Source: an uncultured virus (IMG/VR IMGVR_UViG_3300026549_001681) (lineage: Duplodnaviria > Heunggongvirae > Uroviricota > Caudoviricetes). Taken from it: DNA of 64,000 nt. The notes under the pieces were generated by a model. The model made no database searches. It saw only the letters and a program-made list of their open reading frames with translations, and was not told where the DNA came from. Within the stretch, counting starts at the first letter, position 1; every line of letters starts with the position of its first letter. The position numbers were made by a program, and so were the translations under genes. Location of the stretch: the IMG/VR virus record IMGVR_UViG_3300026549_001681; one strand, written 5' to 3'. Below, one piece after another: positions 1-64,000 of this stretch.

Positions 1-37
1 CTGATATCGCTGGTCGTTATGCTTGCCGAAACCTGTC

Positions 38-66
38 TTTATTGCATTCCGGGTTTGTGATATAAT
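38..66 (+). promoter_or_regulatory. Probable sigma-A promoter of tRNA-Arg (extended -10)
   Basis: TG-n-TATAAT at 58-66, 20 nt upstream of the tRNA 5' end. Confidence 0.6.
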
Positions 67-86
67 CTCGGACAGCCAAAAAATCT

Positions 87-163
87 GATTGTGTAGCTCA
101 GCTGGATAGAGCGACCGCCTCCTAAGCAGTAGGCCGGGGGTTCGAATCCCCCCACGATCACCA
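87..163 (+). tRNA. tRNA-Arg(CCT); probable ICE integration site
   Basis: Acceptor stem GATTGTG/CACGATC, D arm TAGCTCAGCTGGATAGAGC, anticodon loop CT-CCT-AA, T loop TTCGAAT, encoded CCA end. Confidence 0.97.
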
Positions 164-273
164 GTATTTACAAGGGGTTCGGGTTATTCCCGGGCCCTTT
201 GTTCATCATTCGGGATCGAGTGAAGATGAGTGAAGGAGATAAGACCAAGCCTGAAAAAGCACAAATGTTTTCT

Positions 274-1587
274 TTATGCCATTTCCAGCTCGTTAAGTTT
301 ATTCCTGACATCTTCCGCTTTTCTCCTATCGCTGAATGAATAATGCCTCTCGTTAGTCTGCATTGAATGTCCGAGAACGAGACACCTTTCGTTGCCGTCC
401 ACACCCGCCTCGATCAACTTGGCATTGTAAGTCACTCGGAAAGCGTGATTGTGTGAGATCTTTATGCCCAGTGCTTTGCATCTGCGTCTGAGATAGTACA
501 GATACGAGTCCTTGAGCACGGCCCGGCCGTCAGGGTGATGAAAGACATATTCCGATTCGCCCGGGAGCTCCAGAGCAATGTTAAGAGCGCTCTGGCACCT
601 GTCGGTTATCGGAACCAGTCTTCCGCCTTTCGGATTGGTTCTCTCATTCTTGGTATATTCGACATCTATCCAATGACGCTTGGTATCGTCTTCAGAGTCA
701 AATTGTATGACTTGCTGACGGTGAACATGGATAAAGCCGTCTTCTATGTCCTCGTGTTTCAAAGCTGCGAGCTCTCCGACACGCATACCGGTCTCCATGG
801 CCACGAGCATCATGGCTGCGTGAGGGTTCTTCCGGTCGCCGAGACAGTAAGTCCTGAGTTTGTCTATGTCCTCGGAGGAAAATGACCTTTCCTCATTTGA
901 CCTGGTGGACAGATCACAGAACTTGAAATAGTCCCTGGCATATATCCTCTTGGCAGGATTGGAAAAGCAATAACCTTGCTCCATTCCGAAAGAGAATACG
1001 GCCTGAACCTGTTGGAGCATCTTTTTCATGCCTTCCTTTTTCGGGTTCCTCGTAAGGAAGTCCATGACGAACCATTTTCTTATCTCATCTTCCGTAATAA
1101 GAGCAATATCTTTCTTCTTGATGTTCTTATCCAGGAATCCGTGATAACGCTGATAGTCCTTTATAGTCAGTTCAGACCTACCGAATTCACGCTTGGACTT
1201 GATAAACAGTTCAAAAACTTCTTCGTAAGTCTTGTTCCTGTTCTCCTGTCCGTGGTAGAAGTCGAATAGAAAATCGTATAATTTGTCTTCGGTAGCCTTT
1301 TCCACCTTCTTTCTCTTACCGTTGACATATACATAAGTCGTCCAGTGTCCGTTGCGGTATCTGTCCTTGGTTCTGAGCACAGATATTTTCTGGGTGTGCC
1401 TGGAATCGACATACAGTTGTTTCGCTTTCATGTTAGTCATAGCGATTAACCTGTGGGCGATCTCTGGGTTGCGCCTCAATAATACCATCATTTCCTGGTC
1501 AGACAACAGACTTGTCTCTTCGGCAGGCGCACTCGTCATCAAGGCGGAAAGCAGAGCTTTCATTTCGAAGTTATTATCCATCGACAT
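274..1587 (-). CDS. int: Tyrosine integrase
   Basis: TGMRVGEL, HAFR, LGHS..TNERHY catalytic motifs; SAM-like N domain; start at 1587 chosen from the GAGG RBS. Confidence 0.93.
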   Translation of the reverse strand: MSMDNNFEMKALLSALMTSAPAEETSLLSDQEMMVLLRRNPEIAHRLIAMTNMKAKQLYVDSRHTQKISVLRTKDRYRNGHWTTYVYVNGKRKKVEKATEDKLYDFLFDFYHGQENRNKTYEEVFELFIKSKREFGRSELTIKDYQRYHGFLDKNIKKKDIALITEDEIRKWFVMDFLTRNPKKEGMKKMLQQVQAVFSFGMEQGYCFSNPAKRIYARDYFKFCDLSTRSNEERSFSSEDIDKLRTYCLGDRKNPHAAMMLVAMETGMRVGELAALKHEDIEDGFIHVHRQQVIQFDSEDDTKRHWIDVEYTKNERTNPKGGRLVPITDRCQSALNIALELPGESEYVFHHPDGRAVLKDSYLYYLRRRCKALGIKISHNHAFRVTYNAKLIEAGVDGNERCLVLGHSMQTNERHYSFSDRRKAEDVRNKLNELEMA

Positions 1588-1682
1588 TTCCTCGCAAAAT
1601 AAAAAAGGCCCTGTTCCAAAGAACAAAGCCATAAATTCTTGGTCAAAAACGTAGGAAAGAGGACTTGGTCCCCTTTCAGCGT

Positions 1683-1731
1683 TAGTTATCTCGGTATATG
1701 GAGCAGACGCACCGGTCCCGGTACTCTGACA
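1683..1731 (-). repeat. 49-nt conserved hairpin element, copy 1 (integrase leader)
   Basis: 43/49 identical to 2684-2732. Confidence 0.85.
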
Positions 1732-1743
1732 GTTCAAATTTTT

Positions 1744-2202
1744 TTAGCGGATATATCTCATGCAATCGGGGTAAGGGAAAGAGCGAACGATTTTCTTGCC
1801 GGATCTTCCTTCGCACTCGATCTTCAGGACAGAGCCTTTTACTTCTTTGATGATCCCGGTCTTATACTTATATCTCTTGGAATAGCCGGCATTAGACTCT
1901 CTGAACTCTATCTTTTGGCCGACTGAAAAGACCTGATTTGCAGGGTGCGTAAGACCGGGCTTAGGAATCCGTGCCTTACGTCTCGGTTTGCCTATGAATC
2001 CGAGCCGGGACTTGTCTTTATCATCATCTTCAGACTCTTTTTCCCGGTAATAATCGCAGTGAGCACTGCCTCTGCATTGTTCGCAAAGATAAAAGCAGCG
2101 TTCTTTACAAAAGAAAACACACTTAGTCTTATGACGGCGATCATCATTCTTCCGCAGAGTCTCCAGGTGCCACGGCGTTCCGGTCATACGATTTACGCCC
2201 AT
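1744..2202 (-). CDS. Hypothetical protein, Cys-rich N-terminus
   Basis: 152-aa ORF in an operon-like run with RBS. Confidence 0.7.
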   Translation of the reverse strand: MGVNRMTGTPWHLETLRKNDDRRHKTKCVFFCKERCFYLCEQCRGSAHCDYYREKESEDDDKDKSRLGFIGKPRRKARIPKPGLTHPANQVFSVGQKIEFRESNAGYSKRYKYKTGIIKEVKGSVLKIECEGRSGKKIVRSFPYPDCMRYIR

Positions 2203-2211
2203 AAAAACCTC

Positions 2212-2433
2212 TTAGTCGATCAATTCCAGTTCCTTACGCGGTATGCGGGATATGATCGCATACATACCGCAGCAGGAACACTTCTCGGTTGCCACTTCTA
2301 CTCCGTAATGAGCTGACCTGATCGTACAGACAGTGTCAGGCGTTATGACCATGCCACCACCATTCTTGATAGGGTGGACAGGTCTGCATTTTCTTCCGAC
2401 AAGTTCATCTGCTTTATATTTTCTCGGTATCAT
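2212..2433 (-). CDS. Hypothetical protein (CxxC)
   Basis: 73-aa ORF coupled to the upstream gene. Confidence 0.65.
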   Translation of the reverse strand: MIPRKYKADELVGRKCRPVHPIKNGGGMVITPDTVCTIRSAHYGVEVATEKCSCCGMYAIISRIPRKELELID

Positions 2434-2669
2434 TACACTCCACCTCGTCCACGGTACAAATGGTCGATCAGGATAGAACTACTTGTTATCCTGTTCTGCT
2501 CTCTTTCATCATTAAACTTTACAAACAGATCTTTGCCTCCGAACTCGTTGTCTCTTATCTCGTAAGCACAAGCATGGCCTAAAAGTGAAGAAATATCCTT
2601 CAATATCGGCTCTGCGGCAGAAATATCACTGATCCCTCCAACAAGACAGTAATAATCATTCTTTTCCAT
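2433..2669 (-). CDS. Hypothetical protein, C-terminus GRGGV
   Basis: AGGAG RBS, 78 aa. Confidence 0.7.
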   Translation of the reverse strand: MEKNDYYCLVGGISDISAAEPILKDISSLLGHACAYEIRDNEFGGKDLFVKFNDEREQNRITSSSILIDHLYRGRGGV

Positions 2670-2683
2670 AAAAAACTCCTTTA

Positions 2684-2732
2684 TAGTTATCTTGGTACAT
2701 GAGGCAGACGTACCGGTCCCGGCACTCTGACA
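2684..2732 (-). repeat. 49-nt conserved hairpin element, copy 2
   Basis: Paralog of 1683-1731, directly upstream of the RBS of 2433..2669. Confidence 0.85.
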
Positions 2733-2760
2733 CCAAAACTGAATCTGTCATTCATAATTC

Positions 2761-3069
2761 TTAGATCCTCTCTATTCTTTCTCCCGTAACGCGGTTGAGA
2801 CGGAATACTGTGTAATCCTGTGTGATACCGTGAACACGGTCTCCGTCCTTGCAGCGCCTGACAATGGCAGCGGCATCTTCGACAGTGTCAGCTCCGCCGA
2901 CGCACTTCATGTTGCTGTCGGCGATCTCGTACAGGAAATACGAGCCGCCATGACCTTTGACCTTTCTGCCGACGATCTGTCTGTCGCTGCAAGGTTCTGT
3001 TCTGTTCTTGTCGCCACAGACCTTGATGTATCTGCAACTGACACACGGATGAGAAACAAGTGAACTCAT
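2761..3069 (-). CDS. Hypothetical protein, Cys-rich N-terminus
   Basis: AGGAG RBS, 102 aa. Confidence 0.7.
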   Translation of the reverse strand: MSSLVSHPCVSCRYIKVCGDKNRTEPCSDRQIVGRKVKGHGGSYFLYEIADSNMKCVGGADTVEDAAAIVRRCKDGDRVHGITQDYTVFRLNRVTGERIERI

Positions 3070-3176
3070 GCGGGCTTCTCCTTCATCTGTCTCTCTTGCT
3101 CCTGCGGAGCCTCTGAAAGCAACATATCCCGCAAAGAAAGCTGGTTATCAATACTCATAAAAACCTCCTTGACGGA

Positions 3177-3285
3177 CACAAAATTGTGGCACAAGTTGTG
3201 TGTGTCCGAAGTTGTGTTATAGCCGTCAAAGTCAATAAACACAGCAGTTTCGGGCTTAGTAAAGTGTTGTGCCGGGGTGTTGTGT
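3177..3285. repeat. GTTGTG/CACAAC motif cluster
   Basis: 3177-3216 is the reverse complement of 56720-56759 with 3 mismatches. Confidence 0.8.
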
Positions 3286-3638
3286 CAATTCTTTTCAGGA
3301 ACTCTTTTCACTTCGACCTTGATATTGTGAGGAAACTTCCTGCTTTTCTTGACCGTGCCTATGGTAAGAAACCTCGTTTTGAGGACCTTGGTAGGAGAAG
3401 TCCATTCCAGATACCGGTCAAGATCCAAAAATCTCAGTGAGCCCTGCTCATCATCACCGAGCATCTTCTTTTCAGCGTCCAAGAGGAGCTCTCCGATCTT
3501 CCACTTTTCCTGATCCTCACAGTAATACGCGCTCAGAGGAAGATGCACAAGGACAATTTCTTGCGTATCCAAATTGACAAAGCGGAACCTTACACAGTCA
3601 TTGCTGAGCGAAAAAGGCTTTGCTCCTGTATGCTTCAT
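3285..3638 (-). CDS. Hypothetical protein
   Basis: GAGGAG RBS, 117 aa. Confidence 0.7.
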   Translation of the reverse strand: MKHTGAKPFSLSNDCVRFRFVNLDTQEIVLVHLPLSAYYCEDQEKWKIGELLLDAEKKMLGDDEQGSLRFLDLDRYLEWTSPTKVLKTRFLTIGTVKKSRKFPHNIKVEVKRVPEKN

Positions 3639-3647
3639 AATTCTCCT

Positions 3648-4046
3648 CTATCTGATGCTTCTTGTTATCTCTTCGAATTTCTTCAGAGCACTGATCGTCT
3701 GGTTGATGTGTGTCGGGTGGATATCATCAAGATGTCCCAACCTCGCCTTGACGATTACCATTTCATCTTCTGCAAGGTCAGATACGACCGAGCTCGGCAG
3801 GGAAGGGCGGAGATATGTTCTATTCTCGTTGTAGATGCGCCCGTCATGCTTCTTTGCCTCGCAGACAACAGCAAGCGTCTCTTTAAGCGTATCGAATCCG
3901 AGAAGCTCCGTAAGGTGTCTTGCGACATCGTCGGGCGTTGCTCCGTTCTTTGTATCATTGGAATCGGGAACTTTCGCATTAAAAACTTCGACGATCCTTT
4001 CCCAGTTATTACTGATCCTTGTCCATTCTTCGCGTGTAGTAATCAT
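3648..4046 (-). CDS. Hypothetical protein, DUF3849-like
   Basis: LAVVCEAKKHDGRIYNEN..HPTHIN resembles the ICE DUF3849 pattern; start at MITTREEW after GGAGG. Confidence 0.45.
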   Translation of the reverse strand: MITTREEWTRISNNWERIVEVFNAKVPDSNDTKNGATPDDVARHLTELLGFDTLKETLAVVCEAKKHDGRIYNENRTYLRPSLPSSVVSDLAEDEMVIVKARLGHLDDIHPTHINQTISALKKFEEITRSIR

Positions 4047-4321
4047 GCAGCCCTCCCGATATTGAGCCTGTAACAGCTGGTAACGAAAAACCACTCTGTA
4101 CCGTCTTCCTGCTTTGCATAACCGTTGTGATCGTTGTTTGCGAAAACGATAGACTCGGTCCACGGATAGTCAATGAGACTGCTGACAACGGAAGGGATAC
4201 ACAATATATAGTTCCTCATTGCTTCGACGACTTCCTGTTCGGTCTGTCTTGCAATGCTTTCAATATGCTTGTCTCTCGTGTTGAACCAACTCAGAGTATA
4301 GAAAGAACCTGTACCGATCAT
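4043..4321 (-). CDS. Hypothetical protein, C-terminus GRAA
   Basis: 92-aa ORF, overlapping stop/start with neighbours. Confidence 0.65.
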   Translation of the reverse strand: MIGTGSFYTLSWFNTRDKHIESIARQTEQEVVEAMRNYILCIPSVVSSLIDYPWTESIVFANNDHNGYAKQEDGTEWFFVTSCYRLNIGRAA

Positions 4322-4441
4322 TCGTCGTCCTCCTCGTCATTTTGTTCGTCTCTGGCCTGACAGATATCGCAGTCGCCGGGACAGAGAACACTATCGCAAT
4401 ATATAGCTGCTCTGTATAATGTCATGCTCATCTGTCTCTCC

Positions 4442-4807
4442 TTATGCGGACTCGTCATCTTCATCAGCGCCGTTTTCAGCGAGCCAATTCTGATATTCCG
4501 TCTCGGCCTCGTCGATCACATCCTGCACAGGACGACCGGAAACAGTTGAGACTCCCGCGATCTCTTCGAACTGAACGACAAAGAAAGCAACATGATGGTC
4601 AGAATACTGGATGTAAAAGCCGCCTCTATCCAAAGGATAAAATTCGTTATCCTCCGGTGCCTCGTCAGGTTCTTCTTCGGCAATATACTTCTTGGCCTTC
4701 GCCATACAGTATTCAAGCGCCTTGTCATAATCACATTCAATAATATGAAGATCCCAGACATTCTCTGCGCCTTCATTATTCGATGCCATAAAAAGCCATT
4801 TTGTCAT
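4442..4807 (-). CDS. Acidic hypothetical protein, paralog of 4857..5228
   Basis: GGAGG RBS; shared W(L)..N.E...A..(Y/F)C.A.A..Y pattern. Confidence 0.7.
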   Translation of the reverse strand: MTKWLFMASNNEGAENVWDLHIIECDYDKALEYCMAKAKKYIAEEEPDEAPEDNEFYPLDRGGFYIQYSDHHVAFFVVQFEEIAGVSTVSGRPVQDVIDEAETEYQNWLAENGADEDDESA

Positions 4808-4856
4808 AAAATTACCTCCGATATTGGTCTTGGTATGGTCTTATCTTCGTTATCTG

Positions 4857-5228
4857 TCAGGAACGGCCTAATAATGATGCTTCGCCGTACTCCCGTGTTA
4901 CTCTGTCGATATATTTTTCAAGCCCCTTGTCTTCTATCACGGTTCGACTAAAGATCTTTGCGACATCGGTTGCGATAACGGCACAATGAAAGGTCCTGAA
5001 CTGAACAACGCATGAGATTTCGTGTTCTTTTGCCTGATGAATACACGGCTCGCCAAAGAGCCTTGAACCGTCCTTGACATACTTCATAGCCAGTTCTCTT
5101 GCCTGTGCAAGACAGAAGTCCTGAGCTTCTTGGGCGGTCGCCCTGATAACAAAGCTGCCTGAAATGTATTCACACTCTTCGCTGTTAGTGATCTGAATGA
5201 GCCACTGCTTCTTTTCCGTGTCTGCCAT
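4857..5228 (-). CDS. Hypothetical protein, C-terminus LGRS
   Basis: AGGAG RBS, 123 aa. Confidence 0.7.
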   Translation of the reverse strand: MADTEKKQWLIQITNSEECEYISGSFVIRATAQEAQDFCLAQARELAMKYVKDGSRLFGEPCIHQAKEHEISCVVQFRTFHCAVIATDVAKIFSRTVIEDKGLEKYIDRVTREYGEASLLGRS

Positions 5229-5383
5229 GATATAAGAACTCCTTATTCAATCTACCCGTTTTACCCGACGGGCGGCGGGGAGAGATCTCAGATTACTCCG
5301 CCGTGATAGTTATACGGCGCATCGGACCTCTCAGCCTGTTGCTTCAAGTTTTCCCATTCTAAAGAATCCATAGGAAACTCCTT

Positions 5384-5737
5384 TCATTCGGGATGCCTGT
5401 TTATAAGAAACTTCACATAATCGTCAACAAGTCGCTTGTCCGCTCTGGCCAGTTTCCTGTAACCCTTGACCAGACTTGCTTCGGCATTGGAAACTCTGAG
5501 ATTCAAAGGAAGGCTCGGTTCGAACACATCCGTTTCACCGACAAGCCAACCGGGAAGCACATCAAGTGCCGCAGCGATCTTACCGAGCGTTCCTCTGTGT
5601 GGGAGGATCGCACCTCGCCTGTATCGTGAGATAGTCGCTTCATCGATATCAGCTTTTCTTGCAAGCTCGGCAGAAGTCATAGAACGAGTCTCCATTGCTT
5701 CCTTGAGTCTCTTCGCAAAAATGTCGTTGTAGTCCAT
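5384..5737 (-). CDS. XRE-family HTH repressor
   Basis: RLKEAM..MTSAELARKADIDEATISRYRRG..KIAAALDV..WLVG. Confidence 0.9.
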   Translation of the reverse strand: MDYNDIFAKRLKEAMETRSMTSAELARKADIDEATISRYRRGAILPHRGTLGKIAAALDVLPGWLVGETDVFEPSLPLNLRVSNAEASLVKGYRKLARADKRLVDDYVKFLINRHPE

Positions 5738-5898
5738 GGATCACTCCTTAAGCAAAATCTTCGGCAAGTTCATCAAAGAAGCCGTCTTCATATTGTCCGC
5801 TCTCAATAACCTTGAGAAGGAAAACCGTTACTTCTGTATCTGTCATTGTTTCGATATTGATGGCTGTCATATCCATATTCGTTACCCCTTTATCCCGG

Positions 5899-6828
5899 CT
5901 AAGCCACATCGGACTCAGCAATCTTAACCGATCCGTCTGCAAGACTATATTTATAGATGCTGTAAGAGAGAATATCGGAAGGTCTCAGCTCATGGTCATT
6001 GACATCGGCGAGCATGGAAGCCAAGTGTTTTACAGGCAATTCGGCCGGAAGCACAATGATTTCTTCGACAGATGACGGAATGATATAACAGTCAGAACCG
6101 AGTTTTTTCGCAACTTTCCCGAGAACATCGGCATAAAGAAGAGCATTGCCGCCAAGCTGAGCACGAACACTTACGGTGAACATCTTGCGCTCCGAGTGAG
6201 CTTTCATCTCTTTCGTCTGTGCCTTGACGACATTTTCCGGCACGCCCTGTTTTCTCATTACCTCGGCAAAGTGGTCTTCGAAGCGCATAATCTTGGCAGG
6301 GAACAATCCCTGAGTGTTTTTCTGGGACAGTTCGTAAAGAGCATTTTCATCAACGCCAAGGTGTTTAGCCAACGAATTGTCAATTACAAATGATGCAAAT
6401 TTCGAATCCGTTACCTCGACAGCGACACGATAGATGACCGCAAGATCACCGAACAATCTGTGAGGAGCCTTCGCAAGCAGTTCACCGTTATAGTTTGCAT
6501 TGATTACATTGAATACAACCTTGTCCGCTACGGAAGCAAGATCGAACTTCGGCACCGTAGGGATCTGCTGAAATCCTTCTTCAATACAGTCGGCAAAATG
6601 ACGCATGGTTTCGTCAAATGAACCGTTATACTGATAAACTTCAAACATTGTTTCGAGATATACGCAAGGACCGCCTTTTGCGGACTCTGAAATAACGCAG
6701 ATTCCTGTAAGAGTTCTGTTCAACTTGTTGACAGGGCGCACTTCGATCTCGTAGTTGCAGTAGGGCTCAGGAAGGAAATCCTTAAACTCGTTCAGTGCTT
6801 TACTTTTGAATTCTTCGAAACTCATCAT
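5899..6828 (-). CDS. DUF5688-like ICE protein
   Basis: V.K.N..LTG, P.VYLE, PHR.FGDLAVIYR, YIIPSSVEEII, LSYSIYKY motifs. Confidence 0.75.
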   Translation of the reverse strand: MMSFEEFKSKALNEFKDFLPEPYCNYEIEVRPVNKLNRTLTGICVISESAKGGPCVYLETMFEVYQYNGSFDETMRHFADCIEEGFQQIPTVPKFDLASVADKVVFNVINANYNGELLAKAPHRLFGDLAVIYRVAVEVTDSKFASFVIDNSLAKHLGVDENALYELSQKNTQGLFPAKIMRFEDHFAEVMRKQGVPENVVKAQTKEMKAHSERKMFTVSVRAQLGGNALLYADVLGKVAKKLGSDCYIIPSSVEEIIVLPAELPVKHLASMLADVNDHELRPSDILSYSIYKYSLADGSVKIAESDVA

Positions 6829-7042
6829 GGTCAAATACCTCCATCAGTCTTGGTCTTATCCTCAATGTCATTATATAACGATACAGAGAAAAAATCAATA
6901 CCAAAACTGCAAAAAGTTGCAAGCTGTGCAACAATTTTTATGACCGGGAAGTATGTGAATAAAAAGAAATATCTCCTTTTCCGCGAATAAACAAGGAGCA
7001 GAACCCAGAAGTTCCACTCCTTGCTGCACAATATTTTAGTCT

Positions 7043-7100
7043 ATTATAACACAGTTGCGCGAAATGCAAATACTTGCGTAAAAATCACCTTATTTGGGAG
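7043..7100 (-). promoter_or_regulatory. Conserved box + promoter module, copy 1
   Basis: Minus strand: CTCCCAAATAAGGTGATTTT (7081-7100), TTGCAT-15-TATAAT. Confidence 0.75.
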
Positions 7101-7250
7101 TTTTGTAACAAAAATATAAATGGACATAGTTATAGCCTTGACCGGAAATGTGTTGCAACGCCTGCAAATTGTTGCGGGGAGTGAAAAGGGTATGTATAAT
7201 CGGGACAAGAAGCAGAACGCTTCAAATAATAACAGGGAAGAGTATCCGTA

Positions 7251-7424
7251 ATGACAAAGACAAAAGGAAAGGTCAAACAGAGAGCCATCACTATACGGAT
7301 CTCGGATGAGTTGTATGAGCAGCTGGAAAATCACTGCGAAAGAACAGGACAGTATAAGACGACTGCCTTGGAAAGAGCGCTCGAAGAATATATGGAAAAG
7401 TGTTCCAAACTCGGACGCATTTGA
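7251..7424 (+). CDS. Ribbon-helix-helix (CopG/Arc-like) regulator, 57 aa, not in the ORF track
   Basis: MTKTKGKVKQRAITIRISDELYEQLENHCERTGQYKTTALERALEEYMEKCSKLGRI; own promoter TTGCGG-17-TATAAT at 7172-7200. Confidence 0.8.
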   Translation: MTKTKGKVKQRAITIRISDELYEQLENHCERTGQYKTTALERALEEYMEKCSKLGRI

Positions 7425-7543
7425 ATTGAGCTATGCTTTAGCAAATAAATAATTTCCCCGGAGAGACCTGTCGTAACTGGCAGGTCTTTTCATGTCAGAC
7501 ATCTGCCTGATTTATCTATGTAGGGAGATGGAATTATTTCCGA

Positions 7544-7582
7544 TAAAAAAAGACCGCCGGAGGATAACTTCCTCCGACGGTA
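7544..7582 (-). terminator. Intrinsic terminator ending the transfer operon
   Basis: GC hairpin followed by a T run on the minus strand after the sigma gene. Confidence 0.75.
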
Positions 7583-7600
7583 CTTGGTCGATATAAAGTT

Positions 7601-8650
7601 TCAAATGCCGAGCATATTATCCTGAAAGTTCAGTTTCCGTAAAGCACGGCCGAGTTTGCCTTCGGCATCCTGACATATCTTGCTTGCACGCTGCGGAGAC
7701 ACCCCGAACCTTTCCGCTATGGCACGGATCTGTTCTTCAGCATTATCATCCAGACCATATTTCGCTTTAATAAACGCTTTTTCGCGGTCATTTAACACAG
7801 CGTCCATGACAGAAGAGAGAAACTTTTTCCTTGCCTCGATCTCTGCTATGTCAACAGGTGTGGGAGCTTCATCTGCGACAAGGTCTTTCATGATCTCATG
7901 TCTGTTTGGCCCTTCCTCGCTCACGGATGATTCCAAAGACAAGGCAAAAGGATACAGTTTCATCGTCTCCCGAGCGCACTGTAAGGTGATCTTCTCATTC
8001 GGAAACATCGTGTTATATTCTTTTACGGTCTCCGTCAAGGAAGCCACGCCTTTATTTCGGGACTGAACCAATGCTTCGGCTGTCTTGAGACGGTTGTAAC
8101 GCTCGGGAAAAGCCTGCGGTACCTTATATGCAAATCCGATTCCTGCGACGGCACGGGTGATATATGTATAGATACAGTAGTAAGCATAGTTACAAAACCT
8201 GACACCTTTAGAACCATCATAGATCTCGGCAGCGTACATAAGCCCCTGATTACATTCCTGTATCAGATCTTCTATACCGAAGGAAGCAGAAGTTTTGCTT
8301 GCAAATTTTCTCGCCATCCACAAAGAGAACAAAAGGTTATGCTCTACGAGAGCATTTCTCGCCTCTATTCTGGTAAATTTGTCTTTGGCATGATGGACCT
8401 TGTAAGAAAGAGCCCGTTCTTCTTCTGCCGTGAGGAGCGGGATTTTTTCAGCCTCTTTCTTAAACAGATAAAGCGAAGTCAGATCTTTTTTGGGATCCTC
8501 GTCATCCCATTCCTGCCGTATAGGCTCAACAGAGACATCCTGTTCGAGTTTTACGGCATCGGAAGGGAGGAGGCCGAGTTCGATTATATACCGGTCAAAC
8601 TCTTCCCGTTTGATTATCCCTCCGGTATTAACCAAGCCTGAAAGTTCCAT
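7601..8650 (-). CDS. Sigma-70 family (RpoD-like) sigma factor
   Basis: Region 1.2 IPLLTAEEE; region 2 ARNALVEHNL, EDLIQECNQGL, GVRFCNYA; region 4 LNDREK..IAERFGVSPQR. Confidence 0.88.
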   Translation of the reverse strand: MELSGLVNTGGIIKREEFDRYIIELGLLPSDAVKLEQDVSVEPIRQEWDDEDPKKDLTSLYLFKKEAEKIPLLTAEEERALSYKVHHAKDKFTRIEARNALVEHNLLFSLWMARKFASKTSASFGIEDLIQECNQGLMYAAEIYDGSKGVRFCNYAYYCIYTYITRAVAGIGFAYKVPQAFPERYNRLKTAEALVQSRNKGVASLTETVKEYNTMFPNEKITLQCARETMKLYPFALSLESSVSEEGPNRHEIMKDLVADEAPTPVDIAEIEARKKFLSSVMDAVLNDREKAFIKAKYGLDDNAEEQIRAIAERFGVSPQRASKICQDAEGKLGRALRKLNFQDNMLGI

Positions 8651-8704
8651 AAATGTTTTTCTCCGTCAAATTCTGTCATTCGAATAAAAGAGCAGGCTTA
8701 CACC

Positions 8705-11700
8705 TTACTCGGTAAGTACGACGATGGGACAATAGTTCGGATCGGAACCGGCGATGTATCGCAAGAACATCTGGGAAGCGACCATTCGCTGTTTTTCCAT
8801 ATTGGGCTCAGGTTCGTGATAGCTGACACCACCGGTCGTATGAGCACCACCGTCCAAGCCAAACACGTTTTCAACGGGTCCGTATCCTGAACGGAAGATA
8901 GAGTCATTGAAAGTACCGCCGACCTGTTCGACGCCAATCTCGATCTTAACTCCCCAATACCAGCAAGCCTCGTAACAAGCGGCACTGTCAACAGCCGAGT
9001 ATGTCGGCATATTGCTGTTGGTGTAATAACCCGAATCACTGACCGTGGAAGGGAAGGGCAGCGAGCCAACGCTCTTGCAGCCCTGGATTCCTGCCGGATA
9101 ATTTCCTGTCGCCCCGCCTCCGCCTGCAAAGCAGAAGTCAAGATAGCGAAGCTGAGCTCCGGCGTTTTGCCAGTTGTAACCGTTAGCCAGACACCACTTA
9201 GCCAATACCTGTTCGTAAAGGTTTGTGTGATCGGCACGCCACTCGGTAGAACCATCATTCCACTGGAGAAGTCCCAGGGCATAACATCCGTTGTTATCGG
9301 CAGGATCGATCGCTTTGTAACCGTAAGTGCTGAAGCTGGTCTCTAATTGCAGAGCACCGAGGACACCGCAGGCAGCAGGAGAACTCAGCTCCTGTTCTGC
9401 GATAAGATACCGATACATCAGATACGTCGTCGAAGTCCACGAGATCTTTTGTTTGCCTCGTGAGAACGACAGGACATTATAAGCATCGGAATCATCTTCA
9501 ATGATATCTCCGCGTCTGTAACTCTCGTCGGGATCCCAACGGCTGCGTGTTACATAGAACGGGAATGTGTACTGGGCATTATCGACCGATGCGAGCATCA
9601 TTTCATAAATGTTGGAGTATCCGAGTTTTCCGTCTGAACCCGAGTCTATTGCCGCATGGAGCGCACTCTGGTTCGGAAGGGAATACCCGTTGGTGAGCAT
9701 CGATGCCCTGATACCGTTCAAGGAACTGCTGATGGAACCATAGCAGTCATGAGAACCGCTGCTTGCTTCAGGAAGACCAAAAGCAAAAAGGTCCGATGGC
9801 GCACCGCTGCTCCATCTGGATTCTTTCGTATCCCACGGCATCATTTCCGATCTGTCAAATATCTGGTTCAATACGACCGCGATGGCAGAACTTTTTGCCT
9901 TTGTCCCGGCTTCGATCACTCTCTGTCCCGAAAGCGTGTGATGGCCGGCAAGGTTATAAGGGCCCGTACGGATATCATAGAACTTGAGCTCGTCATAGAC
10001 ATCGTGCAGAGCGTCCAGTCCGTCAACAGCAGTCGGATTAGGCAGAACCATACGGGTATCCGTGATATCTACTTCGACATCATCATCCTGTCTGGTTTCC
10101 GAGATCGTTCCGGCATAGAGCCAGTAACCGTGATGATAATGCTCAATGGCAGCACCGAAAGTATAACCGGCATTACATATTGAGCATCCTTCACGCATTT
10201 CACTCACGATGTCCGAACCAAAGTAGATATAACCGCCTGTGGCATCTACTGCATCATCTGCCTCTTCGCCAGATACGTCATAAAACTCACCGTCGATCTC
10301 TTTCTGCACATAGTCGATCGACCATGTGCCTTCCCAGGTATTGCCGTTATAGACATCATAGGACCAGTCATCACCGGAAAACGCATTATAAACTGCACCC
10401 GTGGTGGGTTTACAGTTGCCGTTACCGTCCCAGTCCAGGTAATACCAGACCTTTACATCCACATCTTCTGCATCGGGCGTATAGGTCTGCGTAACGGATT
10501 CGGAGACTATCTTCACTTTCGGAAGACCTCTGTTAAAGCATCCATCCGCAGTACCGTCGGTACCGGAACCTCTGGTGGAAGCAAAAGCGAAGAAACAACG
10601 GTCCTTGTACGCATCTGAAATGCACCATTCTCCATCGGCATTTAGGTAGATCAGGTCCTTTTCGACCTTCTTGGATATCTCACCTACAAGAGGATAACCG
10701 TTAGAACTGTTAAAGAATTTATAGTCTTTCTGATTACCGTCTGTGCTGGGATAGTACGGAACATACCTCTCATCATTGACAATGTTTATGACTATGGGAT
10801 TGCCGTGATCGTCAAGAGCTTTCATGTCGTAATACATCGAATAGAAAGCCAGATAAAAGTCCTGGAGATACGCCTGATTACTGCTGTCGAACATCATTGT
10901 AGGGTTGAACTTAAGGTCAAAGACAGCAGCACCTTCGGAATAACCCGTAGCCTTGCCTGAACCGGAAGAGAACACCTTTTCCATGTTCTTGTTTCCGGAT
11001 CTGTACTTAACGAGCACGCTCCAGAGCGCATAAACTTCGTCCCAGTTGATCTCAACATCTTCGTAGGTCGGAGTATCGGCACCGTATCGGTAGGCAAGCA
11101 TGAGACAATCATCATAATATTTACGCTGCAAGTCCTGCGTTACTTCGACAAAGTCTGTCCTTGCACAAAGCTGCGGATCGTACCAGTCACCCTGACCGTT
11201 GTTGCTGACGATAACTACGATAAACATTGCGATCGCACAGACAAGAATAACCTGTATAAGAACCACGGCAATCACGGCAATGAGAACAAACTTGGCACCG
11301 GCGATCAGAGAAGATGAAGCCGAGGATGCGGAAGAACCCTCGGCGAACTTGGACAATGCCGCCTTAAGGCCTTCTTTGGCACCTTCGGCAGCCTTTTCCT
11401 TGGCCTTTCTCTTTCCGATAAGGTTTTTTACCGTTCTTTTCCTGCGTAACGCTTGAACATTCTTTGTCTGCTGAGCAGCTCTGGCTTCCTGGACAGCCTT
11501 GACATCTTCGGCACCGAACACGCTTCTTGTCTTGGTAACATTAGTTGCATTGCGGGCATTTTTCCCGACGGCTTTATTCTGACGGGGCGAAGGTGTCTTT
11601 TTAATACTGTCAGAGCCCGTCCTGCCGGTGCTCTTAGGCGAATGTGCTTGGCTTTCGGCGTTCAACTTATCAAGCTGCTCTTTTGCTTCAGCCTTTTTCG

Positions 11701-12370
11701 CTGCACGCTTTTCTTCGATTTTTCTTATCTTGGATTTTTCGCGATACTTTTCTCTGGCTGCGTCAGATGCGGCACTGGAAGTACCTTTGGTATCAACTCC
11801 TGAGCCTTCCTCATCATTAGCCGTTTTTACAATGCCTGTTACTACTGTCGCAATGCGAAGAGCGTTCTTACCTCCGGCCTTAAGGACACTTCCGGCCTGA
11901 TGCTTCGTTATCGCATCACTGATCTGAGCCGGGGATCTATCCATCAGCCCTTTATGGGATTTCAATATTGCTTCTGCCTGAGCAGACGTCAGTTCTGTCT
12001 TATTATGGATTCGCGCAAAGCGTTGTAATCTGTCTATGTCATCATATCGAGTGGATGTGTTCAATGTCCGGATCTCCTGAGCTCTGCAACGTGCGAGGAG
12101 CTCTCCGTTTCCGGCATCTCTTTTGATTCGCTCAAGGATAAGGTCTGTATCATTCGAAAGGACTCGAAAATTAGAGTTCAAATTAGTCTCGGAATATACA
12201 TCCGAACCTGTTCCGGCAGAAGAAACAGAGTCGCCCGCATTTTTTCGGATACCGTAGTGACGGACAACCTTTGTGACATCTCTGTCTGAGAGAGAAACGC
12301 CATGTTCCTCTGCCACTGTACGCACTCTTACAGATGCTTCTCTGTAAGCACGACTCGAATCGATGCTCAT
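8705..12370 (-). CDS. Conjugation-associated membrane protein with C-terminal phage-tail-lysozyme-like domain (VirB1 position)
   Basis: Basic N-terminus, TM helix, C-terminal AACGVLGALQLETSF..GLLQW..QLRYL; directly after VirB4. Confidence 0.7.
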   Translation of the reverse strand: MSIDSSRAYREASVRVRTVAEEHGVSLSDRDVTKVVRHYGIRKNAGDSVSSAGTGSDVYSETNLNSNFRVLSNDTDLILERIKRDAGNGELLARCRAQEIRTLNTSTRYDDIDRLQRFARIHNKTELTSAQAEAILKSHKGLMDRSPAQISDAITKHQAGSVLKAGGKNALRIATVVTGIVKTANDEEGSGVDTKGTSSAASDAAREKYREKSKIRKIEEKRAAKKAEAKEQLDKLNAESQAHSPKSTGRTGSDSIKKTPSPRQNKAVGKNARNATNVTKTRSVFGAEDVKAVQEARAAQQTKNVQALRRKRTVKNLIGKRKAKEKAAEGAKEGLKAALSKFAEGSSASSASSSLIAGAKFVLIAVIAVVLIQVILVCAIAMFIVVIVSNNGQGDWYDPQLCARTDFVEVTQDLQRKYYDDCLMLAYRYGADTPTYEDVEINWDEVYALWSVLVKYRSGNKNMEKVFSSGSGKATGYSEGAAVFDLKFNPTMMFDSSNQAYLQDFYLAFYSMYYDMKALDDHGNPIVINIVNDERYVPYYPSTDGNQKDYKFFNSSNGYPLVGEISKKVEKDLIYLNADGEWCISDAYKDRCFFAFASTRGSGTDGTADGCFNRGLPKVKIVSESVTQTYTPDAEDVDVKVWYYLDWDGNGNCKPTTGAVYNAFSGDDWSYDVYNGNTWEGTWSIDYVQKEIDGEFYDVSGEEADDAVDATGGYIYFGSDIVSEMREGCSICNAGYTFGAAIEHYHHGYWLYAGTISETRQDDDVEVDITDTRMVLPNPTAVDGLDALHDVYDELKFYDIRTGPYNLAGHHTLSGQRVIEAGTKAKSSAIAVVLNQIFDRSEMMPWDTKESRWSSGAPSDLFAFGLPEASSGSHDCYGSISSSLNGIRASMLTNGYSLPNQSALHAAIDSGSDGKLGYSNIYEMMLASVDNAQYTFPFYVTRSRWDPDESYRRGDIIEDDSDAYNVLSFSRGKQKISWTSTTYLMYRYLIAEQELSSPAACGVLGALQLETSFSTYGYKAIDPADNNGCYALGLLQWNDGSTEWRADHTNLYEQVLAKWCLANGYNWQNAGAQLRYLDFCFAGGGGATGNYPAGIQGCKSVGSLPFPSTVSDSGYYTNSNMPTYSAVDSAACYEACWYWGVKIEIGVEQVGGTFNDSIFRSGYGPVENVFGLDGGAHTTGGVSYHEPEPNMEKQRMVASQMFLRYIAGSDPNYCPIVVLTE

Positions 12371-12398
12371 AACGTCTTCCTCCTTATCGTATTTACAA

Positions 12399-12432
12399 GA
12401 AAAGAGCGGGAACCCCGAAGGATCCCCGCTCG
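12399..12432 (-). terminator. Intra-operon intrinsic terminator after VirB4
   Basis: GAGCGGGG/CCCGCTC stem plus TTTT. Confidence 0.7.
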
Positions 12433-12451
12433 TACTTGTATCAGTTGATTA

Positions 12452-15148
12452 TCAGGTATCACCTAAGATGTCATTAACTGACAGGTTCTCGTCAGTCCCG
12501 CCGACATCAGACGGTGCCGTTTCTGAAACAGGCTCGGCAACGCCTTCTTCAAAATAGTTGTAATCCCTTCTGAGCAGGGAATTAGGCGCAAGAGGCGGCC
12601 TGTCGTCTTCAATGGCCTCAGAAGGCTCAGAATAGCCCTCTGGAGCGCTCTCCTGCTCAGAACCAGTAACAATGTCGCTTTCATCAGCAGGCGCTTCAGG
12701 AACGCTTTCAGGCGTTTCAACGTATGCAGACTCAGCCTGGCCTTCATAAGTCTCGGAAACTTCTTCCTGTTCTGCGACCTCTTTTGCGGCAGGCATATCT
12801 GTCTGCGTAAGATCGACAGGGTGGAGGTCTGTCATCTTGGTCGTCAGGAGCTTATAGATGTGAGTGTCCTCTCTGAACTTGTTCTCGAAAGGCACAATGG
12901 ACTTACTGACCTTAAGAAGACCTTCACCGCTCTGACCGGTTGAGATGAAAGGCATCTGAACAGGCGGGATATTAAGAAGTTTGGCAAGTTCTTCTCTGTC
13001 TGTACCATTCTGAGACAAAAGGATAAGAAACTCTGATGTGTTGAGCATTTTTCTTGCTGCATCAGAACCCAAAAGGTCTTCAATGTTCTGAGTAATACCT
13101 GTCATTCTCGCACCGTATTTTCGGCAACGCTTCCAGAGTGTCTTGAGATACTCTTCAGAATTGGGATCCTGGAACAAAAGATAGATCTCGTCGATAAAGA
13201 TAGCAGTCTTACGACCGACCTTTCTGTTCTTTGCCATGCGGTTAAAGATAGCATCCAGGGTGACGAGCATTGCCAAAGGCTTGAGCTGTGAACCGAGATT
13301 CAGGATGTCATAGCACACAAGAGGAGAGTTGATGTTAACATTGCTCTGCTCTGCAAAGAGGTTCGCTGAACCGCTAACGAAATACTCGATGGCAACGGCA
13401 AGTCTTTTGGCAACAGGATCTTTCTGATTTTCCAACTCGTGCTTGAAGTCAACGAGTGTCGGAGGAGTGCCTTGACAGCCGCCTTTGATATACGGCTTGT
13501 AAACCTTAGTCAGGCAACGGTCGATGATCGATCGCTCTTCCGGGAGGAGTTTACCGTTTTGGATACGGGATATAAGCGACATAACGAAGTCAACTTTGAC
13601 CGCGATAGGATTGGATTCCTCTTCAGAATATTCCGCCGTCAGGTCGAGTGCGTTAATGTGCACATCCCGTGCTGCATCAAGGAGAATAAGTTCTCCGCCC
13701 ATTGCCTTTACAAGAGAACCGTACTCTTCCTCCGGATCGATGATGATGACATCAGTATCACCACGAAGTACCAGGAACATGATCTCGGCCTTGGTAATGA
13801 ACGACTTGCCCGAACCGGGAGCGCCGAGGACGAATGAGTTCTGGTTGATGAGATTGTCCCTGTTAACTGTAAGGAGTTTCTTGGACAGCGGGTTGATACC
13901 GTAGTAAACACCATGCGTGTGCAGGATATTCTGTGTCCTGAACGGCATCAATGTAGCGACACAGATCGTCATGAGGAGCCTGCTCATCAGATGCAGATTG
14001 ACTCCGACGGGGATTGCTGTGTTAAGTGCCTCGATCTGATAACGCAAGGGAGTGATAAGCTGAATGTTATTCTTCTTTCCGTTATTCTTTACCATTTCCG
14101 TATCGGCATCGAGTTCTTCCAACGAATCGGCCATGAGCATAATGGAAACCCAAGTATAACAAAGGTTCTGGTCATGCTCGACAAGGTCTGCAAGCTGTGC
14201 CTCTGCTTCAGCACGGGGCTGCTTGAGGTCATAAGGGATCTCGGCAGTATAATTATCGTGCTTATTCTGTGAATTCTGCCACTTGGTAATATCACCGGAT
14301 ACATTGAACAGGTGACGCTCCAACAGGTCTTTAGCCTGTGCAGGATCCATTACCTTGATATCCAATGACATGCAAGCAGTCTTAGGCAGATTCAATGTGT
14401 TGTGTAAGACGTTATCGTTGACAGTGCTGGCATAATCCTTCAGGAAAAGCGTACGTACATACTTATTGCCGAGCTTAAGATGGTCAGGGAAGACCTCGAT
14501 GGTGTCAGGACAGATATAGTCCTTAAAATTGTGGAGGTAAAATCCCTTATGCGGATCAAAGTCGAAAAAGTCTTCTTCACCATTCCTGTAAATATTGAAC
14601 AGGACACGGAGTCGCTCAACGGCAGAGAGAGGAATAAAGTCAGAACCAATCTCATTGAGCTTGACTCTGGTTGACTTCTCCATCTGCTCAAACTGAGCCT
14701 TGGCATCAGTAAAATCTCTCGCTGTGACTCTAAGAGTGAACACGAGCTGAGTGTCGATATTATTGCACGCAGCAAGTTTCTCACGAAGGTTTTCATTGAG
14801 TTCCGTACGGTAGATGTCATTCTGATCGCCTTTCAGCTCAAGGAACGCTGACCTCTGCAAAGTGTTTTCATCGACCTTGCGGTTGTTCATCGTTATCTTG
14901 AACTCTCCGCCTGCCGCAAAGGAGTTAATGAGCTGGCACCATTTAGCGACGATGTCTTCCTTATCCTGTTCTGATACGACCTCGTAATTCACATCAGTGA
15001 ACTCAAACTGCTTGCTGTAAACATTCTTGCCATGGTAAAAGATACCTGTGTCAAGGTTGATCGTTTCAATATCAATAGTATCCTGAACAGAGCCCGGCAC
15101 TTTATAAAGGGACTTTTTCAGGTTGAAAAATCGGCTAAATAAACCCAT
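12452..15148 (-). CDS. virB4: VirB4-family T4SS ATPase
   Basis: SVQDTI N-terminus, YYGIN, Walker A GAPGSGKS, IDPE.EY, IFIDE, RKYG..TGITQN. Confidence 0.95.
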   Translation of the reverse strand: MGLFSRFFNLKKSLYKVPGSVQDTIDIETINLDTGIFYHGKNVYSKQFEFTDVNYEVVSEQDKEDIVAKWCQLINSFAAGGEFKITMNNRKVDENTLQRSAFLELKGDQNDIYRTELNENLREKLAACNNIDTQLVFTLRVTARDFTDAKAQFEQMEKSTRVKLNEIGSDFIPLSAVERLRVLFNIYRNGEEDFFDFDPHKGFYLHNFKDYICPDTIEVFPDHLKLGNKYVRTLFLKDYASTVNDNVLHNTLNLPKTACMSLDIKVMDPAQAKDLLERHLFNVSGDITKWQNSQNKHDNYTAEIPYDLKQPRAEAEAQLADLVEHDQNLCYTWVSIMLMADSLEELDADTEMVKNNGKKNNIQLITPLRYQIEALNTAIPVGVNLHLMSRLLMTICVATLMPFRTQNILHTHGVYYGINPLSKKLLTVNRDNLINQNSFVLGAPGSGKSFITKAEIMFLVLRGDTDVIIIDPEEEYGSLVKAMGGELILLDAARDVHINALDLTAEYSEEESNPIAVKVDFVMSLISRIQNGKLLPEERSIIDRCLTKVYKPYIKGGCQGTPPTLVDFKHELENQKDPVAKRLAVAIEYFVSGSANLFAEQSNVNINSPLVCYDILNLGSQLKPLAMLVTLDAIFNRMAKNRKVGRKTAIFIDEIYLLFQDPNSEEYLKTLWKRCRKYGARMTGITQNIEDLLGSDAARKMLNTSEFLILLSQNGTDREELAKLLNIPPVQMPFISTGQSGEGLLKVSKSIVPFENKFREDTHIYKLLTTKMTDLHPVDLTQTDMPAAKEVAEQEEVSETYEGQAESAYVETPESVPEAPADESDIVTGSEQESAPEGYSEPSEAIEDDRPPLAPNSLLRRDYNYFEEGVAEPVSETAPSDVGGTDENLSVNDILGDT

Positions 15149-15528
15149 TATTTCTTCTCCTTTCCGTGATTTTTGGATTTTTCGACTTCTTTTTCACCGG
15201 CAGGAATGTCTTTCTGCGGAGCAATAATGTCGATGGGTTTGTTGGCACAGTTAAGCACCTTCGGAGTTTTACGGTAACGCATGAATATCAAAGCAAATTC
15301 CTCTGCCGTAAGGCGGTCCTTCTTAAAGAAACCGAGAAACGCAAAGATAAATGCAAGTCCGAAACCGAAGACGTTTAAGAGAAAGCCTTCAAACCAGATA
15401 GTTAATACGATTCGGAACAGGACAAACGACAATATGGCCAGAGCACCGAATATGGTCTGGCGAAGAGTAAGTCCCTTCCAGAAATTTTCCTTATAGTCGG
15501 AAATATCCTTGTTAAATTGTGTGTGCAT
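15148..15528 (-). CDS. prgI: PrgI family protein
   Basis: KDISDYKE...GLTLRQ plus two TM helices, upstream of VirB4. Confidence 0.88.
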   Translation of the reverse strand: MHTQFNKDISDYKENFWKGLTLRQTIFGALAILSFVLFRIVLTIWFEGFLLNVFGFGLAFIFAFLGFFKKDRLTAEEFALIFMRYRKTPKVLNCANKPIDIIAPQKDIPAGEKEVEKSKNHGKEKK

Positions 15529-15540
15529 GACATTTCCTCC

Positions 15541-16827
15541 TTAATTCATAACTTCCTGAGCGAAACGCTCTGCTACCTCTGAGGCTTTTCCTATAAGGTC
15601 AAAATAAAGGTGATATGTCAAAAGACCGCCTGAAGTGACCAGAAAAGCGAGATCTTGCAGAGAAGCAGCATCAAAAGTGCTTGTCGAACCAGCGTAGACA
15701 GCGCCTTTTAACAGGTCATTTGCAATACCCATTACATCAAGTATGCAGTAAGTCCCGGCGGAGCCATCTCCTGTCAACCAACCAACATTGATCGTAATTG
15801 TCGTTACAAGGACAGTGGCAAGAGCAATGGCAAACACCTTAAAAAGATTGGTCAGTGTTGCACCGGCGAACTGTCTCATGAAAGAATTTGCCTTTTGCTG
15901 TGTTTCGGGAGCCGCATACATGGCAAGGCCCAAGGGAGCACATACAAAATACACGAGCAATCTTGCAAAAGCAGTAAATTGTTCGACAACAAACTTAATG
16001 GCCTTCTTAAAGACCTTGATAAGACCAAATAAGAGGATCAGAAAACCGATAGGACCATTTTGCAAGCGGAACGGGGATGCTCCTGCTGCAACAGAACTGA
16101 CATCTACACTTTGTGAAGGATCCATAGAAATAAAATCTTCGAAGTGCCAAATAGGCTCGGTAGTATCCTTGTACCAGGATGTTGATGGTCTTATCTTTAT
16201 TAGCTGGTCCTTAAACCACCCGATGATACCGAGAGAGCCGTCATAAAAGACAGACGAGCTGGAATACGGATCCACACCACCAGCAAGTGAATACAGGCTT
16301 CTAAAAGCCCTGAACAGATACGAAAAGAGCAAGTACGAAGTGGACACAAGACCAACTGCGATAACCCACCTCAGTATTCTTGAAAATATGAGCTGGATAT
16401 TGGTCTTTTCGAGCTGGACTGTACTTTCAGCAAACCCATAAAAAAATACGATCATTGTCAACGCAAGACCGGCCTCGATACATAATACGGGAATAGATCC
16501 TGCACCTGTTCTTGTAAAAGCGGTAATAATACCCCAGTAAGCACCATCTTCACTTGATGCGTTCTCAACACCAGGTGCATTTAATATCTCACTGGAAAAA
16601 GGACTCATAAGCAGGATCCCTGATATCCAGCCTGTTATACCCGCTGAGATCGTATGTGCCGATTCGATGATGTCACCAGGTGTCAACTGTCCCAATCCGA
16701 TCAGAGCAGCAACGATAGACCAGATGAGCTGAAGTATCATCCAGATTATGTCCATCAAGCCCCTGATAAAATCGAGAAGTCCGAAGGTCGATGCGCCCAA
16801 GATTTTTATTCCCAACAAGTTGTGCAT
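15541..16827 (-). CDS. VirB6/TrbL-like polytopic membrane protein
   Basis: Multiple TM helices, APLGLA...FMR motif, position between pilin-like gene and prgI. Confidence 0.7.
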   Translation of the reverse strand: MHNLLGIKILGASTFGLLDFIRGLMDIIWMILQLIWSIVAALIGLGQLTPGDIIESAHTISAGITGWISGILLMSPFSSEILNAPGVENASSEDGAYWGIITAFTRTGAGSIPVLCIEAGLALTMIVFFYGFAESTVQLEKTNIQLIFSRILRWVIAVGLVSTSYLLFSYLFRAFRSLYSLAGGVDPYSSSSVFYDGSLGIIGWFKDQLIKIRPSTSWYKDTTEPIWHFEDFISMDPSQSVDVSSVAAGASPFRLQNGPIGFLILLFGLIKVFKKAIKFVVEQFTAFARLLVYFVCAPLGLAMYAAPETQQKANSFMRQFAGATLTNLFKVFAIALATVLVTTITINVGWLTGDGSAGTYCILDVMGIANDLLKGAVYAGSTSTFDAASLQDLAFLVTSGGLLTYHLYFDLIGKASEVAERFAQEVMN

Positions 16828-16897
16828 TTATCATTCTCCTTTCTGACAAGATTAAGCCCCGCCTGCAAAACACAGACGGGGCCTTGGCAGCGGCATA

Positions 16898-17218
16898 TCA
16901 ACCGCCGAAATTTACATCGGATGAGATTCCGGTGTCGGTACCGGAGATATAGTTGACGATCTGGGGGAGAACGAGCAAGAGGATACCTGAGAAGAATGTG
17001 ATAGCACCCTGGATCCTCTGGTTGTTATCACGCGCCTCCAAGGACATAGCGAAGTTGAAACCGCCCCACAGACAGAGGATGACTCCGATAGAAGAAAGAA
17101 CCGTCGCAACAACACTTGCGAAGTTCGTTGCCATCGTATTGAAGTCCGCAGCCAACTGCATACGATAACCTGTACCGAGCAATTTTACACCTAATGTTAC
17201 TAAAGCTAATTCATTCAT
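16898..17218 (-). CDS. Small VirB2/Maff2-like conjugation membrane protein
   Basis: Two TM helices, IGVILCLWGG..DNNQRIQG; start after GGAGG. Confidence 0.7.
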   Translation of the reverse strand: MNELALVTLGVKLLGTGYRMQLAADFNTMATNFASVVATVLSSIGVILCLWGGFNFAMSLEARDNNQRIQGAITFFSGILLLVLPQIVNYISGTDTGISSDVNFGG

Positions 17219-17262
17219 AATTAGACCTCCTTTTAAGTCCTGAATGACTGATTTATCGCCGC

Positions 17263-17293
17263 AAAAATAAAGCCCCGCGGCGACCGTGGGGCT
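17263..17293 (-). terminator. Intra-operon intrinsic terminator after VirD4
   Basis: AGCCCC/GGGGCT stem plus T run. Confidence 0.7.
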
Positions 17294-17309
17294 CATATAT
17301 AAAAAGGAC

Positions 17310-19205
17310 TTATGCCGCCTTTTTACGCTTTTTCTTCGGTGAAAAGTTCACCAGGTCAAGCTCGGACTGAGATACAAAGTAGTAAGTCGATTCGAGCTTT
17401 CCTATCTCAACATCGTCGAGCAGCTGACACTCATCTTCATCAAACTCGGTAACTACCTGACGTTTGGCATTAACATATTTCTTTCCGGTCTTCTTGTCGA
17501 ATGCCGTATATTTAAGAAGCGGTTCCCAAGAACTGTCCGTAAATATGTTGGTCTTCTCGTCATTGATGGGATTCTCACCGCGGATGACGATAATGACTCT
17601 GTCATTTTTCAAGTGCAATATCTCAGACGGATCCAGAAGCTCTCTCTTTATCCTCTGTTCAGACTCGGAAGTAGAACCCTGTCTGCCTTTGCTTTGTGAA
17701 TTATTCTTCGTATCAAGAGTATAAGAACCCAAGAGCTCAGAGATATATTTGGCAGAGTCCATACCGCTGACACCCAAGGACATCAGGGTATCGCAGCCTT
17801 CAATGGCGATGTTCCATTCTTCCTGTTTATACAGCGACTTGAGCTGTGCCAACGACTGAATGATGATAGAAGCCGAGACGTTTCTTGAACGCATTGATGT
17901 CAAAACGTGCAGGAAGTTATCCGGCAGTTTGATGTTGAAGAACTCGTCCATGAGGATCTCGACGTGGACGGGGAGAGGGCCTCTGTAAATCTTGTCTGCG
18001 ACCGTGAACAGTGTATTGAACAGCTGTGAATAGAAGATTGAGACGATAAAGTTCAATGATGTATCCGTATCAGATACTACAAGGAACACCGCTCTCTTTC
18101 TGTCGCCCAAAGTACCGATGTCCATGTCGTCGAAACGCGTCAGTCTTATGAGTCCGTCGTTATTAAACGAAGACAATTTCGAGTTCAGTGTCGAGGCGAC
18201 GTCCTTCTTAACATTGGACGAACCTGACGCATATTCCTTCCAATACCTTACGGCAATGTGGTCAGGGTTCTTTTCCTTCAGAGCATCAAATATCGGATCT
18301 GCTTCTGTCGGAGCCGAAGCCTGCATAGGCGAACCGGTAACGACACAAGCCTTACGCTTGATCTCCATTACCGCTGCAAAGTTCTGTGATGCCTTCGGAT
18401 ATTCGAAATAGACATAGTACATTATCGCAAGGAGAACTGCCTTAGCCGAATTTTCCCAGAACGCATCCTGCTTGGCCTGCGAACCGTTGTCAGTAGCAGA
18501 AAAGATAGCATCAACAAGGTTTTCAATGTCTCTCTGATACTCTTCTTCACGGATATACTGGAACGGGTTATAACCATCCGATTCATCAAACTTGGTAAGA
18601 TTGAGTACGGTAATGTCATAGCCTAATTCTTTCAGCCTGTTTCCGACCGTATCAAGATGCTCACCTTTAGGATCGACGTCAATTATCGTACAACCGGCAT
18701 TAAGAAGTTGGGGCCACGCATAACCTGTCGTCTTACCTGTACCGGGAGCACCGAGAACGATAACATTGGAGTTTCTGTTGATCGCCTTGTTGTCGTAAGA
18801 GAGAGCAAAGTTCTTGGACAGTATCTTGTTGTAGTTTGCTCCTTCTATCTTTATCTCATCGCCGTAACGGTTCGTAGTGATAATGTCTTTCTGGTTTCTG
18901 TAATGCTGGTCGAGTTTTTCGACATCGCCCCAATCGGCGGTACCGTGTTCTTCGCCCGGCCTTGCATTTGATACGAGGGATACTACTACGAACATCACGG
19001 CTGCATAAACGAGCAGTACGATAAAAGCCCATTTGAAAGACGGCCACAGATCGTTCAGGTAGATCTCAAGGGAAGGAGAGAAGATGGTACCGAAAATGCC
19101 ATTGTATTCCAGATCCTGCCCTAAGCCGAAACCCAACATAAAAATAAAAGGTGCCAGGAACAGAGCAAACTTGATATACGCTTTTCTGCGTTTGTTATTC
19201 TGCAT
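17310..19205 (-). CDS. virD4: VirD4/TraG coupling protein
   Basis: Two N-terminal TM helices, EHGTADWG, Walker A GAPGTGKT, DPKGE, YNPF, FWE, LMDEF, QSLAQL. Confidence 0.95.
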   Translation of the reverse strand: MQNNKRRKAYIKFALFLAPFIFMLGFGLGQDLEYNGIFGTIFSPSLEIYLNDLWPSFKWAFIVLLVYAAVMFVVVSLVSNARPGEEHGTADWGDVEKLDQHYRNQKDIITTNRYGDEIKIEGANYNKILSKNFALSYDNKAINRNSNVIVLGAPGTGKTTGYAWPQLLNAGCTIIDVDPKGEHLDTVGNRLKELGYDITVLNLTKFDESDGYNPFQYIREEEYQRDIENLVDAIFSATDNGSQAKQDAFWENSAKAVLLAIMYYVYFEYPKASQNFAAVMEIKRKACVVTGSPMQASAPTEADPIFDALKEKNPDHIAVRYWKEYASGSSNVKKDVASTLNSKLSSFNNDGLIRLTRFDDMDIGTLGDRKRAVFLVVSDTDTSLNFIVSIFYSQLFNTLFTVADKIYRGPLPVHVEILMDEFFNIKLPDNFLHVLTSMRSRNVSASIIIQSLAQLKSLYKQEEWNIAIEGCDTLMSLGVSGMDSAKYISELLGSYTLDTKNNSQSKGRQGSTSESEQRIKRELLDPSEILHLKNDRVIIVIRGENPINDEKTNIFTDSSWEPLLKYTAFDKKTGKKYVNAKRQVVTEFDEDECQLLDDVEIGKLESTYYFVSQSELDLVNFSPKKKRKKAA

Positions 19206-19857
19206 TACTCTGGCCTCCTCTCAGAACATCGTTGCTCCACAAGCCTGCAAAAGCGAGAGCTTCCTGACAGTGTTCTTTGTACTTCTTGAATTCTTCCGGG
19301 GGAATAGGGATGAGTTCGGATTCCAGCTGCAACTCATCGATCAGCTCAAGGTCATTGTCTTTCAAGAACCCTGCAAAACCCACTGCGAAGACCAGCATCT
19401 CTCCCACACCTCGCCCATCCATGAGCTGCGGATCTTCAGAAGGCTCAGGCAAGCCTGCATCCACAAATATTACTGTGACATAATCGTCCGTGGTCAAAGC
19501 AAGTCCGACACTCTTCGCGGCACGCTCTGCCACATCAGCCTCGTCAACAAGGAACATGGTAGCATCGTTTGTGTCAAAGCCGGGCCACATTAAAGAAGCG
19601 GCACCGTACTTATGTAGAGCCTTTAAGTAATCGCCTTCTTTTTCGCTCGGAACGAATACCAGGAAGGTTTGCTTAGTCGAATCGTTACCCGGTTTAGTTA
19701 CAAAGGGCGGCTTTTTGAGCGAGTCTTTTGTCAGAGCACTGTAATGGCTCTTGATGTAGTCCTGATAAATAGTCTGGGCGAATTTGAGTTTATCGACGTT
19801 CTCGCCGTAAACCTCGATATCTACGCCACAGACTCGTCTGACTATTCCTTTAGGCAT
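19195..19857 (-). CDS. Hypothetical protein in transfer operon
   Basis: 220 aa, GGAGG RBS, overlaps virD4 start. Confidence 0.7.
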   Translation of the reverse strand: MPKGIVRRVCGVDIEVYGENVDKLKFAQTIYQDYIKSHYSALTKDSLKKPPFVTKPGNDSTKQTFLVFVPSEKEGDYLKALHKYGAASLMWPGFDTNDATMFLVDEADVAERAAKSVGLALTTDDYVTVIFVDAGLPEPSEDPQLMDGRGVGEMLVFAVGFAGFLKDNDLELIDELQLESELIPIPPEEFKKYKEHCQEALAFAGLWSNDVLRGGQSNAE

Positions 19858-19870
19858 GAGTCATACCTCC

Positions 19871-21652
19871 TTATGCTTGCAAGTGAAGTTGTTCTGCAAC
19901 AAACTGACGGGCCTTTTCCAGTGCTTCAGTCATTTTGAGCTCGGGATTGGACTGTCTGAATTCTTCTGCCACTTCAAGGATCATCTTCTGGGCATCAGCA
20001 GACGGCTGTACGGCAGCAGGAGCCTGTATGTTCCTGCCGATATCACCGAGAAGCTCAAGTGACTTTTCCTGATAGGCACGGGTACCGTCTGCCGCAACTT
20101 TATTGACCTCTTCGCCTCTCAGATAAGTAATCATGCAGTGGTCAACGCCGTCCTCATCCTTATCCCAGAACAAATAACCGCCTTTCTGTACTGCCGCTTC
20201 TGAAGCGAGCTCCTCCGAAGTAACACGGGTATAAAGAGTTCTCTGGACATTGGCAGCGCCTTGTTTCTCGCCATAGACGAACGATGCACTGTATCTGTCA
20301 TCCAGAGCATTATCCTTTGCCCATTCACTCAACTGCTTTTTAAGACCTTTATTCCAGCTGTCAGGGACTCTGTTTGCAGCCATAAGCACCTGGATAATGT
20401 CTTCCAAACCGTGATCGGTCTGAACGATACATCTGCCTTTGTGAAACCGGAAAGCTATGGAATCGAAACCTTTGAGCTCACGTTTTAAGGACAGGAAATC
20501 ACGGGTAAACTCAGTCATTTCTTCACCCTTGAGATGTCCTTCTAAACATTGCCTTAACCCTTCGAACTCGGCAAATTTGGCATTGCCCGGATTTAAGCTG
20601 TCAGGACGCATGGCACCGATCGCAGATGTTATGCTGTCGTTGTCGCCGACAATCTCAAGATTGCCAGTGCGTTCAGAAGCCGGGTTGCATACCTCCTTGA
20701 TAAAGGCTTCACGGCCATCGGCAGTGAAGTCATCCAATCTCTGTCTGTCAAGTTTTACGCAAAGGTTGTGTTCTTCCAGAAACGCGGTCAGTCTTGAAAC
20801 TTCTTCGGGAGACATACCCTTTGCGGTAAATACCGAAGACGGTACTGACAGAGCAGGAGCCATACAGCTGAACTGTTTATCATCAAGCAGGACATTTTTC
20901 AGTTTCCTTCTCAGGGAGTTCAGTTCTTTGTTATCCTTGAAAGGTGCCGAGTTCAATACGTCAAGAGCATCGGACAGACCACGGGACGAACCTGTCAGGT
21001 TGAACTGACCTACACGGTCGCTGGCACCTGAAGCAGTAAGGTAAACACCTTTTTCCCTGAACTTATTCACGAGCTTGGACAGATCGTCGGGCGACATCAT
21101 GTTCACATTGAACTGATTCAAAGTGAGTTCGATCCTCGGCGGATAACTGCCCCGGATACCAAAGGCAACTCTGTTCTTAACAAGTTGTCTTGAGAAGAGG
21201 AAAGTATCCCAGATCGAAAGCCCGTCCTTAAATGACCTTGTAACAGCCGTATCTTTAGCGTGCGCTATGTGTTTCGTAATGACTTCGGCAGATGTCAATG
21301 TCTTGTGCTTTTCCTTCAGCAGATCAGCTTTCTCGTTTCCGAAAAAACTGACCGTGGTAAGAGGCTTGCACTCATCGTCCATCGGAACACCGAGTCCGCC
21401 ATAAGCGTCGAGCTTACCGTAGAACTGTTCTGATATCTTCTTGTCAGTGTGCTTAGCCCATCCGCCGAGACCGAGTGCTACGCCGCTTAAAAGCATGACC
21501 GTTCCGGTACCCGCAGCGTTCAATGCGGCACCGGCTTCTTCACCGCCGAAAGCATTACCCACTGATCTCGCTTCCTGACCAAGATGGTTTGTCATGTGAG
21601 ATGCTTCGCGTGAAATATTGGAAATAGTCTCGGCAATTCCTTTCTTTTCCAT
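19871..21652 (-). CDS. Hypothetical protein in transfer operon
   Basis: 593 aa, GGAGG RBS, one hydrophobic segment near the N-terminus. Confidence 0.75.
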   Translation of the reverse strand: MEKKGIAETISNISREASHMTNHLGQEARSVGNAFGGEEAGAALNAAGTGTVMLLSGVALGLGGWAKHTDKKISEQFYGKLDAYGGLGVPMDDECKPLTTVSFFGNEKADLLKEKHKTLTSAEVITKHIAHAKDTAVTRSFKDGLSIWDTFLFSRQLVKNRVAFGIRGSYPPRIELTLNQFNVNMMSPDDLSKLVNKFREKGVYLTASGASDRVGQFNLTGSSRGLSDALDVLNSAPFKDNKELNSLRRKLKNVLLDDKQFSCMAPALSVPSSVFTAKGMSPEEVSRLTAFLEEHNLCVKLDRQRLDDFTADGREAFIKEVCNPASERTGNLEIVGDNDSITSAIGAMRPDSLNPGNAKFAEFEGLRQCLEGHLKGEEMTEFTRDFLSLKRELKGFDSIAFRFHKGRCIVQTDHGLEDIIQVLMAANRVPDSWNKGLKKQLSEWAKDNALDDRYSASFVYGEKQGAANVQRTLYTRVTSEELASEAAVQKGGYLFWDKDEDGVDHCMITYLRGEEVNKVAADGTRAYQEKSLELLGDIGRNIQAPAAVQPSADAQKMILEVAEEFRQSNPELKMTEALEKARQFVAEQLHLQA

Positions 21653-21678
21653 AATCAGCCTCCAATCAATGAGTTACA

Positions 21679-22503
21679 CTAAACACCACGTCCCGTAAAC
21701 TCTTCGAGATTTCTGTCTTTTTTTGATTCGACAGGGGAGAGGGCTGCAAATCCCTTATCCTTTGTCTCTGACGCCTTAGCAAAATCAAAAAGGCCTTCGA
21801 GACTTCTCTTTATACGGGACAGTTTTACAAATCTTCCATCCTTTAATCTGACATAATTCTTTCCGCAATACTTAATATCATGTTTGGCAAGGTTTTCTTT
21901 CAATGATTCGACATCTAAACTTGCCATTCTGCACTTAACAAGAATGTCTTCGAGCCCCGGATAGTCAACTGGGGGTCTTTCATTCTGTTTCGGTACGGTA
22001 AGGTCATATTTGTAGCAAATGAAATCTGCTATGTTTTTGAGTCTGTAATAATTCTTTTCGTTATGTGCAGCCTTGTGACCATCAACATAAGACACCGAGT
22101 TGACAAGTAAATGGCAGTGAAGAGTCTTGGTATTGGTGTGCACGGCCAAAAGCACCTGGAACTGGCTGCCCCACATCTCTTCGGCGATTTCTCTTGCAAC
22201 AGAGAGCACATTGACCGGATCAAGACCGTCAGTGTCGGGGAAGGAGACAAAACCGTGATAAGCAAGCACACCGTCCATCTTGTCAAATTTCTTCTTTACA
22301 TCCATAAACTCATTGATAGCCGTCTTGGGATTACAGTTGATACCTTCTATCAACTTTGCATCTTCAAGCTCGACCATCTTGTCTGCAACAGGCACACCAC
22401 GGGGCATTGCTACCTCGTCATAAGCGGTCTTGAGCGGGTTTATATCATAGGCAGCTACATTCGCCATATTGCTCTTGACCGGCCAGAGTTTCGTTACAGC
22501 CAT
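21679..22503 (-). CDS. MOBP-type relaxase, C-terminus EEFTGRGV
   Basis: MAVTKLW..Y..NPLKT, GINC, LAYHGFVSF, HTNTKTLHCHLLVNSVS (HUH). Confidence 0.92.
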   Translation of the reverse strand: MAVTKLWPVKSNMANVAAYDINPLKTAYDEVAMPRGVPVADKMVELEDAKLIEGINCNPKTAINEFMDVKKKFDKMDGVLAYHGFVSFPDTDGLDPVNVLSVAREIAEEMWGSQFQVLLAVHTNTKTLHCHLLVNSVSYVDGHKAAHNEKNYYRLKNIADFICYKYDLTVPKQNERPPVDYPGLEDILVKCRMASLDVESLKENLAKHDIKYCGKNYVRLKDGRFVKLSRIKRSLEGLFDFAKASETKDKGFAALSPVESKKDRNLEEFTGRGV

Positions 22504-22510
22504 ATATTCC

Positions 22511-23428
22511 TTACCCCACAGTGCGCTCGACACGCACGAATTGTCTTATTACGAGGTCATGATCGACTTCGTTTATCTTGTCCTGTGCAACCGTAACAGC
22601 AGCACCTTTGCACTCGCATCCTGCGGCAATGACCTTGCTTCCGCAGAAGATCATGCCTTCACATAACTCTTTGTTGTCCGATATGAATATCGACCTATTC
22701 TTTCCAATGCAGACAGGCAGCAGAGAAAACTCTTCGCATCTGTAAACTTCTCTGTATCGTTTAAGTTCGGCAATATTCATCATTTCACCGGCACTGCAAG
22801 GACCGGCTTTTACAACGACAGGCCTCAAGCCTTCTCCGGCGATCCTGTCAACGATCCCGAAGTCTTTGTCATAAAGAGCTTTGTCTATTGCGACAACGAT
22901 ACGGAAATCCGATAACTTATTCAGAGCCGTAATGTAAGCGTCTGCCACGTCAGGATATTTCTTTTTCAAAGCAAAATCCGCAAGAGGATTTAACTTTGAC
23001 GTATCAACACCGTTCTTGTCAGCCCATTTATTGTTTTCCAGCACGAAGCAACGCTCTCCGTAAACGATTACCGGGACATCACTAATTCGGGATAAAAAGC
23101 AGTTAGGCTGAGCCGTCGGAGCAAGCGCGGCAAAGCAATTTACTGCTCCTTCATTCTTATTGGCAAAGGCAATAAGATGATCCAAAAGAACGGCACCGTT
23201 CTTGTTCGGAACAAAATGATCCACGAGATGTCCTCTCCAGGCAACACGGATCGCCTTAGCAAGAGCTGTAACATCACGATATGCACCTGAATACTTCCTG
23301 CCGGATGCTGCAAAGTATGCTTCGACACGGTCCGGTGTGACTTCAGACACATCTGTCACAACCCAAGGTGACATCATCTCTTCAGGCGTAAGTTCCCGGG
23401 ACGGCTTATACCAATCATTAGCTGACAT
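22511..23428 (-). CDS. Hypothetical protein
   Basis: Long ORF directly upstream of relaxase, GGAGG RBS. Confidence 0.7.
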   Translation of the reverse strand: MSANDWYKPSRELTPEEMMSPWVVTDVSEVTPDRVEAYFAASGRKYSGAYRDVTALAKAIRVAWRGHLVDHFVPNKNGAVLLDHLIAFANKNEGAVNCFAALAPTAQPNCFLSRISDVPVIVYGERCFVLENNKWADKNGVDTSKLNPLADFALKKKYPDVADAYITALNKLSDFRIVVAIDKALYDKDFGIVDRIAGEGLRPVVVKAGPCSAGEMMNIAELKRYREVYRCEEFSLLPVCIGKNRSIFISDNKELCEGMIFCGSKVIAAGCECKGAAVTVAQDKINEVDHDLVIRQFVRVERTVG

Positions 23429-23466
23429 GAGAAGTGCCTCCTGCCGTATCAAAGTCTTATTTAATC

Positions 23467-23676
23467 TTACTTATGTAAAAATGCGTCGAGGTTTATACAC
23501 TCAACACACTCGGTAATTGCTTCTTTTGCAGAACTGCCGGTTCTGATGGCATTACACCAACAATCCCATGCGGCAGCTGCAATCTCTGTATTAAAGGCTG
23601 CATATTCTCCATACTTATAAAGAAAAGCACCTTTAATCATGGCCCGTGCCCCATTATCTGTAAAATGTATCTGCAT
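23467..23676 (-). CDS. Hypothetical protein
   Basis: GAGGAGG RBS, 69 aa. Confidence 0.6.
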   Translation of the reverse strand: MQIHFTDNGARAMIKGAFLYKYGEYAAFNTEIAAAAWDCWCNAIRTGSSAKEAITECVECINLDAFLHK

Positions 23677-23772
23677 AATCAGATCCTCCTCAGTTTAATT
23701 GCAGGAGGCACATCTTGATTGTGCGCGATATAAGACACAGCAATTTGACACGCTGGTTACATTTTGAATCCA

Positions 23773-23885
23773 TAAAAAAAGAGAAGAGCTTTCCAGAAGC
23801 TCCTCTCCTTACATGATTGTTTAGTATATTATAACACCAATTCCCGAAGTCAAATATCGGAGACAAAAATCACCTTATTCGGGAA
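23773..23885 (-). promoter_or_regulatory. Conserved box + promoter + leader terminator, copy 2 (heads relaxase/T4SS operon)
   Basis: Box 23866-23885, TTGACT-14-TATAAT, hairpin plus T run at 23773-23808. Confidence 0.8.
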
Positions 23886-23950
23886 GAAAGGGTATTTTTC
23901 GGAATATTTTGTAATATTACGCGGACAGTTTCACTTCTTTCAGATCTCTA

Positions 23951-24232
23951 TCAGCCAGCCTTTTGCTTATCTGAGCCATTCCCGACACCTCCTCCGAAGA
24001 ACACCTGTGAGTGGTGAGCGCCGGTCGTAGCGGTCAGAGTTTCCATGAGAGATACTATGTCTCTTCTGATAAGCCAGGCTTCTTCCGATACAAAGTCTTC
24101 GGAGCCGTCCAAGATCTGTTCGAGGCGTGATAATGTGAGTGCAGTAAGAGACTTATACATTGCTGGCGGACAACCGGTATTAAAGACATAGGATTCCGGT
24201 GCAGCAGTGAGTTCACGATGAATGTTTCGCAT
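23951..24232 (-). CDS. Hypothetical protein
   Basis: GGGAGG RBS, 93 aa. Confidence 0.6.
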   Translation of the reverse strand: MRNIHRELTAAPESYVFNTGCPPAMYKSLTALTLSRLEQILDGSEDFVSEEAWLIRRDIVSLMETLTATTGAHHSQVFFGGGVGNGSDKQKAG

Positions 24233-24246
24233 ACAAAGATCCTCCC

Positions 24247-24894
24247 TCAGAATTCAAGGAGCTTAGGATTCGCATACGCAAAGGCAACACCTAACGAGAG
24301 ATTGATGTCATAATCCATCTTGCCCCGTTTGGAAAGATGCCTGACAGCGTTCTTGCCGTTGGTCACGAACCAGTTGATGTTGACCTTGGACATGAACAGG
24401 GAAGTGTTGGTACACTTATTCCACTCATTAAGCGAATCCGCGTACTTTTTCATTATTTTCTTTGCCGATGGATCTCCGGCAGCCACGATAGGCTCGGAAG
24501 GTTCTTTCGGTGCAGAGATGGTATAGTCCTTAAATGCCGTACGGTACAGCGTCAGGATATGCTGCGGAGCCGCTATGCTCTGGTCGAGTAACACGGCACC
24601 GTTAAAGAAACTGCGTGACTGGACAGCGTTATTCGACACGAGAACAACGGACGGAGACGCAGGCTCTTCAAGTTTTAATGATGTTCGCTTCTCTAACTTG
24701 CAATAGTTGTAATACAACTTGGAAGACACGGGAGCGAGTATCATTACCCGGGGACAATTCTCGTGCTTGCCGAGTACGAGGAATGGTCTATCTACATTCG
24801 AGTGCTTATGATTAAAAGCATCAGAATATATCAGATTAAGATATTCGTTTTCGACAAAAACCAGATCGCCCGGAGCAATCTGTTTGTAAGCCAT
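24247..24894 (-). CDS. ToxN/AbiQ/PemK-fold RNase-like protein (tentative)
   Basis: VENEYLNL...RPFLVL...APVSS pattern. Confidence 0.4.
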   Translation of the reverse strand: MAYKQIAPGDLVFVENEYLNLIYSDAFNHKHSNVDRPFLVLGKHENCPRVMILAPVSSKLYYNYCKLEKRTSLKLEEPASPSVVLVSNNAVQSRSFFNGAVLLDQSIAAPQHILTLYRTAFKDYTISAPKEPSEPIVAAGDPSAKKIMKKYADSLNEWNKCTNTSLFMSKVNINWFVTNGKNAVRHLSKRGKMDYDINLSLGVAFAYANPKLLEF

Positions 24895-24949
24895 TGTTTA
24901 ACCCCTTTTCGGAAAATAAAACCCCGACAGGATTGCCGGGGCTGACAAT

Positions 24950-25630
24950 TCAAAATAGATGCCATAGCACGCTTGCCGATAGCAAATAATACAAGAGTGC
25001 CAGTATCCACACGATAGCGATGATAACTATTACAGAGCCTTTTTTCTTGGTATTGTATAGCTTGACTCTGTGATTGGGATTAACGTGGTGTGTCTCAACA
25101 TCAGCGTGCCAACCTGGCGGAACTTCTCTGTCGAGTTCTTCTGCCGAAACGTCCTCATAGCCGGTCGTGTATTTGTCAGGCTTGATACCTGATTTAATGT
25201 TGTCACGATACTTGGTCAAAGGGTATAGCCAACATATACCTGATACGGATAGCGCATCAAAAAATATATGGATGAGCATACCGAAAGCAAGACCTGTTAT
25301 CGGGTGCCAGAATATGCCTAAGATAAACAGGCATAGAATCGGCCAAACACTGTGTGTCCATGTCCTGTGACCGACCGGGATATAGATGATCTTTGAAATA
25401 AAAGACTCAGCATTATCACAATCGGGCAGTAACAGTCCTAAAAAATATAACGCCGAAAAGATCGCGATTCCTGCTGCTCCGGATATATGAGGAGCATCAA
25501 AAAATGACGGATCCGACAGCGTAGCAGCGGCATTGCCAAGAGAACCTGACGAATAAGCCAGGTTCTTTATCGTGGTGTCCGCTGCTAAAGCGACAGCGGC
25601 ACCTGTTGCAAGGTGTCCTATCGCTTTCAT
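24950..25630 (-). CDS. Membrane metal-dependent hydrolase (YdjM-like)
   Basis: GH, LLPDCD, GHRTWTHS, HIFFD motifs and TM helices. Confidence 0.85.
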   Translation of the reverse strand: MKAIGHLATGAAVALAADTTIKNLAYSSGSLGNAAATLSDPSFFDAPHISGAAGIAIFSALYFLGLLLPDCDNAESFISKIIYIPVGHRTWTHSVWPILCLFILGIFWHPITGLAFGMLIHIFFDALSVSGICWLYPLTKYRDNIKSGIKPDKYTTGYEDVSAEELDREVPPGWHADVETHHVNPNHRVKLYNTKKKGSVIVIIAIVWILALLYYLLSASVLWHLF

Positions 25631-25872
25631 TTTTCCGTATTATCCTCCGCAGGCTCTGAAGTTTTACCTTTCTTCTTTTTTCTGGGTTCCGGCTGAGGTA
25701 TCTCTATGCCGTCGTGCTGAAGCAGAAGCTCCACTTCCTTTTTCACATATCCGACCTTGCGGTCAACTGCTGCGATACAGATAAGAACGATGAATATGCC
25801 TACAACAAGTAAAAGGCCCAATAATAGATTGGCTTGTGATAATCGGGCGATATAACTTAACATGTTTTCCAT
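25627..25872 (-). CDS. Small membrane protein
   Basis: One TM helix, GGAGG RBS. Confidence 0.65.
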   Translation of the reverse strand: MENMLSYIARLSQANLLLGLLLVVGIFIVLICIAAVDRKVGYVKKEVELLLQHDGIEIPQPEPRKKKKGKTSEPAEDNTEK

Positions 25873-25903
25873 AAAGAACGATCCTCCTTGATGATTCTAT
25901 GCT

Positions 25904-26506
25904 TTAAGCGGTACGGCACGCGCAGTTGTTAATGAGTCTGCTTGCGAGTGCCTTGGCAGTTTCAGGTCTATAGTCATTGTGACTGACTATGACATCAGAG
26001 ATATTCGGATGTCCGGCTTTGAATCGTGCAAGCTCACTTTTATCACGTAAGACAGCTTCGAAGTCCGAAAACTGCTTGTATTCGGAACCTTGACGCTCCG
26101 TAAAGACACTTGCAGCTTTCATCCTGAGCTCTTCGTTATCAAGCGAGACTCTGTCTAAGGCTTTGTTATAACGATCCCTGATATCCGCATCGATATATAC
26201 GATCGTGAAAGCGATGTCAGGACAATTTCCGATAAGTTCATACATACCGTGCGGATCGATGATATAGACGTCGTTATCGATCATCTGCTGTTTCGTGGCA
26301 AAATACTCACAGCCCGCGATCTCTGTCGTGGCGATCTTGTCCTTGTAGTTACAAGACTCTTCCGGTTTGATGAATATATGAGTATCCTCGTCCGGTCTTC
26401 TCGGAGGTCTTGTTGTATAAGATAAGACCTGTTTAAGACCATGCTTGGATAGTTCTCTTGCCAGGTGATCCTTGCCGGAACCTGAGCGACCTATTATCAA
26501 TATCAT
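25904..26506 (-). CDS. Guanylate kinase-like protein
   Basis: GRSGSGKD, SYTTRPPR, H.FI, YIIDP.G. Confidence 0.85.
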   Translation of the reverse strand: MILIIGRSGSGKDHLARELSKHGLKQVLSYTTRPPRRPDEDTHIFIKPEESCNYKDKIATTEIAGCEYFATKQQMIDNDVYIIDPHGMYELIGNCPDIAFTIVYIDADIRDRYNKALDRVSLDNEELRMKAASVFTERQGSEYKQFSDFEAVLRDKSELARFKAGHPNISDVIVSHNDYRPETAKALASRLINNCACRTA

Positions 26507-26524
26507 GTCGAATCCTCCTTTGTC

Positions 26525-26800
26525 TTAAGTCGAGAGCGCGGACAGGTAAGTGTTGACTATTATCAAGCCGGATATGACTGCGATGAGCAGGGCAAATGCC
26601 AGTCCTGAAAAGAGCCTCTTGGTAAAATTACTGACATTTCCGTGAAAAGGATTAGCCGAACAGTAATAGACATGCTTTTCGTTTCTGTAATCCAAGAGTC
26701 TGAACTTCACAATCGTCGAAATAACAGAAGCGATTAACAGTCCTCCTGCAAAGACAACGATCACACGGAACAGCTCACTTGCCTGCCACAAATCAGTCAT
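26525..26800 (-). CDS. Small membrane protein
   Basis: Two TM helices. Confidence 0.65.
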   Translation of the reverse strand: MTDLWQASELFRVIVVFAGGLLIASVISTIVKFRLLDYRNEKHVYYCSANPFHGNVSNFTKRLFSGLAFALLIAVISGLIIVNTYLSALST

Positions 26801-26805
26801 ATTAT

Positions 26806-27735
26806 TTACTCCTCATCAACTTCAGGAACGGGTGTAGGAGAGGGAATGGGTGTAGGTGTGGGAGCAGCCGTTGTCTCTATCGGAGCCTCGGTTGTTTCAA
26901 CAGTCTCTTCAGTAGTTTCAGCAGTCTCAAGGATAAAGTTTACTGAGATACCGTTTCCTGAAGCAGAACCGCCTTTTCCTTCCATCGTATCCTCGTCGGA
27001 CACACCTGGTTCATCAGAATTCTTTACTGAATCCTTTGAAAAATCAAGCTCAGCACCTCGTTTGAAATAGTCAAACAAGAACTCAGGAGATGTCTTATCA
27101 AACGGAAGCTTGATGATGATGGTGCCGTCCGAAGCACTCTTTCCCGTAAAGAGGATCTCGTCAGCACTTAAATAAGAGGCAACGGCTTCTTTTGAAATCT
27201 CGTAAGTACCCTCGTAATAAATATCACCCTCTGTCATATCACGGAAAACACCGGACGTGAGAGAGTCTGCCGTAGCCCATACAGCTGACTGCCAGTCCGC
27301 ATAACCGATAGAGACAGCGTACTCATTCAAAGAAGCCTCGTCAGTTGCTACACCTGAAGTAGCGAGCTGTGACTTGAGCAACGCGTCAGCATTGTCGTAG
27401 GCAAAATTATCGAGTGCAGTATCCAACGCCGAACGATCAAGTTCCAGAACGAACTCATCGTCTTTCATGACAAGATGGAACTCGGCGATAACTTCACCCG
27501 TGCAACGGAATCTGCTGCCAAGTGCCTCGGTAAAAGCGTCAGCTGCGGCATCGGTACAATCAAGCTCTGCATATCTGTCGATATCGAGCTTGCCGCTGCT
27601 ATTCTTGCCCAGTAACGCAGGCAGACCGAACTTAACACCGGCATAAGCACCGACAATGATTAAGAGCGCAACGATTATCGCGATGATAACCTTTGGCGTC
27701 GCCTTAAAATTCTTAAACTTACTTGTTATTCCCAT
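26806..27735 (-). CDS. Membrane-anchored surface protein, Thr/Pro tail
   Basis: N-terminal TM helix; paralogous to 27748..28203. Confidence 0.75.
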   Translation of the reverse strand: MGITSKFKNFKATPKVIIAIIVALLIIVGAYAGVKFGLPALLGKNSSGKLDIDRYAELDCTDAAADAFTEALGSRFRCTGEVIAEFHLVMKDDEFVLELDRSALDTALDNFAYDNADALLKSQLATSGVATDEASLNEYAVSIGYADWQSAVWATADSLTSGVFRDMTEGDIYYEGTYEISKEAVASYLSADEILFTGKSASDGTIIIKLPFDKTSPEFLFDYFKRGAELDFSKDSVKNSDEPGVSDEDTMEGKGGSASGNGISVNFILETAETTEETVETTEAPIETTAAPTPTPIPSPTPVPEVDEE

Positions 27736-27747
27736 GATAAAACTCCT

Positions 27748-28203
27748 TTACTCGAATTGTACTATATCTTCGCCAAAGAGATCCTCGGCTGTAAGGATAC
27801 CGTCTTCATCTATCGTTGCATTGAACTCGATCTCATCGGCAGAAAATTCGAAATGATCGTCAACATAGGTAACAGTGCCCTCGTAATAATCATTTCCTTC
27901 AACTGTGACATCCTTGACAATGTATACGCCGCCCGACTCAATGTCGTCGGCAACATCGTACAGTTCATCTTTCAGGGCCCTGAGATCCAGTTCCATCGTG
28001 AAAGTGTTATCCTCGCCGATTTCCAGATAGACGGGCAGGGAAGACTCGAAGTATCCGATACCGAGATCGGTCCGGCTTCCCGAAACAGGAATGGCACCTT
28101 CATAGCTTCCCGAGATTTCCGGTGCTTTAGATGTCTTGATACAACCTGACAGGGGCAATATCACTGACACTGAAAGCAGAACGCTGATGGCTTTGTAGTT
28201 CAT
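27748..28203 (-). CDS. Lipoprotein
   Basis: Signal peptide with lipobox LSG-C. Confidence 0.75.
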   Translation of the reverse strand: MNYKAISVLLSVSVILPLSGCIKTSKAPEISGSYEGAIPVSGSRTDLGIGYFESSLPVYLEIGEDNTFTMELDLRALKDELYDVADDIESGGVYIVKDVTVEGNDYYEGTVTYVDDHFEFSADEIEFNATIDEDGILTAEDLFGEDIVQFE

Positions 28204-28227
28204 TTCTGTATCATCCTTTCTTTAGAT

Positions 28228-28707
28228 TTATCTGTTATGTCCGAAGATGACCTCAGCCTCTTCGGATAATTCAATACCTTTAGGGACGACCTTTAAGTCA
28301 TAGAATGTCTCGCCGCCCCAAGTGTGAGCATGTGACTCGGAAATGGTTATCTCTCCCTTTTCTTCAAGTTTCTTAATCATGCGGTAGGAGGTGTTTTCTC
28401 TCGCATCAAGCGTGAAAGGGAGTTTGAGGCTCTTAAGGAATTCCCAGACCTCGTACAGGTTCATGCGTCTGTCCACGGAAGCCAGGTCAACGATCTCTGC
28501 GTACCCTGACTCATGAGCTGCCGCGATGACATAACCCGTATCAGACATCAATATCCTCAGTTCGGATCTGTCACACTCACAGTAGCGGGCTATATCTTCC
28601 CACGTACGGCAATACTGCATCTGGGAATACGGAGTACCGGAATACGCAGTACGCTCTATGAGCTTTATCTTCTCAAGGTTTTCTTGAGTAAATGCTGCCT
28701 TTTTCAT
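28228..28707 (-). CDS. Hypothetical protein, possible GNAT fold
   Basis: EIVDLAS..DARENTSY pattern, weak. Confidence 0.5.
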   Translation of the reverse strand: MKKAAFTQENLEKIKLIERTAYSGTPYSQMQYCRTWEDIARYCECDRSELRILMSDTGYVIAAAHESGYAEIVDLASVDRRMNLYEVWEFLKSLKLPFTLDARENTSYRMIKKLEEKGEITISESHAHTWGGETFYDLKVVPKGIELSEEAEVIFGHNR

Positions 28708-28852
28708 ATCCGTTCTCCTAAAATCAAAGTCTCTCTTCCGGGAGAAGCAACGAGGAAATATTAAGAAGAAAGACTATCCGATGAACGCGATAGTGTCACT
28801 TCCCCCGTGAGAGATATGCTTAAAAGGCCGAAGCCCTGTGAGCCTGAACTAA

Positions 28853-29284
28853 TCACTTTTCTTTGCCTTTTGCTCTGGCATGGACACATAGTTCTATGAC
28901 CTTTGCCATAGACGGTACCTTGCACTCCGTGTACGCTCTTGCACCAAGAACAGGCTTAATGAAAGCGGACTTTGCTATGGTCTCCATATAGAACTCGTCA
29001 GCTGCCCACTTTTCGCGGTCAACGGGTGATACCGCATAGAAATAAGTGTATTTGGGTATCGTACCGACAGGAGCCTTGGACTGGAGTTCCAGGTAATACA
29101 CATACCAGAAGTGAAATAGTTCGCCTCCGAGTGTCCTGGATACAAACAGCGGTTCTATCGTCTCTCCGTTAAAGCCGAGATAGAAAACACTTCCCGCCGG
29201 GCACACGTTAAGGTCAACATCAGTAAATCCTCTGAGGAGTGATCTCTTCCACTCCGCATAAACATCGTTTGCTGATTTAGCCAT
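28853..29284 (-). CDS. Hypothetical protein
   Basis: GGAGG RBS, 143 aa. Confidence 0.7.
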   Translation of the reverse strand: MAKSANDVYAEWKRSLLRGFTDVDLNVCPAGSVFYLGFNGETIEPLFVSRTLGGELFHFWYVYYLELQSKAPVGTIPKYTYFYAVSPVDREKWAADEFYMETIAKSAFIKPVLGARAYTECKVPSMAKVIELCVHARAKGKEK

Positions 29285-29447
29285 GAATTAAACCTCCTTG
29301 GTCAGATTTGGTCTTGTAAATATGTTTCAGACCTCTCCGCTCACCATAATAAATAACGAGGGAGAGGTGCAAAAACAACAGTAAATGGAGAAAATTTCTC
29401 AATATTTAGTGTTTTGTGTTCGGAACGGCACAATATGTTGTATTCCT

Positions 29448-29966
29448 TTAGAACGGTGAACGACCTGTGTTACCGATGGGATTATAGGTAAGAATGTTAG
29501 GCAAAAACACAGGGTTTATCGCGACCTTGATGAATTCGCTGTCACACTCATACTCATTTTCGGGCTGGTTATACTTAGTCTGAAGCCCAATCCACTCATC
29601 CGGGCTGTAATCAGATCTGCAAAACTCAAAATATTCGCATCGTTCTTCGGCTATCGTCACACCCCGGTCAATAAATAACCTTTCTGAAAATTCAAGCGCA
29701 TCATTAAAGGACACGGCGGAAAAGACCACCTGATATTGAACAGATTTTTTTACGAGTTCGTTATAACCCGTCGTGCCGTTGGTTCCGAACTCGTAATCAA
29801 GCGAGTTTTTGCATGTATTATCGATATGTACGGCATACTCACCGGGACGGAGCTCTTCGCCTTTAACATCAAGGGCAGAGCAGCCGTCGAATATATCCGC
29901 ACAGAACCCAAGAACCTTGTCTTTCTCGCCGAGTATCTCCATTTGATAAGAACATAAACTACTCAT
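29448..29966 (-). CDS. Hypothetical protein, C-terminus GRSPF
   Basis: 172 aa, coupled to the sortase gene. Confidence 0.7.
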   Translation of the reverse strand: MSSLCSYQMEILGEKDKVLGFCADIFDGCSALDVKGEELRPGEYAVHIDNTCKNSLDYEFGTNGTTGYNELVKKSVQYQVVFSAVSFNDALEFSERLFIDRGVTIAEERCEYFEFCRSDYSPDEWIGLQTKYNQPENEYECDSEFIKVAINPVFLPNILTYNPIGNTGRSPF

Positions 29967-30702
29967 AAAACACCTCCGTAGTTCCTGTCGGCTTGCAGAT
30001 CACGATAAACTCGGTATTATATGCGTGCCAATCGCCTTTGTAATTCGTTCCGTATCCGCAAGTGACTATTGCCAAGGTTTCATCGTCATAGGTATCTCCG
30101 TACATAAAGGGCATAATCTCCGCATCTTTTGCATAGATGCACTCGACGATCTCGTACTCGTGTCTTACATAGTCAGGAGTTGTGACATAAACGGTGCCGC
30201 CGATGGAATCCTGCAACTCTTCAAGCCTGTCGAGGTTGTCATCGCCGCCCTGATTCCTGTGTCCCCAAACAGAACAAAGACCGGGCTCGCCGATACCGAC
30301 GGTTCCTTCGAACTTTCCGCAACCGTAGCGGAGTGCAAGGGTAGAGGCACAGTCAAATACGACTTCCTCTACTTCGATGCAGGGTATTTCCAAGAGCCCT
30401 ACGATGGTAAGGCTCTCGTAATCCTCATTGAGAGCGGAAAGGTCCTTAAATATCTTATCGGCCTGAATGACTTCCTGACCGTCCTCACCATCAACGGAAA
30501 GCGCATCAGTCTTTGGTACCGTAACGGTGACTTCACCCTCCTTGAAGAGCTCTATTGCCTTGTCAGAATACCTTCCGCGGATCAGATCCTTGATCGGTTC
30601 TATCAGTATAAATAACACTCCGGCAATGGCAATCACGACAAATAACGCTATGACACCCCGTCTGAGCCACTTAAACGATTTCTTCGTCTTGTGTATCATC
30701 AC
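29959..30702 (-). CDS. Sortase
   Basis: N-terminal TM helix, GLLEIP, L..G.G, GHRN, LAIVTC. Confidence 0.88.
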   Translation of the reverse strand: MMIHKTKKSFKWLRRGVIALFVVIAIAGVLFILIEPIKDLIRGRYSDKAIELFKEGEVTVTVPKTDALSVDGEDGQEVIQADKIFKDLSALNEDYESLTIVGLLEIPCIEVEEVVFDCASTLALRYGCGKFEGTVGIGEPGLCSVWGHRNQGGDDNLDRLEELQDSIGGTVYVTTPDYVRHEYEIVECIYAKDAEIMPFMYGDTYDDETLAIVTCGYGTNYKGDWHAYNTEFIVICKPTGTTEVFYE

Positions 30703-32279
30703 GATATCCTCTGTGCGAGCATCACATCACGGCACTTAAACACGGCACCGGCAAAAACTGACTCGGTAACATAGTCAGACTTGCCGACATCGTTATACCT
30801 GTGATCTCTGACAAATGCTTGGTTTGGTTCATCCGGGCCTGACTTTACAGGTACCTGAATGGCTTTGTAAGGACTCCACGATTCACCGTTGGGACCGCGG
30901 CCTTCATATCTCAGACATTCAGTTATTTTGTCATCTTTTATGGTCAGGACATCATAGTAATCAGGGAAAGCTTTTCTGCAATCCTCCTCTTCATCAACGA
31001 AGCCGTCACGACCGCGTCTTAACTCATAATGGTTATTAACCTTGACAAGTTCGCATTTGCAACTGTAAGAGGCAGAACCGTCATCATTAACACGGCCATG
31101 AGGCTGACAAAGATGCAGGACAGTGTTGTTATTTTCCAGTTCTGCCAGAGAAATAAACGTATGGCCGTTAAGATACATTCCGTGAGGCTTATCGCCGTCA
31201 GCGATCAGTTGTATCTTGCCCGCATCCATCAGCTCGGCAGCCTTTTCTCCGACCAGTCTGTCAAAGATCTTCTGAGGCGGTTCAAGTCCCGGGATCTTGC
31301 CGGAATACAGTTCTGCAAGCACAGTGTCTCTGAGCTGACTGTTTTTGGGATTCGTAAGATATCCGAGAGCTTTTCCATACGGTGCCAATGCAAACTCTGT
31401 AAGCGTCAAAACGAGGTGTTCGGGAGAGATCTTGTCCTTTGTATTATTAAGTCGGATCTTGCCGTCAGCAGTACCATATAGAGTCTGAGTGTCAACGTCA
31501 TAATTGACGCCCCACACAACAGGAGTGTCAAGGACTGCCTTAACTGTTCTTAATCCCGGAAGTTCCAGGACCGCCTTACAAGCAATATAAGGATATATTT
31601 TATTGTCCTCTTCCGTAAAGACTTGGTCTGCTCCTTTATCTTTGCGGATAAAGAAACACTTATCATCAATGGTCTGCTTGTCAAGTCTGTTGGCAATGTC
31701 ATCTACGGCATCATTATTCTGCCTGATGGCGGTCAGGATACGCTCAGCATATTCCTCACTGATCTTTTGAGTCATCAATTCTTCTTTTGACGGTTCGGAC
31801 TGGACATAATAACCGCCGCAAGTGTTTCCAAGCATGGCTTTTGGCCAGATCAATCTGTCAACGAAATTAAGATCAGAAAAAGGTTCAGATAGTTTTGTTT
31901 GATATGCCTTTTTCTTCAGCTCATCAATAGAAACTGCTTCCTGACCTACGATGTAACGTGTTGCACCGGCTATCTCTATGAAGTCATTGTCATCAAACTC
32001 AATATCGCCGTACTCGTCACGCCCATATTCTTCGATATACTCATTCATCTCCGATTCGGTAAGAAAAGGACATTCGGGATCACTTATCATGTCCTTAATA
32101 ACCGTGTCTTCGACGATTTTATCAGAAGGAAAATACAGGGATACCTGTTCTCTCTGGATCTTTGTAGTAATCAGCTTGCCGTCGGCAACACTGAAGAGAA
32201 CAGCTGTTACGGGTTTCACTCTGAATCTGTCAATTTCAGTCGGGTGAAAGTGCATTTTTTTATCAAGTCTTTCGTTCAT
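30699..32279 (-). CDS. Hypothetical protein
   Basis: Long ORF; start MNERLDK after GGAGG. Confidence 0.75.
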   Translation of the reverse strand: MNERLDKKMHFHPTEIDRFRVKPVTAVLFSVADGKLITTKIQREQVSLYFPSDKIVEDTVIKDMISDPECPFLTESEMNEYIEEYGRDEYGDIEFDDNDFIEIAGATRYIVGQEAVSIDELKKKAYQTKLSEPFSDLNFVDRLIWPKAMLGNTCGGYYVQSEPSKEELMTQKISEEYAERILTAIRQNNDAVDDIANRLDKQTIDDKCFFIRKDKGADQVFTEEDNKIYPYIACKAVLELPGLRTVKAVLDTPVVWGVNYDVDTQTLYGTADGKIRLNNTKDKISPEHLVLTLTEFALAPYGKALGYLTNPKNSQLRDTVLAELYSGKIPGLEPPQKIFDRLVGEKAAELMDAGKIQLIADGDKPHGMYLNGHTFISLAELENNNTVLHLCQPHGRVNDDGSASYSCKCELVKVNNHYELRRGRDGFVDEEEDCRKAFPDYYDVLTIKDDKITECLRYEGRGPNGESWSPYKAIQVPVKSGPDEPNQAFVRDHRYNDVGKSDYVTESVFAGAVFKCRDVMLAQRIS

Positions 32280-32302
32280 GGTCTTATCCTCCAAACAGGC
32301 AT

Positions 32303-32411
32303 AAAAAAACCGCAGGGGAGGGAGCACCTCACTCTGCGGAATATGTTAATTTTATTATACCATCATTTCAGAAAATGCAAATAGTTGCACCGAAATCACC
32401 TTATTCGGGAG
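32303..32411 (-). promoter_or_regulatory. Conserved box + promoter + leader terminator, copy 3
   Basis: Box 32392-32411, TTGCAT-15-TATAAT, CCGCAG/CTGCGG hairpin plus T7. Confidence 0.8.
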
Positions 32412-32418
32412 TTTTATG

Positions 32419-32778
32419 TCAATAATCCAATCCGATCAGCTGCGACGGATCTATTTCAGTAATGTTTTCAGGTGTGATGAGTCCTGCCGTCTGTCCCGGA
32501 GAAAGCAGTTCGTCTTCCAGTTCTTTTAATGCCTGAGCTTCGGAAATGTCAGAGACATATTCTCGAAGAAGGATCATACCACCGTCACGGGAAGTACATT
32601 CGCCCGTCTCTTTGTCATAATCATAGAGGTCATAATTGAGATAGTCCACATAACCCAGACGCATATCGGTAGGCAGGAGATTGTCTCCCGTGCCTTCATA
32701 AAGATATACGAGAGCCTGGCCCTCGATACCGGCGATCTTAACGGAAGTATCCAGGGTAAACCACATTTCGGATTTCAT
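32419..32778 (-). CDS. Hypothetical protein
   Basis: GGAGG RBS; EGTGDNLL..D..GYVDY..DGGM motif. Confidence 0.7.
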   Translation of the reverse strand: MKSEMWFTLDTSVKIAGIEGQALVYLYEGTGDNLLPTDMRLGYVDYLNYDLYDYDKETGECTSRDGGMILLREYVSDISEAQALKELEDELLSPGQTAGLITPENITEIDPSQLIGLDY

Positions 32779-32876
32779 AATTATTCCTCCCATGAATTCT
32801 TCATAAACTCAAGAAGCAGCCCCGAAGTGTTACCTCCGAGGCCGCCTATCAGTCTATGAGGACTGTTAGTGAAGAG

Positions 32877-35800
32877 CTATCGCTGTTCTTCAGCGTTTTC
32901 CTTTCTCTTTCTGACATACTGCATTACCGCAATACCGCCGAGAGCGAGAAGGATGAGTGTACCACCGATCGTTACATAAGGCGTATCGGCGAAACCTGTC
33001 ATCGGTCTGAAGTGGATCGTGATCGTCTGATCCTTGTCGTTGATGTCTTCGTGCTTTGCGATGAGAAGGTCAGTAGTCTGAGTACCGGCTGTCTTCTCGG
33101 CCGTTGTAGCAACGTCGAAGATCTTCTCGAATACGACGACTGTGTCACCCTCTGCAAGGCCTTCCGTAGAGAAGGTGATGCTGACATCGACAGAACCGTC
33201 TCTTGCAGTAGGAACAAAGACAACAGATGCTGTTACCGGCTTGCCGTCCTTCATGAGCTGGGTACCGTCACCCTTGTAGAGTGTTGCCTCTGCACGGTAT
33301 TCGCTGCCAACTTCAAGGCCCTTGTAAGTTACGGTATCAACTAAAGTCAGGTCTCTGACTTCTGTGTTTTCGAGCCATACTACTTTCTGGCTGTCAACCG
33401 TAGCAGAAGTGATTGCGACAGGTCTTTCGAATGTCTGCTCCTCGTCTGAAATATCAGCGTGCGTAGCGATCTTGACACCCGAGTTCTTGTCGTAAAGATC
33501 TTCGAATACGACTGCCTTAGTGTAAGTGTAAGGAACGAGTACGTCCTTGAAGATTACATCAACAGAACCGCTTGCAGATGTAGGTGTGAACTCGACAGAT
33601 GCCTTATAGGTCTTACCTTCGGTATCTGTATAGACTGCGCCTGTCTCTGCATTGTAGAGTGTGCCTTCGACAACATAGGTCTTACCCGGAATGAGATTGT
33701 CATAGACGACTTTGTCAACTACAGTAACTCTTTCCTTGTAAGTAAGGGTATGAGTCTTATTGTCATTGTCTGTTGCCGTTGTATGAACATCCGGAACGTG
33801 AACCGTCTGGTCCTCGTCATCGATGTTCGCATGGATAACGAGTGTGATGCCGTTGTAATCCAGCGTCTCGAAAGCAACCAATGTCTTGCCTGCAACGAGA
33901 GTCGTATCGACTACGAATTCGACATCAACATAACCTGTTGCGGAAGAAGGCGTAAACGTCTTGGACACGATAACGGCATTACCGTCTGCGTCCTTGAACG
34001 CTTCGTTTGTCTCCTTGACCATGATCGAACCGTAAACAGTGTACTCAAGACCGGGCTGTATATTGGTGTAGTAAACACGGTCAACGAGAGTTACGTTCTG
34101 AGCGGCTCTTACAAAGTCTTCCGTCTCACCGATCTCAAGATCGAAGAACGATGTCTTGAGTTCAGGAATGTCAACCGTCTGGTCAACATCGTTTATGTCG
34201 TTGTGAGTTGCAACGCTCTTGTCGTTATACTTCAAGTTTTCGAACGCGACGAGCGTATCACCCTTGAGGAGAGAACCGTCAAATGTGAATACGATCTCAA
34301 CAGTTCCACTGGCTGCATCAGGCTTAAATGTCTTGGATGCAGTTACGTTCTTGCCATCCTTATCAAGCAGGCCCTTGCCTGTTGACTTGTCCATGAGCGT
34401 ACCTGTCATAGTGTACTCATAGTCAGGATTGAGATTTGTATAAGCGACTGTATCGACGAGTTCGATCGTAGTCTCCTGTCCTGCGATGTGCTCCTTGGTC
34501 TTTGTATCGACCAATGTTGTATGGATCTCAGGGAAATCAACTGTCTGGTCCTTATCGCTGATATCTGCGTGTGTAGCAACCTTGATGTTGTTATACTTCA
34601 GATCTTCGAAAGCGACGACAGAAGTGCCCTTAAGGATACCCGAGCTGAACTTGAATGTGATGTCAACAGAACCGGATGTTGTTGTCGGTGTGAAGGTTGT
34701 GGAAGCAGTGATGGAAGCACCGTTCGAATCCTTCATTTCCTTTCCGTCCTTGGCATTGACCAGTACACCGGATACAGTGTACTCCTTGCCGGGAAGGAGG
34801 TTGGAATACTTGACAGTATCAACGAGTTCAACTGTTGTCTCGGCAGCAACGTGCTCGCCCGTGACTGTGTCCTTAAGAGTTGTCTTCAGGTCAGGAATAT
34901 AGGCAGTCTGGTCAACATCATTGATGTCAGCATGTACTGCGATGAGAACATTGTTGTGATACATATTCTCGAACGCGACTACTGTAACATCCTTGATGAC
35001 CGTCGTGTCGATTGTGAACTCGACATCAACGGAACCCGAAGATGCGGCTGCGGTAAATGTCTTGGAAACAATATAAGCCTTACCCTGAGCATCAAGGAGT
35101 TCTTTTCCTGTCTTCTTGTCCATCAGAGTACCTGTTACGGTGTACTCTTTGCCTGCAACAAGGTTCTTATAAGATACTGTGTCAACGAGCTTTGCCGTCT
35201 TGTCATAAGCCGAGATGTGTTCCTTGGTCGTATCGTCGATGAAAGTCGTACCGATCTCAGGGACATATACAGCCTGTTCCTTGTCGTTAATGTCAGCGTG
35301 AGAAGCGACCTTAACATTCTTGTAAGTTACCGTCTCATAAGCGACGATGGTTACACCGGCAAGCAGGGTAGAGTCAACCGTGAACTCAACTGCTACCGAT
35401 CCGTTAGACTGTGCAGGAGTAAACTTCTTTGTAGCAGTAATGCCCAAAGATCTGCCGGTGGACTTATTGTAAAGCTCACCGGTTACTGTGTACTCCTTAC
35501 CCGGAATGAGATTGGTGTACTTGACCGTGTCAACGATGATCTCGGAGGTCTTATATCCGACCACCTGATTGCCTGTTGCCTGGTCAATGTTTGTAGTACC
35601 GATCTCGGGGATTTCGACAGTCTGGTCTTCATCATTGATATCCGTATGGATAGCAACTTCCGTTCCGTTATAAGTAACCTTCTCGAAAGCAACTGCCGTT
35701 ACGCCCTTGATTACCGTCGTGTCGATGGTGAACTCGATGTCAACCGTACCGGAAGAAGTTGTAGGTGTGAAATCCTTTGTAGCAGTGATGCCCAAAGACT

Positions 35801-38800
35801 GACCTGTCTTCTTGTTCATCAACTCGCCGGACAGTGTATAAGTCTTGCCCGGAAGGAGATTGGAGTACGATACTGTGTCAACGAGTTTTGCTGTTGCGGC
35901 ATAAGAAGAGATATGCTCACCCGTTGCCGAATCAGTAAGAGTCGTCTTCAGATCAGGAATATAAACAGTCTGGTCAGCATCGCTGATGTCTTCGTGCTTT
36001 GCTACGACCGTACCTGTCGCAGATGCTTCGTGCAGAGTCTCGTAAGCGACCAGCGTTACATCCTTGATGATAGTCGTATCCAAAGTATAAGTTACCTTGA
36101 CTGTACCTGACTGAGGCTTAGGCTGACCGTAAGAGTCGAGTTCGGTAGGAACATCGAACGCCTTGGAGGCCGTTATCTGATTTCCGCTCTTATCGAGAAG
36201 CGGGCTGCCCGTCTTCTTGTCCATGAGAACGCCTGTTACAACATAATGACCGGGAAGGACATTCTTGTAGGTAACAGTATCCTCAAGGGTTGCTGTCTTG
36301 GCACTTGCAGCGACATGATCTGTCGTATTCCTGTCAACCAGCGTCGTTCTGATCTCAGGTGCAACATCATTGTAAACAGCAACAGCGTTAAGCTCTGTAC
36401 CGTTCTCCTTGACTGAGTCATGAACTGTCGGAGTTGCATTTGTCCTGTTGGAAGAATCAAGTCTTACGACCTTGTTTCCGCCGGAAACTGTTGCATTGTT
36501 GATCCAGTGAGTTGTCCAGGAAGAACCCGTATTATTGACCTCGCGGATCTCGTACCAACCTTCAGGGAGCTTTGTCAGGGACGCAGAACCCGTTCCGTTA
36601 GTCGTAGTGATGTTTACTCTTTCAACTAAAGTCGATGTGGAAGAAGCGGTTGCACCGTTTCCTCTGTAATAGACTTCGAATGTGAAAGTCTTTGTTGTGC
36701 CGTCACCCGAACGCTCTGTCTTGATGATATCGAACGAACCTTCGATCCTGACATTCTCCATGTTGGAAGAAAGTGTAGCGAAATCACCCTTTGCGAGAGT
36801 GAAGTCCTGATAGAACTGTAACTGGCCGCCAACTGTTCTTGCAGAATAGCCTGCGGGAGTCTTGTAGGTATAAGGAACCTGTGTGGTCTTATAGTAAGTT
36901 GTTGGGCAGAGCTCAACAACTCTGTACTGACCGACAGGGAGTACAAGCGTGTCGAGACCATTCTCTGTTACATGAGTTCCGTTATAGGTCCATGTGAATC
37001 CGAATGTGCCCACGCCTGTCGTTGCACAAGTACCTTCGGCAACGAGAGTCTCAACATTGCCGGTAACGAGATAGAGCTGTGCCTGGATCGTGGAAGCATC
37101 GCCTGCGACCGTAACAGTCTTTGTCAGGTTGAACTTCTGAACATTGGCACGGTTCTCAACAGAGATCGCTCTGACTTCCTTGTCGGTATTCAAAGTAAGA
37201 TTATAAGAATAAGTATAAGTTGTTCTTGTCTCTGACTTTGTCCAACCGTTAGTGTTCTCTTCTTCGATAAGAATAGACACTGAAGTATTAACGTCTAAGT
37301 AATCCTTGTCCCAGATCTCTTCGATCCTGTAAGAACCGAGAGGGAGATAATTGATTACATTAACGCTTGACTTAGGTGTAACACCGTAGCCCGAGCTGTG
37401 TACTCTGTTCCAAGTAACATTACCGCGACTGTCAACAGTACCGTTTGCAATGAGAGTATCCGTACCGCCGTTAGTATTGTAGAGCTTGAATGTTACCTTG
37501 GTCATGTCAAACGGGTTCTGGTTAGGAACGACCTTGTTGACATTAAGGCCAGCATAATCGTAATCATTGACTACGTCTTCTCTTGTAGTGTCGTTATTGC
37601 TTACCGTAACAGACTTGTAGTAGTAGTCTGTCGCATTGCTCCAAGCAACGCCGCTTGTCTTAGGAACATTGTAAGTATAAGCGATTCCCGTATTACCGTA
37701 AGTTACAGGAATAGAACTCTTGATCTCACGTACCTGATAAGAGATGGGTACCTGAACACCGCTCGCGTTCTGCTCGGAGGCAGGAAGTTCGAGTGAGTAT
37801 GTCGTCGTACCTGTCAGGAGCTTTGTCGTATCAGTATTCTGGTAGTAGTCCTGAACCGTGTAAGTCCAGAGGACTCGACCGTCTGCCTGAGACACACCAG
37901 TCGCGATCTGGACGGGAGTAGCCTGAGAACTCGTGTTATAGAGCTCATACTGGAATCCTGCAAGGTCAGAACGGATGTCTGTGTCATCAAGTGACTTTGT
38001 CAGTGCATAGTATCCGACTTCAGGAAGCTCGGTAAGAGCCAATGTACCATCGGCCAGCTGATTCCAATAGTTCCTGTTACTATATGCAGAATTGTTTTCA
38101 ACTGTACGAGTAACGGTTGTTCCCAGTCTGTATCTTACGATCTGGTCGTTAATCATATATCCGGCAGGAGCCTGGATTTCCTGAATACGGATTGTTCCGT
38201 AAGGATACTCGTACCAGTCAGCAGGCAGACTCTTGAGGTAGTTCGGATCACTTCCTCCGACAGGTGTAAGAGCTCGTAAATCGGAAAGTCCGATCGATGC
38301 CGAACTGCCGGCCAATGTGTACTCGTAGATAACAGTTGCGGTAGCATCGTTATTTCCGCTTGCACCCAAATCCTGAGCATAGTAGGAGATCCTGAACTTT
38401 GCTCCGGCAAGTGTAGCATTATGAACGATGTCTCCGTCCTTATCCACTTTTCTCAAAGCAATATTCAGAGGGTCGTGTCCGGGCGCATCTTTCACATTCA
38501 AATAATACGTATTACCTGATTTAGTGGCACTCGGAGCGGCAGAAGCAGCACCGGAAGCGACAGTAATCGTAACAACACCAGCTGACGAAACATCAACTTT
38601 ATATACAGCTCTGTCTAAGACATAACCCTTACCGGCGGTAATCTCCTTAAGATAATATGTCTTTCCGTACTCAGATGTGTAAGTTGTCGTTGTCTTTCCG
38701 TCAGCACCGACAGTGAATGTTGCGATCCTGTTAGCGTTCGCATTGGCATCTGCCTGTGATTCATACAAACCATACGAAGTGCCTGCGAGTGAGTAGCAGG

Positions 38801-41800
38801 AGTTCGAATTTGTAATGGCAGGATTTGTCGAAGCCTTCGTAAGACTGATATCGACATTCGAAACGTCATTTGTAACCGTCAGAGCAGTACCCGTCGTGCC
38901 GGCCGTGAAATTCTGGTAGAAGTAACTTGCCGCCTTTGTCCAGCCTGACGGAGTATCGAGTGCACCGCCGTTTACGGTCGTCATCGTAGTTTCTCTTACC
39001 TGATAGTTATGACCGGGGATCAGGTCGAGTGTCGTGTTGTCATTATTGTAAAGGTGATAACCGGCGCTCTCGTTGACGTTGGCCCATACTACCGCGATAG
39101 AAGAAGAACCCGTCGCATTAGCAGGAACAGCTGCGGTACCCGTTGCGACTCTCGTATTACTTGCAGAAGTATCATAAACTTCGAAGTTATATGTCTGGCC
39201 CTTGAGAAGGTCTGCATGTGTTGCAGTGATCTTCTTGGTAAGACGGAATGTCGCATTGTCAACCGAGTTCGTTGCCGTAAATGTGTACGGTGTCGTGAAG
39301 CTCGAAGCAGTGAAGCGGTAATAGAAGTAGCCGTTTCCTGCGGTCATACCTGACGGAGTCTTAAGGGCTCTGCCACCAATGGTCTCAGTTGTTTCACGCA
39401 ATTCGTATGTCACACCGAGAGGCAGATAGAGTGTCTTCTTGTCAGCAGAGACCTGATATGTACTTCCGACATTTGACCAGGTAACATCAACTGTTCCTGA
39501 TGTGTAACCAGAAGAGATCACTGCACTACCATCTGCAACCTTTGAACCGCTCGTGGTATACAAACCGAATGTATAAGTATGGTTTGTAAGGTTCTTCAAG
39601 TCATCAGAAGAGATCTGCTTCTTTGCGGAGAACTGTGCAAGGTGAGTGACCCCAGCATTACCACGCGTTACAACCTGGTAATCTGTATTGTAAATATATC
39701 TCTGTTCTGCATTTGACCATTCGCCGCTTGCTGCATAAGAACAGCACTGGTACCATTCGCACCACCAATCAGAAAGAATAACACCGGGGATAGTCGTTGT
39801 ACCCTGGCGAACACCGAGTACATAATTGTAATACGAATCAAGAAGCGACTGGAAATTGCTTGAGATTCCGCTTGGCCATGAATCACCATAAGCCCTACAA
39901 ACAAGCAAGTGCGTGATGACATACATAGCCTGCTTCATCTGAGTGCTGTTGTTTTTAACGGAAGAAGGGATTACATTGCCGGTGTCATGAGTTTTCCACC
40001 AGTCAACGCCGTACGAATACAACTCTCCGGCAGGACCAAACGCACAAGCAGCCTGCGTTCCGCGAACCCAAGAAACGTTAGGACTATCCGTAAACGGTTT
40101 TGCGTTGTTGTCGTCATCATCGTCCCAGTCGATCTTTCCGTATTCGTTATAATGCCTGCCATACTGGTCTACGCTTTGTTCAGGAACCATCTTGGCCGAT
40201 TCGACGCAATACAGGGTATCACCATCGATAGTTGTATTATTCTCTTCGGACAAATAAGCGTTATAGCCAGTGCTGGTTGTAAGATTACCGCCAAACAAGT
40301 CAGGGATATAAAATGCGTCAGGTTCATATACATTGATATATTCCGAATTTACTGGATAGTCTGTAATGAATACGAACTCGTCGTCCTCAGCTCTTCCAAT
40401 GAGAAAATGCTCAAATGACTCATGTACTTCGGGATATGTGTCAGGGAGCATATCGACTCTGCCGTCAATGATAACACCTAAAGCGATAGCAGTAGCAGCA
40501 GAAGTTGAGTCTGCCATGACATAATACTCAACGCAATCACCATAGTTGGAGTATGAACTAAGGAGACAGTTCTCATCAAGAGCACCGACAGTGATAACGC
40601 CGTCAATTCCCGCAGGCAGATACCTTGAAGCATTTGCACCGTTATTACCGGCAGCGGCAACAACCTGGGCATTTGTATTCGCGATAAGCGTCTTAAAAGC
40701 ATCATACAGGCCGTTATCACGGATAGATATAGCCATGAGGATATAATCGACACCGAGTTCTTCTGCAAGCTGTACTGCTGCATATACATCGGTCATATTG
40801 CCTCGACCATCATCGCCGAGAGCCTTGATGGAGATGATATACGCATCGTCAGTCTCGTTAAGGACATAAGCAGACATCGCAGTACCGTGACCATTATGGT
40901 CTGCTACATCATCACCGATAACAGAGTAAGACTCATTGGCAAGATTAGAACCTGTATCAATAACAGCTACTCTGACCTTAGCGTCAGGATTGATCTGAGC
41001 ATCAATGACATCGTCACCGTCACCGCAGACGCCAAGCACACCTTCAACTGCATACTCATATCCGTTCGTGTCGCAGAAATAAACTGCGGAAGCTGCTGTG
41101 TCAGCGTCGTCAAAAACGAGGATATATGTTCCGTCGTAATAAACACCGGCAGCACACTTAAGAGAAGAGAGGTCAACGGTTGTGTCTACAATAATTCTCT
41201 GATAACCCTCGGGCAGTTCGGAAACGAGCTTGAAATACTCATCGGCAGAAGTCGCTGTAACAATGTTACATACTGTTTCTTCCACCGGCTGTTGTGTCTC
41301 TGTTGTGCCGGTTGTGGGTTCCGTCACAGACTCGGTTGGCTCAACAGTTGTGTCAGTTGCAGAAGTCTCAGAAGGCTCTGTTTCAGTGGGAACAGTCTCG
41401 TCTGAAGGCTCCACAACAGTTGCGTCTGTTGTTGTGTCTGTCTGTGTTGTTTCCTCTGTGGAAGTCTCAACAGTTGTCTCTGTCGTGTCATCCGCAGGGG
41501 GAGCAGTTGTGTCGATGTCATCCGACGGATCGGGAACATCGATGTCATCGTTCTCTACGATAACGGGTTCTTCGATCGCGTACTCTGAATAATCAGGCAG
41601 AGTGATCTCAGTAGGCAAAACAGCCTCATCAACATCAGTCTCGATAGGATCTGACGTTGTGGTCTCGATAATCTCTTCGTTCTGACCGTCATCAGCTGCG
41701 AAAACAGCGATCTCGGGTGCAAGAGGAGAGAGGACTACCGAGAAGGCTATGACTGAAGATACAACGCGTCTTACGACATTGCTTCTAATAACAGTCTTGC

Positions 41801-41846
41801 CAGCCTCGTTAGCGAGAAGGACGATCTTTTTGATAAAATCCTTCAT
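32877..41846 (-). CDS. Giant sortase-anchored adhesin: S8 peptidase, possible thioester domain, SpaA-like domains, 9 VaFE repeats
   Basis: Signal peptide; VAVIDTG/HNGHGT/AAAGN/STSAA; LYCVE; nine ~115-aa VAFE repeats at about 33010-36360; RPMTG + TM + basic tail. Confidence 0.9.
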   Translation of the reverse strand: MKDFIKKIVLLANEAGKTVIRSNVVRRVVSSVIAFSVVLSPLAPEIAVFAADDGQNEEIIETTTSDPIETDVDEAVLPTEITLPDYSEYAIEEPVIVENDDIDVPDPSDDIDTTAPPADDTTETTVETSTEETTQTDTTTDATVVEPSDETVPTETEPSETSATDTTVEPTESVTEPTTGTTETQQPVEETVCNIVTATSADEYFKLVSELPEGYQRIIVDTTVDLSSLKCAAGVYYDGTYILVFDDADTAASAVYFCDTNGYEYAVEGVLGVCGDGDDVIDAQINPDAKVRVAVIDTGSNLANESYSVIGDDVADHNGHGTAMSAYVLNETDDAYIISIKALGDDGRGNMTDVYAAVQLAEELGVDYILMAISIRDNGLYDAFKTLIANTNAQVVAAAGNNGANASRYLPAGIDGVITVGALDENCLLSSYSNYGDCVEYYVMADSTSAATAIALGVIIDGRVDMLPDTYPEVHESFEHFLIGRAEDDEFVFITDYPVNSEYINVYEPDAFYIPDLFGGNLTTSTGYNAYLSEENNTTIDGDTLYCVESAKMVPEQSVDQYGRHYNEYGKIDWDDDDDNNAKPFTDSPNVSWVRGTQAACAFGPAGELYSYGVDWWKTHDTGNVIPSSVKNNSTQMKQAMYVITHLLVCRAYGDSWPSGISSNFQSLLDSYYNYVLGVRQGTTTIPGVILSDWWCEWYQCCSYAASGEWSNAEQRYIYNTDYQVVTRGNAGVTHLAQFSAKKQISSDDLKNLTNHTYTFGLYTTSGSKVADGSAVISSGYTSGTVDVTWSNVGSTYQVSADKKTLYLPLGVTYELRETTETIGGRALKTPSGMTAGNGYFYYRFTASSFTTPYTFTATNSVDNATFRLTKKITATHADLLKGQTYNFEVYDTSASNTRVATGTAAVPANATGSSSIAVVWANVNESAGYHLYNNDNTTLDLIPGHNYQVRETTMTTVNGGALDTPSGWTKAASYFYQNFTAGTTGTALTVTNDVSNVDISLTKASTNPAITNSNSCYSLAGTSYGLYESQADANANANRIATFTVGADGKTTTTYTSEYGKTYYLKEITAGKGYVLDRAVYKVDVSSAGVVTITVASGAASAAPSATKSGNTYYLNVKDAPGHDPLNIALRKVDKDGDIVHNATLAGAKFRISYYAQDLGASGNNDATATVIYEYTLAGSSASIGLSDLRALTPVGGSDPNYLKSLPADWYEYPYGTIRIQEIQAPAGYMINDQIVRYRLGTTVTRTVENNSAYSNRNYWNQLADGTLALTELPEVGYYALTKSLDDTDIRSDLAGFQYELYNTSSQATPVQIATGVSQADGRVLWTYTVQDYYQNTDTTKLLTGTTTYSLELPASEQNASGVQVPISYQVREIKSSIPVTYGNTGIAYTYNVPKTSGVAWSNATDYYYKSVTVSNNDTTREDVVNDYDYAGLNVNKVVPNQNPFDMTKVTFKLYNTNGGTDTLIANGTVDSRGNVTWNRVHSSGYGVTPKSSVNVINYLPLGSYRIEEIWDKDYLDVNTSVSILIEEENTNGWTKSETRTTYTYSYNLTLNTDKEVRAISVENRANVQKFNLTKTVTVAGDASTIQAQLYLVTGNVETLVAEGTCATTGVGTFGFTWTYNGTHVTENGLDTLVLPVGQYRVVELCPTTYYKTTQVPYTYKTPAGYSARTVGGQLQFYQDFTLAKGDFATLSSNMENVRIEGSFDIIKTERSGDGTTKTFTFEVYYRGNGATASSTSTLVERVNITTTNGTGSASLTKLPEGWYEIREVNNTGSSWTTHWINNATVSGGNKVVRLDSSNRTNATPTVHDSVKENGTELNAVAVYNDVAPEIRTTLVDRNTTDHVAASAKTATLEDTVTYKNVLPGHYVVTGVLMDKKTGSPLLDKSGNQITASKAFDVPTELDSYGQPKPQSGTVKVTYTLDTTIIKDVTLVAYETLHEASATGTVVAKHEDISDADQTVYIPDLKTTLTDSATGEHISSYAATAKLVDTVSYSNLLPGKTYTLSGELMNKKTGQSLGITATKDFTPTTSSGTVDIEFTIDTTVIKGVTAVAFEKVTYNGTEVAIHTDINDEDQTVEIPEIGTTNIDQATGNQVVGYKTSEIIVDTVKYTNLIPGKEYTVTGELYNKSTGRSLGITATKKFTPAQSNGSVAVEFTVDSTLLAGVTIVAYETVTYKNVKVASHADINDKEQAVYVPEIGTTFIDDTTKEHISAYDKTAKLVDTVSYKNLVAGKEYTVTGTLMDKKTGKELLDAQGKAYIVSKTFTAAASSGSVDVEFTIDTTVIKDVTVVAFENMYHNNVLIAVHADINDVDQTAYIPDLKTTLKDTVTGEHVAAETTVELVDTVKYSNLLPGKEYTVSGVLVNAKDGKEMKDSNGASITASTTFTPTTTSGSVDITFKFSSGILKGTSVVAFEDLKYNNIKVATHADISDKDQTVDFPEIHTTLVDTKTKEHIAGQETTIELVDTVAYTNLNPDYEYTMTGTLMDKSTGKGLLDKDGKNVTASKTFKPDAASGTVEIVFTFDGSLLKGDTLVAFENLKYNDKSVATHNDINDVDQTVDIPELKTSFFDLEIGETEDFVRAAQNVTLVDRVYYTNIQPGLEYTVYGSIMVKETNEAFKDADGNAVIVSKTFTPSSATGYVDVEFVVDTTLVAGKTLVAFETLDYNGITLVIHANIDDEDQTVHVPDVHTTATDNDNKTHTLTYKERVTVVDKVVYDNLIPGKTYVVEGTLYNAETGAVYTDTEGKTYKASVEFTPTSASGSVDVIFKDVLVPYTYTKAVVFEDLYDKNSGVKIATHADISDEEQTFERPVAITSATVDSQKVVWLENTEVRDLTLVDTVTYKGLEVGSEYRAEATLYKGDGTQLMKDGKPVTASVVFVPTARDGSVDVSITFSTEGLAEGDTVVVFEKIFDVATTAEKTAGTQTTDLLIAKHEDINDKDQTITIHFRPMTGFADTPYVTIGGTLILLALGGIAVMQYVRKRKENAEEQR

Positions 41847-41929
41847 TTGAATTCCTCCTTGTTTAGAGTGTGATATATTTTCCAAGTTTCACTTGAAACA
41901 AATTAAAAAAGCCCCGCAAGATACGGGGC

Positions 41930-42020
41930 GGACACAAAAGCTATTGTGTTGTGTGTTGCGTATGTTGTGACCGTGTTTGTTATGCCTGTCACAACAGGTG
42001 TGTGTCGGTGTTGTGTGTTA
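41930..42020. repeat. GTTGTG/CACAAC motif cluster
   Basis: Dense TTGTG/TGTGT/CACAAC motifs upstream of the adhesin gene. Confidence 0.65.
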
Positions 42021-42162
42021 TCGATATACTCTTTATACCTGACATTTCAAACAGACCAGGTCGAACCGAACTGTCCTTTTTACTTTGTCAAAGTTTAGTA
42101 AGAGTTATGCGGCGGTTTCCATGTTCATTTAGCCTCGCCTGAAGGCTGGCAGATCAGTTTAC

Positions 42163-42310
42163 AAAAACAAATAGTGCAGGGGATTTTCTTTCCCTGCACT
42201 ATTTTTGCAAGTATATTATATCACCTTCTCCGGATGTCAAATCTGGAGGGGGAAAATCACCTTATTCGGGAGTTTCGCCATTTTTGGAGAATATTTTGTA
42301 ATATTTCTCC
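42163..42310 (-). promoter_or_regulatory. Conserved box + promoter + leader terminator, copy 4 (heads adhesin)
   Basis: Box 42253-42272, TTGACA-14-TATAAT, AATAGTGCAGGG/CCCTGCACTATT hairpin; palindrome at 42286-42310. Confidence 0.8.
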
Positions 42311-42511
42311 GAGAAATCAGGCAAAACTGAAGTGTACTGTATAATAATATCAGACAATATCTGTATCCGAAACCGAATATAGGCACCATCTGCCAAGAAA
42401 AATATATTCTCTATAAATGAAAAAAGACGGAAGCGGTGTACGGGGTTGCCGTTCCTGCTTCCGAATATAGTATTTCCTTATTACAGTCAATCTTGCTTAA
42501 GTGATTATTTC

Positions 42512-43240
42512 CTATATACCTCTCATAATTTCCGAAAGAAGCGTCTGTTCTGCTTCGTGTTCTTTTATAGGCTTAATGCCCTGGACGGGTTCCATCTCGT
42601 CTCCGTTCAATAAGACTGAGACATCGCAATCAGGTATCATCCATCTGTTAAATACACCCGGACGTTCCCTGAGCTTGTCCTTCATGATGCACCACATCTT
42701 ACGGTTCACGTCCCAGCGTGCACCGAGAGCTTTGGCTTCATCTTTCTCGGAGAAGGGAACATTGAGATAAACAACATTGCCTATCGTGGATCCGGCACAA
42801 CTTATGCCCGTGATCTGCTCGACTCTGACTGATAATCCCGGGTTAAACCTCCAGGGATATTCAGACCTTATCCGCCACCACTCGAAGGCTCCGAGTATTT
42901 CGTGCTTCGCAATGTCTTTCGGGACTCCGTTGACTTTGCAGTACCAAGCAAGAGCCTCTTTCTTTTTTCCGTCAACATTAGCCTTGCCAAAATGCAGTAC
43001 CATGTGACAGTTCTCACAAACAGGCACGATATCCCTGAGATCGACCGTGTGAGTTTCATCATTGTATTTCCATACCTCGTGAGCATGGAGTTTGTTAGGC
43101 TGTGTCTGTGCATCACAGAACGCACAGCAACCGCAGGAACAGACCTTGTCACGAACTTCATTCCAGTTAGGCAGAAAGTGTGCCAAAGACTTATTCCAAA
43201 GCGTTCTGGGAACAATGTTGAGTCGTAACGGACGGGGCAT
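42512..43240 (-). CDS. HNH-like nuclease fused to DUF5710
   Basis: CAFC..HAHE..CENCHMVLHFG; YLNVPFSEKDEAKALGARWD. Confidence 0.75.
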   Translation of the reverse strand: MPRPLRLNIVPRTLWNKSLAHFLPNWNEVRDKVCSCGCCAFCDAQTQPNKLHAHEVWKYNDETHTVDLRDIVPVCENCHMVLHFGKANVDGKKKEALAWYCKVNGVPKDIAKHEILGAFEWWRIRSEYPWRFNPGLSVRVEQITGISCAGSTIGNVVYLNVPFSEKDEAKALGARWDVNRKMWCIMKDKLRERPGVFNRWMIPDCDVSVLLNGDEMEPVQGIKPIKEHEAEQTLLSEIMRGI

Positions 43241-43258
43241 AGAAATACCTCCTGATTA

Positions 43259-43654
43259 TTACCTGGCATAGCCGAACACTTCGGGATCCAGATCATACAA
43301 AGACGCGTCAATACTCAGACCGTCTATACTATCTGCAAGTGCCGGTTCTTCAAACTGGTGTTCTTTAATCATTCTCATAACGAGACCGAATATCTCACGA
43401 CCGCCTGTCGCAAAACCGTGCTGATACGCGTTTAGATCTGACCGCGTACAAGTCTCGGCGCATTTTTGTACGGCAGTAAAGACGAATTCTTCGAAATCTT
43501 GTCTGCCTTCGGTCTCAAAAGTCTTGGCAAGAAGCTCCAAAGCCTGAACCTTGCCGTCTGAGTAACCGAGGTCAAATTTATAAGCAGTCTTTATATTATT
43601 CCTGGTTTGTATTTCCCTGATTAACGATGTGTCGATATATTCCTTGATTAGCAT
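43259..43654 (-). CDS. Hypothetical protein, YxxG(F/Y)xxG module family
   Basis: RBS before MLIKEY; AYQHGFATG. Confidence 0.65.
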   Translation of the reverse strand: MLIKEYIDTSLIREIQTRNNIKTAYKFDLGYSDGKVQALELLAKTFETEGRQDFEEFVFTAVQKCAETCTRSDLNAYQHGFATGGREIFGLVMRMIKEHQFEEPALADSIDGLSIDASLYDLDPEVFGYAR

Positions 43655-43762
43655 ATCAATACCCCTTCTGAAATAGTACAGGCCGCATGGCAATAAACCA
43701 CACGGCCGGCATAAGAAAGCGACTAAACTTTGTATGATAGTCGCTTATGAATAATTCTTTTC

Positions 43763-44197
43763 TTAGTGAGTAAAATGCTGTTGTTCTATCATTGCATAGA
43801 TATCATCAAGATCAGGTTGCTCGACTCCGGGAACATCCTGGTAGGGGATAGGCTGATCGAAACCGTTTAAGAGATACATTCCTTCATGGAGCTTAAAGCG
43901 GCGTTCTCCTGCCTGGGAAACATACTCGCTGAACATACCTGTACTTATTTTCTTAAAGCTCTTCTTTTCCATGGATCTCATATCATCGTAATGGATAACG
44001 TCAGTGGGATGTTCGGCCTTAAAAGCATCAACAAAATCCAAAGCCTCGTCAAGTTCCTTGAAAAAACGCTCTCCGCTTTCGGCAGCAGGGCTGCAATAGG
44101 GAACAAGGGTATCACCATCTTCTGTTAAAAATAAATGTACTTGATAAGCCTGTCGACCGAAAAGTATTCCATCATTCAATTTGATAACATACTGCAT
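43763..44197 (-). CDS. Hypothetical protein
   Basis: GGAGG RBS, 144 aa. Confidence 0.7.
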   Translation of the reverse strand: MQYVIKLNDGILFGRQAYQVHLFLTEDGDTLVPYCSPAAESGERFFKELDEALDFVDAFKAEHPTDVIHYDDMRSMEKKSFKKISTGMFSEYVSQAGERRFKLHEGMYLLNGFDQPIPYQDVPGVEQPDLDDIYAMIEQQHFTH

Positions 44198-44254
44198 AAT
44201 AATTCCTCCAAAAACTTAAAATCAGTGGGACGGTTGTTCATGTTAAAAATCCGT

Positions 44255-44437
44255 TTATCTGCCTAACCCACTTTGTTGAATATACTGCACAAACGAATCC
44301 GTGAGCGGTATCTCTCTGGTATAATCCTCGTTAAGCGGATCGTCCCAGATGAGAGCTCTTCACTCGTTACTCGCAGCGTTTGCAAATACTGCGCTATCTG
44401 ACATTCTCAGTGGCTTGTCATAGGATAATACCTCCAT
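44255..44437 (-). pseudogene. Interrupted ORF remnant ending SGLGR
   Basis: In-frame TGA followed by RALIWDDP..QQSGLGR*. Confidence 0.4.
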
Positions 44438-44443
44438 ACAACT

Positions 44444-44466
44444 AAAAGGCACCCGAAGGTGCCTTG
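44444..44466 (-). terminator. Intrinsic terminator after the kinase cassette
   Basis: AAGGCACC/GGTGCCTT stem plus T run. Confidence 0.75.
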
Positions 44467-44496
44467 TAACATTAGAGTTAACATGTTTTAAGAACA

Positions 44497-44775
44497 TTAC
44501 TTCTTGGGCCACTTGACGCCCGCAGCATCTTTAATGCCCTGGTAAACATAGTATTCTTTCAGTTCGCGTATACATTCTTCGGGTAAGATACGTTCACGAA
44601 GACACCAGTTCAAGTCACAGTTAAGTTCGGTTCTCAAACAATCGTCGAGGTACAGTATCTCCGGTTCGGTGCGCTGCTCATCATTGAGCCAATCGACCAA
44701 GCGGTCTATATCTTCTTGTACTTCGTTGGGAATGTCGTAATCGACTTTTAGTTTTTCAAAGTGGTACTTGTTCAC
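44497..44775 (-). CDS. Small acidic protein coupled to the kinase (candidate antitoxin)
   Basis: Starts 1 nt after the kinase stop, GGAGG RBS. Confidence 0.65.
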   Translation of the reverse strand: MNKYHFEKLKVDYDIPNEVQEDIDRLVDWLNDEQRTEPEILYLDDCLRTELNCDLNWCLRERILPEECIRELKEYYVYQGIKDAAGVKWPKK

Positions 44776-44776
44776 A

Positions 44777-45766
44777 TTATGCCTCCCCGAGAATCCTACG
44801 GCAAATGGTGTCCAGTTCGGTTTGCGAAAACTGTTGGCCAGTCTGTAATCGCTTTTGAGCCTCGGTGTCGGGATGCCCGTTCTTGATTAGGGTATAAGCA
44901 CAATCTATTATGTAATTCTTTCTAAACTCCAAATACTTTTTGTAGAAAGCACGTCTGACATCGCTTACGGCAGGAGTATCGTCTATAATCGTGTTGATCT
45001 TATCCAAGTTAATCTTGGGTTGGACGCGTAACAGGGCTGCACTACACTCTTTATCGTAATCGGATGCCAGCATATCATAAAAGCCAACTTTACCAGTCTT
45101 TTCCTTTGTGAGATATAAGACAGGAGAAGGAAAGATATAACATCTTTCCAAAAGCGCCCGGTCACTGTTGCCAATTTGTTCCATTCCTTCGTCCGACAAC
45201 TGTGGCAAAAGCGTACTTCCATAATCATAAGTTGGGGCTAAGTCAATCCAGCGATCGGAGGCCAAGAAACCCCAGTTCCCAGTATGGCGGTCGAAATTCC
45301 CAAGCAATGAATCAACTATGAAAGTATCCCAAAAACGCTCTATTGCTCTTTGACGAAGACTTTCCGGGAAAACCTCCGCGTTGTTATAAACGGAGTATAT
45401 CTGTTCCAAACGTACAAATTTGCGGGAGTCCTTAGAGTTATACAGTATTCTGAGTAATTCCTGGAACTCCAGATTATCTTCGCCTCTTCCGCGGAAGTCA
45501 AGACAGGCCACAACCGCCTTGCCCTTATAAGTACCCAATAGAGTTTCGTGAGCAGGCAACCCAACAGACTGTGCTATGTGAGAACCAAGATATTCAGACA
45601 ACACGCTGTTAGTGTAACTCGTCGAAATGTCATGTTTCTTTTCGTGCACATCCTCAAACTTCAGCATATATACTCTGCCTTCATACAAGCAAGACAACTT
45701 CTGGTCACTACCGCCATACGAACGATAAATAAGCTGACTGTTTGAAAAATCGATGAGTTCGGTCAT
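44777..45766 (-). CDS. HipA/CtkA-like kinase
   Basis: YGGS..K, YMLKF, SEYLGS, D.LLGNFDRH.GNWG, LAP.YD.GS. Confidence 0.88.
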   Translation of the reverse strand: MTELIDFSNSQLIYRSYGGSDQKLSCLYEGRVYMLKFEDVHEKKHDISTSYTNSVLSEYLGSHIAQSVGLPAHETLLGTYKGKAVVACLDFRGRGEDNLEFQELLRILYNSKDSRKFVRLEQIYSVYNNAEVFPESLRQRAIERFWDTFIVDSLLGNFDRHTGNWGFLASDRWIDLAPTYDYGSTLLPQLSDEGMEQIGNSDRALLERCYIFPSPVLYLTKEKTGKVGFYDMLASDYDKECSAALLRVQPKINLDKINTIIDDTPAVSDVRRAFYKKYLEFRKNYIIDCAYTLIKNGHPDTEAQKRLQTGQQFSQTELDTICRRILGEA

Positions 45767-45910
45767 GTCTTTCGTATCCTTTCTTATCTCTAAACAATTA
45801 TACCATTTATCTCAAAAGCTCAGGAGAGCAGAACGTATAATCCCAATCGTCAGGATAATTTTCTGCTCCCGGATGAGACTCTGTATCAATATGCAGATTG
45901 ACATTCTCCT

Positions 45911-46372
45911 TTATGCTCTTCCTAACCACTCAGGCGGAATCTCCAGTTGTCTCAAATGCTCTCTAACCACCATCAATATCTTACCAAGATTATTAGCGCC
46001 CTGTCCGTCGACAGTACCCCAGATGCGATCACCCCAAGTATTACCTTCTTCCAGGTAAGTGTCGCCGGTGTCAAGGAGCTTCCAGGCAAGTTCGGGGTTC
46101 TGAGTAAATTTAGCTTCGACTACGCCACGCATAACCTGAATCTTAATTTGTTCCCAATCTTTACGAAGCCGAATCTCGCGCCCGAGTTTCTTCGCCTCAG
46201 TAGGATTAAGCTTAGTGAACTTAGAGCGATCTTTCGGATCAATGCACTTCTGCGCTTGGAACGCAGCCTCATTATTATTATAGGTCAGACCTTCGAAAAC
46301 GACAGGCGCAACGTAGAAGTTGCTTAGGAACTCATATTTGCCTGTAAAGGAATCGATCTTATTATCTTTCAT
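45911..46372 (-). CDS. NADAR (YbiA-like) family protein, C-terminus LGRA
   Basis: FLSNFY, EAAFQAQK, AKKLGR..LRKDW, KFTQNP.L..LL.TG, D.IWG..G.N.LG.ILM.VR. Confidence 0.93.
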   Translation of the reverse strand: MKDNKIDSFTGKYEFLSNFYVAPVVFEGLTYNNNEAAFQAQKCIDPKDRSKFTKLNPTEAKKLGREIRLRKDWEQIKIQVMRGVVEAKFTQNPELAWKLLDTGDTYLEEGNTWGDRIWGTVDGQGANNLGKILMVVREHLRQLEIPPEWLGRA

Positions 46373-46527
46373 CAAGTTCATCCCCATTCTTGTAACTGAT
46401 ATCAATGAATTTAGGCAAAGAACCGAATTATATAAAACCCCAGGGTACCTGTATCATAACGTGTATATGTTAAATCGAGCAACAATAGATGATTGTATTA
46501 ACTTATACGAATATTATACAAAACACA

Positions 46528-47022
46528 TTAAGTCGTTTCAGCGGGCAAATACTCATCTCTTTGAGTCGTAACAAGGTATTGAATCAATTCGTCTTTGCAT
46601 GATAAAGCATTAAGAAACAGATATGTTTCAGGAAAAACATCTTGGATAAAATCAATCAAGTCATGGGTTTCAACGCTGTGTAATGTATTAACCGGAATTT
46701 CAATTTTCTTTAGCAAACCAGCTTTGTAGTATATTTCAAATGTCAATTCATTCCACGACTCATAAAATGAGGCAAAGAACATTTTTGCTTCTTTCAAATC
46801 TTTTACTCTGGCCGCAAATAAAACGGCATCTGCAAACTGATCGAATAAAGCATCGGTTCTACCATTAGCCCAAAAGTCAAGTTCCGGGAATCTTTTCCAC
46901 AACTTTCGGTCAAAACACATTCTCTGGTCAAAATCACATTCCCAGGTATGCCCATATTTTTGATAGTAATAATCTCTGCCAAATAGTGAACGGTTAGTTA
47001 TAGAAGTTATGGTTTCTTTCAT
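46528..47022 (-). CDS. Hypothetical protein, AT-rich
   Basis: 164 aa in a visibly AT-rich segment between the 34-bp repeats. Confidence 0.65.
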   Translation of the reverse strand: MKETITSITNRSLFGRDYYYQKYGHTWECDFDQRMCFDRKLWKRFPELDFWANGRTDALFDQFADAVLFAARVKDLKEAKMFFASFYESWNELTFEIYYKAGLLKKIEIPVNTLHSVETHDLIDFIQDVFPETYLFLNALSCKDELIQYLVTTQRDEYLPAETT

Positions 47023-47067
47023 ATCAGCGTTATTCTTTCTTCAACCTGATTCATTTCAGCTTCAGTT

Positions 47068-47988
47068 TTATGCTCTTCCTAACCACTCAGGCGGAATCTC
47101 AGTATAGTTCTCTTTCTGTCTGCCTAATTCCTCTACCACATCCATACCTGACTTTTCCATCCCGCCGGATAACTTGTAAGCACCAACCCAGGCATCATAA
47201 CAGCCAATAACAAAACCCTGATTATATTCGCTGCGCTGAGGTAAAGAAGATTGTTCTTTGAAATAGTCGACACGTTCTTTGATATAATTCGCAAGCTCGT
47301 CTCCTGACTTTCCCGAATCATTATTGGCAAGGGAAGAGTAGGTCTCAAAGCAGCCTTTGGCATATCCGTCCCAGTAAGCGTTTTTCTGAGGCTTATTTGA
47401 CTCGACATAGAAATAGGCTTTCCGCGCCATGACAAAGCCTTTCAGATTACCTTCAGCCATTGCTTTTTTAGCTGCATCAATACGAGACTGTTGTTCAAGC
47501 TGCTCGTCTATGAGCATATCTCTGGCAGGACCGGTTATATGGCCCTGAGAAGCCATCTCACGCGCTTTGTTGATTGCGGCGAATGATTTATCGTATTCCG
47601 CCTCCGCAGCCTGTATAAGCTCTTTGACGTGATCTGCAATGATATTCTGCCAAAGGTCGTTTTCTGCGATCTCACAATCCTGTCTGTTTTCAAACTCTGA
47701 AACAAGATGCTCATAGTTGATAGGGAGTGTATCCATGTTATAATGTCTGTCTTTTCGACAAATGTCACGACCGTCAAAGTATTCCTTGACCTGAGCATGT
47801 GCATCTTCGAGCATATATTCGTGGTCAACTTCGCGGAAGATCTGTTCTGCGGTCTTCGCATTAACAGCACCTATTGCTTTGGCAGCAACATCATACTCAG
47901 CCTGAGTCATATCACCTTGTCGAACCATTTCGTTCATTGTCTTAACGATTTCATTGTATTCGAGAAATTCTTTTACTCTATTGTCCAT
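47068..47988 (-). CDS. Modular hypothetical protein, C-terminus LGRA
   Basis: AGGAG RBS; shares modules with 50820 and 43259/50407/56861. Confidence 0.75.
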   Translation of the reverse strand: MDNRVKEFLEYNEIVKTMNEMVRQGDMTQAEYDVAAKAIGAVNAKTAEQIFREVDHEYMLEDAHAQVKEYFDGRDICRKDRHYNMDTLPINYEHLVSEFENRQDCEIAENDLWQNIIADHVKELIQAAEAEYDKSFAAINKAREMASQGHITGPARDMLIDEQLEQQSRIDAAKKAMAEGNLKGFVMARKAYFYVESNKPQKNAYWDGYAKGCFETYSSLANNDSGKSGDELANYIKERVDYFKEQSSLPQRSEYNQGFVIGCYDAWVGAYKLSGGMEKSGMDVVEELGRQKENYTEIPPEWLGRA

Positions 47989-47999
47989 GTTAAACTCCT

Positions 48000-48371
48000 T
48001 TACGCTCTTCCAAAGCCACTCTGTTGAAGGTCCAACACAGGAGCCTGATAAGGGGCAGGCTTCTCCATCCAGGCAATTACTTCAGGCTCACCGCTCACGC
48101 CGTTTACCATGAGCTTTCCTAACGGAAGCCATCTTCCCTCGTGGAATACCTGGTCTCTCGTTACAGATTTACCGTTAAAAGTGACGGTGACATAATAGAC
48201 ACCATCAGACTCCGGTTGTTTTTCACTGCACGGTGTCCAGTCCGGAGCTGGTGGGATATCATTGATAAGTTCTTCTAAACTGCCCATTTCACCATCTGGG
48301 CCGCAAATTATCCAACCAGCTTTCCGCAGTTCTTGTTTCAATGCACTGCGACTTATCTTGTTTGTATCCAT
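48000..48371 (-). CDS. DUF551-like protein, C-terminus FGRA
   Basis: WTPCSEKQP...VIAWM..P.PY. Confidence 0.7.
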   Translation of the reverse strand: MDTNKISRSALKQELRKAGWIICGPDGEMGSLEELINDIPPAPDWTPCSEKQPESDGVYYVTVTFNGKSVTRDQVFHEGRWLPLGKLMVNGVSGEPEVIAWMEKPAPYQAPVLDLQQSGFGRA

Positions 48372-48384
48372 GTTCTTTTCTCCT

Positions 48385-48780
48385 TTACACACCGCGCCCG
48401 AGATCTATTTCAGGCACTTTATACGGACTTGGCCAAGGCTGCCAAGCTATAACCTCGAAAGGTATCACGTCACCTTCGGCATCGTTCCAAGTCTCTCCGT
48501 CATAGCCGACGGGATAAGGAAGAACGGTTTCGAAGTCCTCCTGCGTTTTCCGATCCGTATCCCAGACAGTTACCATGCAGCCAAAAGCCTCTTTGGGCAG
48601 GCCCTCGGTTACGGGAGTCCAGTCCGGAGCAGGCGGGGCATTGTCGATTGCATAATTCAACAATGACCAAAGATAATCAGCGTCAGCTATAATTCCAACC
48701 TTTGTTGCTTGTGCAATATTTGAATTTATTGTCTCTTTCAAGCCCTCACGACTGATCTTGTCATCGTTCATAAGAATCAC
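48385..48780 (-). CDS. DUF551-like protein (tandem paralog), C-terminus LGRGV
   Basis: WTPVTEGLP...VIAWQPWP.PY. Confidence 0.7.
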   Translation of the reverse strand: MILMNDDKISREGLKETINSNIAQATKVGIIADADYLWSLLNYAIDNAPPAPDWTPVTEGLPKEAFGCMVTVWDTDRKTQEDFETVLPYPVGYDGETWNDAEGDVIPFEVIAWQPWPSPYKVPEIDLGRGV

Positions 48781-49340
48781 CTTCCTCGCATATTTTCAAT
48801 AAAATTCGAGGATAGCTCTTCATACACCGGAAGCAGGACTTGAGCCCACTCTTTCTGCTGCTTACCAAGCCCGGTAGTTGTGACAGTGCCAAGAGCCTTA
48901 TATACGCGTTCAATGTTCGTTATGCCGATTCCTGCCGCTTTACGCATATCGGCCAATACATCGGGTCTGTCCCTCATATCAATAGCGACTAAGGACTGCG
49001 GATCGACAAGTTCCTGCCAATCAAACTCACTTGGCAACTTGCGACACAAAGGAAGAAATCCATCGACCATATTGTCGCCGATGTTCCAAACATGGTATCT
49101 GGAGTCCGGTATCTTATCGACAATGGTAAACCTGTCAACACTTGACGCCAGCGGACTGTAATTTAAGATTTCTTTCTTGTCGGGACACTGAGCGTCAATG
49201 CCATCCATTGCCTCTGCAAAAGAGTCTGTGTATGCAATCGTCTGAGCAGGGGAGACGGGATCGTAAACACGATAGTGCTCACGTTCTTTGATATATTCGA
49301 CCATATAGCCTTTATAACCGAGTAAAACTGCATTGTTCAT
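48777..49340 (-). CDS. Hypothetical protein, C-terminus MRGR
   Basis: Start MNNAV after GGAGG. Confidence 0.65.
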   Translation of the reverse strand: MNNAVLLGYKGYMVEYIKEREHYRVYDPVSPAQTIAYTDSFAEAMDGIDAQCPDKKEILNYSPLASSVDRFTIVDKIPDSRYHVWNIGDNMVDGFLPLCRKLPSEFDWQELVDPQSLVAIDMRDRPDVLADMRKAAGIGITNIERVYKALGTVTTTGLGKQQKEWAQVLLPVYEELSSNFIENMRGR

Positions 49341-49648
49341 GACCAACCTCCGTAACTTTCTTAATGTGACTAACCTTAAAATCATAAGCTCCGACAGTGA
49401 AACAACCGGGTTTTCTGTAACCGTATAGAGCAGAAAAATCTTTGGTAAAACCAAGTGTGCCTTCAACCTTTTGGCCGTCATTAAATTCAACACAAACACG
49501 GGCTCCGACCAGTTTCATTAGTTTTTCTTTTTTCATAGTCGCATGTCTCCTGGATCCTTACATACCGCGACCACAAACATCCAGGCTTATTTCGGGCCCA
49601 TATTTTGCCTGTGCTACTGAACGGGATTTCCGTCTTTATAGTTGCTAT

Positions 49649-49927
49649 TCATACTGTTCGACCTCCTGTAAACAATCCTCGTTCCATAGTTTCTTTTGTT
49701 GCCGCAGATAAGAGCTCCATCCCGATAGCAATATGACCTATCTTGTCACTTAGCTCACTATAAGAAGCCCAGAAAGGCTCATAACCGCCTAACTTAGTTA
49801 CCAGCGGCTGATTGTTGACACCGTTCCAGAGTACGAGTACAGGGTAGGGCTTATTAGGACTGGTAACATATTCAATACTTTCATCAAGCATACAAATATC
49901 ACCTTCAGAAATCATATTTTTATCCAT
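49649..49927 (-). CDS. Hypothetical protein, C-terminus GGRTV
   Basis: GGAG RBS. Confidence 0.65.
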   Translation of the reverse strand: MDKNMISEGDICMLDESIEYVTSPNKPYPVLVLWNGVNNQPLVTKLGGYEPFWASYSELSDKIGHIAIGMELLSAATKETMERGLFTGGRTV

Positions 49928-49945
49928 ACTGTATCCTCCGAATAA

Positions 49946-50290
49946 TCATCGTCCCACATACTTTTCGGCTATAATCTGATTCAAGTCGACATTGACTTCG
50001 AGCGAGTAATCATGACCGTAAGCGCCGCTTTGAGTGAAATGTATGCTTTCTGCCTCACCGCGCCAGACAGCGTCAGTGATCTTGACGCTGATATATTGCA
50101 GTAAATCAGAACTTGCGCAGAAAATACCTATATTAGTAAGCTCTTGCGAAATATCTCCTGAGATATTTCGATAACTTAAGTCTTTAGCAACATTGTCCCG
50201 CAAATCTTTGTCCAACTCAGCGAACTTAGAACAGCTCGTAAAGTCTCCTGAGAGATGCGTATTGAGTATATGTCCGTGAACTGTAATCAT
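49946..50290 (-). CDS. Hypothetical protein, C-terminus VGR
   Basis: AGGAG RBS. Confidence 0.65.
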   Translation of the reverse strand: MITVHGHILNTHLSGDFTSCSKFAELDKDLRDNVAKDLSYRNISGDISQELTNIGIFCASSDLLQYISVKITDAVWRGEAESIHFTQSGAYGHDYSLEVNVDLNQIIAEKYVGR

Positions 50291-50406
50291 AAGCTGCTCC
50301 TTATCTCATAGGCGTATCGGGAATAGTAAGCTCAATGATAGGGTAGAGGGGAGCATCCGAAACATTGAGATAATCCGCAAGGTAGCAAGTACCATAAAAG
50401 TTCTCC

Positions 50407-50802
50407 TTATCTGCCCAAGGTTGCTGCCATGTACTGCTCAGGATCATACTTACCGTCGTCAACAAGATTTATCAGGTCTTCGTTACCGATAGCCCTTAAT
50501 GCAGCCTTATAAACGTCTTTCTGTCCGGAGTAATAACCGGCAGAGTTGTCATCGAGATCGGGAGCGGCTTCCTTATCCTTAGACATCATATAGCACTCTG
50601 CGATAAAAGCCGGCATGATGGACTCGCCCTTGGCCTTAAGTGTCGCACCGATAAAATCCCAGGCGTCTCGGCTACCGAAGCACTTACCGATCCACCATTC
50701 GTCAGTCTGTTGATGTCTTTCCTTATCGAAATATTTAGATCTGTCTAAAGCGAGCTCCTCTAAAGTGTTGATACCAACAAAAACCTTGTGTTTAATTTCC
50801 AT
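50407..50802 (-). CDS. Hypothetical protein, C-terminus LGR
   Basis: GGAGG RBS. Confidence 0.7.
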   Translation of the reverse strand: MEIKHKVFVGINTLEELALDRSKYFDKERHQQTDEWWIGKCFGSRDAWDFIGATLKAKGESIMPAFIAECYMMSKDKEAAPDLDDNSAGYYSGQKDVYKAALRAIGNEDLINLVDDGKYDPEQYMAATLGR

Positions 50803-50819
50803 AGTTCTTACCTCCGTTA

Positions 50820-51212
50820 TTAGTGACCGGGCGCGTTACATATTCCGCGACCTTCAATGAAACTTGAAACGATGGTTCTCCAGAGAGAATTGACATCGAT
50901 ATTGCCGTCGTCCTTTGCAGAAAAGACATTAGCCAGCTGAACATAGTCTTCTTCTCCGATGCCACATTCCGACGGAGAAGCCGCAATGCCTTGCCAGATG
51001 AAATACGCCTGGACAGCGTCTTTGGCATCATCGACAAGGTTCTGATCGTCGAGCGCGCGATAGATTTGCTTGGCTGAATAACTTTCTACTTTTTTCAAAG
51101 CCTCAACAGCATCGAATAAGACCGCCTTGTAGTTCACGTCCTTATCCTTGGCCAGGTCTATCAAAGCGTTGGTTGCTGCATCCTGCTCGTAATACAACGT
51201 GTCTCTGTTCAT
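50820..51212 (-). CDS. Hypothetical protein sharing a module with 47068
   Basis: Start MNRDT after AGGAGG. Confidence 0.7.
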   Translation of the reverse strand: MNRDTLYYEQDAATNALIDLAKDKDVNYKAVLFDAVEALKKVESYSAKQIYRALDDQNLVDDAKDAVQAYFIWQGIAASPSECGIGEEDYVQLANVFSAKDDGNIDVNSLWRTIVSSFIEGRGICNAPGH

Positions 51213-51338
51213 GGTAAAACCTCCTTTATCTTGCATGAGACTGTGCTGTGTTTTTCCTCGCAATAAAAAGACCTGTCCCAAATTGAACAGGTCCGTCTTA
51301 TAGCCTTTATCTATCTCGTCAGATAGGAATGAGCATCA

Positions 51339-51839
51339 TTACCTTGTATGAAACAGCTCGATATTTTCCTGAGTCACGATGCCCTTTTCGAGAGTCCACT
51401 GGTCAAGCCACTTCTTTATGTCGGACTTCTCGTAGACATTAGCATCTGGAGCTGTAAAAGCCCATCTGAAAGCGGATGCACCTACAATACGATCACACAA
51501 AGCAAGATCTTCAGATATAACAGTCCAAGATTCATCACCTACTTCGATTTTATCTCCGACGTTAAATCCGAGGTGTTTAAGCTTATTGATTCTTAAAGCG
51601 GGGCGAACGCCGTAGCCGTAGTCGACATTGCTACCATAAATGAAGACACTGCCATCATTGTCAACACAGGCAGCGCGACCAGGATTATTACCGGGTGACC
51701 GGAGCCACCACCAAGATTCATTGGCCAAAACACTTTCAGGTAGACCGAGCACTTCATCCGCTAATAATAATGTTACCTGCTGTATATCAAGGTCGACTTT
51801 TTCTTTAATAGTGATAATTCTATCTGCTTCCATAATCAT
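51339..51839 (-). CDS. DUF6273-like protein
   Basis: WWWLRSPG..AACV..GVRPAL, W.VI, N.YE.SDI..WL; start after AGGAG. Confidence 0.75.
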   Translation of the reverse strand: MIMEADRIITIKEKVDLDIQQVTLLLADEVLGLPESVLANESWWWLRSPGNNPGRAACVDNDGSVFIYGSNVDYGYGVRPALRINKLKHLGFNVGDKIEVGDESWTVISEDLALCDRIVGASAFRWAFTAPDANVYEKSDIKKWLDQWTLEKGIVTQENIELFHTR

Positions 51840-51921
51840 ATCTCCTTTACCTTGTATGAAACAATTCCATGTTTTCCTGTGTAACGATGCCTCGTTCGAG
51901 AGCCCATTTGTCGAGCCACTT

Positions 51922-52086
51922 TTAATATCGGATCTCCGATACACGATGAAACTCAGATAACTGTTCTTCTGTTAATTCCGGGCAGTCTTCATCGAAGACG
52001 ATAGGTGCAGCTTCTGCTTCCTTCAACATTTCAAGTTCTTCCGGTGTTAGAGGCTTTGTTATATCAATTTCTTTCCTTACTATCAT
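51922..52086 (-). pseudogene. Truncated BrnA-like antitoxin N-terminus (54 aa)
   Basis: LTPEELEML.EAE..PIVFDEDCPELTEEQL; no C-terminal RHH; abuts a DUF6273 3' remnant. Confidence 0.5.
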
Positions 52087-52099
52087 AGTATTTTCTCCT

Positions 52100-52708
52100 T
52101 TATGCTCTGCCCATTGAAGTAGCAGTTAACTCACACAGTTGCTGATATATCCTTCCGGCTGAAAAGAGCAGTTCGTTGTCATCGAACATCTCGGCTTTCT
52201 GGTCTGAAAAATAGTCCATTAACGGGCTTATTCCTCCGAGCTCCTGATTTGCTGTGCCATCAAGAACCCGGTGTATCAGATAGCGAACCTCAGATCTTTC
52301 TGCCACACAACGCTCAAGTGTCGTCGAGTCTGCCTCGCGGTAACGATCATTACGTTCTAAGACTGGAGCGATCCAGCGGATCCGATCTGCTTTTGGGACA
52401 TCATATTCGCCACGCAAATACATAAAAGTTTCAATTTCGTTTGCAAGTTGTGCAAAGGGAGAAGAAGTAACATATTTTCCGTCTAACAGGTCTCTTGCAA
52501 AGGCCTTCAAATCATTGGTGTCAACAATCGACGGACGACTAAAATACTTAACCACGTTCTGCTGAATCTCCGATTTATCATCTTCGCTAAGAATATACGG
52601 AGTCTTGTTGTGTATTTCATGGTTCTGTTTGCGTATGTCAACTTGCCTTTTGACATATTGTTGAACAGTTTCTTCTCGGTGGGGAGCAATGGAAAAATAA
52701 CTCAACAT
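52100..52708 (-). CDS. Hypothetical protein, C-terminus MGRA
   Basis: AGGAGG RBS, 202 aa. Confidence 0.7.
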   Translation of the reverse strand: MLSYFSIAPHREETVQQYVKRQVDIRKQNHEIHNKTPYILSEDDKSEIQQNVVKYFSRPSIVDTNDLKAFARDLLDGKYVTSSPFAQLANEIETFMYLRGEYDVPKADRIRWIAPVLERNDRYREADSTTLERCVAERSEVRYLIHRVLDGTANQELGGISPLMDYFSDQKAEMFDDNELLFSAGRIYQQLCELTATSMGRA

Positions 52709-52723
52709 AAACCGACGCCTCCT

Positions 52724-53563
52724 TTATTGACTCCTGCCATTGTTCAATGTGATTGTTGGTGGGATGAAGGTCTTTGCTATATGACCTACAATGTCCACAT
52801 AACTTAAGTACGCGCTGAGCTCCATGTAACAACCCTTGTCAGAGTGCATCGGTCCGTCGGTCGGAACACAAAGACTGCAACTTCTGGCACCTCTTCCGGC
52901 GTACGCATACGCTTCGTCAGGAAGCGCCTTCGGGTAGAGATAACCCTGGTATTTCATTTCCTGTGCGATCTTTACAAGTTCATCTCTGCAATCTTTGGAT
53001 AGCGAAAAAGTATTCTCGATAGAAAACTGCTTTTTCTTAAACCCGATGTCTGTTACATCCAAAGCCAGATAGAACGGGGACACACTGAGCTGTGAAGTAA
53101 GAAATCCGTCTAACTCGGCTGCGCCACGCATACCGCTTTCCTCGTTCCCGGTAAAGGCGACAATGACATTATCCGGCAGGGCGCCTGTCATCATGAGATA
53201 TAATGCTGCGGCATTAGTTGCTGAGTTATCAAAAGTACCGTGCAACATATTGTCTGTGGCAGAGACTTGGACAAACGGTTTTCTTATATTCTTAACGAAA
53301 TCTATATGTGTCGATATGACCAGAAGATTTTCACGGGGCAGGGAAGACAGAGACATTTTTGAATAGAGCCTTACCAACTTGCCTTGCAGACCGTGCTGAT
53401 AATATGGTGTTTTAGCAAGCAGCTGGTGGATCCTGTCGAGCTTCGCCGTCTCAGTAAACTTCTTTCCGTTGTCATAGCAAGGTCGTTGCATCTCCTGGAG
53501 AACATACAACTTGTTTTGAACTTGCTTCGTATAATCGTCCACAGAATAGCTCCTTATAATCAT
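52724..53563 (-). CDS. M28/M42-like Zn peptidase, C-terminus GRSQ
   Basis: STHID, GTFDN, FTGNEESGMRGA, LDVT, MHS. Confidence 0.75.
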   Translation of the reverse strand: MIIRSYSVDDYTKQVQNKLYVLQEMQRPCYDNGKKFTETAKLDRIHQLLAKTPYYQHGLQGKLVRLYSKMSLSSLPRENLLVISTHIDFVKNIRKPFVQVSATDNMLHGTFDNSATNAAALYLMMTGALPDNVIVAFTGNEESGMRGAAELDGFLTSQLSVSPFYLALDVTDIGFKKKQFSIENTFSLSKDCRDELVKIAQEMKYQGYLYPKALPDEAYAYAGRGARSCSLCVPTDGPMHSDKGCYMELSAYLSYVDIVGHIAKTFIPPTITLNNGRSQ

Positions 53564-53769
53564 CTGTATCTCGGAAATTCCATTGTTAATCCTTTGTCGC
53601 TGAGATACTGTTCGAGTTTGTCGTAACTGTCCGAAGCACAGAGTCCGTGGTCCTTGATAAACACATCAAGGGTAACGCCTTCGTAGTGTTTGGAATCCAT
53701 GTCATGCCAATGCTCGCGAAGTTCTATAAGCCCCCATAAAGAAGGTGAGATAAGGTCTGAGATAGTCAT
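53560..53769 (-). CDS. Hypothetical protein
   Basis: 69 aa, coupled to the peptidase gene. Confidence 0.55.
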   Translation of the reverse strand: MTISDLISPSLWGLIELREHWHDMDSKHYEGVTLDVFIKDHGLCASDSYDKLEQYLSDKGLTMEFPRYR

Positions 53770-53779
53770 AAAAATGAAC

Positions 53780-54073
53780 TCATCTTATTCTGCCGTGTTT
53801 AGACATAAGTTCCTGACAGATAGACTCAAGATCAAATATGGGAGAAGCATGTTCCTCGTCAGTACATAACCATTCGGCAATTCTATCTGAAGCCCGATCG
53901 GCATCGTTTGAATCAACAAATCGCCCGATAGTCACGGTGGGATTATTGGAGCTGGTACCGACACTCCTGACGGCAAACCTCTTGTAATCAGAGCCGTCGA
54001 TAGAATCTATCGAGATGTCGAAAACATTGTCCATGTTCACGATGGTGCTGCCATATCTGATGTATCTGTTCAT
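53780..54073 (-). CDS. Hypothetical protein, C-terminus HGRIR; paralog of 58923
   Basis: AGGAGG RBS. Confidence 0.7.
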   Translation of the reverse strand: MNRYIRYGSTIVNMDNVFDISIDSIDGSDYKRFAVRSVGTSSNNPTVTIGRFVDSNDADRASDRIAEWLCTDEEHASPIFDLESICQELMSKHGRIR

Positions 54074-54107
54074 AATATTTCCTCCTGGAATTTAATATTT
54101 CTTGTGT

Positions 54108-54566
54108 TTAGGCTCTGCCTTGACGTGATGCTATGAATTCATCGAAGCGCTTCTTTTCATCTTCCAAATTGCCTATGTATCCATAGTCACGCTGGTATGC
54201 TTCGATCTCTTCTAACGTGAAGAGCTTTTCCATAACGTGGGGGGAAATGCGATAAGCAGGATAAGTCACAAATCCGCTTGTTTTCTGACCTCCGATAGGG
54301 AAGGCGAAGCAATTATCCTGTAAGAACTGCTCTACACGAGACTCGTTGTTAACGTCAGGAAAGAAGCAGCCGTATTGTCCGACAAACTCACCGAAGCTCC
54401 TGGTGAGATCTGTATAATATTCACCGTCCGGTGTTTCAAGCCAAAGACCAATCAAGTGCTTTTCTTCGCCCCTCCAATCGGCAACACCGTAGAAACCGCC
54501 TTTGAGAAGCAGTTCAGTGTCATCGTATCTAACCTTGATGGAATTTCTTTCTTCGCTCATTGACAT
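54108..54566 (-). CDS. DUF4313-like protein, C-terminus QGRA
   Basis: GEYY.DLT, DVNN..EQFL..N, SGFVTYP.Y. Confidence 0.7.
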   Translation of the reverse strand: MSMSEERNSIKVRYDDTELLLKGGFYGVADWRGEEKHLIGLWLETPDGEYYTDLTRSFGEFVGQYGCFFPDVNNESRVEQFLQDNCFAFPIGGQKTSGFVTYPAYRISPHVMEKLFTLEEIEAYQRDYGYIGNLEDEKKRFDEFIASRQGRA

Positions 54567-54579
54567 ATCCTCCCGAAAT

Positions 54580-54742
54580 AAAAAAGCCCCGCAGCAATGC
54601 GAGGCAATAAAAAAGCAGGGAAGATAAGTTCTGTCCCTGCGTACTATGTTAAGTATATTGTATCTTATAATAGTGAATTTGCAACTTTCGGCATAAAAAT
54701 CACCTTATTTGGGAAATAAGCCTCTTTTTCGGAATATTTTAC
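54580..54742 (-). promoter_or_regulatory. Conserved box + promoter + tandem leader terminators, copy 5
   Basis: Box 54696-54715, TTGCAA-16-TACAAT, two hairpin/T-run terminators at 54580-54641. Confidence 0.8.
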
Positions 54743-54768
54743 CCGGGAAGAGCGGGTGAGAGGGGGCG

Positions 54769-55788
54769 TTACTCATCAAATCTCACCACATTACGATGCT
54801 CTTCTTTCCGTTTATCAGAAAAACTTGCATAGTGGTTTTTCGTAGTTGATATATCCTGATGTCCCATGTTTTCCGCGACAAGATATATGTCGCCTGTTTC
54901 CTCATAAAGCCTGGTCGCAAAAGTAGCCCGGAGCTTATGAGGAGTAATGTGTTTTCCGGGAAGGGAAGATGCAGCGTATTTTTTCACGAGACGCTCGATA
55001 CTCCGCACGGAAAGTCTCTTTTTCTGACTGGAAACGAATAAGGCTTTTTCATTCTCATCAAGACCTTCCAGATTATTACGCCAGTCGAGATAGTCGACAA
55101 GGTAAGGAGAAGCCTCGTCCGAAAAATACACGATGGACTCGTTGCCGCCTTTTCTGGTGATGTAAATACAGGAGCGGTTCAAATCAACGTCGTCGATATC
55201 CAGTTCAGAGCACTCAGACACACGGATTCCGGAAGACAAAAGCAAATAAACAATGGCGAGGTCACGGATTGACTGGATCTCGTAGTATTCGCGTTCTTTC
55301 TGTGTCATAGATCTGTGACCGTGAACAGCTGACAAAAAACAAGAAGTCTCATCCTTATCCATCTTGATTATGGGCTTCTTGGGACATTTCGGCTGCGGTA
55401 TCTTGCCGACCTCGTATGTCGAGATCAGGTCATTCTTGAATAAGTAATTAAAGAAAGATTTAAGGGCAGAGAGTTTTCGTGACAGGGAACGGCGGTCATT
55501 GGAAACCTCACCCTTGTCCGACTCGTAGTGTTCCAGATATTCGAGATAATCTTCGAAGTTCTCCTTACGGAGTTTTTCGAGATCAGACAAATCAACCTCG
55601 TCAAGAGAAAATCTGTCAGAAACATAATCCAGGAATTTTTTTATGTCGAGTGTGTATTCGTAATTTGTTCTCGGCGAACTTCTGTGATGGATCGCACGGA
55701 TGTACGACCTGACATAAGATGGCAAAGTGTCAAGCATCGCGTTACATTTGTCCTGGTATCTGATCTGAACCTGTTTGTGTCCGCTCAT
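54769..55788 (-). CDS. XerC/XerS-like tyrosine recombinase
   Basis: RKLSALKSFF.YL, RDLAI..SGIRVSE, RKGG, ITPHKLRATFAT.LY, GH.DI.TT..HY. Confidence 0.92.
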   Translation of the reverse strand: MSGHKQVQIRYQDKCNAMLDTLPSYVRSYIRAIHHRSSPRTNYEYTLDIKKFLDYVSDRFSLDEVDLSDLEKLRKENFEDYLEYLEHYESDKGEVSNDRRSLSRKLSALKSFFNYLFKNDLISTYEVGKIPQPKCPKKPIIKMDKDETSCFLSAVHGHRSMTQKEREYYEIQSIRDLAIVYLLLSSGIRVSECSELDIDDVDLNRSCIYITRKGGNESIVYFSDEASPYLVDYLDWRNNLEGLDENEKALFVSSQKKRLSVRSIERLVKKYAASSLPGKHITPHKLRATFATRLYEETGDIYLVAENMGHQDISTTKNHYASFSDKRKEEHRNVVRFDE

Positions 55789-55823
55789 AGTTAAAAATCG
55801 GTCCTTTCTGAAAGAGGTGTCAC

Positions 55824-55859
55824 TATCTTGTCGTTTAACACGTATTAAGCGACAAGATA
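55824..55859. promoter_or_regulatory. dif-like recombination site
   Basis: 15-bp arms TATCTTGTCGTTTAA / TTAAGCGACAAGATA (1 mismatch) around a 6-bp spacer CACGTA, just upstream of the recombinase. Confidence 0.75.
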
Positions 55860-55972
55860 ACCCTTATTCCCGACAACAGAGATCGTTCGTATCCTGCTCT
55901 GCATCATTTGAACCAAATAAAAAGCGCCTCGTTTCATCAACAAGGCACTTAAAATCGGCTGAAACCCTTGAT

Positions 55973-56593
55973 TTATAAGGGCTTTTTCTTCCAAAGTCCG
56001 AATATGGACCTAACATAAGAATTCTTCTCCTTGTCGAGTTCATTTTGGATTCTGACCTTTTCTTCGGCCAACGAATTCTTTTCCGCTTCCAATCTGGCTT
56101 TCTCTCTGATCCAGTCGGTCTTTTCCTGCTCCAAGGCGCTCTGCTTCTCTTCGAGCTGTTCAACCCGGGCGGCTTTTACTTCAAGCACCGCGACCTTGGC
56201 AGTAAGCTCTGCGTCTCTATTTTCAAGGCTTTCCTTAGTGGCAGTAAGCATTTTGAGTTGCGTCTGAGCCTCTATTCCGACCTTGTTCTCTTCTTGTAAA
56301 TTAAGGAGCTGGTCCTGAAGCAGTGCGATCTTTCTTAAAAGTTCTTTGTTCTCTGACTCAAGCTGCTCATTTCTTTCCGTCTTACTCTGTATCTCTTCTC
56401 GCGAACTTACTATGGCAGCTGACGAAGACGATCTGTGCTCATCCAAGTAAGCAACGGCATAGTCATCAAGGAACCTGGTCCTGTACTGTGACATGATGTG
56501 TCCTTCAAGAGCATCCTTGTGCTTATCAACCTGTCTTCTGACACACTCATAAGACACTCCTCGTTGTGTTGCATAATCACTAAATGAAAGCAT
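55973..56593 (-). CDS. HTH + long coiled-coil DNA-binding protein (pSK1 Par/KfrA-like architecture)
   Basis: SDYA.QRGVSYECVRRQV HTH, ~130-aa heptad region, FGLWKK end. Confidence 0.65.
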   Translation of the reverse strand: MLSFSDYATQRGVSYECVRRQVDKHKDALEGHIMSQYRTRFLDDYAVAYLDEHRSSSSAAIVSSREEIQSKTERNEQLESENKELLRKIALLQDQLLNLQEENKVGIEAQTQLKMLTATKESLENRDAELTAKVAVLEVKAARVEQLEEKQSALEQEKTDWIREKARLEAEKNSLAEEKVRIQNELDKEKNSYVRSIFGLWKKKPL

Positions 56594-56609
56594 TGTCTCT
56601 CTCCTTACT

Positions 56610-56860
56610 CACAAATCATTGTGTTATTTTGCGCTATATATGTGTGTCTTTCACAACACTATGACACAACCATAACATAATCGCAAAAGTATTGCAATTA
56701 CAAGGCGGTGTCAAAGTGGCACAACTTCTAACACACACAACTTGTGCCACGATTTTGTGAGCATATAGGATCAGTGATTGTGCATCGGACACAAAACAGA
56801 GTGCAACAAAATCAGTTTCACAACACTGTCGCAAAACTTGTGCCTGACGCACACAACTTG
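56610..56860. repeat. Large CACAAC/GTTGTG motif array
   Basis: Many CACAAC/CACAA/TTGTG copies directly upstream of the HTH-coiled-coil gene. Confidence 0.8.
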
Positions 56861-57907
56861 TTATGGATAAGAATGACCTTCCATGTCGATGCCTCTCTCT
56901 CCGAAAACGACACTGATGGCCTCTAACTCCTCGTAACCGTACTCCATCTGACGACGAATCTCATAACCGAGCTCAAGAGCATCCTCTTCACCAATCTTAT
57001 ATTTATCTCTAATGTACTCTGCGGTACAACAAGCCTCATAATAACTGTGAAGTTCTACCAGCTCCCCGGTGCTCAGTTTTACTCCGTTTACAGTAACGTC
57101 AAACAGTGTCTTGTCACTGATATTTACCTCGGTTATTGGTGTGTTCTCAGGAGGAACTTGTTCTGTCGAATTAACAAGACTGTGTTCCATTAACTGAGAA
57201 AGTGTATACTTCTCAGTCATTATTTTCTGAAGATAAACAATAGCTTCTACAACCTCATTCTCTGATTTTTTGAACGAGTCACCACCAGTCATCCAGATCT
57301 GCATAGGCAACTCGTTCGAAGATGTAGCCAGGCCAAGGCAGATCTTGGCGGCATACGCCTGTCCTGCAAGATAACCCTGTTTATACTCCGCCGACCACGA
57401 TGTTGACTTGACAGTGTCCGTATTGTTCCGAATCGCATTGACCGCTTCAACCAGATAATATTTGACAGTTGCCTTAAACTGAGACTGCCTTTCTGCCGTC
57501 TTTATTTCCTCGTAAAACATCAATAAAGCATCGGAACATTCGTTAACAAACCCTTCCTCATAGGAAGTAGGACCATACTTTTCAGCAGCTTCAGATTTCA
57601 GATTTGCCCATCGCTCAGCACTTCTCTTGATATTTGAAAGTAACTCAGTACAAGGAAACCTGTCAACGTCCTGTGCCTTAATGTCGCTGCCAAATCGTCC
57701 AAGAGAGTTTGTAAAGTCCGCTAAAGTAGCAATGTCATTTCCGTCAATGTCAGGTGATACTACCGAGACATAACCCATAGTGGAATCATCAGGCGAATCC
57801 GATGATACACGCACCATAGCATCGTAACGACGGAACAATAATGCTATTCTTTCTTCCGCGTTCTTGATATCCTTGTAAGGCTTTAAGAAAAAGTTGATCT
57901 TGCTCAT
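56861..57907 (-). CDS. Modular hypothetical protein
   Basis: GGAGG RBS; SYEEGF, EYKQGYLAG modules. Confidence 0.75.
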   Translation of the reverse strand: MSKINFFLKPYKDIKNAEERIALLFRRYDAMVRVSSDSPDDSTMGYVSVVSPDIDGNDIATLADFTNSLGRFGSDIKAQDVDRFPCTELLSNIKRSAERWANLKSEAAEKYGPTSYEEGFVNECSDALLMFYEEIKTAERQSQFKATVKYYLVEAVNAIRNNTDTVKSTSWSAEYKQGYLAGQAYAAKICLGLATSSNELPMQIWMTGGDSFKKSENEVVEAIVYLQKIMTEKYTLSQLMEHSLVNSTEQVPPENTPITEVNISDKTLFDVTVNGVKLSTGELVELHSYYEACCTAEYIRDKYKIGEEDALELGYEIRRQMEYGYEELEAISVVFGERGIDMEGHSYP

Positions 57908-57924
57908 AAGTACACCTCCAAAAC

Positions 57925-58458
57925 TTATCTTCCGATCATACTGTCACAAATTATTACGCCATCGGAACAGGCTGCATCATAAATGCGCTGTCCATCCTCA
58001 TCCGGCGAATACATTTCAAGAAACGTATTGAAGGTCGATGCTTGAGTCAGCATATCGTTCCGGTGTTCTTCCCAGAACTTAAGAAGCCAAGCCGCAGGCA
58101 CAACGAAGTTGTCTTCAGCTATGACATCGCCGGCTTCGTTATATGTGTTATGTTTATTGAGTTCGTATTCACATTGGATACGACTGATTTCTTTGTGAGA
58201 AAACGCAATTCCGGACGCTAAGAGAAATTGTGTCACCGTAAGATATTCGTCAGACGGACTAAACAATAATGACAAAGTAGAAAGAACATTAGCATCTGAC
58301 AATGTTTTCGGAGCAACTCGTTCCAATCTGTCCTGCTCGCGGAAACTTAATGATCTTTCCAGCAGAAACACTTCATGATATTTCCTGGCAAAATCCTCTT
58401 CACCCGGAAATGTCGCAACCTGGTGTAAAACCTTTATTTCTATATCGGTCATAATCAA
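57925..58458 (-). CDS. Hypothetical protein, C-terminus IGR
   Basis: 177 aa. Confidence 0.7.
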   Translation of the reverse strand: MIMTDIEIKVLHQVATFPGEEDFARKYHEVFLLERSLSFREQDRLERVAPKTLSDANVLSTLSLLFSPSDEYLTVTQFLLASGIAFSHKEISRIQCEYELNKHNTYNEAGDVIAEDNFVVPAAWLLKFWEEHRNDMLTQASTFNTFLEMYSPDEDGQRIYDAACSDGVIICDSMIGR

Positions 58459-58910
58459 GACCTCCCTAACTGCTCAGCGATAGAATTCTGTATGGCAGTT
58501 ATAAGATGCGGAATATGTGTGTATTTTTGTCCGCCTTCCAAAGTATAAGCAGCCATTGTAAGATCTTCTGCGAGCCTGTTTAAGTCGCCCTTCTGGTACT
58601 CAACCAAGATACAGTTATACAATGTGTAAGATGGTTGTGTTGTGCTCGGCTCCTCACCTTTGTGAAAAAGACTTGCATCAATAGAAAAAGCCTTACTACC
58701 CTTATTGAGCATAAAGTGGGCATTGTCGAATGTTCTATACATCTCTTGGGCAAGAGAAATCAATCGTTCAACATCAGCAGGCATCTGGAATCCGGCGATC
58801 ATGCAAGTTAGTTCGACGTATTTCTCCTTGGCAGATTCGAAGGCTGCGTTTTGCTTTTCTTCGTAATTAACATTGAATATAGTATTTCTGCGTTCCATTG
58901 TCATAGTCAC
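58455..58910 (-). CDS. Hypothetical protein, C-terminus LGRS
   Basis: 151 aa, GGAGG RBS. Confidence 0.7.
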   Translation of the reverse strand: MTMTMERRNTIFNVNYEEKQNAAFESAKEKYVELTCMIAGFQMPADVERLISLAQEMYRTFDNAHFMLNKGSKAFSIDASLFHKGEEPSTTQPSYTLYNCILVEYQKGDLNRLAEDLTMAAYTLEGGQKYTHIPHLITAIQNSIAEQLGRS

Positions 58911-58922
58911 CTCCGAACACGA

Positions 58923-59219
58923 TCAACTTTTGCCGCGAGCCGAATTAAGCTCAACACTCAAATGGTCCATATTGAAAATCCTTGTATCACCCTTGTTGAG
59001 CCAATCCCCAAACTCCTTAAAGGCCGTTTTAGCAACATCTTGAGAAGTAAAAAAACCGACACGTTCGGGTTTGCCATCGTATTCGAACCCCAACGACCAA
59101 CAGTTGCCTAAAGCCTCACCCGGCTCGATCCGGTCAGCAGCCTTTTCAGGCGGCATAAGATATATTCTGTCAGCCTTATCAACATTCAATAATTGTCCGT
59201 GATAAAAAACAAAAGCCAT
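58923..59219 (-). CDS. Hypothetical protein, paralog of 53780
   Basis: Y.G..(L/V)N.D...G.F...WL...IF pattern. Confidence 0.7.
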   Translation of the reverse strand: MAFVFYHGQLLNVDKADRIYLMPPEKAADRIEPGEALGNCWSLGFEYDGKPERVGFFTSQDVAKTAFKEFGDWLNKGDTRIFNMDHLSVELNSARGKS

Positions 59220-59222
59220 ATT

Positions 59223-59747
59223 TTAAGACCTCCCTCTGTTACAGCACTGTTCCCAAAGAGAGCAAAGTTCACTGTATCGCATATCGCTGTTGTTTCCGTA
59301 AAAAGGCTTCTCATAGTCAAAGTCTTCATATCCACAAGCCTTGAGGTCAGAGATCATCTTTTCAGAGTTCTGTCTGCGATCGAACTTATCATCTGTCTGT
59401 TCCAATTCTTTTAGTGTCAGGCCAAACTTGTCCAGATACTCTTGCGTGCAAGAACCGTCCTCGACATCAACTGTTACATAGAATTCCGCTATGTCACACA
59501 ACGTAGGATCATCTAACTCACTATCAGCACGCTCTGTCAGAAAGTTCTTGATCTTATCATCGGAATCCAATCTGGTGATTACCGCTTCAGAACTGTTGCT
59601 TCCGCCGAAAGGCCAGAAAGATACCCACGTCTCATCATCCAGTGTGAGCTGACGCCCGCGTGCGCTCATCTGACGCTGGATCTCTTCTCCCGTAAACAAC
59701 CAGCGGTATTCGTGTCCGTAGTGAGTCTGCATTACTCCGTAAACCAT
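59223..59747 (-). CDS. Hypothetical protein, C-terminus RGRS
   Basis: Start MVYG after GGAGG. Confidence 0.7.
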   Translation of the reverse strand: MVYGVMQTHYGHEYRWLFTGEEIQRQMSARGRQLTLDDETWVSFWPFGGSNSSEAVITRLDSDDKIKNFLTERADSELDDPTLCDIAEFYVTVDVEDGSCTQEYLDKFGLTLKELEQTDDKFDRRQNSEKMISDLKACGYEDFDYEKPFYGNNSDMRYSELCSLWEQCCNRGRS

Positions 59748-59761
59748 ATTCACCTCCAAAT

Positions 59762-59823
59762 AAAAAAGCCCCGTCAAAAACAGGGCAATAAAAAACGCAG
59801 AAACATCATCTCTGTCTCTGCGC
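59762..59823 (-). terminator. Tandem intrinsic terminators
   Basis: Same layout as 54580-54641 (hairpin-TTTTTATTGCC-hairpin-TTTTTTATTT). Confidence 0.7.
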
Positions 59824-59845
59824 TAAATCTTTAAGAAACATAGGG

Positions 59846-60052
59846 TTAACAGAACCTTGCAGCCATAGCTGCATTAGCATAAGCCATCTTTCTGAACCTT
59901 GTAATGTACTTATTAGCCTCGCCCTTGGTACTGCCTTCAAACTTCGGAAACGCATCGAAGCGATATTCTTCCATGGTGCGTATAAAATCAGCCTGCTTTT
60001 CTGTCATCGGCTCTTTCATCCAAGCCTTTGCGTCAACAACGAGTTCCGACAT
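59846..60052 (-). CDS. Hypothetical protein
   Basis: MTEKQ..FI...TKGEA..YI motif; AGGAGG RBS. Confidence 0.65.
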   Translation of the reverse strand: MSELVVDAKAWMKEPMTEKQADFIRTMEEYRFDAFPKFEGSTKGEANKYITRFRKMAYANAAMAARFC

Positions 60053-60079
60053 AACAACCTCCTGAATAACAGAGGTTTG

Positions 60080-60220
60080 CACACAAGGTTATTATCGCGA
60101 AAATATGTTCTTAACACAACAGTTGTGAGGTGTTTTTGAGAAAATTTGTTCGTCACAACCAAAACAGTCACAACGAATTTTGTGTTGTAACAACATTTGA
60201 CACAAACAGTTGTGACAACT
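60080..60220. repeat. CACAAC/GTTGTG motif cluster
   Basis: CACAACAGTTGTG, CACAAACAGTTGTG and further CACAAC copies. Confidence 0.75.
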
Positions 60221-60624
60221 CAATATATAAATCCGGCTCCTGCAAACATACCCGCACAAGTCAGGTCGAACACGACACGGAGATCGTCTAAAACATACGC
60301 CTTCTGATTGTGTTCAAGTCTCTGAAGCTCGTCTTGTCTAATCGTTGTCCAACGGTTCCTGGTTATCTCGGAACACTTATCCGTGTCAAGAGTAAAGAAA
60401 TGCACGGCAACGTCATTTATGGCGCTGCATATCATGTTGAAACCGGTATCCGCATCGATGCTTCCGTTGTCCCAGAGCCACAAAAACAGGACATTTATGA
60501 TCTGCTCTGCATAATCGTGAAACGGATCACGGGCACTGAGGTTAACGTATTGGGCACAACTCTCATACAACTTCTTTGTAAACGAGTCCGCCTTTGACAA
60601 AACTTCTGCATAATAGTCAGGCAT
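60220..60624 (-). CDS. Hypothetical protein
   Basis: 134 aa, AAAGGA RBS. Confidence 0.65.
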   Translation of the reverse strand: MPDYYAEVLSKADSFTKKLYESCAQYVNLSARDPFHDYAEQIINVLFLWLWDNGSIDADTGFNMICSAINDVAVHFFTLDTDKCSEITRNRWTTIRQDELQRLEHNQKAYVLDDLRVVFDLTCAGMFAGAGFIY

Positions 60625-60730
60625 AAGAATATCCTTTCACATTGGGGATAAGCGGGAGTTTTCGGGACGGTCACAACAACATTGTGTCAGACACAATCAT
60701 TACTCGCAACCCGCTATAACAAACAAATAA

Positions 60731-61024
60731 TCAACTTTCCGTAACTCCGGTAAGATCATCTTTTTTCAGTTGCTCCATAAAAGTCAGCTCGTAAAACTCG
60801 GTGCATCGCCACATCTTTACGACGCGTCCTGTATAAGCGTCAGGAGCGTCTCCGACAGCCGAGACTAACTTTTCCTTGGCAAGTTCTATCAAACGCAGAG
60901 AGACGGCATTACAGCCCGTATCAGCGTCGCAACCGCGTGCTTTCATTTCCTGACCTATCTGCATGGCAGATAACGGACCTTGCTCCTTTAACACGGTCAG
61001 AATGAGTTTGTCAAAATCAGACAT
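60731..61024 (-). CDS. Winged-helix DNA-binding protein
   Basis: IL.VLKEQGPLSA.QI..VS.RL.EL..LV..TGR. Confidence 0.65.
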   Translation of the reverse strand: MSDFDKLILTVLKEQGPLSAMQIGQEMKARGCDADTGCNAVSLRLIELAKEKLVSAVGDAPDAYTGRVVKMWRCTEFYELTFMEQLKKDDLTGVTES

Positions 61025-61037
61025 TGTAAGAACCTCC

Positions 61038-61130
61038 TTAGAAGCCGAAGATGAGTTTTACGCATCCGAATACCACAAGCGTCAAACCTAAAGCCAGTAA
61101 AACGAGCATTGTCATAGTTCTTTTGCTCAT
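61038..61130 (-). CDS. 30-aa membrane peptide
   Basis: MSKRTMTMLVLLALGLTLVVFGCVKLIFGF, AGGAG RBS. Confidence 0.5.
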   Translation of the reverse strand: MSKRTMTMLVLLALGLTLVVFGCVKLIFGF

Positions 61131-61332
61131 GACAAGGTCTCCTTAAACTTTGTGGCCGAGCGGACACTTGCCCGCCTGAATGGCGCGAAGGCAAGGAAGC
61201 TGCATCTCGGTACAAATGGACAATCCGCCCAAGACCTGATGTTTCGGGCAATGCTTTACGGCATCGTTTACTATATAGCGCTGATCCCGTCTGGTGATCT
61301 TGCCGAGTTCCGGATTTTCAGGAATAGTCATA

Positions 61333-61839
61333 TCAGTTACCTCCTCTGCCAAGCGTTTCCCTTATAGCAGCTTCAAGGGCTCCGTCTGTTAAGAGCTTGT
61401 CAGATGTAAAACGCGGAGTATGAACACCGCTGCCACTCTCATGAATGAAAGTTATCCAAACATTAGCACCATTACACTCCGGCACGAAGTTATCGGGATA
61501 GCCATGCTCCGTAAGGCTCTCTTCGTCGACTCGAAATCCGACGAGTTTTGTAGCAGGATCCATAATCATAGAATAAAAGCGATCATCACGGTCAATATCA
61601 GAAAACTCTCCGTCACCAATATAGTCAAGGCCTGCGTCAAGGCATCGGTACATGACATGGTCCTGCCATTGTCCGGAAAGTTCACCGTTTTTGTGAGTGA
61701 ACTCGTCACGTCCCTGAGACTCAACCTCAAGATAATTACCGTCCGCAGTCTGAAAGATCAGGTGATCCAAGCAAGTAGGAAAGACGTCGTCTTTTTGTAC
61801 CGTGATGTTAGTTTTAAGTGAATAATCTACATTTCCCAT
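61333..61839 (-). CDS. Hypothetical protein, C-terminus LGRGGN
   Basis: Start MGNVD after GGAGG. Confidence 0.7.
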   Translation of the reverse strand: MGNVDYSLKTNITVQKDDVFPTCLDHLIFQTADGNYLEVESQGRDEFTHKNGELSGQWQDHVMYRCLDAGLDYIGDGEFSDIDRDDRFYSMIMDPATKLVGFRVDEESLTEHGYPDNFVPECNGANVWITFIHESGSGVHTPRFTSDKLLTDGALEAAIRETLGRGGN

Positions 61840-61870
61840 AGTAATTACCTCCAAATACAAGTGATTTTCC

Positions 61871-62437
61871 TTAATTATTTACCACACCGCCTCGGAAATG
61901 TTTGGCCAAAATTCTGATGATGTCGTAATATTCCCGGACACCCTCACCGGAACGCATTAGGTCATTAAGAGCTGTTACGACGGCGCCGGTCTTCTCGGTC
62001 ATAATCTCGCAGTAAACGGACAAAACCTCGTTAAGAGTGCTTGCCACGTCTTTCTTAACTTTGACAGAACCCGAAGCATACTCCTTCCAGTATCTAACTG
62101 CGATATGGTCAGGCTTAAGAGTTGCAAGCGCGGAAAAGATCGGATCAGCTTCGGTAGTACCGTCAGCCTTGATATCCGTAGCCTTATCAACGAGTTCGAA
62201 TACTTTGTCATAATTCTTCTCATGCTCAGCAAGCTCAAAGTAGACATAATACATAGCGGCTAACATCAAGCACTTAGCTGCATTTTCCCAGAAAGGATCA
62301 ACTTTGTATTGGTCATCCATGCCGTGATCTTCACCGTATGAATGAACCATTTCAAAAGCTACACCGACCTCGGTCTCGATATCTCTTTGGACTTCGTTCT
62401 GTCTTACGAGTGCAAACGGGTTATAGTTACATTTCAT
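61871..62437 (-). CDS. Stand-alone VirD4 all-alpha-domain paralog
   Basis: Aligns by eye to this element's VirD4 from YNPF to KKDVASTLN; no TM helices or Walker motifs; GGAGG RBS. Confidence 0.85.
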   Translation of the reverse strand: MKCNYNPFALVRQNEVQRDIETEVGVAFEMVHSYGEDHGMDDQYKVDPFWENAAKCLMLAAMYYVYFELAEHEKNYDKVFELVDKATDIKADGTTEADPIFSALATLKPDHIAVRYWKEYASGSVKVKKDVASTLNEVLSVYCEIMTEKTGAVVTALNDLMRSGEGVREYYDIIRILAKHFRGGVVNN

Positions 62438-62460
62438 TTTGGAAACCTCCTTATGGTTTG

Positions 62461-62901
62461 TCATTCTTCCAGGTGCCAGATACCGTAGTCGATCTCATCT
62501 TGCACTTCCTGATTAGTCTTATTTCCACCTTTCTTGCGGTTACAGCGCCAGCAAAGGCACTGAAGGTTATCTATGTCATTACCGCTCCCGCCACGCTTTA
62601 CAGAGCGAATATGGTCTGCTTCCAAGAGCAGATAGTCGCCCAGGCCCGGACAGAGATCTTCCAGGAAGTCCCTGGAGATACCGCAGATCTGGCATGTGTA
62701 ATTGTCTCTTTCAAAGACCGCCTCTTTGTCGGAACTCCGAATGTATCGTCTCTGTGAGAGCTCTCGCTGTTTTTGTTTTTGTCTCCGTATGCTTCTTCTG
62801 AGCCATTTATACCGGAAGAAGATGACAAGCAAAGCAACGGCAACAATTACAAGAAGCAAGGCCTTAATTTTCGGATGTGAAGTCAATCTGTCTAAACTCA
62901 T
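62461..62901 (-). CDS. Membrane-anchored HNH endonuclease
   Basis: N-terminal TM helix; RDNYTCQICG, DHI..GG.N.DNLQCLCWRCN..K. Confidence 0.85.
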   Translation of the reverse strand: MSLDRLTSHPKIKALLLVIVAVALLVIFFRYKWLRRSIRRQKQKQRELSQRRYIRSSDKEAVFERDNYTCQICGISRDFLEDLCPGLGDYLLLEADHIRSVKRGGSGNDIDNLQCLCWRCNRKKGGNKTNQEVQDEIDYGIWHLEE

Positions 62902-63692
62902 AGGCTATGATTCGACCACCAGGGCTTTTTACCGTGTAGATGCTTTGAGATGTAATATGCACCTGACACAATACTGTCATCATCTGTAAGACCGTATTGA
63001 GAGAATAAAGTCAGAACCAGCTCCTCCAGAGGCCGCTTTTCGGGATGGTATTTGGCATCGTAAGCGTCATTTTCGATCCAATGGATCGCAGTTGGATCCT
63101 TTCTGACCGCAATCATTGCTTGGCAGACCTCGTAGAGCTCAGAGTGTTTGAAGAACCGTTCTTGACAACAACGGCTTATTTCTTTAACTAAACCTTCCGG
63201 CATAGTAAAATTCTCCAAAGCAGAGTCTTCTGGTGTCTTTTCAGCCTCTTCGGGTTCGATCTCATCAAAAGGAACAGGACCTTTCGGATACTCTTCCGTT
63301 TCAAAATAAGTGTCTTTTTTGCGTCTGCGGTACGCACCGTAATAATTGCCGAGGAATTCGTTGTATTTGACAAAGTAATAAGCAAGCTGTGGAGCCTTGT
63401 CAAAAACTTCGTCAATCAAATCTGACCAATAAGGAACACCGTGAAGCGTGCTTTCGTAGGAGAAAGAGAAACGTTCCGGATATTTGGCATACTCATTCTT
63501 GTTATTTGCATCTATGAAATCGCGAATAAACGACATAGAAGATTTTAACCCTTCATAAACTATGTCCTCATAATGAGTAACATGGCTGGTACCGGCTTGA
63601 CCGATAGCTATTTGTTCAGTTTCTGATGAAGGCTGCGTGGCGTCTGGCAATGTATCAGAGTTCATCTTGTTTCGTTTCGAATGATTAAACAT
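62898..63692 (-). CDS. Hypothetical protein
   Basis: 264 aa, GAGGAG RBS. Confidence 0.7.
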   Translation of the reverse strand: MFNHSKRNKMNSDTLPDATQPSSETEQIAIGQAGTSHVTHYEDIVYEGLKSSMSFIRDFIDANNKNEYAKYPERFSFSYESTLHGVPYWSDLIDEVFDKAPQLAYYFVKYNEFLGNYYGAYRRRKKDTYFETEEYPKGPVPFDEIEPEEAEKTPEDSALENFTMPEGLVKEISRCCQERFFKHSELYEVCQAMIAVRKDPTAIHWIENDAYDAKYHPEKRPLEELVLTLFSQYGLTDDDSIVSGAYYISKHLHGKKPWWSNHSL

Positions 63693-63716
63693 TGTATCTC
63701 CTCTCTTATCAAGAAG

Positions 63717-64000
63717 TTAAGTCTTTTTGTATTCGTTCTCAAGGCACTTAAGCAGGTACGAATCCAGGTTCTTTATCTTGTCTTTGGACAAAGTCAACGC
63801 TTTATGCTGCACAGCATTAAAAGTAAGCGCTCTTTCGTCCAAGTCGTCATACGGATAGTAAACTTGTGATGCTGCATCGAAAGCAACTATACCTCTGTCT
63901 GTAACACGCTCATCAGCATATTTCCTATAACGGTCTATGACTTCTCTGTGTTCGACATAAAAAGAGCAGATCTCGTCGTAATCGACAATGTCTTCTTTTT
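63717..64000 (-). CDS. Partial hypothetical protein (5' end outside the window)
   Basis: Open frame near the window edge ending LENEYKKT*. Confidence 0.5.
   Translation of the reverse strand, partial: KEDIVDYDEICSFYVEHREVIDRYRKYADERVTDRGIVAFDAASQVYYPYDDLDERALTFNAVQHKALTLSKDKIKNLDSYLLKCLENEYKKT

Follow-up and report, generated by a model that had tools for sequence, protein, structure and literature searches.

A Gly-Arg tail on the relaxase and the cargo proteins

The window, by which we mean the whole 64,000-nt stretch of DNA that was analysed, carries a Clostridia conjugative element (ICE), about a quarter of whose proteins, the relaxase included, end with a Gly-Arg (GR) tail. Among the 80 window ORFs, 22 have Gly-Arg within the last seven residues, with zero to three residues after the pair. 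These ORFs, together with the candidate receptor, its stand-alone paralog, and a gene remnant, are the following (SD, Shine-Dalgarno sequence).

2433..2669, minus strand: 78-aa ORF, tail YRGRGGV (translation; GR codons adjoin the next SD, GGTGGAG)
4043..4321, minus strand: 92-aa ORF, tail NIGRAA (translation; GGGAGG is also the next SD)
4857..5228, minus strand: 123-aa ORF, tail LLGRS (translation; SD-free vicinity, next gene 50 nt away)
7251..7424, plus strand: 57-aa RHH_1 (CopG-type) protein, tail KLGRI (RHH_1, E=6e-7)
17310..19205, minus strand: VirD4-type coupling protein, 631 aa, candidate receptor (without GR tail; ends KKKRKKAA)
21679..22533, minus strand: short MobA/VirD2-type relaxase, 284 aa, tail FTGRGV (family search, homologs, model)
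29448..29966, minus strand: 172-aa ORF, tail NTGRSPF (translation)
44255..44359, minus strand: decayed gene remnant ending QQSGLGR-stop (the intact L009 relative ends VQQSGLGR)
45911..46405, minus strand: NADAR protein, 164 aa, tail IPPEWLGRA (family search; 3'-end swap)
47068..47988, minus strand: 306-aa ORF, tail IPPEWLGRA (last 34 nt equal those of the NADAR gene)
48000..48392, minus strand: 130-aa ORF, tail GFGRA (translation, ortholog families)
48385..48780, minus strand: 131-aa ORF, tail DLGRGV (paralog of 48000-48392)
48777..49499, minus strand: ORF, tail NMRGR (translation; GR codons are the next SD)
49649..49927, minus strand: 92-aa ORF, tail TGGRTV (translation, ortholog families)
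49946..50290, minus strand: 114-aa ORF, tail YVGR (translation, ortholog families)
50407..50802, minus strand: 131-aa ORF, tail TLGR (translation)
52100..52708, minus strand: 202-aa ORF, tail SMGRA (three orthologs, all GRA)
52724..53563, minus strand: 279-aa M20/M28-like peptidase, tail NNGRSQ (weak family match)
53780..54073, minus strand: 97-aa ORF, tail HGRIR (translation)
54108..54566, minus strand: DUF4313 protein, 152 aa, tail RQGRA (family search, homologs)
57925..58458, minus strand: 177-aa ORF, tail MIGR (translation, ortholog families)
58455..58910, minus strand: 151-aa ORF, tail QLGRS (translation; GGGAGG is the next SD as well)
59223..59777, minus strand: 184-aa ORF, tail NRGRS (translation; GGGAGG is the next SD as well)
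61333..61860, minus strand: 175-aa ORF, tail TLGRGGN (translation, ortholog families)
61871..62464, minus strand: stand-alone paralog of VirD4 residues 212-347, in the cargo array (53% identity, E=4e-43)

Translation bore out the tail on all 22 ORFs that the original prediction had listed, each ending with the Gly-Arg pair, zero to three residues, and a stop; for the ORF at 7251-7424, the tail (KLGRI) stood and the strand was corrected to plus. Two decayed frames that had been said to carry the tail are real, ending with SGLGR (stop at 44255-44257) and CGRGM (stop at 49558-49560), and the tail is, as claimed, absent from the translated integrase, Xer, VirB4, VirD4, PrgI, sigma, sortase, adhesin, and kinase. 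The proposed annotations held in part: NADAR, DUF4313, and RHH were confirmed; the peptidase match is weak, at 23.5 bits for M28 (cut-off, 21.3) and 24.1 bits for M20 (cut-off, 24.6); and for DUF551, Pfam gave no match at E ≤ 0.01. Further, NCBIfam and PHROGs scans yielded no function for most of the tagged proteins.

The motif comprises a hydrophobic residue, Gly (Ser or Asn in some relaxases), Arg, and then zero to three mostly small residues, giving ends such as R, RA, RS, and RGV. Although up to five residues after the pair were permitted, 43 of 43 tails have zero to three. The net charge of the tails is low because each holds just one basic residue. Tails are concentrated in the cargo array (45911-61860), ∼20 kb away from the relaxase gene, where they end 16 of 31 ORFs (p=5e-16, Fisher). 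The GR-tailed proteins form 27 separate families and share no common domain upstream of the tail. All 21 tagged minus-strand proteins lack transmembrane (TM)-like segments and are at most 306 aa long, whereas TM-like segments occur in 14 of the 58 untagged ones; the tail is limited to soluble proteins of the ICE, the relaxase among them.

Selection on the amino acids of the tail

As a host-like background, we used 20 segments of 20 kb (400 kb) from the nearest genome, G001, where the GR dipeptide has a frequency of 0.33%. The comparison with host ORFs that had been proposed as a check gave GR tails in 22/80 window ORFs versus 6/390 host-like ORFs (p=1.4e-13, Fisher). Such a tail could nevertheless be a by-product at the nucleic-acid level, that is, a functionless peptide arising from the next ribosome-binding site (RBS), from translational coupling, or from cassette-junction recombination. 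Of the 22 tails, 7 do overlap the next SD with their GR codons, and the tail codons, shifted to GGG, AGG, and AGA, lean toward purines (GGG, 26% versus 6% in gene bodies; AGG, 26% versus 15%); an RNA-level contribution is therefore indicated for a minority of tails. However, with these 7 tails left out, the enrichment persists (15/73, p=6e-9 versus the background), so that RBS overlap does not explain the tail, and other tails (4857, 21679, 29448, 47068, and 54108) precede gaps of 27-164 nt without a nearby SD. Moreover, the motif GGN-(AGR or CGN) lies in frame in the last seven codons of 21 of 79 minus-strand genes and out of frame at the ends of just 3 and 2, despite the variation of zero to three codons to the stop, and on these counts SD overlap or translational coupling, which would call for an anti-SD match 4-14 nt upstream of the next start in any reading frame, was rejected. 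In gene bodies, the motif is commonest in frame +2 (187 occurrences versus 53 in frame).

Every one of the four Gly codons occurs in the tails, as do five of the Arg codons. In 10 multi-member families, drawn from the window and the related arrays L009 and L032, G-R is present in every member, and our reading of the codon table gives at least 12 nucleotide differences inside the two G-R codons with zero amino-acid change, whereas the residues at -1 and +1 do change; in 10 other families, the tail is never present. Orthologs thus change AGG to CGT and GGG to GGT, never the amino acids, and the peptidase ortholog ends NEGRNQ, with GGT CGT versus GGC AGG. This synonymous variation within ortholog families bears out the claim that conservation is at the protein level, and the codon comparisons indicate that the tail is maintained by selection on amino acids.

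Lineage specificity and spread of the tail

Three independent arrays of the lineage were examined. The related cargo arrays carry the tail on 10/21 (L009) and 12/22 (L032) ORFs, versus 0/18 and 0/40 in control arrays with more distant Xer genes, which are equally compact and therefore also speak against a nucleic-acid by-product. In a second ICE in the same genome, 1 of 73 ORFs is tailed. Beyond this lineage, the tail is missing from homologs of NADAR (0/120) and DUF4313 (1/63), and the GR tail is specific to one ICE lineage. In the control ICE, a basic tail, with a net charge of at least +3 over the final 10 residues, occurs in 3/31 cases versus 34/390 in the background; basic tails are therefore not enriched there, and the notion of a relaxase tail being copied onto the cargo in every ICE is unsupported for this one. 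Of the 399 genomes of the class that were scored, 0 matched the 52100 protein; further searches for relatives yielded one homolog of the 57925 protein in a set of 5.8 billion proteins, one locus for the peptidase in genome contigs, and no match in two viral contig scans, and L030 adds just 1788 nt to the window.

Up to residue 157, the NADAR gene matches P0001 at 97% identity; it then continues with IPPEWLGRA. Its 3' end shares a 34-nt repeat, D7, with that of the 306-aa ORF (45910-45943 = 47067-47100), and the repeat ends one base beyond the stop codon. The NADAR gene acquired this tail in a swap that brought in 34 nt from the 3' end of its neighbour. This natural transplant speaks for portability in evolution, and for nothing beyond that. 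In addition, a 19-nt junction, GGAAGAGCATAAAGGAGAA, is present four times and, with the 34-nt repeat, would be in keeping with a nucleic-acid by-product; however, the flanks of the tails share no similarity and the codons vary synonymously across tails, and a cassette-junction recombination scar was rejected as the cause of G-R on these grounds. Junction recombination may be the route by which the tail spreads, and not the reason that G-R is kept.

The relaxase tail and the VirD4-type candidate receptor

A relaxase is an obligatory substrate of its type IV secretion system (T4SS), and the tail is thus found on one protein that this machine is known to export. In 16 short relaxases (46-99% identity), the Arg of the tail is invariant (16/16), and its invariance down to 46% identity is a further point against a nucleic-acid by-product. 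The preceding residue is Gly in 11, Ser in two, Asn in two, and Lys in one, with a hydrophobic residue before it; one to four residues follow the Arg, exactly one in 12/16. The motif is preceded by a hypervariable linker with indels, and residues 255-284 of the relaxase model have a pLDDT of 30-36 (<50), so that the tail shows two further features of a T4SS signal, namely (i) an extreme C-terminal position in a low-confidence, variable stretch and (ii) a conserved positive charge, here the Arg of all 16 relaxases and of all members of the 10 cargo families. With the invariant relaxase Arg standing after a hypervariable linker, added to the enrichment and the lineage specificity, the view of the GR tail as a shared docking tag is well supported. 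A plasmid tblastn search with the relaxase gave a best match of 42% identity, with none covering 80% of the query, and a class-level relaxase profile search found, besides G001, only long relaxases of another type.

Two properties of this lineage's VirD4 speak against the tail being read there. The protein itself ends in a basic stretch, KKKRKKAA, and segment 212-347, which lies between Walker A and Walker B and where we place the all-alpha domain, has a net charge of -3, versus -9 to -12 in several other lineages; with a charge of just -3, it therefore presents no obvious acidic docking surface. A complex prediction for VirD4 residues 88-631 (21-row alignment) with NADAR residues 120-164 gave scores of 0.00 and 0.01, where the mark is 0.32; the program's verdict is 'no answer', and the result counts neither way.

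A putative T4SS address label

The GR tail most likely marks proteins for one shared partner, and this partner is probably the DNA-transfer machine. Our best reading, tentative as it is, takes the tail for a putative T4SS address label, in keeping with the conserved end of the relaxase and with T4SS signals in the literature. The tail would bring proteins to the type IV secretion substrate receptor, through VirD4 directly or via an adaptor; the relaxase would be tagged because it is exported along with the DNA; the accessory proteins (NADAR, DUF4313, peptidase-like, RHH, and many unknowns) would be delivered into the recipient with or before the DNA; and new cargo genes would get the tail by recombination replacing their last codons. 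Both the partner of the tail and the export of tagged proteins into the recipient are thus what we infer. A fuller version, which we hold with somewhat greater reserve, is that this Gram-positive ICE lineage might load about half of its accessory proteome through the T4SS into the recipient together with the relaxase, by means of a minimal portable label. This cargo would number at least 20 small, soluble, mutually unrelated proteins, with NADAR among the likely anti-defence enzymes, and captured genes would be made injectable by recombining a neighbour's last ∼10 codons. Against the address label, known T4SS signals are longer and have several basic residues, and a core of just two residues is unusually little for recognition to be specific. 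A full-text literature search, covering titles and the beginnings of abstracts, found no Gly-Arg C-terminal tag in Gram-positive conjugation.

According to PMC8740702, the T4SS signals of VirF and X-Tfe lie in the disordered extreme C-terminus and depend on Arg and on the final few residues: VirF is no longer transferred once its final one to three residues (Arg, Gly, Leu) are deleted, and removal of the last 6 residues blocks X-Tfe translocation, for which the partner is the VirD4 all-alpha domain. As excerpted, the Agrobacterium VirB/VirD4 signals (VirF, VirE2) are, like the GR tail, extreme C-terminal, disordered, Arg-needing, and on unrelated proteins; however, they hold several Arg over ∼10-20 residues, are Gram-negative, and are experimentally proven, whereas the GR tail has a single invariant Arg after Gly in the last two to five residues, belongs to a Clostridia ICE, ends ∼27 unrelated families, and is known here from sequence alone. 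XVIPCD effectors (X-Tfe, of the Xanthomonas antibacterial T4SS) likewise usually hold Arg, hydrophobics, and Ser in their last residues, in the excerpted account, but X-Tfe also need a ∼100-residue folded domain upstream of the tail, and the GR-tailed proteins share none. The excerpts of PMC8406263 and PMC11288057 describe conjugative T4SSs that co-transfer many plasmid proteins and cloned positively charged C-termini that generally support transfer; the authors suggest recombinational shuffling with relaxase genes as the way in which the signals spread. The proteins of the F-like plasmid pED208, or 'conjutome', are likewise many proteins besides the relaxase delivered by a conjugation machine; that system is Gram-negative, with no common motif defined in the excerpts, whereas here a stereotyped motif marks the candidate substrates.

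Were the tail a T4SS address label, it would be the first sequence-defined protein-translocation signal of a Gram-positive conjugation system and would provide a simple, sequence-only rule for which ICE proteins enter the recipient. It would also mean that a conjugative element can equip its recipient beforehand with a whole set of helper or anti-defence proteins, without waiting for early gene expression, and, at 10 residues or fewer, such a tag would offer a practical means of delivering proteins from one anaerobic Firmicute to another.

Alternative roles of the tail

We consider it unlikely that the GR tail is a C-degron through which a host or ICE protease keeps the relaxase and the accessory proteins short-lived and active only transiently around transfer. 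A short C-terminal tag on unrelated soluble proteins, after low-confidence or variable sequence, would suit such a role, following the logic of ssrA-type degrons, which are short C-terminal peptides on unrelated proteins read by one machine, and the array does encode a peptidase-like protein; the original prediction, too, named a degron as an alternative. In composition, ssrA tags have a non-polar end (LAA), read by ClpXP, and are added by tmRNA, whereas the GR tail is genome-encoded, Arg-containing, and limited to one ICE lineage. However, the peptidase-like protein is itself tailed, and its family is of the exopeptidase type rather than one of AAA+ proteases. Moreover, a host-protease degron would not predict a tag that is lineage-specific among ICEs of the same host genus, and even of the same genome. 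Host-like genes have the tail at chance level (6/390), and it is less clear why evolution would add a degron to a gene just captured, such as NADAR.

It is similarly improbable that the tail docks proteins, without export, on another ICE hub, such as a chaperone or adaptor, the relaxosome, or the stand-alone copy of VirD4 residues 212-347, for co-localisation or regulation in the donor. The statistics would be the same as for the address label, the array encodes the free-standing VirD4 paralog, and the RHH protein is tailed too, RHH proteins often being relaxosome accessories. Yet this paralog is missing from L032 between the same flanking genes while the tails are still there, family searches gave no candidate hub, and there is no evident use in placing enzymes such as NADAR on a donor-side complex. 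Whether degron or other docking motif, the tail would still be a rare lineage-specific short linear motif, on at least 27 unrelated bacterial families and spread by 3'-end recombination.

The nucleic-acid by-product discussed above is highly improbable and already largely refuted. Also rejected were chance and a frame-independent RNA motif, each as a general explanation; a sortase or membrane sorting signal, given a TM segment in 0/21 tagged proteins; and stop-codon reassignment, since all three stops occur after the tails.

Gly-Arg tails across the element

Judged by its parts (Pfam, NCBIfam), the window is a Gram-positive integrative conjugative element (ICE), with nearly all of its genes on the minus strand.

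Main features of the element
274-1737, tyrosine integrase
7601-8650, sigma-like factor
8705-12370, cell-wall hydrolase
12452-15148, VirB4-type ATPase
15148-15528, PrgI-like protein
17310-19205, VirD4 coupling protein
21679-22533, short MobA/VirD2 relaxase
29959-30702, sortase
32877-41885, 3002-aa protein, called an adhesin in the original prediction
~43 kb to past the window end, cargo array of tightly packed small genes

The array encodes NADAR, DUF4313, an M20/M28-like peptidase, a HipA-like kinase, an Xer-like recombinase, and an HNH nuclease. A metagenome locus (L030) is identical to the window across 19,229 nt, near-identical fragments are present in the nearest genome (G001), and a relative with 64-89% protein identity occurs in a Clostridiales MAG (G522).

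The original prediction listed a Gly-Arg pair close to the C-terminus (GR tail) on the relaxase and many unrelated cargo proteins, and translation bore out every listed tail; the RHH_1 ORF at 7251 does end in KLGRI, with the amendment that it lies on the plus strand (7251-7424). Both decayed frames said to carry the tail exist, namely 44255-44359 (minus strand, ending SGLGR) and 49558-49640 (minus strand, ending CGRGM). The first of these remnants matches an intact 142-aa gene in L009, a related array, with the C-terminus VQQSGLGR. The integrase, Xer, kinase, and sigma factor are untagged in translation, as had been claimed, and so are the HNH nuclease and every T4SS part.

Gly-Arg occurs within the last seven residues of 22/80 window ORFs vs 6/390 (1.5%) in 400 kb of G001, taken as host-like background (Fisher p=1.4e-13), where the tail rate is in line with a GR dipeptide frequency of 0.33%. 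Within the array (45911-61860), 16 of the 31 ORFs are tailed (Fisher p=5e-16). The GR codons touch the next Shine-Dalgarno (SD) sequence in seven tails (ORFs starting at 2433, 4043, 48777, 49649, 58455, 59223, and 61333), and the enrichment outlasts their removal (15/73, p=6e-9); several other tails lie upstream of 27-164 nt gaps with no SD close by. The 21 tagged minus-strand proteins reach at most 306 aa, and none has a TM-like segment, vs 14/58 untagged proteins. The tails are real, and their enrichment is statistically robust.

Selection on the two residues

Within the last seven codons of 79 minus-strand genes, GGN followed by AGR or CGN falls in frame in 21 genes, against just 3 and 2 for the other two frames; across gene bodies, this pattern is most frequent in frame +2 (187 vs 53 in frame). 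Spacings of 0, 1, 2, and 3 codons between GR and stop occur in 9, 18, 12, and 4 of 43 tails, and spacings of 4-5 codons, though permitted by the scan, in none. Where GR is followed by another residue (34 tails), this residue is Ala, Ser, or Gly in 28, and 25 of the 43 tails have a hydrophobic residue (L, M, I, V, F, or A) directly ahead of GR. Codon usage varies as predicted, with every Gly codon and five of the Arg codons represented; a shift to GGG, AGG, and AGA is due to the SD-overlapping minority.

Clustering of 124 coding-strand proteins from the window and two related arrays (L009 and L032) yielded 92 families, 24 of which have the tail in all members and 3 of which are mixed; among multi-member families, 10 always end in G-R and another 10 never do. 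Counted from the tail-codon table, the G-R codons of orthologs show at least 12 nucleotide differences and no amino-acid change (e.g., GGC AGG vs GGT CGT; GGG AGG vs GGT AGA), and the flanking residues vary (QLGRS to QMGRA, MIGR to IAGR, NNGRSQ to NEGRNQ). Together, the frame, position, codon, family, and ortholog data indicate purifying selection on the two residues of the G-R pair rather than a nucleotide signal; the claim of protein-level conservation is upheld by the synonymous ortholog codons and the in-frame bias. One ortholog pair (window 59846-60082, minus strand, and L032 3327-3563) differs right at the motif, ending AAMAARFC vs AALAGRCY, possibly a tag gain or loss under way.

Lineage specificity and tail acquisition

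GR tails in related and control arrays
L009 (= G522:C30), related array with a peptidase at 74% identity: 10/21 coding-strand ORFs
L032, related array, Xer 70% identical: 12/22 ORFs
L034, compact array, Xer 51% identical: 0/18 ORFs
L035, compact array, Xer 44% identical: 0/40 ORFs
G522:C6, 170-245 kb, region of the genome that also has L009, housing a second ICE (39% identity in VirD4 and relaxase): 1/73

L009 and L032 also contain GR-tailed families absent from the window. The expectation that NADAR homologs outside the ICE lack the tail held in all cases (GR in 0/120, at 65-97% identity). Two of 64 DUF4313 representatives are GR-tailed, one being a 98%-identical fragment from the same lineage; the nearest outside relative ends in FDEFIASRGV, vs FDEFIASRQGRA in the window protein.

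The NADAR protein is 97% identical to a homolog (P0001) up to residue 157 and divergent thereafter. Its last 10 codons plus stop duplicate the 3' terminus of gene 47068-47988 exactly over 34 nt, the repeat stopping one base beyond the stop codon, which indicates that cargo genes gain tails via 3'-end recombination. This swap resembles the acquisition of signals through shuffling with relaxase genes proposed in PMC11288057. Separately, a 75-nt direct repeat (83% identity; 51339-51413 and 51847-51921, minus strand) spans the final 24 codons and stop of gene 51339-51944 (tail ELFHTR), with its second copy in frame immediately past the stop of a 54-aa ORF (51922-52086); the arrangement resembles either a paralog cut short by an early stop codon or one more 3'-end duplication.

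The relaxase and its coupling protein

The 284-aa window relaxase ends in FTGRGV, and its G522 ortholog (64%) in VIGRS. Aligned with one another, 16 short relaxases (46-99% identity) share a conserved nuclease domain and small C-terminal domain, followed by a hypervariable linker with indels and a tail composed of a hydrophobic residue, G (11), S (2), N (2), or K (1), and then Arg, which is among the invariant columns; 1-4 residues follow the Arg, exactly one in 12/16. The AlphaFold2 model (mean pLDDT 61) is confident for residues 190-250, whereas residues 255-284 score 30-36 and lack secondary structure.

Relaxases from other ICE families of the same order are 450-490 aa long and 35-39% identical; they carry GR in 2/28 and mostly have Lys/Arg-rich ends. 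Examples are KKKHRF, RKQNRH, and ERRLRR (loci L040-L067). VirD4 of the GR lineage has a net charge of -3 in segment 212-347 and the tail KKKRKKAA, and VirD4s outside the lineage have acidic last 20 residues in 14/19 (loci L079-L106, same-order genomes). These sequences suggest that relaxase/coupling protein pairing is charge-complementary and differs by lineage. In the GR lineage, the VirD4 tail is basic and the relaxase tail near-neutral; in several outside VirD4s, the segment aligned to 212-347 carries a net charge of -9 to -12.

VirD4 residues 212-347, the interval between Walker A and Walker B, presumably form the all-alpha, substrate-recognition domain. A stand-alone 197-aa paralog of this segment lies within the cargo array (61871-62464, minus strand; 53% identity, E=4e-43; NCBIfam 'VirD4-like, CD1115 family', 2e-13) and is missing between the same flanking genes in L032. 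This protein may serve as an adaptor or a decoy, or it may be a relic.

Candidate partners of the tail

A selected, disordered C-terminal motif on unrelated soluble proteins and on the element's own relaxase family makes the GR tail very probably a tag for one shared partner, and a protein-level tag is well supported. The T4SS substrate receptor is our favoured, though tentative, candidate for that partner, and T4SS delivery a plausible reading, because the relaxase has to be recruited by this receptor and because of two published precedents. Known T4SS signals sit at the extreme C-terminus, are disordered, and depend critically on Arg and the final few residues, VirF ending in Arg-Gly-Leu and X-Tfe tails containing Arg, hydrophobic residues, and Ser (PMC8740702), and conjugative T4SSs co-transfer many plasmid proteins, aided by positively charged C-termini (PMC8406263, PMC11288057). 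The GR tail would act like such a positively charged signal, of which it may be a minimal form. The very short GR core and a lineage VirD4 that is not notably acidic count against this receptor. A full-text literature search by terms found no description of such a tag in Gram-positive conjugation.

Two other functions, a degron and docking on another ICE hub without export, are each unlikely. An RBS or recombination by-product is highly improbable, being largely refuted by the SD-free enrichment, the frame bias, and the synonymous ortholog codons.

Other genes of the element

Between the relaxase and VirD4 genes sit a 593-aa and a 220-aa ORF (19871-21652 and 19195-19857, minus strand), which matched nothing in Pfam, NCBIfam, or PHROGs and are candidates for a relaxosome or adaptor function. 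An Xer-like tyrosine recombinase lies mid-array and is kept in 3/3 lineage arrays at 70-84% identity (window 54769-55788, minus strand; L009 4167-5183; L032 6509-7528); its possible roles include array shuffling, dimer resolution, and service to a nested element.

Follow-up and report, generated by a model that had tools for sequence, protein, structure and literature searches.

The window, by which we mean the whole 64,000-nucleotide stretch of DNA that was analysed, carries a conjugative element of ruminant-gut bacteria that encodes a normal coupling protein, VirD4, plus a separate gene for the substrate-recognition domain of such a protein, the all-alpha domain (AAD). VirD4 scored 387 bits as a member of the CD1115 family of NCBIfam, and the features discussed below are collected in Table 1. 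The longest ORF at the AAD gene spans 61871..62464 on the minus strand and encodes 197 aa, with the ATG at 62437 as an internal codon (M10). A methionine start at M10 is common to all 31 database homologues, and the longer start (62464) is AGA in a related locus (L005). The Shine-Dalgarno sequence ahead of M10 bears out the preliminary description, which had credited the gene with its own ribosome binding site. A promoter and terminator scan at the locus gave background levels. Contigs from RNA libraries of four runs had zero cover over 61867-62433, though a gap in contigs is no proof that the gene is silent; the flanks did have cover, from 90-99% variants, and the covered flanking genes came from variants without the AAD gene.

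Table 1. Positions of the genes and features discussed in the text
Feature	Position	Strand	Details
virD4, full-length coupling protein (631 aa)	17310..19205	-	Pfam PF02534 2e-57, PF12696 7e-29
AAD-coding part of virD4 matching the free-standing gene	18165..18572	-	tblastn and BLASTP
MobP-type relaxase (284 aa)	21679..22533	-	ends ..FTGRGV; Pfam PF03432 1.6e-31; NCBIfam TraI/MobA(P)
p175, downstream neighbour	61333..61860	-	likely start ATG 61839; ends ..TLGRGGN
Single-gene cassette (RBS and CDS), 607 bp	61856..62462	-	fills variable slot
Free-standing AAD CDS	61871..62437	-	start M10, 188 aa; stop codon 61871-61873
Family-specific C-terminal tail	61874..62011	-	~45-46 residues; CE.MTE ... H.RGGV
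AAD-homologous core	62012..62425	-	residues 14-151 of the 197-aa ORF
Shine-Dalgarno AAGGAGG	62446..62452	-	8 nt 5´ of ATG at 62437; read from sequence
HNH endonuclease, upstream neighbour (146 aa)	62461..62901	-	Pfam PF01844 E 2.1e-10; PHROG HNH families

The ORF had been described as a free-standing duplicate of the VirD4 AAD, and the comparisons agree. Residues 14-151 aligned by BLASTP with residues 212-347 of VirD4 (76/143 identities, 53%, E 4e-43), hhalign returned a probability of 99.7% (E 8e-26) over a VirD4 range of ~211-348, and all seven of the motifs examined (YNPF, QRDIE, FWEN, MYYVYFE, EADPIF, PDHIAVRYWKEYASGS and VKKDVASTLN) are present in both proteins. The matched VirD4 segment is confined between Walker A (GAPGTGKT) and Walker B (MDEF), and the free-standing ORF is therefore without a transmembrane (TM) region and without Walker motifs, as had been claimed. 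Compared with the parts that make up a type IV coupling protein (T4CP), the product thus contains the AAD, as a separate polypeptide, and lacks both the nucleotide-binding domain (NBD) with Walker A/B and, judged by alignment, the N-terminal TM domain (nothing aligns to VirD4 1-210). The protein begins four residues before YNPF, with which the AAD-homologous segment opens, and its boundaries, said earlier to be those of the domain, agree with the hhalign range as well as with the AAD ranges of solved T4CPs. Pfam assigned no family to the ORF at E<=0.1, PF02534 included, and the NCBIfam model of VirD4-like CD1115 proteins (NF045973) gave a partial match of 50 bits (cut-off 250) over model positions 90-225 of 442.

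Predicted fold and the C-terminal extension

The AF2 model of the AAD protein (pLDDT 82.5, pTM 0.79) is wholly helical. When the model was compared with 48,161 chains using VIA-align, three of the top four were coupling-protein chains, aligned over their AAD region. The comparison gave Z 8.3 for Cagbeta 6jho_D (119 residues, rmsd 3.1), Z 7.3 for Cagbeta 8dol_A, Z 6.1 for DotL 7ovb_A and Z 4.3 for TrwB 1e9r_A (over residues 185-301), all to be read with the caveat that Z below ~13 is common among helical proteins. Foldseek against the PDB found nothing at E<=1e-3, with Cagbeta as the best match (E 0.68). By VIA-align, with Z values in the range common among helical proteins, the AAD protein is predicted to share the helical-bundle fold of the solved AADs. 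The VirD4/TrwB-type AADs (TrwB of R388, residues 184-297; Cagbeta; DotL; X. citri VirD4) are thus homologous in sequence and, according to the model, the same in fold; here, however, the domain is encoded alone, without TM region or ATPase and with a conserved 45-residue extension, in an exchangeable accessory cassette outside the transfer operon.

This extension corresponds to the new C-terminus noted earlier, since the last 45 residues gave no alignment to VirD4 in a profile-profile comparison. The tail is identical at 18/46 positions between the two free-standing subfamilies described below, the core at 47/136. In the AF2 model the tail prolongs a long helix (134-171) and adds a further helix (177-189), with pLDDT falling from 89 to 67 across the block and below 50 only at residues 192-197.

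The conserved H.RGGV of the tail resembles GRGV, the end of the relaxase. GR-tailed proteins, mentioned in the preliminary description as possible substrates, do exist in the window: GR lies within the last six residues of 19/68 ORFs, the relaxase included, compared with 0-3/68 in nine control windows, and the AAD gene is located within the array of GR-tailed genes. We considered that GR tails might be mere Shine-Dalgarno sites embedded in the coding sequence, and this is true for ~4/20 of the tails listed; the remaining tails have varied Arg codons and a separate Shine-Dalgarno sequence after the stop. The relaxase is a candidate ligand of VirD4-type AADs. The likeness of H.RGGV to the ends of the relaxase and the 18 other proteins might also mean that the free AAD is itself a type IV secretion system (T4SS) substrate, acting in the recipient against resident coupling proteins or the relaxosomes of incoming rivals in the manner of exclusion, and C-termini that carry positive charge, with Arg and Gly, are described as T4SS signals in Agrobacterium VirF (PMC8740702). 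However, the AAD protein of the window ends ..HFRGGVVNN, with no GR among its last six residues, and in the AAD proteins RGGV is followed by three to nine variable residues whereas GR tails end within zero to four residues of the motif. We regard transfer of the AAD protein as improbable.

A small family of free-standing domains under selection

The search for stand-alone homologues proposed earlier was productive. A search of representative sequences with the AAD protein gave 296 matches at E<=1e-3; among the 150 matches listed, most were longer than 300 aa with an internal match. The free-standing family comprised two clusters among 1.84 billion representatives, both confined to ruminant-gut samples, and the 31 distinct sequences fell into two subfamilies that are 35% identical, share the tail and are full length in 30/31 cases. 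Residues conserved with the VirD4 AADs are kept in both subfamilies. Several short matches (P0010, P0012, P0014, P0018, P0020 and others) were considered as further stand-alone AADs and left out of the family, because they turned out to be chimeras or fragments of VirD4s of other types, with ends that are unrelated or frameshifted. The ESM Atlas also holds clusters of 161-183-aa 'T4SS-DNA_transf' proteins, which are either fragments or free domains.

Additional searches for free-standing members gave two matches among 144 candidates (near-length word search) and three among 6541 (profile search). A peptide-pattern search of GTDB species genomes returned 22 stretches with one relative among them, a full VirD4, while eight loci were recovered from metagenome contigs, three with the free AAD gene and five with full VirD4s. 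There was no match to the free-standing AAD among the plasmids of PLSDB or in IMG/VR. For the second subfamily (P0008), neither 301 genomes of the order nor 399 genomes of the class gave a match, in a search that had no positive-control genome and does not show absence.

In a phylogenetic tree, the free-standing sequences formed one clade (support 93/82) within a clade (100/99) that also holds the VirD4 subfamily of the window, and the stem branches of the free-standing lineages were long (0.55 and 2.42). The tree suggests a single origin of the free AAD, from the VirD4 subfamily that this element family carries, followed by fast divergence. Comparison of the AAD gene with virD4, the dN/dS check called for earlier, gave identities of 63/71/38% at the three codon positions, with pN 0.32 and pS 0.83 (saturated), and a block of 16 residues that is identical in both proteins contains 10 synonymous differences. 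Between the AAD genes of the window and L005 we counted six synonymous and six non-synonymous changes, corresponding to an omega of 0.25 (binomial P 0.018), not near 1.

These numbers bear on whether the gene is what a partial duplication of virD4 left behind, neutral and open by chance, a reading that the preliminary description had argued against and that we also disfavour as the least probable of those considered. A narrow distribution (two clusters, ruminant-gut samples only) would fit a remnant, as would the missing cover in the RNA contigs, which cannot show absence of transcription. On the other hand, synonymous sites are saturated with the protein conserved, omega within the lineage is 0.25, 30 of the 31 variants are intact across subfamilies that are only 35% identical, these subfamilies agree in length and start codon as well as in the non-VirD4 tail, and the ribosome binding site is precise. 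Judging from the sequences, the free-standing AAD gene is held intact by selection and is no dead fragment.

A variable slot in the replication module

The AAD gene lies in an operon with the order Rep_3 initiator, p264, HNH, AAD and p175. A contig of run X21 joins 61855 directly to 62463, skipping 607 bp, so that the slot is empty and HNH is directly beside p175. Homology to G125:C33 ends at 62457 and restarts at 61852, homology to G001:C91 begins at 61853, and run X19 has loose ends at 61853 and 62504. Flanking repeats were sought at the cassette junctions and none were found. Homologues of p175 flank the slot in L011 (80% identity) and in G001:C91 (98% DNA identity). In L011 the slot contains a 323-aa VirD4 NBD without TM region and without AAD, in which Walker A is lost and DEF has changed to DQF. 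The slot in relatives is thus empty, occupied by the AAD gene or occupied by the 323-aa NBD fragment, and the free AAD is a one-gene accessory cassette, probably at a hot spot of recombination within the replication module. The free AAD is missing from genome G001, although its VirD4 is 99.7% identical and its p175 region 98% identical to those of the window; the cassette is evidently dispensable, since relatives retain the GR-tailed genes and the 99.7% identical VirD4 without it.

The upstream neighbour encodes an HNH protein with a hydrophobic N-terminal segment, a putative TM read from the sequence. The HNH and AAD genes adjoin both in the window and in L005, where the upstream contexts differ, and HNH has weak PADLOC matches to restriction-type and ZorE-type HNH models. 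This would be compatible with the free AAD being the specificity subunit of the adjacent membrane-anchored HNH, with the AAD recognising an incoming relaxosome and HNH cutting the DNA as a defence or exclusion pair. We consider such a pair very unlikely, however, given that the HNH family is far commoner than the free AAD (604 clusters) and found in 34/100 genomes of one genus, that 23/24 of the HNH loci examined, in varied chromosomal contexts, are without an AAD, and that one variant joins HNH straight to p175.

The fragment in L011 has a counterpart in G001:C82, a 417-aa VirD4 NBD that also lacks AAD and TM region; Walker A is lost in both forms. The existence of AAD-less, TM-less NBD paralogues raises the alternative that the free AAD complements an NBD of the 323-aa or 417-aa type in trans, the two together making up a split soluble coupling protein. 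The deletion boundaries are nearly complementary, the NBD paralogue aligning to VirD4 106-203 and 372-558 and the free AAD to 211-348. However, the 323-aa NBD and the AAD alternate in the same slot and are not neighbours, G001 has the 417-aa form without a free AAD, and neither NBD form has a Walker A. Moreover, the NBD is ~25% identical to the VirD4 of the window and the AAD 53%, and from this difference the two would have separate origins. A split coupling protein is, on balance, quite improbable.

The operon position would also fit a role outside conjugation, such as replication or maintenance of the element once excised, or regulation, for which the helical domain would have been repurposed. 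Evolution accelerated after the duplication, the conserved tail is a novelty confined to this family, and one related genome encodes a fusion of an AAD-less VirD4 NBD with an HTH and a zinc ribbon, suggesting that parts of VirD4 have been exapted for regulation. On the other side, the residues conserved in VirD4 AADs are kept in both subfamilies, the slot can be empty beside the same HNH and p175, and the free AAD protein shows similarity to no other family in Pfam, PHROGs or PADLOC. Repurposing of this kind is, in our view, distinctly unlikely.

A candidate soluble receptor

The AAD is the part of a coupling protein that decides what the conjugation machine exports. AADs are reported to recognise the cognate relaxosome (PMC7434980, PMC13463995, both citing Whitaker 2015), and an isolated VirD4 AAD is described as stable and as binding the substrate domain alone (PMC8740702). 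We tentatively propose, with a probability of about 0.4, that the free AAD acts in trans as a soluble receptor in competition with VirD4 for signals from the relaxosome or from substrates, which would make it a decoy-type modulator of transfer. The soluble 188-aa protein would consist of the substrate and relaxosome receptor of a coupling protein plus the conserved two-helix C-terminal extension, with the receptor fold kept and the membrane anchor and ATPase gone. Its ligand would likely be of the same kind as that of the parental domain, be it the relaxase, an accessory factor or the C-terminal signals of transferred proteins. Bound in the cytoplasm and in trans, this ligand would be titrated away from membrane-bound VirD4, and transfer would be damped or biased. 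The most plausible target would be a co-resident rival element with a related coupling protein, or else the element itself.

With a cassette slot that relatives leave empty or fill with a different crippled piece of VirD4, an accessory, interference-type role is favoured over a core role. Two traits that mark decoy-type inhibitors are found here, a free-standing domain of a conjugation protein carried on a mobile element and variable presence among relatives as an accessory gene. Other observations sit less well with a decoy. A pure decoy model does not account for the conserved tail, the gene is in the replication-module operon and outside the transfer genes, and the free AAD may no longer bind the parental ligand, as it is 47% diverged from the AAD of its own VirD4 and its evolution has accelerated. 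The rarity of the family would suit a specialised weapon, but equally a curiosity under weak selection.

The main rival to competition with VirD4 is a positive role, in which the free AAD would act as an adaptor or chaperone that binds cargo such as the relaxase or the GR-tailed proteins in the cytoplasm and hands it over to VirD4, with the conserved tail as a docking or release element. The abundance of GR ends, mostly not the Shine-Dalgarno sequence of the next gene, the position of the AAD gene inside the GR-tailed array and the likeness of H.RGGV to the relaxase end are consistent with an adaptor, and adaptor-assisted recognition by a T4CP is described for Dot/Icm (PMC7251119, PMC8740702). 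However, VirD4 possesses an AAD of its own, the tail of the free AAD differs from the GR tails as described above, and relatives with GR-tailed genes and a nearly identical VirD4 do without the cassette. An adaptor is thus rather unlikely.

Full-text searches of the literature found no description of a natural stand-alone AAD gene. The closest parallel to the proposed competition with VirD4 is CtiC of SGI1, described as a free-standing copy of a relaxase domain that is similar to the C-terminal domain found in the MOBH12 relaxase TraI, competes with the full-length protein for a partner and acts as a decoy fertility inhibitor (PMC13635750). As with CtiC, one conjugation-protein domain is free-standing on a mobile element, and the same logic may apply to the free AAD; CtiC is a relaxase mimic of a Gram-negative system whereas the free AAD derives from a coupling protein. 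The free AAD could be the first transfer inhibitor, or adaptor, derived from a coupling protein, a counterpart of the relaxase-derived decoy. Fertility inhibitors aimed at coupling proteins are described as fast-moving accessory genes, among them PifC and Osa, patchy accessory genes of conjugative elements that are aimed at the T4CP step (PMC5696584). The slot-like distribution of the free AAD matches this pattern. To our knowledge, PifC and Osa are not derivatives of coupling proteins. T4CP functions are also described as spread over separate polypeptides in pIP501, with TraJ and TraI (PMC7434980); in split systems of that type, however, the ATPase is retained and the anchor supplied in trans, whereas here the receptor domain alone is found together with a complete VirD4 in the same element.

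A natural free AAD that is under selection would be a ready tool to find the ligands of AADs in Gram-positive systems, and the GR-ended proteins form a direct set of candidate ligands. Since the variable slot can also be filled by a second crippled piece of VirD4, rival elements may be competing at the step of substrate docking. A broader reading, possible though doubtful, is that conjugative elements of ruminant-gut Clostridia swap cassettes of coupling-protein fragments at the Rep_3/HNH hot spot and that these cassettes form a natural class of mimics that interfere with or gate type IV secretion, the free AAD being a soluble receptor for a hitherto unnoticed C-terminal ..GR(A/S/G) signal of the relaxase and ~18 small cargo proteins. 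The cassettes of such a class would be of two kinds, the receptor domain alone and an ATPase domain without anchor or receptor in which Walker A is degenerate.

The all-alpha domain gene and its relatives

Comparison of the all-alpha domain (AAD) ORF with VirD4, the full-length coupling protein of the element, gave 76 identities over 143 positions (53%, E 4e-43), with ORF residues 14-151 aligning to VirD4 residues 212-347 (window 18165-18572). The resemblance pointed out in the preliminary description was thus recovered, and all seven of its shared motifs that we looked up are present in both proteins. In VirD4, the matched segment is flanked by Walker A and Walker B, so the free AAD has neither motif and lacks the N-terminal membrane region, as had been described. 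No Pfam family matched the protein at E<=0.1. Translation almost certainly begins at the second Met (62437), which has AAGGAGG 8 nt upstream and is the first residue in 31 of 31 homologous database sequences, while the longer start is AGA in a related locus, L005; the originally proposed coordinate and separate ribosome-binding site are therefore retained.

Over 133 codons, the AAD gene and virD4 are 63%, 71% and 38% identical at the three codon positions, with a non-synonymous proportion of 0.32 and a synonymous proportion of 0.83, the latter beyond saturation. Even where a block of 16 residues is identical (PDHIAVRYWKEYASGS), 10 of the 48 bases differ, all silently, and the two genes use different codons, AGC and TCG, for one conserved Ser. 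Between the window and L005 copies of the AAD gene (126 codons), six synonymous and six non-synonymous changes correspond to an omega of 0.25 (binomial P 0.018 versus equal rates), an estimate based on these 12 changes only.

An exhaustive HMMER search against 1.84 billion representatives returned 296 matches at E<=1e-3. Of the 150 listed, most exceed 300 aa and carry the match internally, and two clusters among those listed are free-standing: the window's own type (16 distinct sequences, with lengths of 188, 190 or 195 aa) and a second one comprising 15 distinct sequences (199 aa in 14 cases) that are 33-36% identical to the window protein and align over its whole length, including the C-terminal tail. 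This 45-residue tail (CE.MTE ... H.RGGV) is common to both clusters and absent from VirD4; identity between the subfamilies is 18/46 in the tail and 47/136 in the core. Profile-profile comparison aligned family columns 4-143 to VirD4 211-348 (probability 99.7%, E 8e-26) and left the tail unaligned. The new C-terminus noticed earlier is thus shared with a second subfamily, and this, together with the saturated silent sites, agrees with the earlier argument against a random fragment, for which dN/dS and stand-alone homologues had been named as checks. Judged from sequence, the free AAD is a real gene, not debris. The samples with AAD sequence are ruminant-gut metagenomes (24 rows, 17 studies), two of them possibly the source of this DNA.

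Origin and predicted fold

In a maximum-likelihood tree of the AAD segment (43 rows: 17 free-standing AADs and 26 VirD4s from the 150 listed matches, plus the window's VirD4), both free-standing subfamilies fell in one clade (support 93/82), nested in a 100/99 clade that also contains the VirD4 of the window and the three closest relatives of that protein. The stem branches of the free AADs are long, at 0.55 and 2.42 changes per column, the tips of those VirD4s measuring 0.07-0.5. Most simply, this is read as a single origin from the VirD4 subfamily of the window, after which the tail was acquired and the free forms then diverged rapidly.

An AlphaFold2 model of the free AAD, built from a 43-row alignment, is all-helical (mean pLDDT 82.5, pTM 0.79). 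In the model, a single long helix (134-171) comprises the last AAD helix and its extension into the tail, and a short one (177-189) comes after it; pLDDT falls from 89 to 67 along the tail block and below 50 in the last six residues. Foldseek gave no match to this model at E<=1e-3, the top row being the coupling protein Cagbeta (E 0.68). In a structural comparison with 48,161 chains, coupling proteins ranked first and aligned over their AAD regions: Cagbeta (6jho_D, Z 8.3, 119 residues, rmsd 3.1; 8dol_A, Z 7.3), DotL (7ovb_A, Z 6.1) and TrwB (1e9r_A, Z 4.3), the last over residues 185-301, the AAD of TrwB being given as residues 184-297 in PMC7434980. Because helical proteins commonly give Z values in this range, the match in structure supports, rather than proves, the homology seen in sequence.

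A cassette in a variable slot

The window is a conjugative element of Gram-positive type with every gene on the minus strand, encoding two tyrosine recombinases, a VirB4-like ATPase, PrgI, VirD4, a MobP relaxase, a sortase, HipA-C, NADAR and others, as well as a large surface protein that is probably its mating adhesin. The AAD gene and virD4 are 43 kb apart. A 271-kb metagenome contig contains locus L004, which matches window 51874-64000 at 100% identity and has the order Rep_3 initiator, 264-aa unknown, HNH nuclease, AAD gene and 175-aa unknown. L005 is 96% identical to the window over 62061-62781 only; in L005 a different Rep_3-type initiator, a 111-aa ORF and an HNH gene with a different N-terminus precede the AAD gene. 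With 604 clusters at E<=1e-5, the HNH family far exceeds the AAD family in size. It was found in 34 of 100 genomes of one genus but not in any of 201 other genomes of the order; of 24 HNH loci (L011-L034), 23 are in varied chromosomal contexts and one, L011, is Rep-linked. The mobile HNH copy is positioned after Rep_3.

Coordinates of the features (window positions unless a locus is named)
Feature	Coordinates	Strand	Remarks
AAD ORF, longest form	61871..62464	-	197 aa
VirD4	17310..19205	-	631 aa; Pfam T4SS-DNA_transf E 2e-57, TraG-D_C E 7e-29; NCBIfam 'VirD4-like, CD1115 family', 387 bits
HNH endonuclease	62461-62901	-	hydrophobic N-terminal segment
Surface protein	32877-41885	-	3002 aa; nine TQ-ester-bond domains and a SpaA-like domain
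Sortase gene near surface protein	29959-30702	-	
Slot content in G125:C33	L011 1901-2872		323-aa ORF between homologues of the HNH and 175-aa genes
417-aa protein	L037 1306-2559 (= G001:C82)	-	HTH, AAD-less NBD, zinc-ribbon-like end
GR-tailed ORFs 1-7	4857-5228, 21679-22533, 29448-29966, 45911-46405, 47068-47988, 48000-48392, 48385-48780	-	
GR-tailed ORFs 8-13	48777-49499, 49649-49927, 49946-50290, 50407-50802, 52100-52708, 52724-53563	-	
GR-tailed ORFs 14-19	53780-54073, 54108-54566, 57925-58458, 58455-58910, 59223-59777, 61333-61860	-	

The AAD gene is a cassette in a variable slot. Four independent comparisons have breakpoints at the same two positions. A 228-nt contig from RNA-library run X21 connects 61855 to 62463, separated by five other letters and flanked on either side by over 100 nt, and so leaves out 607 bp; in this variant the HNH gene is followed directly by the ribosome-binding site and start of the 175-aa gene. 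Homology of genome G125 (contig C33) to the window ends at 62457 and restarts at 61852, 98% homology of G001 (contig C91, locus L047) begins at 61853 with a DUF6273-like gene upstream instead, and run X19 gave contigs with loose ends at 61853 and at 62504. No repeats were found flanking the cassette junctions. VirD4 of G001 is 99.7% identical to the window's, and no free AAD was found in that assembly (97% complete, 170 contigs). In G001 (L047 1-940), the DUF6273-like gene preceding the 98%-identical 175-aa gene region resembles window 51339-51944. Such recombination at a gene boundary, near 61853 where the ribosome-binding site of the 175-aa gene starts, suggests shuffling of the small genes in the 45-62 kb region, each as a cassette of a ribosome-binding site plus gene.

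The slot of G125 is occupied by a 323-aa ORF, whose alignment to VirD4 covers residues 106-203 and 372-558 (E 1e-14; Pfam PF02534, 34 bits versus a cut-off of 20). It corresponds to a VirD4 nucleotide-binding domain (NBD) lacking the membrane region, with about 20 residues in place of the AAD, Walker A lost (GAPGTGKT to HNGVESQF) and MDEF changed to LDQF. A 417-aa protein of G001 has an N-terminal HTH, an AAD-less NBD (PF12696, E 5.6e-12) with Walker A lost and MDEF kept, and a Cys-rich C-terminus; this protein may represent a regulator derived from the core of a coupling protein. Its gene adjoins one for a PT-rich lipoprotein, which is also found 5´ of the Rep gene in L004 (3-941). Separately, P0004, a 246-aa protein from a Logan assembly, contains a window-type VirD4 segment from just before the AAD to ~30 residues past it, then unrelated sequence, and may represent a virD4 disrupted or rearranged in some sample, or an assembly chimera.

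Possible roles of the free AAD and the GR tails

AADs are described as mediating recognition of cognate relaxosomes or effectors (PMC7434980; PMC13463995, citing Whitaker 2015), an isolated VirD4 AAD as stable and able to bind its substrate domain unaided (PMC8740702), and deletion of the TraJ-pKM101 AAD as abolishing transfer (PMC13463995). Given these reports and the lack of an anchor and ATPase, a soluble AAD could bind a ligand and would not be able to hand it on. It might thus compete at the docking step, as a decoy-type modulator or fertility inhibitor directed at a co-resident relative or at its own element. We give this reading, each functional step of which we infer, a probability of about 0.4; it fits best because the AAD gene is dispensable, patchy and exchangeable with another crippled VirD4 fragment. 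Precedents for the proposed logic are CtiC, a stand-alone mimic of a relaxase domain reported to act as a decoy (PMC13635750), and PifC and Osa, which are described as fast-moving accessory genes targeting rival coupling proteins (PMC5696584). A pure decoy would leave the conserved tail unaccounted for, and it is perhaps in the tail that the real novelty lies, for instance in docking, oligomerisation or a secretion signal.

The main rival, that the free AAD is a positive adaptor for GR-ended cargo, draws on the GR-tailed proteins mentioned in the preliminary description, the presence of which was confirmed. Of the 68 listed window ORFs, 19 have Gly-Arg among their last six residues, whereas nine control windows farther from the C-terminus each gave 0 to 3 of 68. 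The tails take the forms ..GR, ..GRA, ..GRS and ..GRGV, and the ORFs include the relaxase (..FTGRGV) and the 175-aa neighbour (..TLGRGGN). Most have varied Arg codons and a separate Shine-Dalgarno sequence after them, and so are not merely embedded ribosome-binding sites; C-terminal GR is a candidate export or recognition signal. We regard the adaptor as less likely than the decoy-type reading. The AAD protein itself ends in ..HFRGGVVNN, with no GR among the last six residues; RGGV is conserved across the free-AAD family, and the residues after it vary in length and sequence. A NADAR-domain protein (45911-46405) and an unrelated-looking 306-aa protein (47068-47988) share the same last ten residues, EIPPEWLGRA, with identical DNA over the last eight codons compared.
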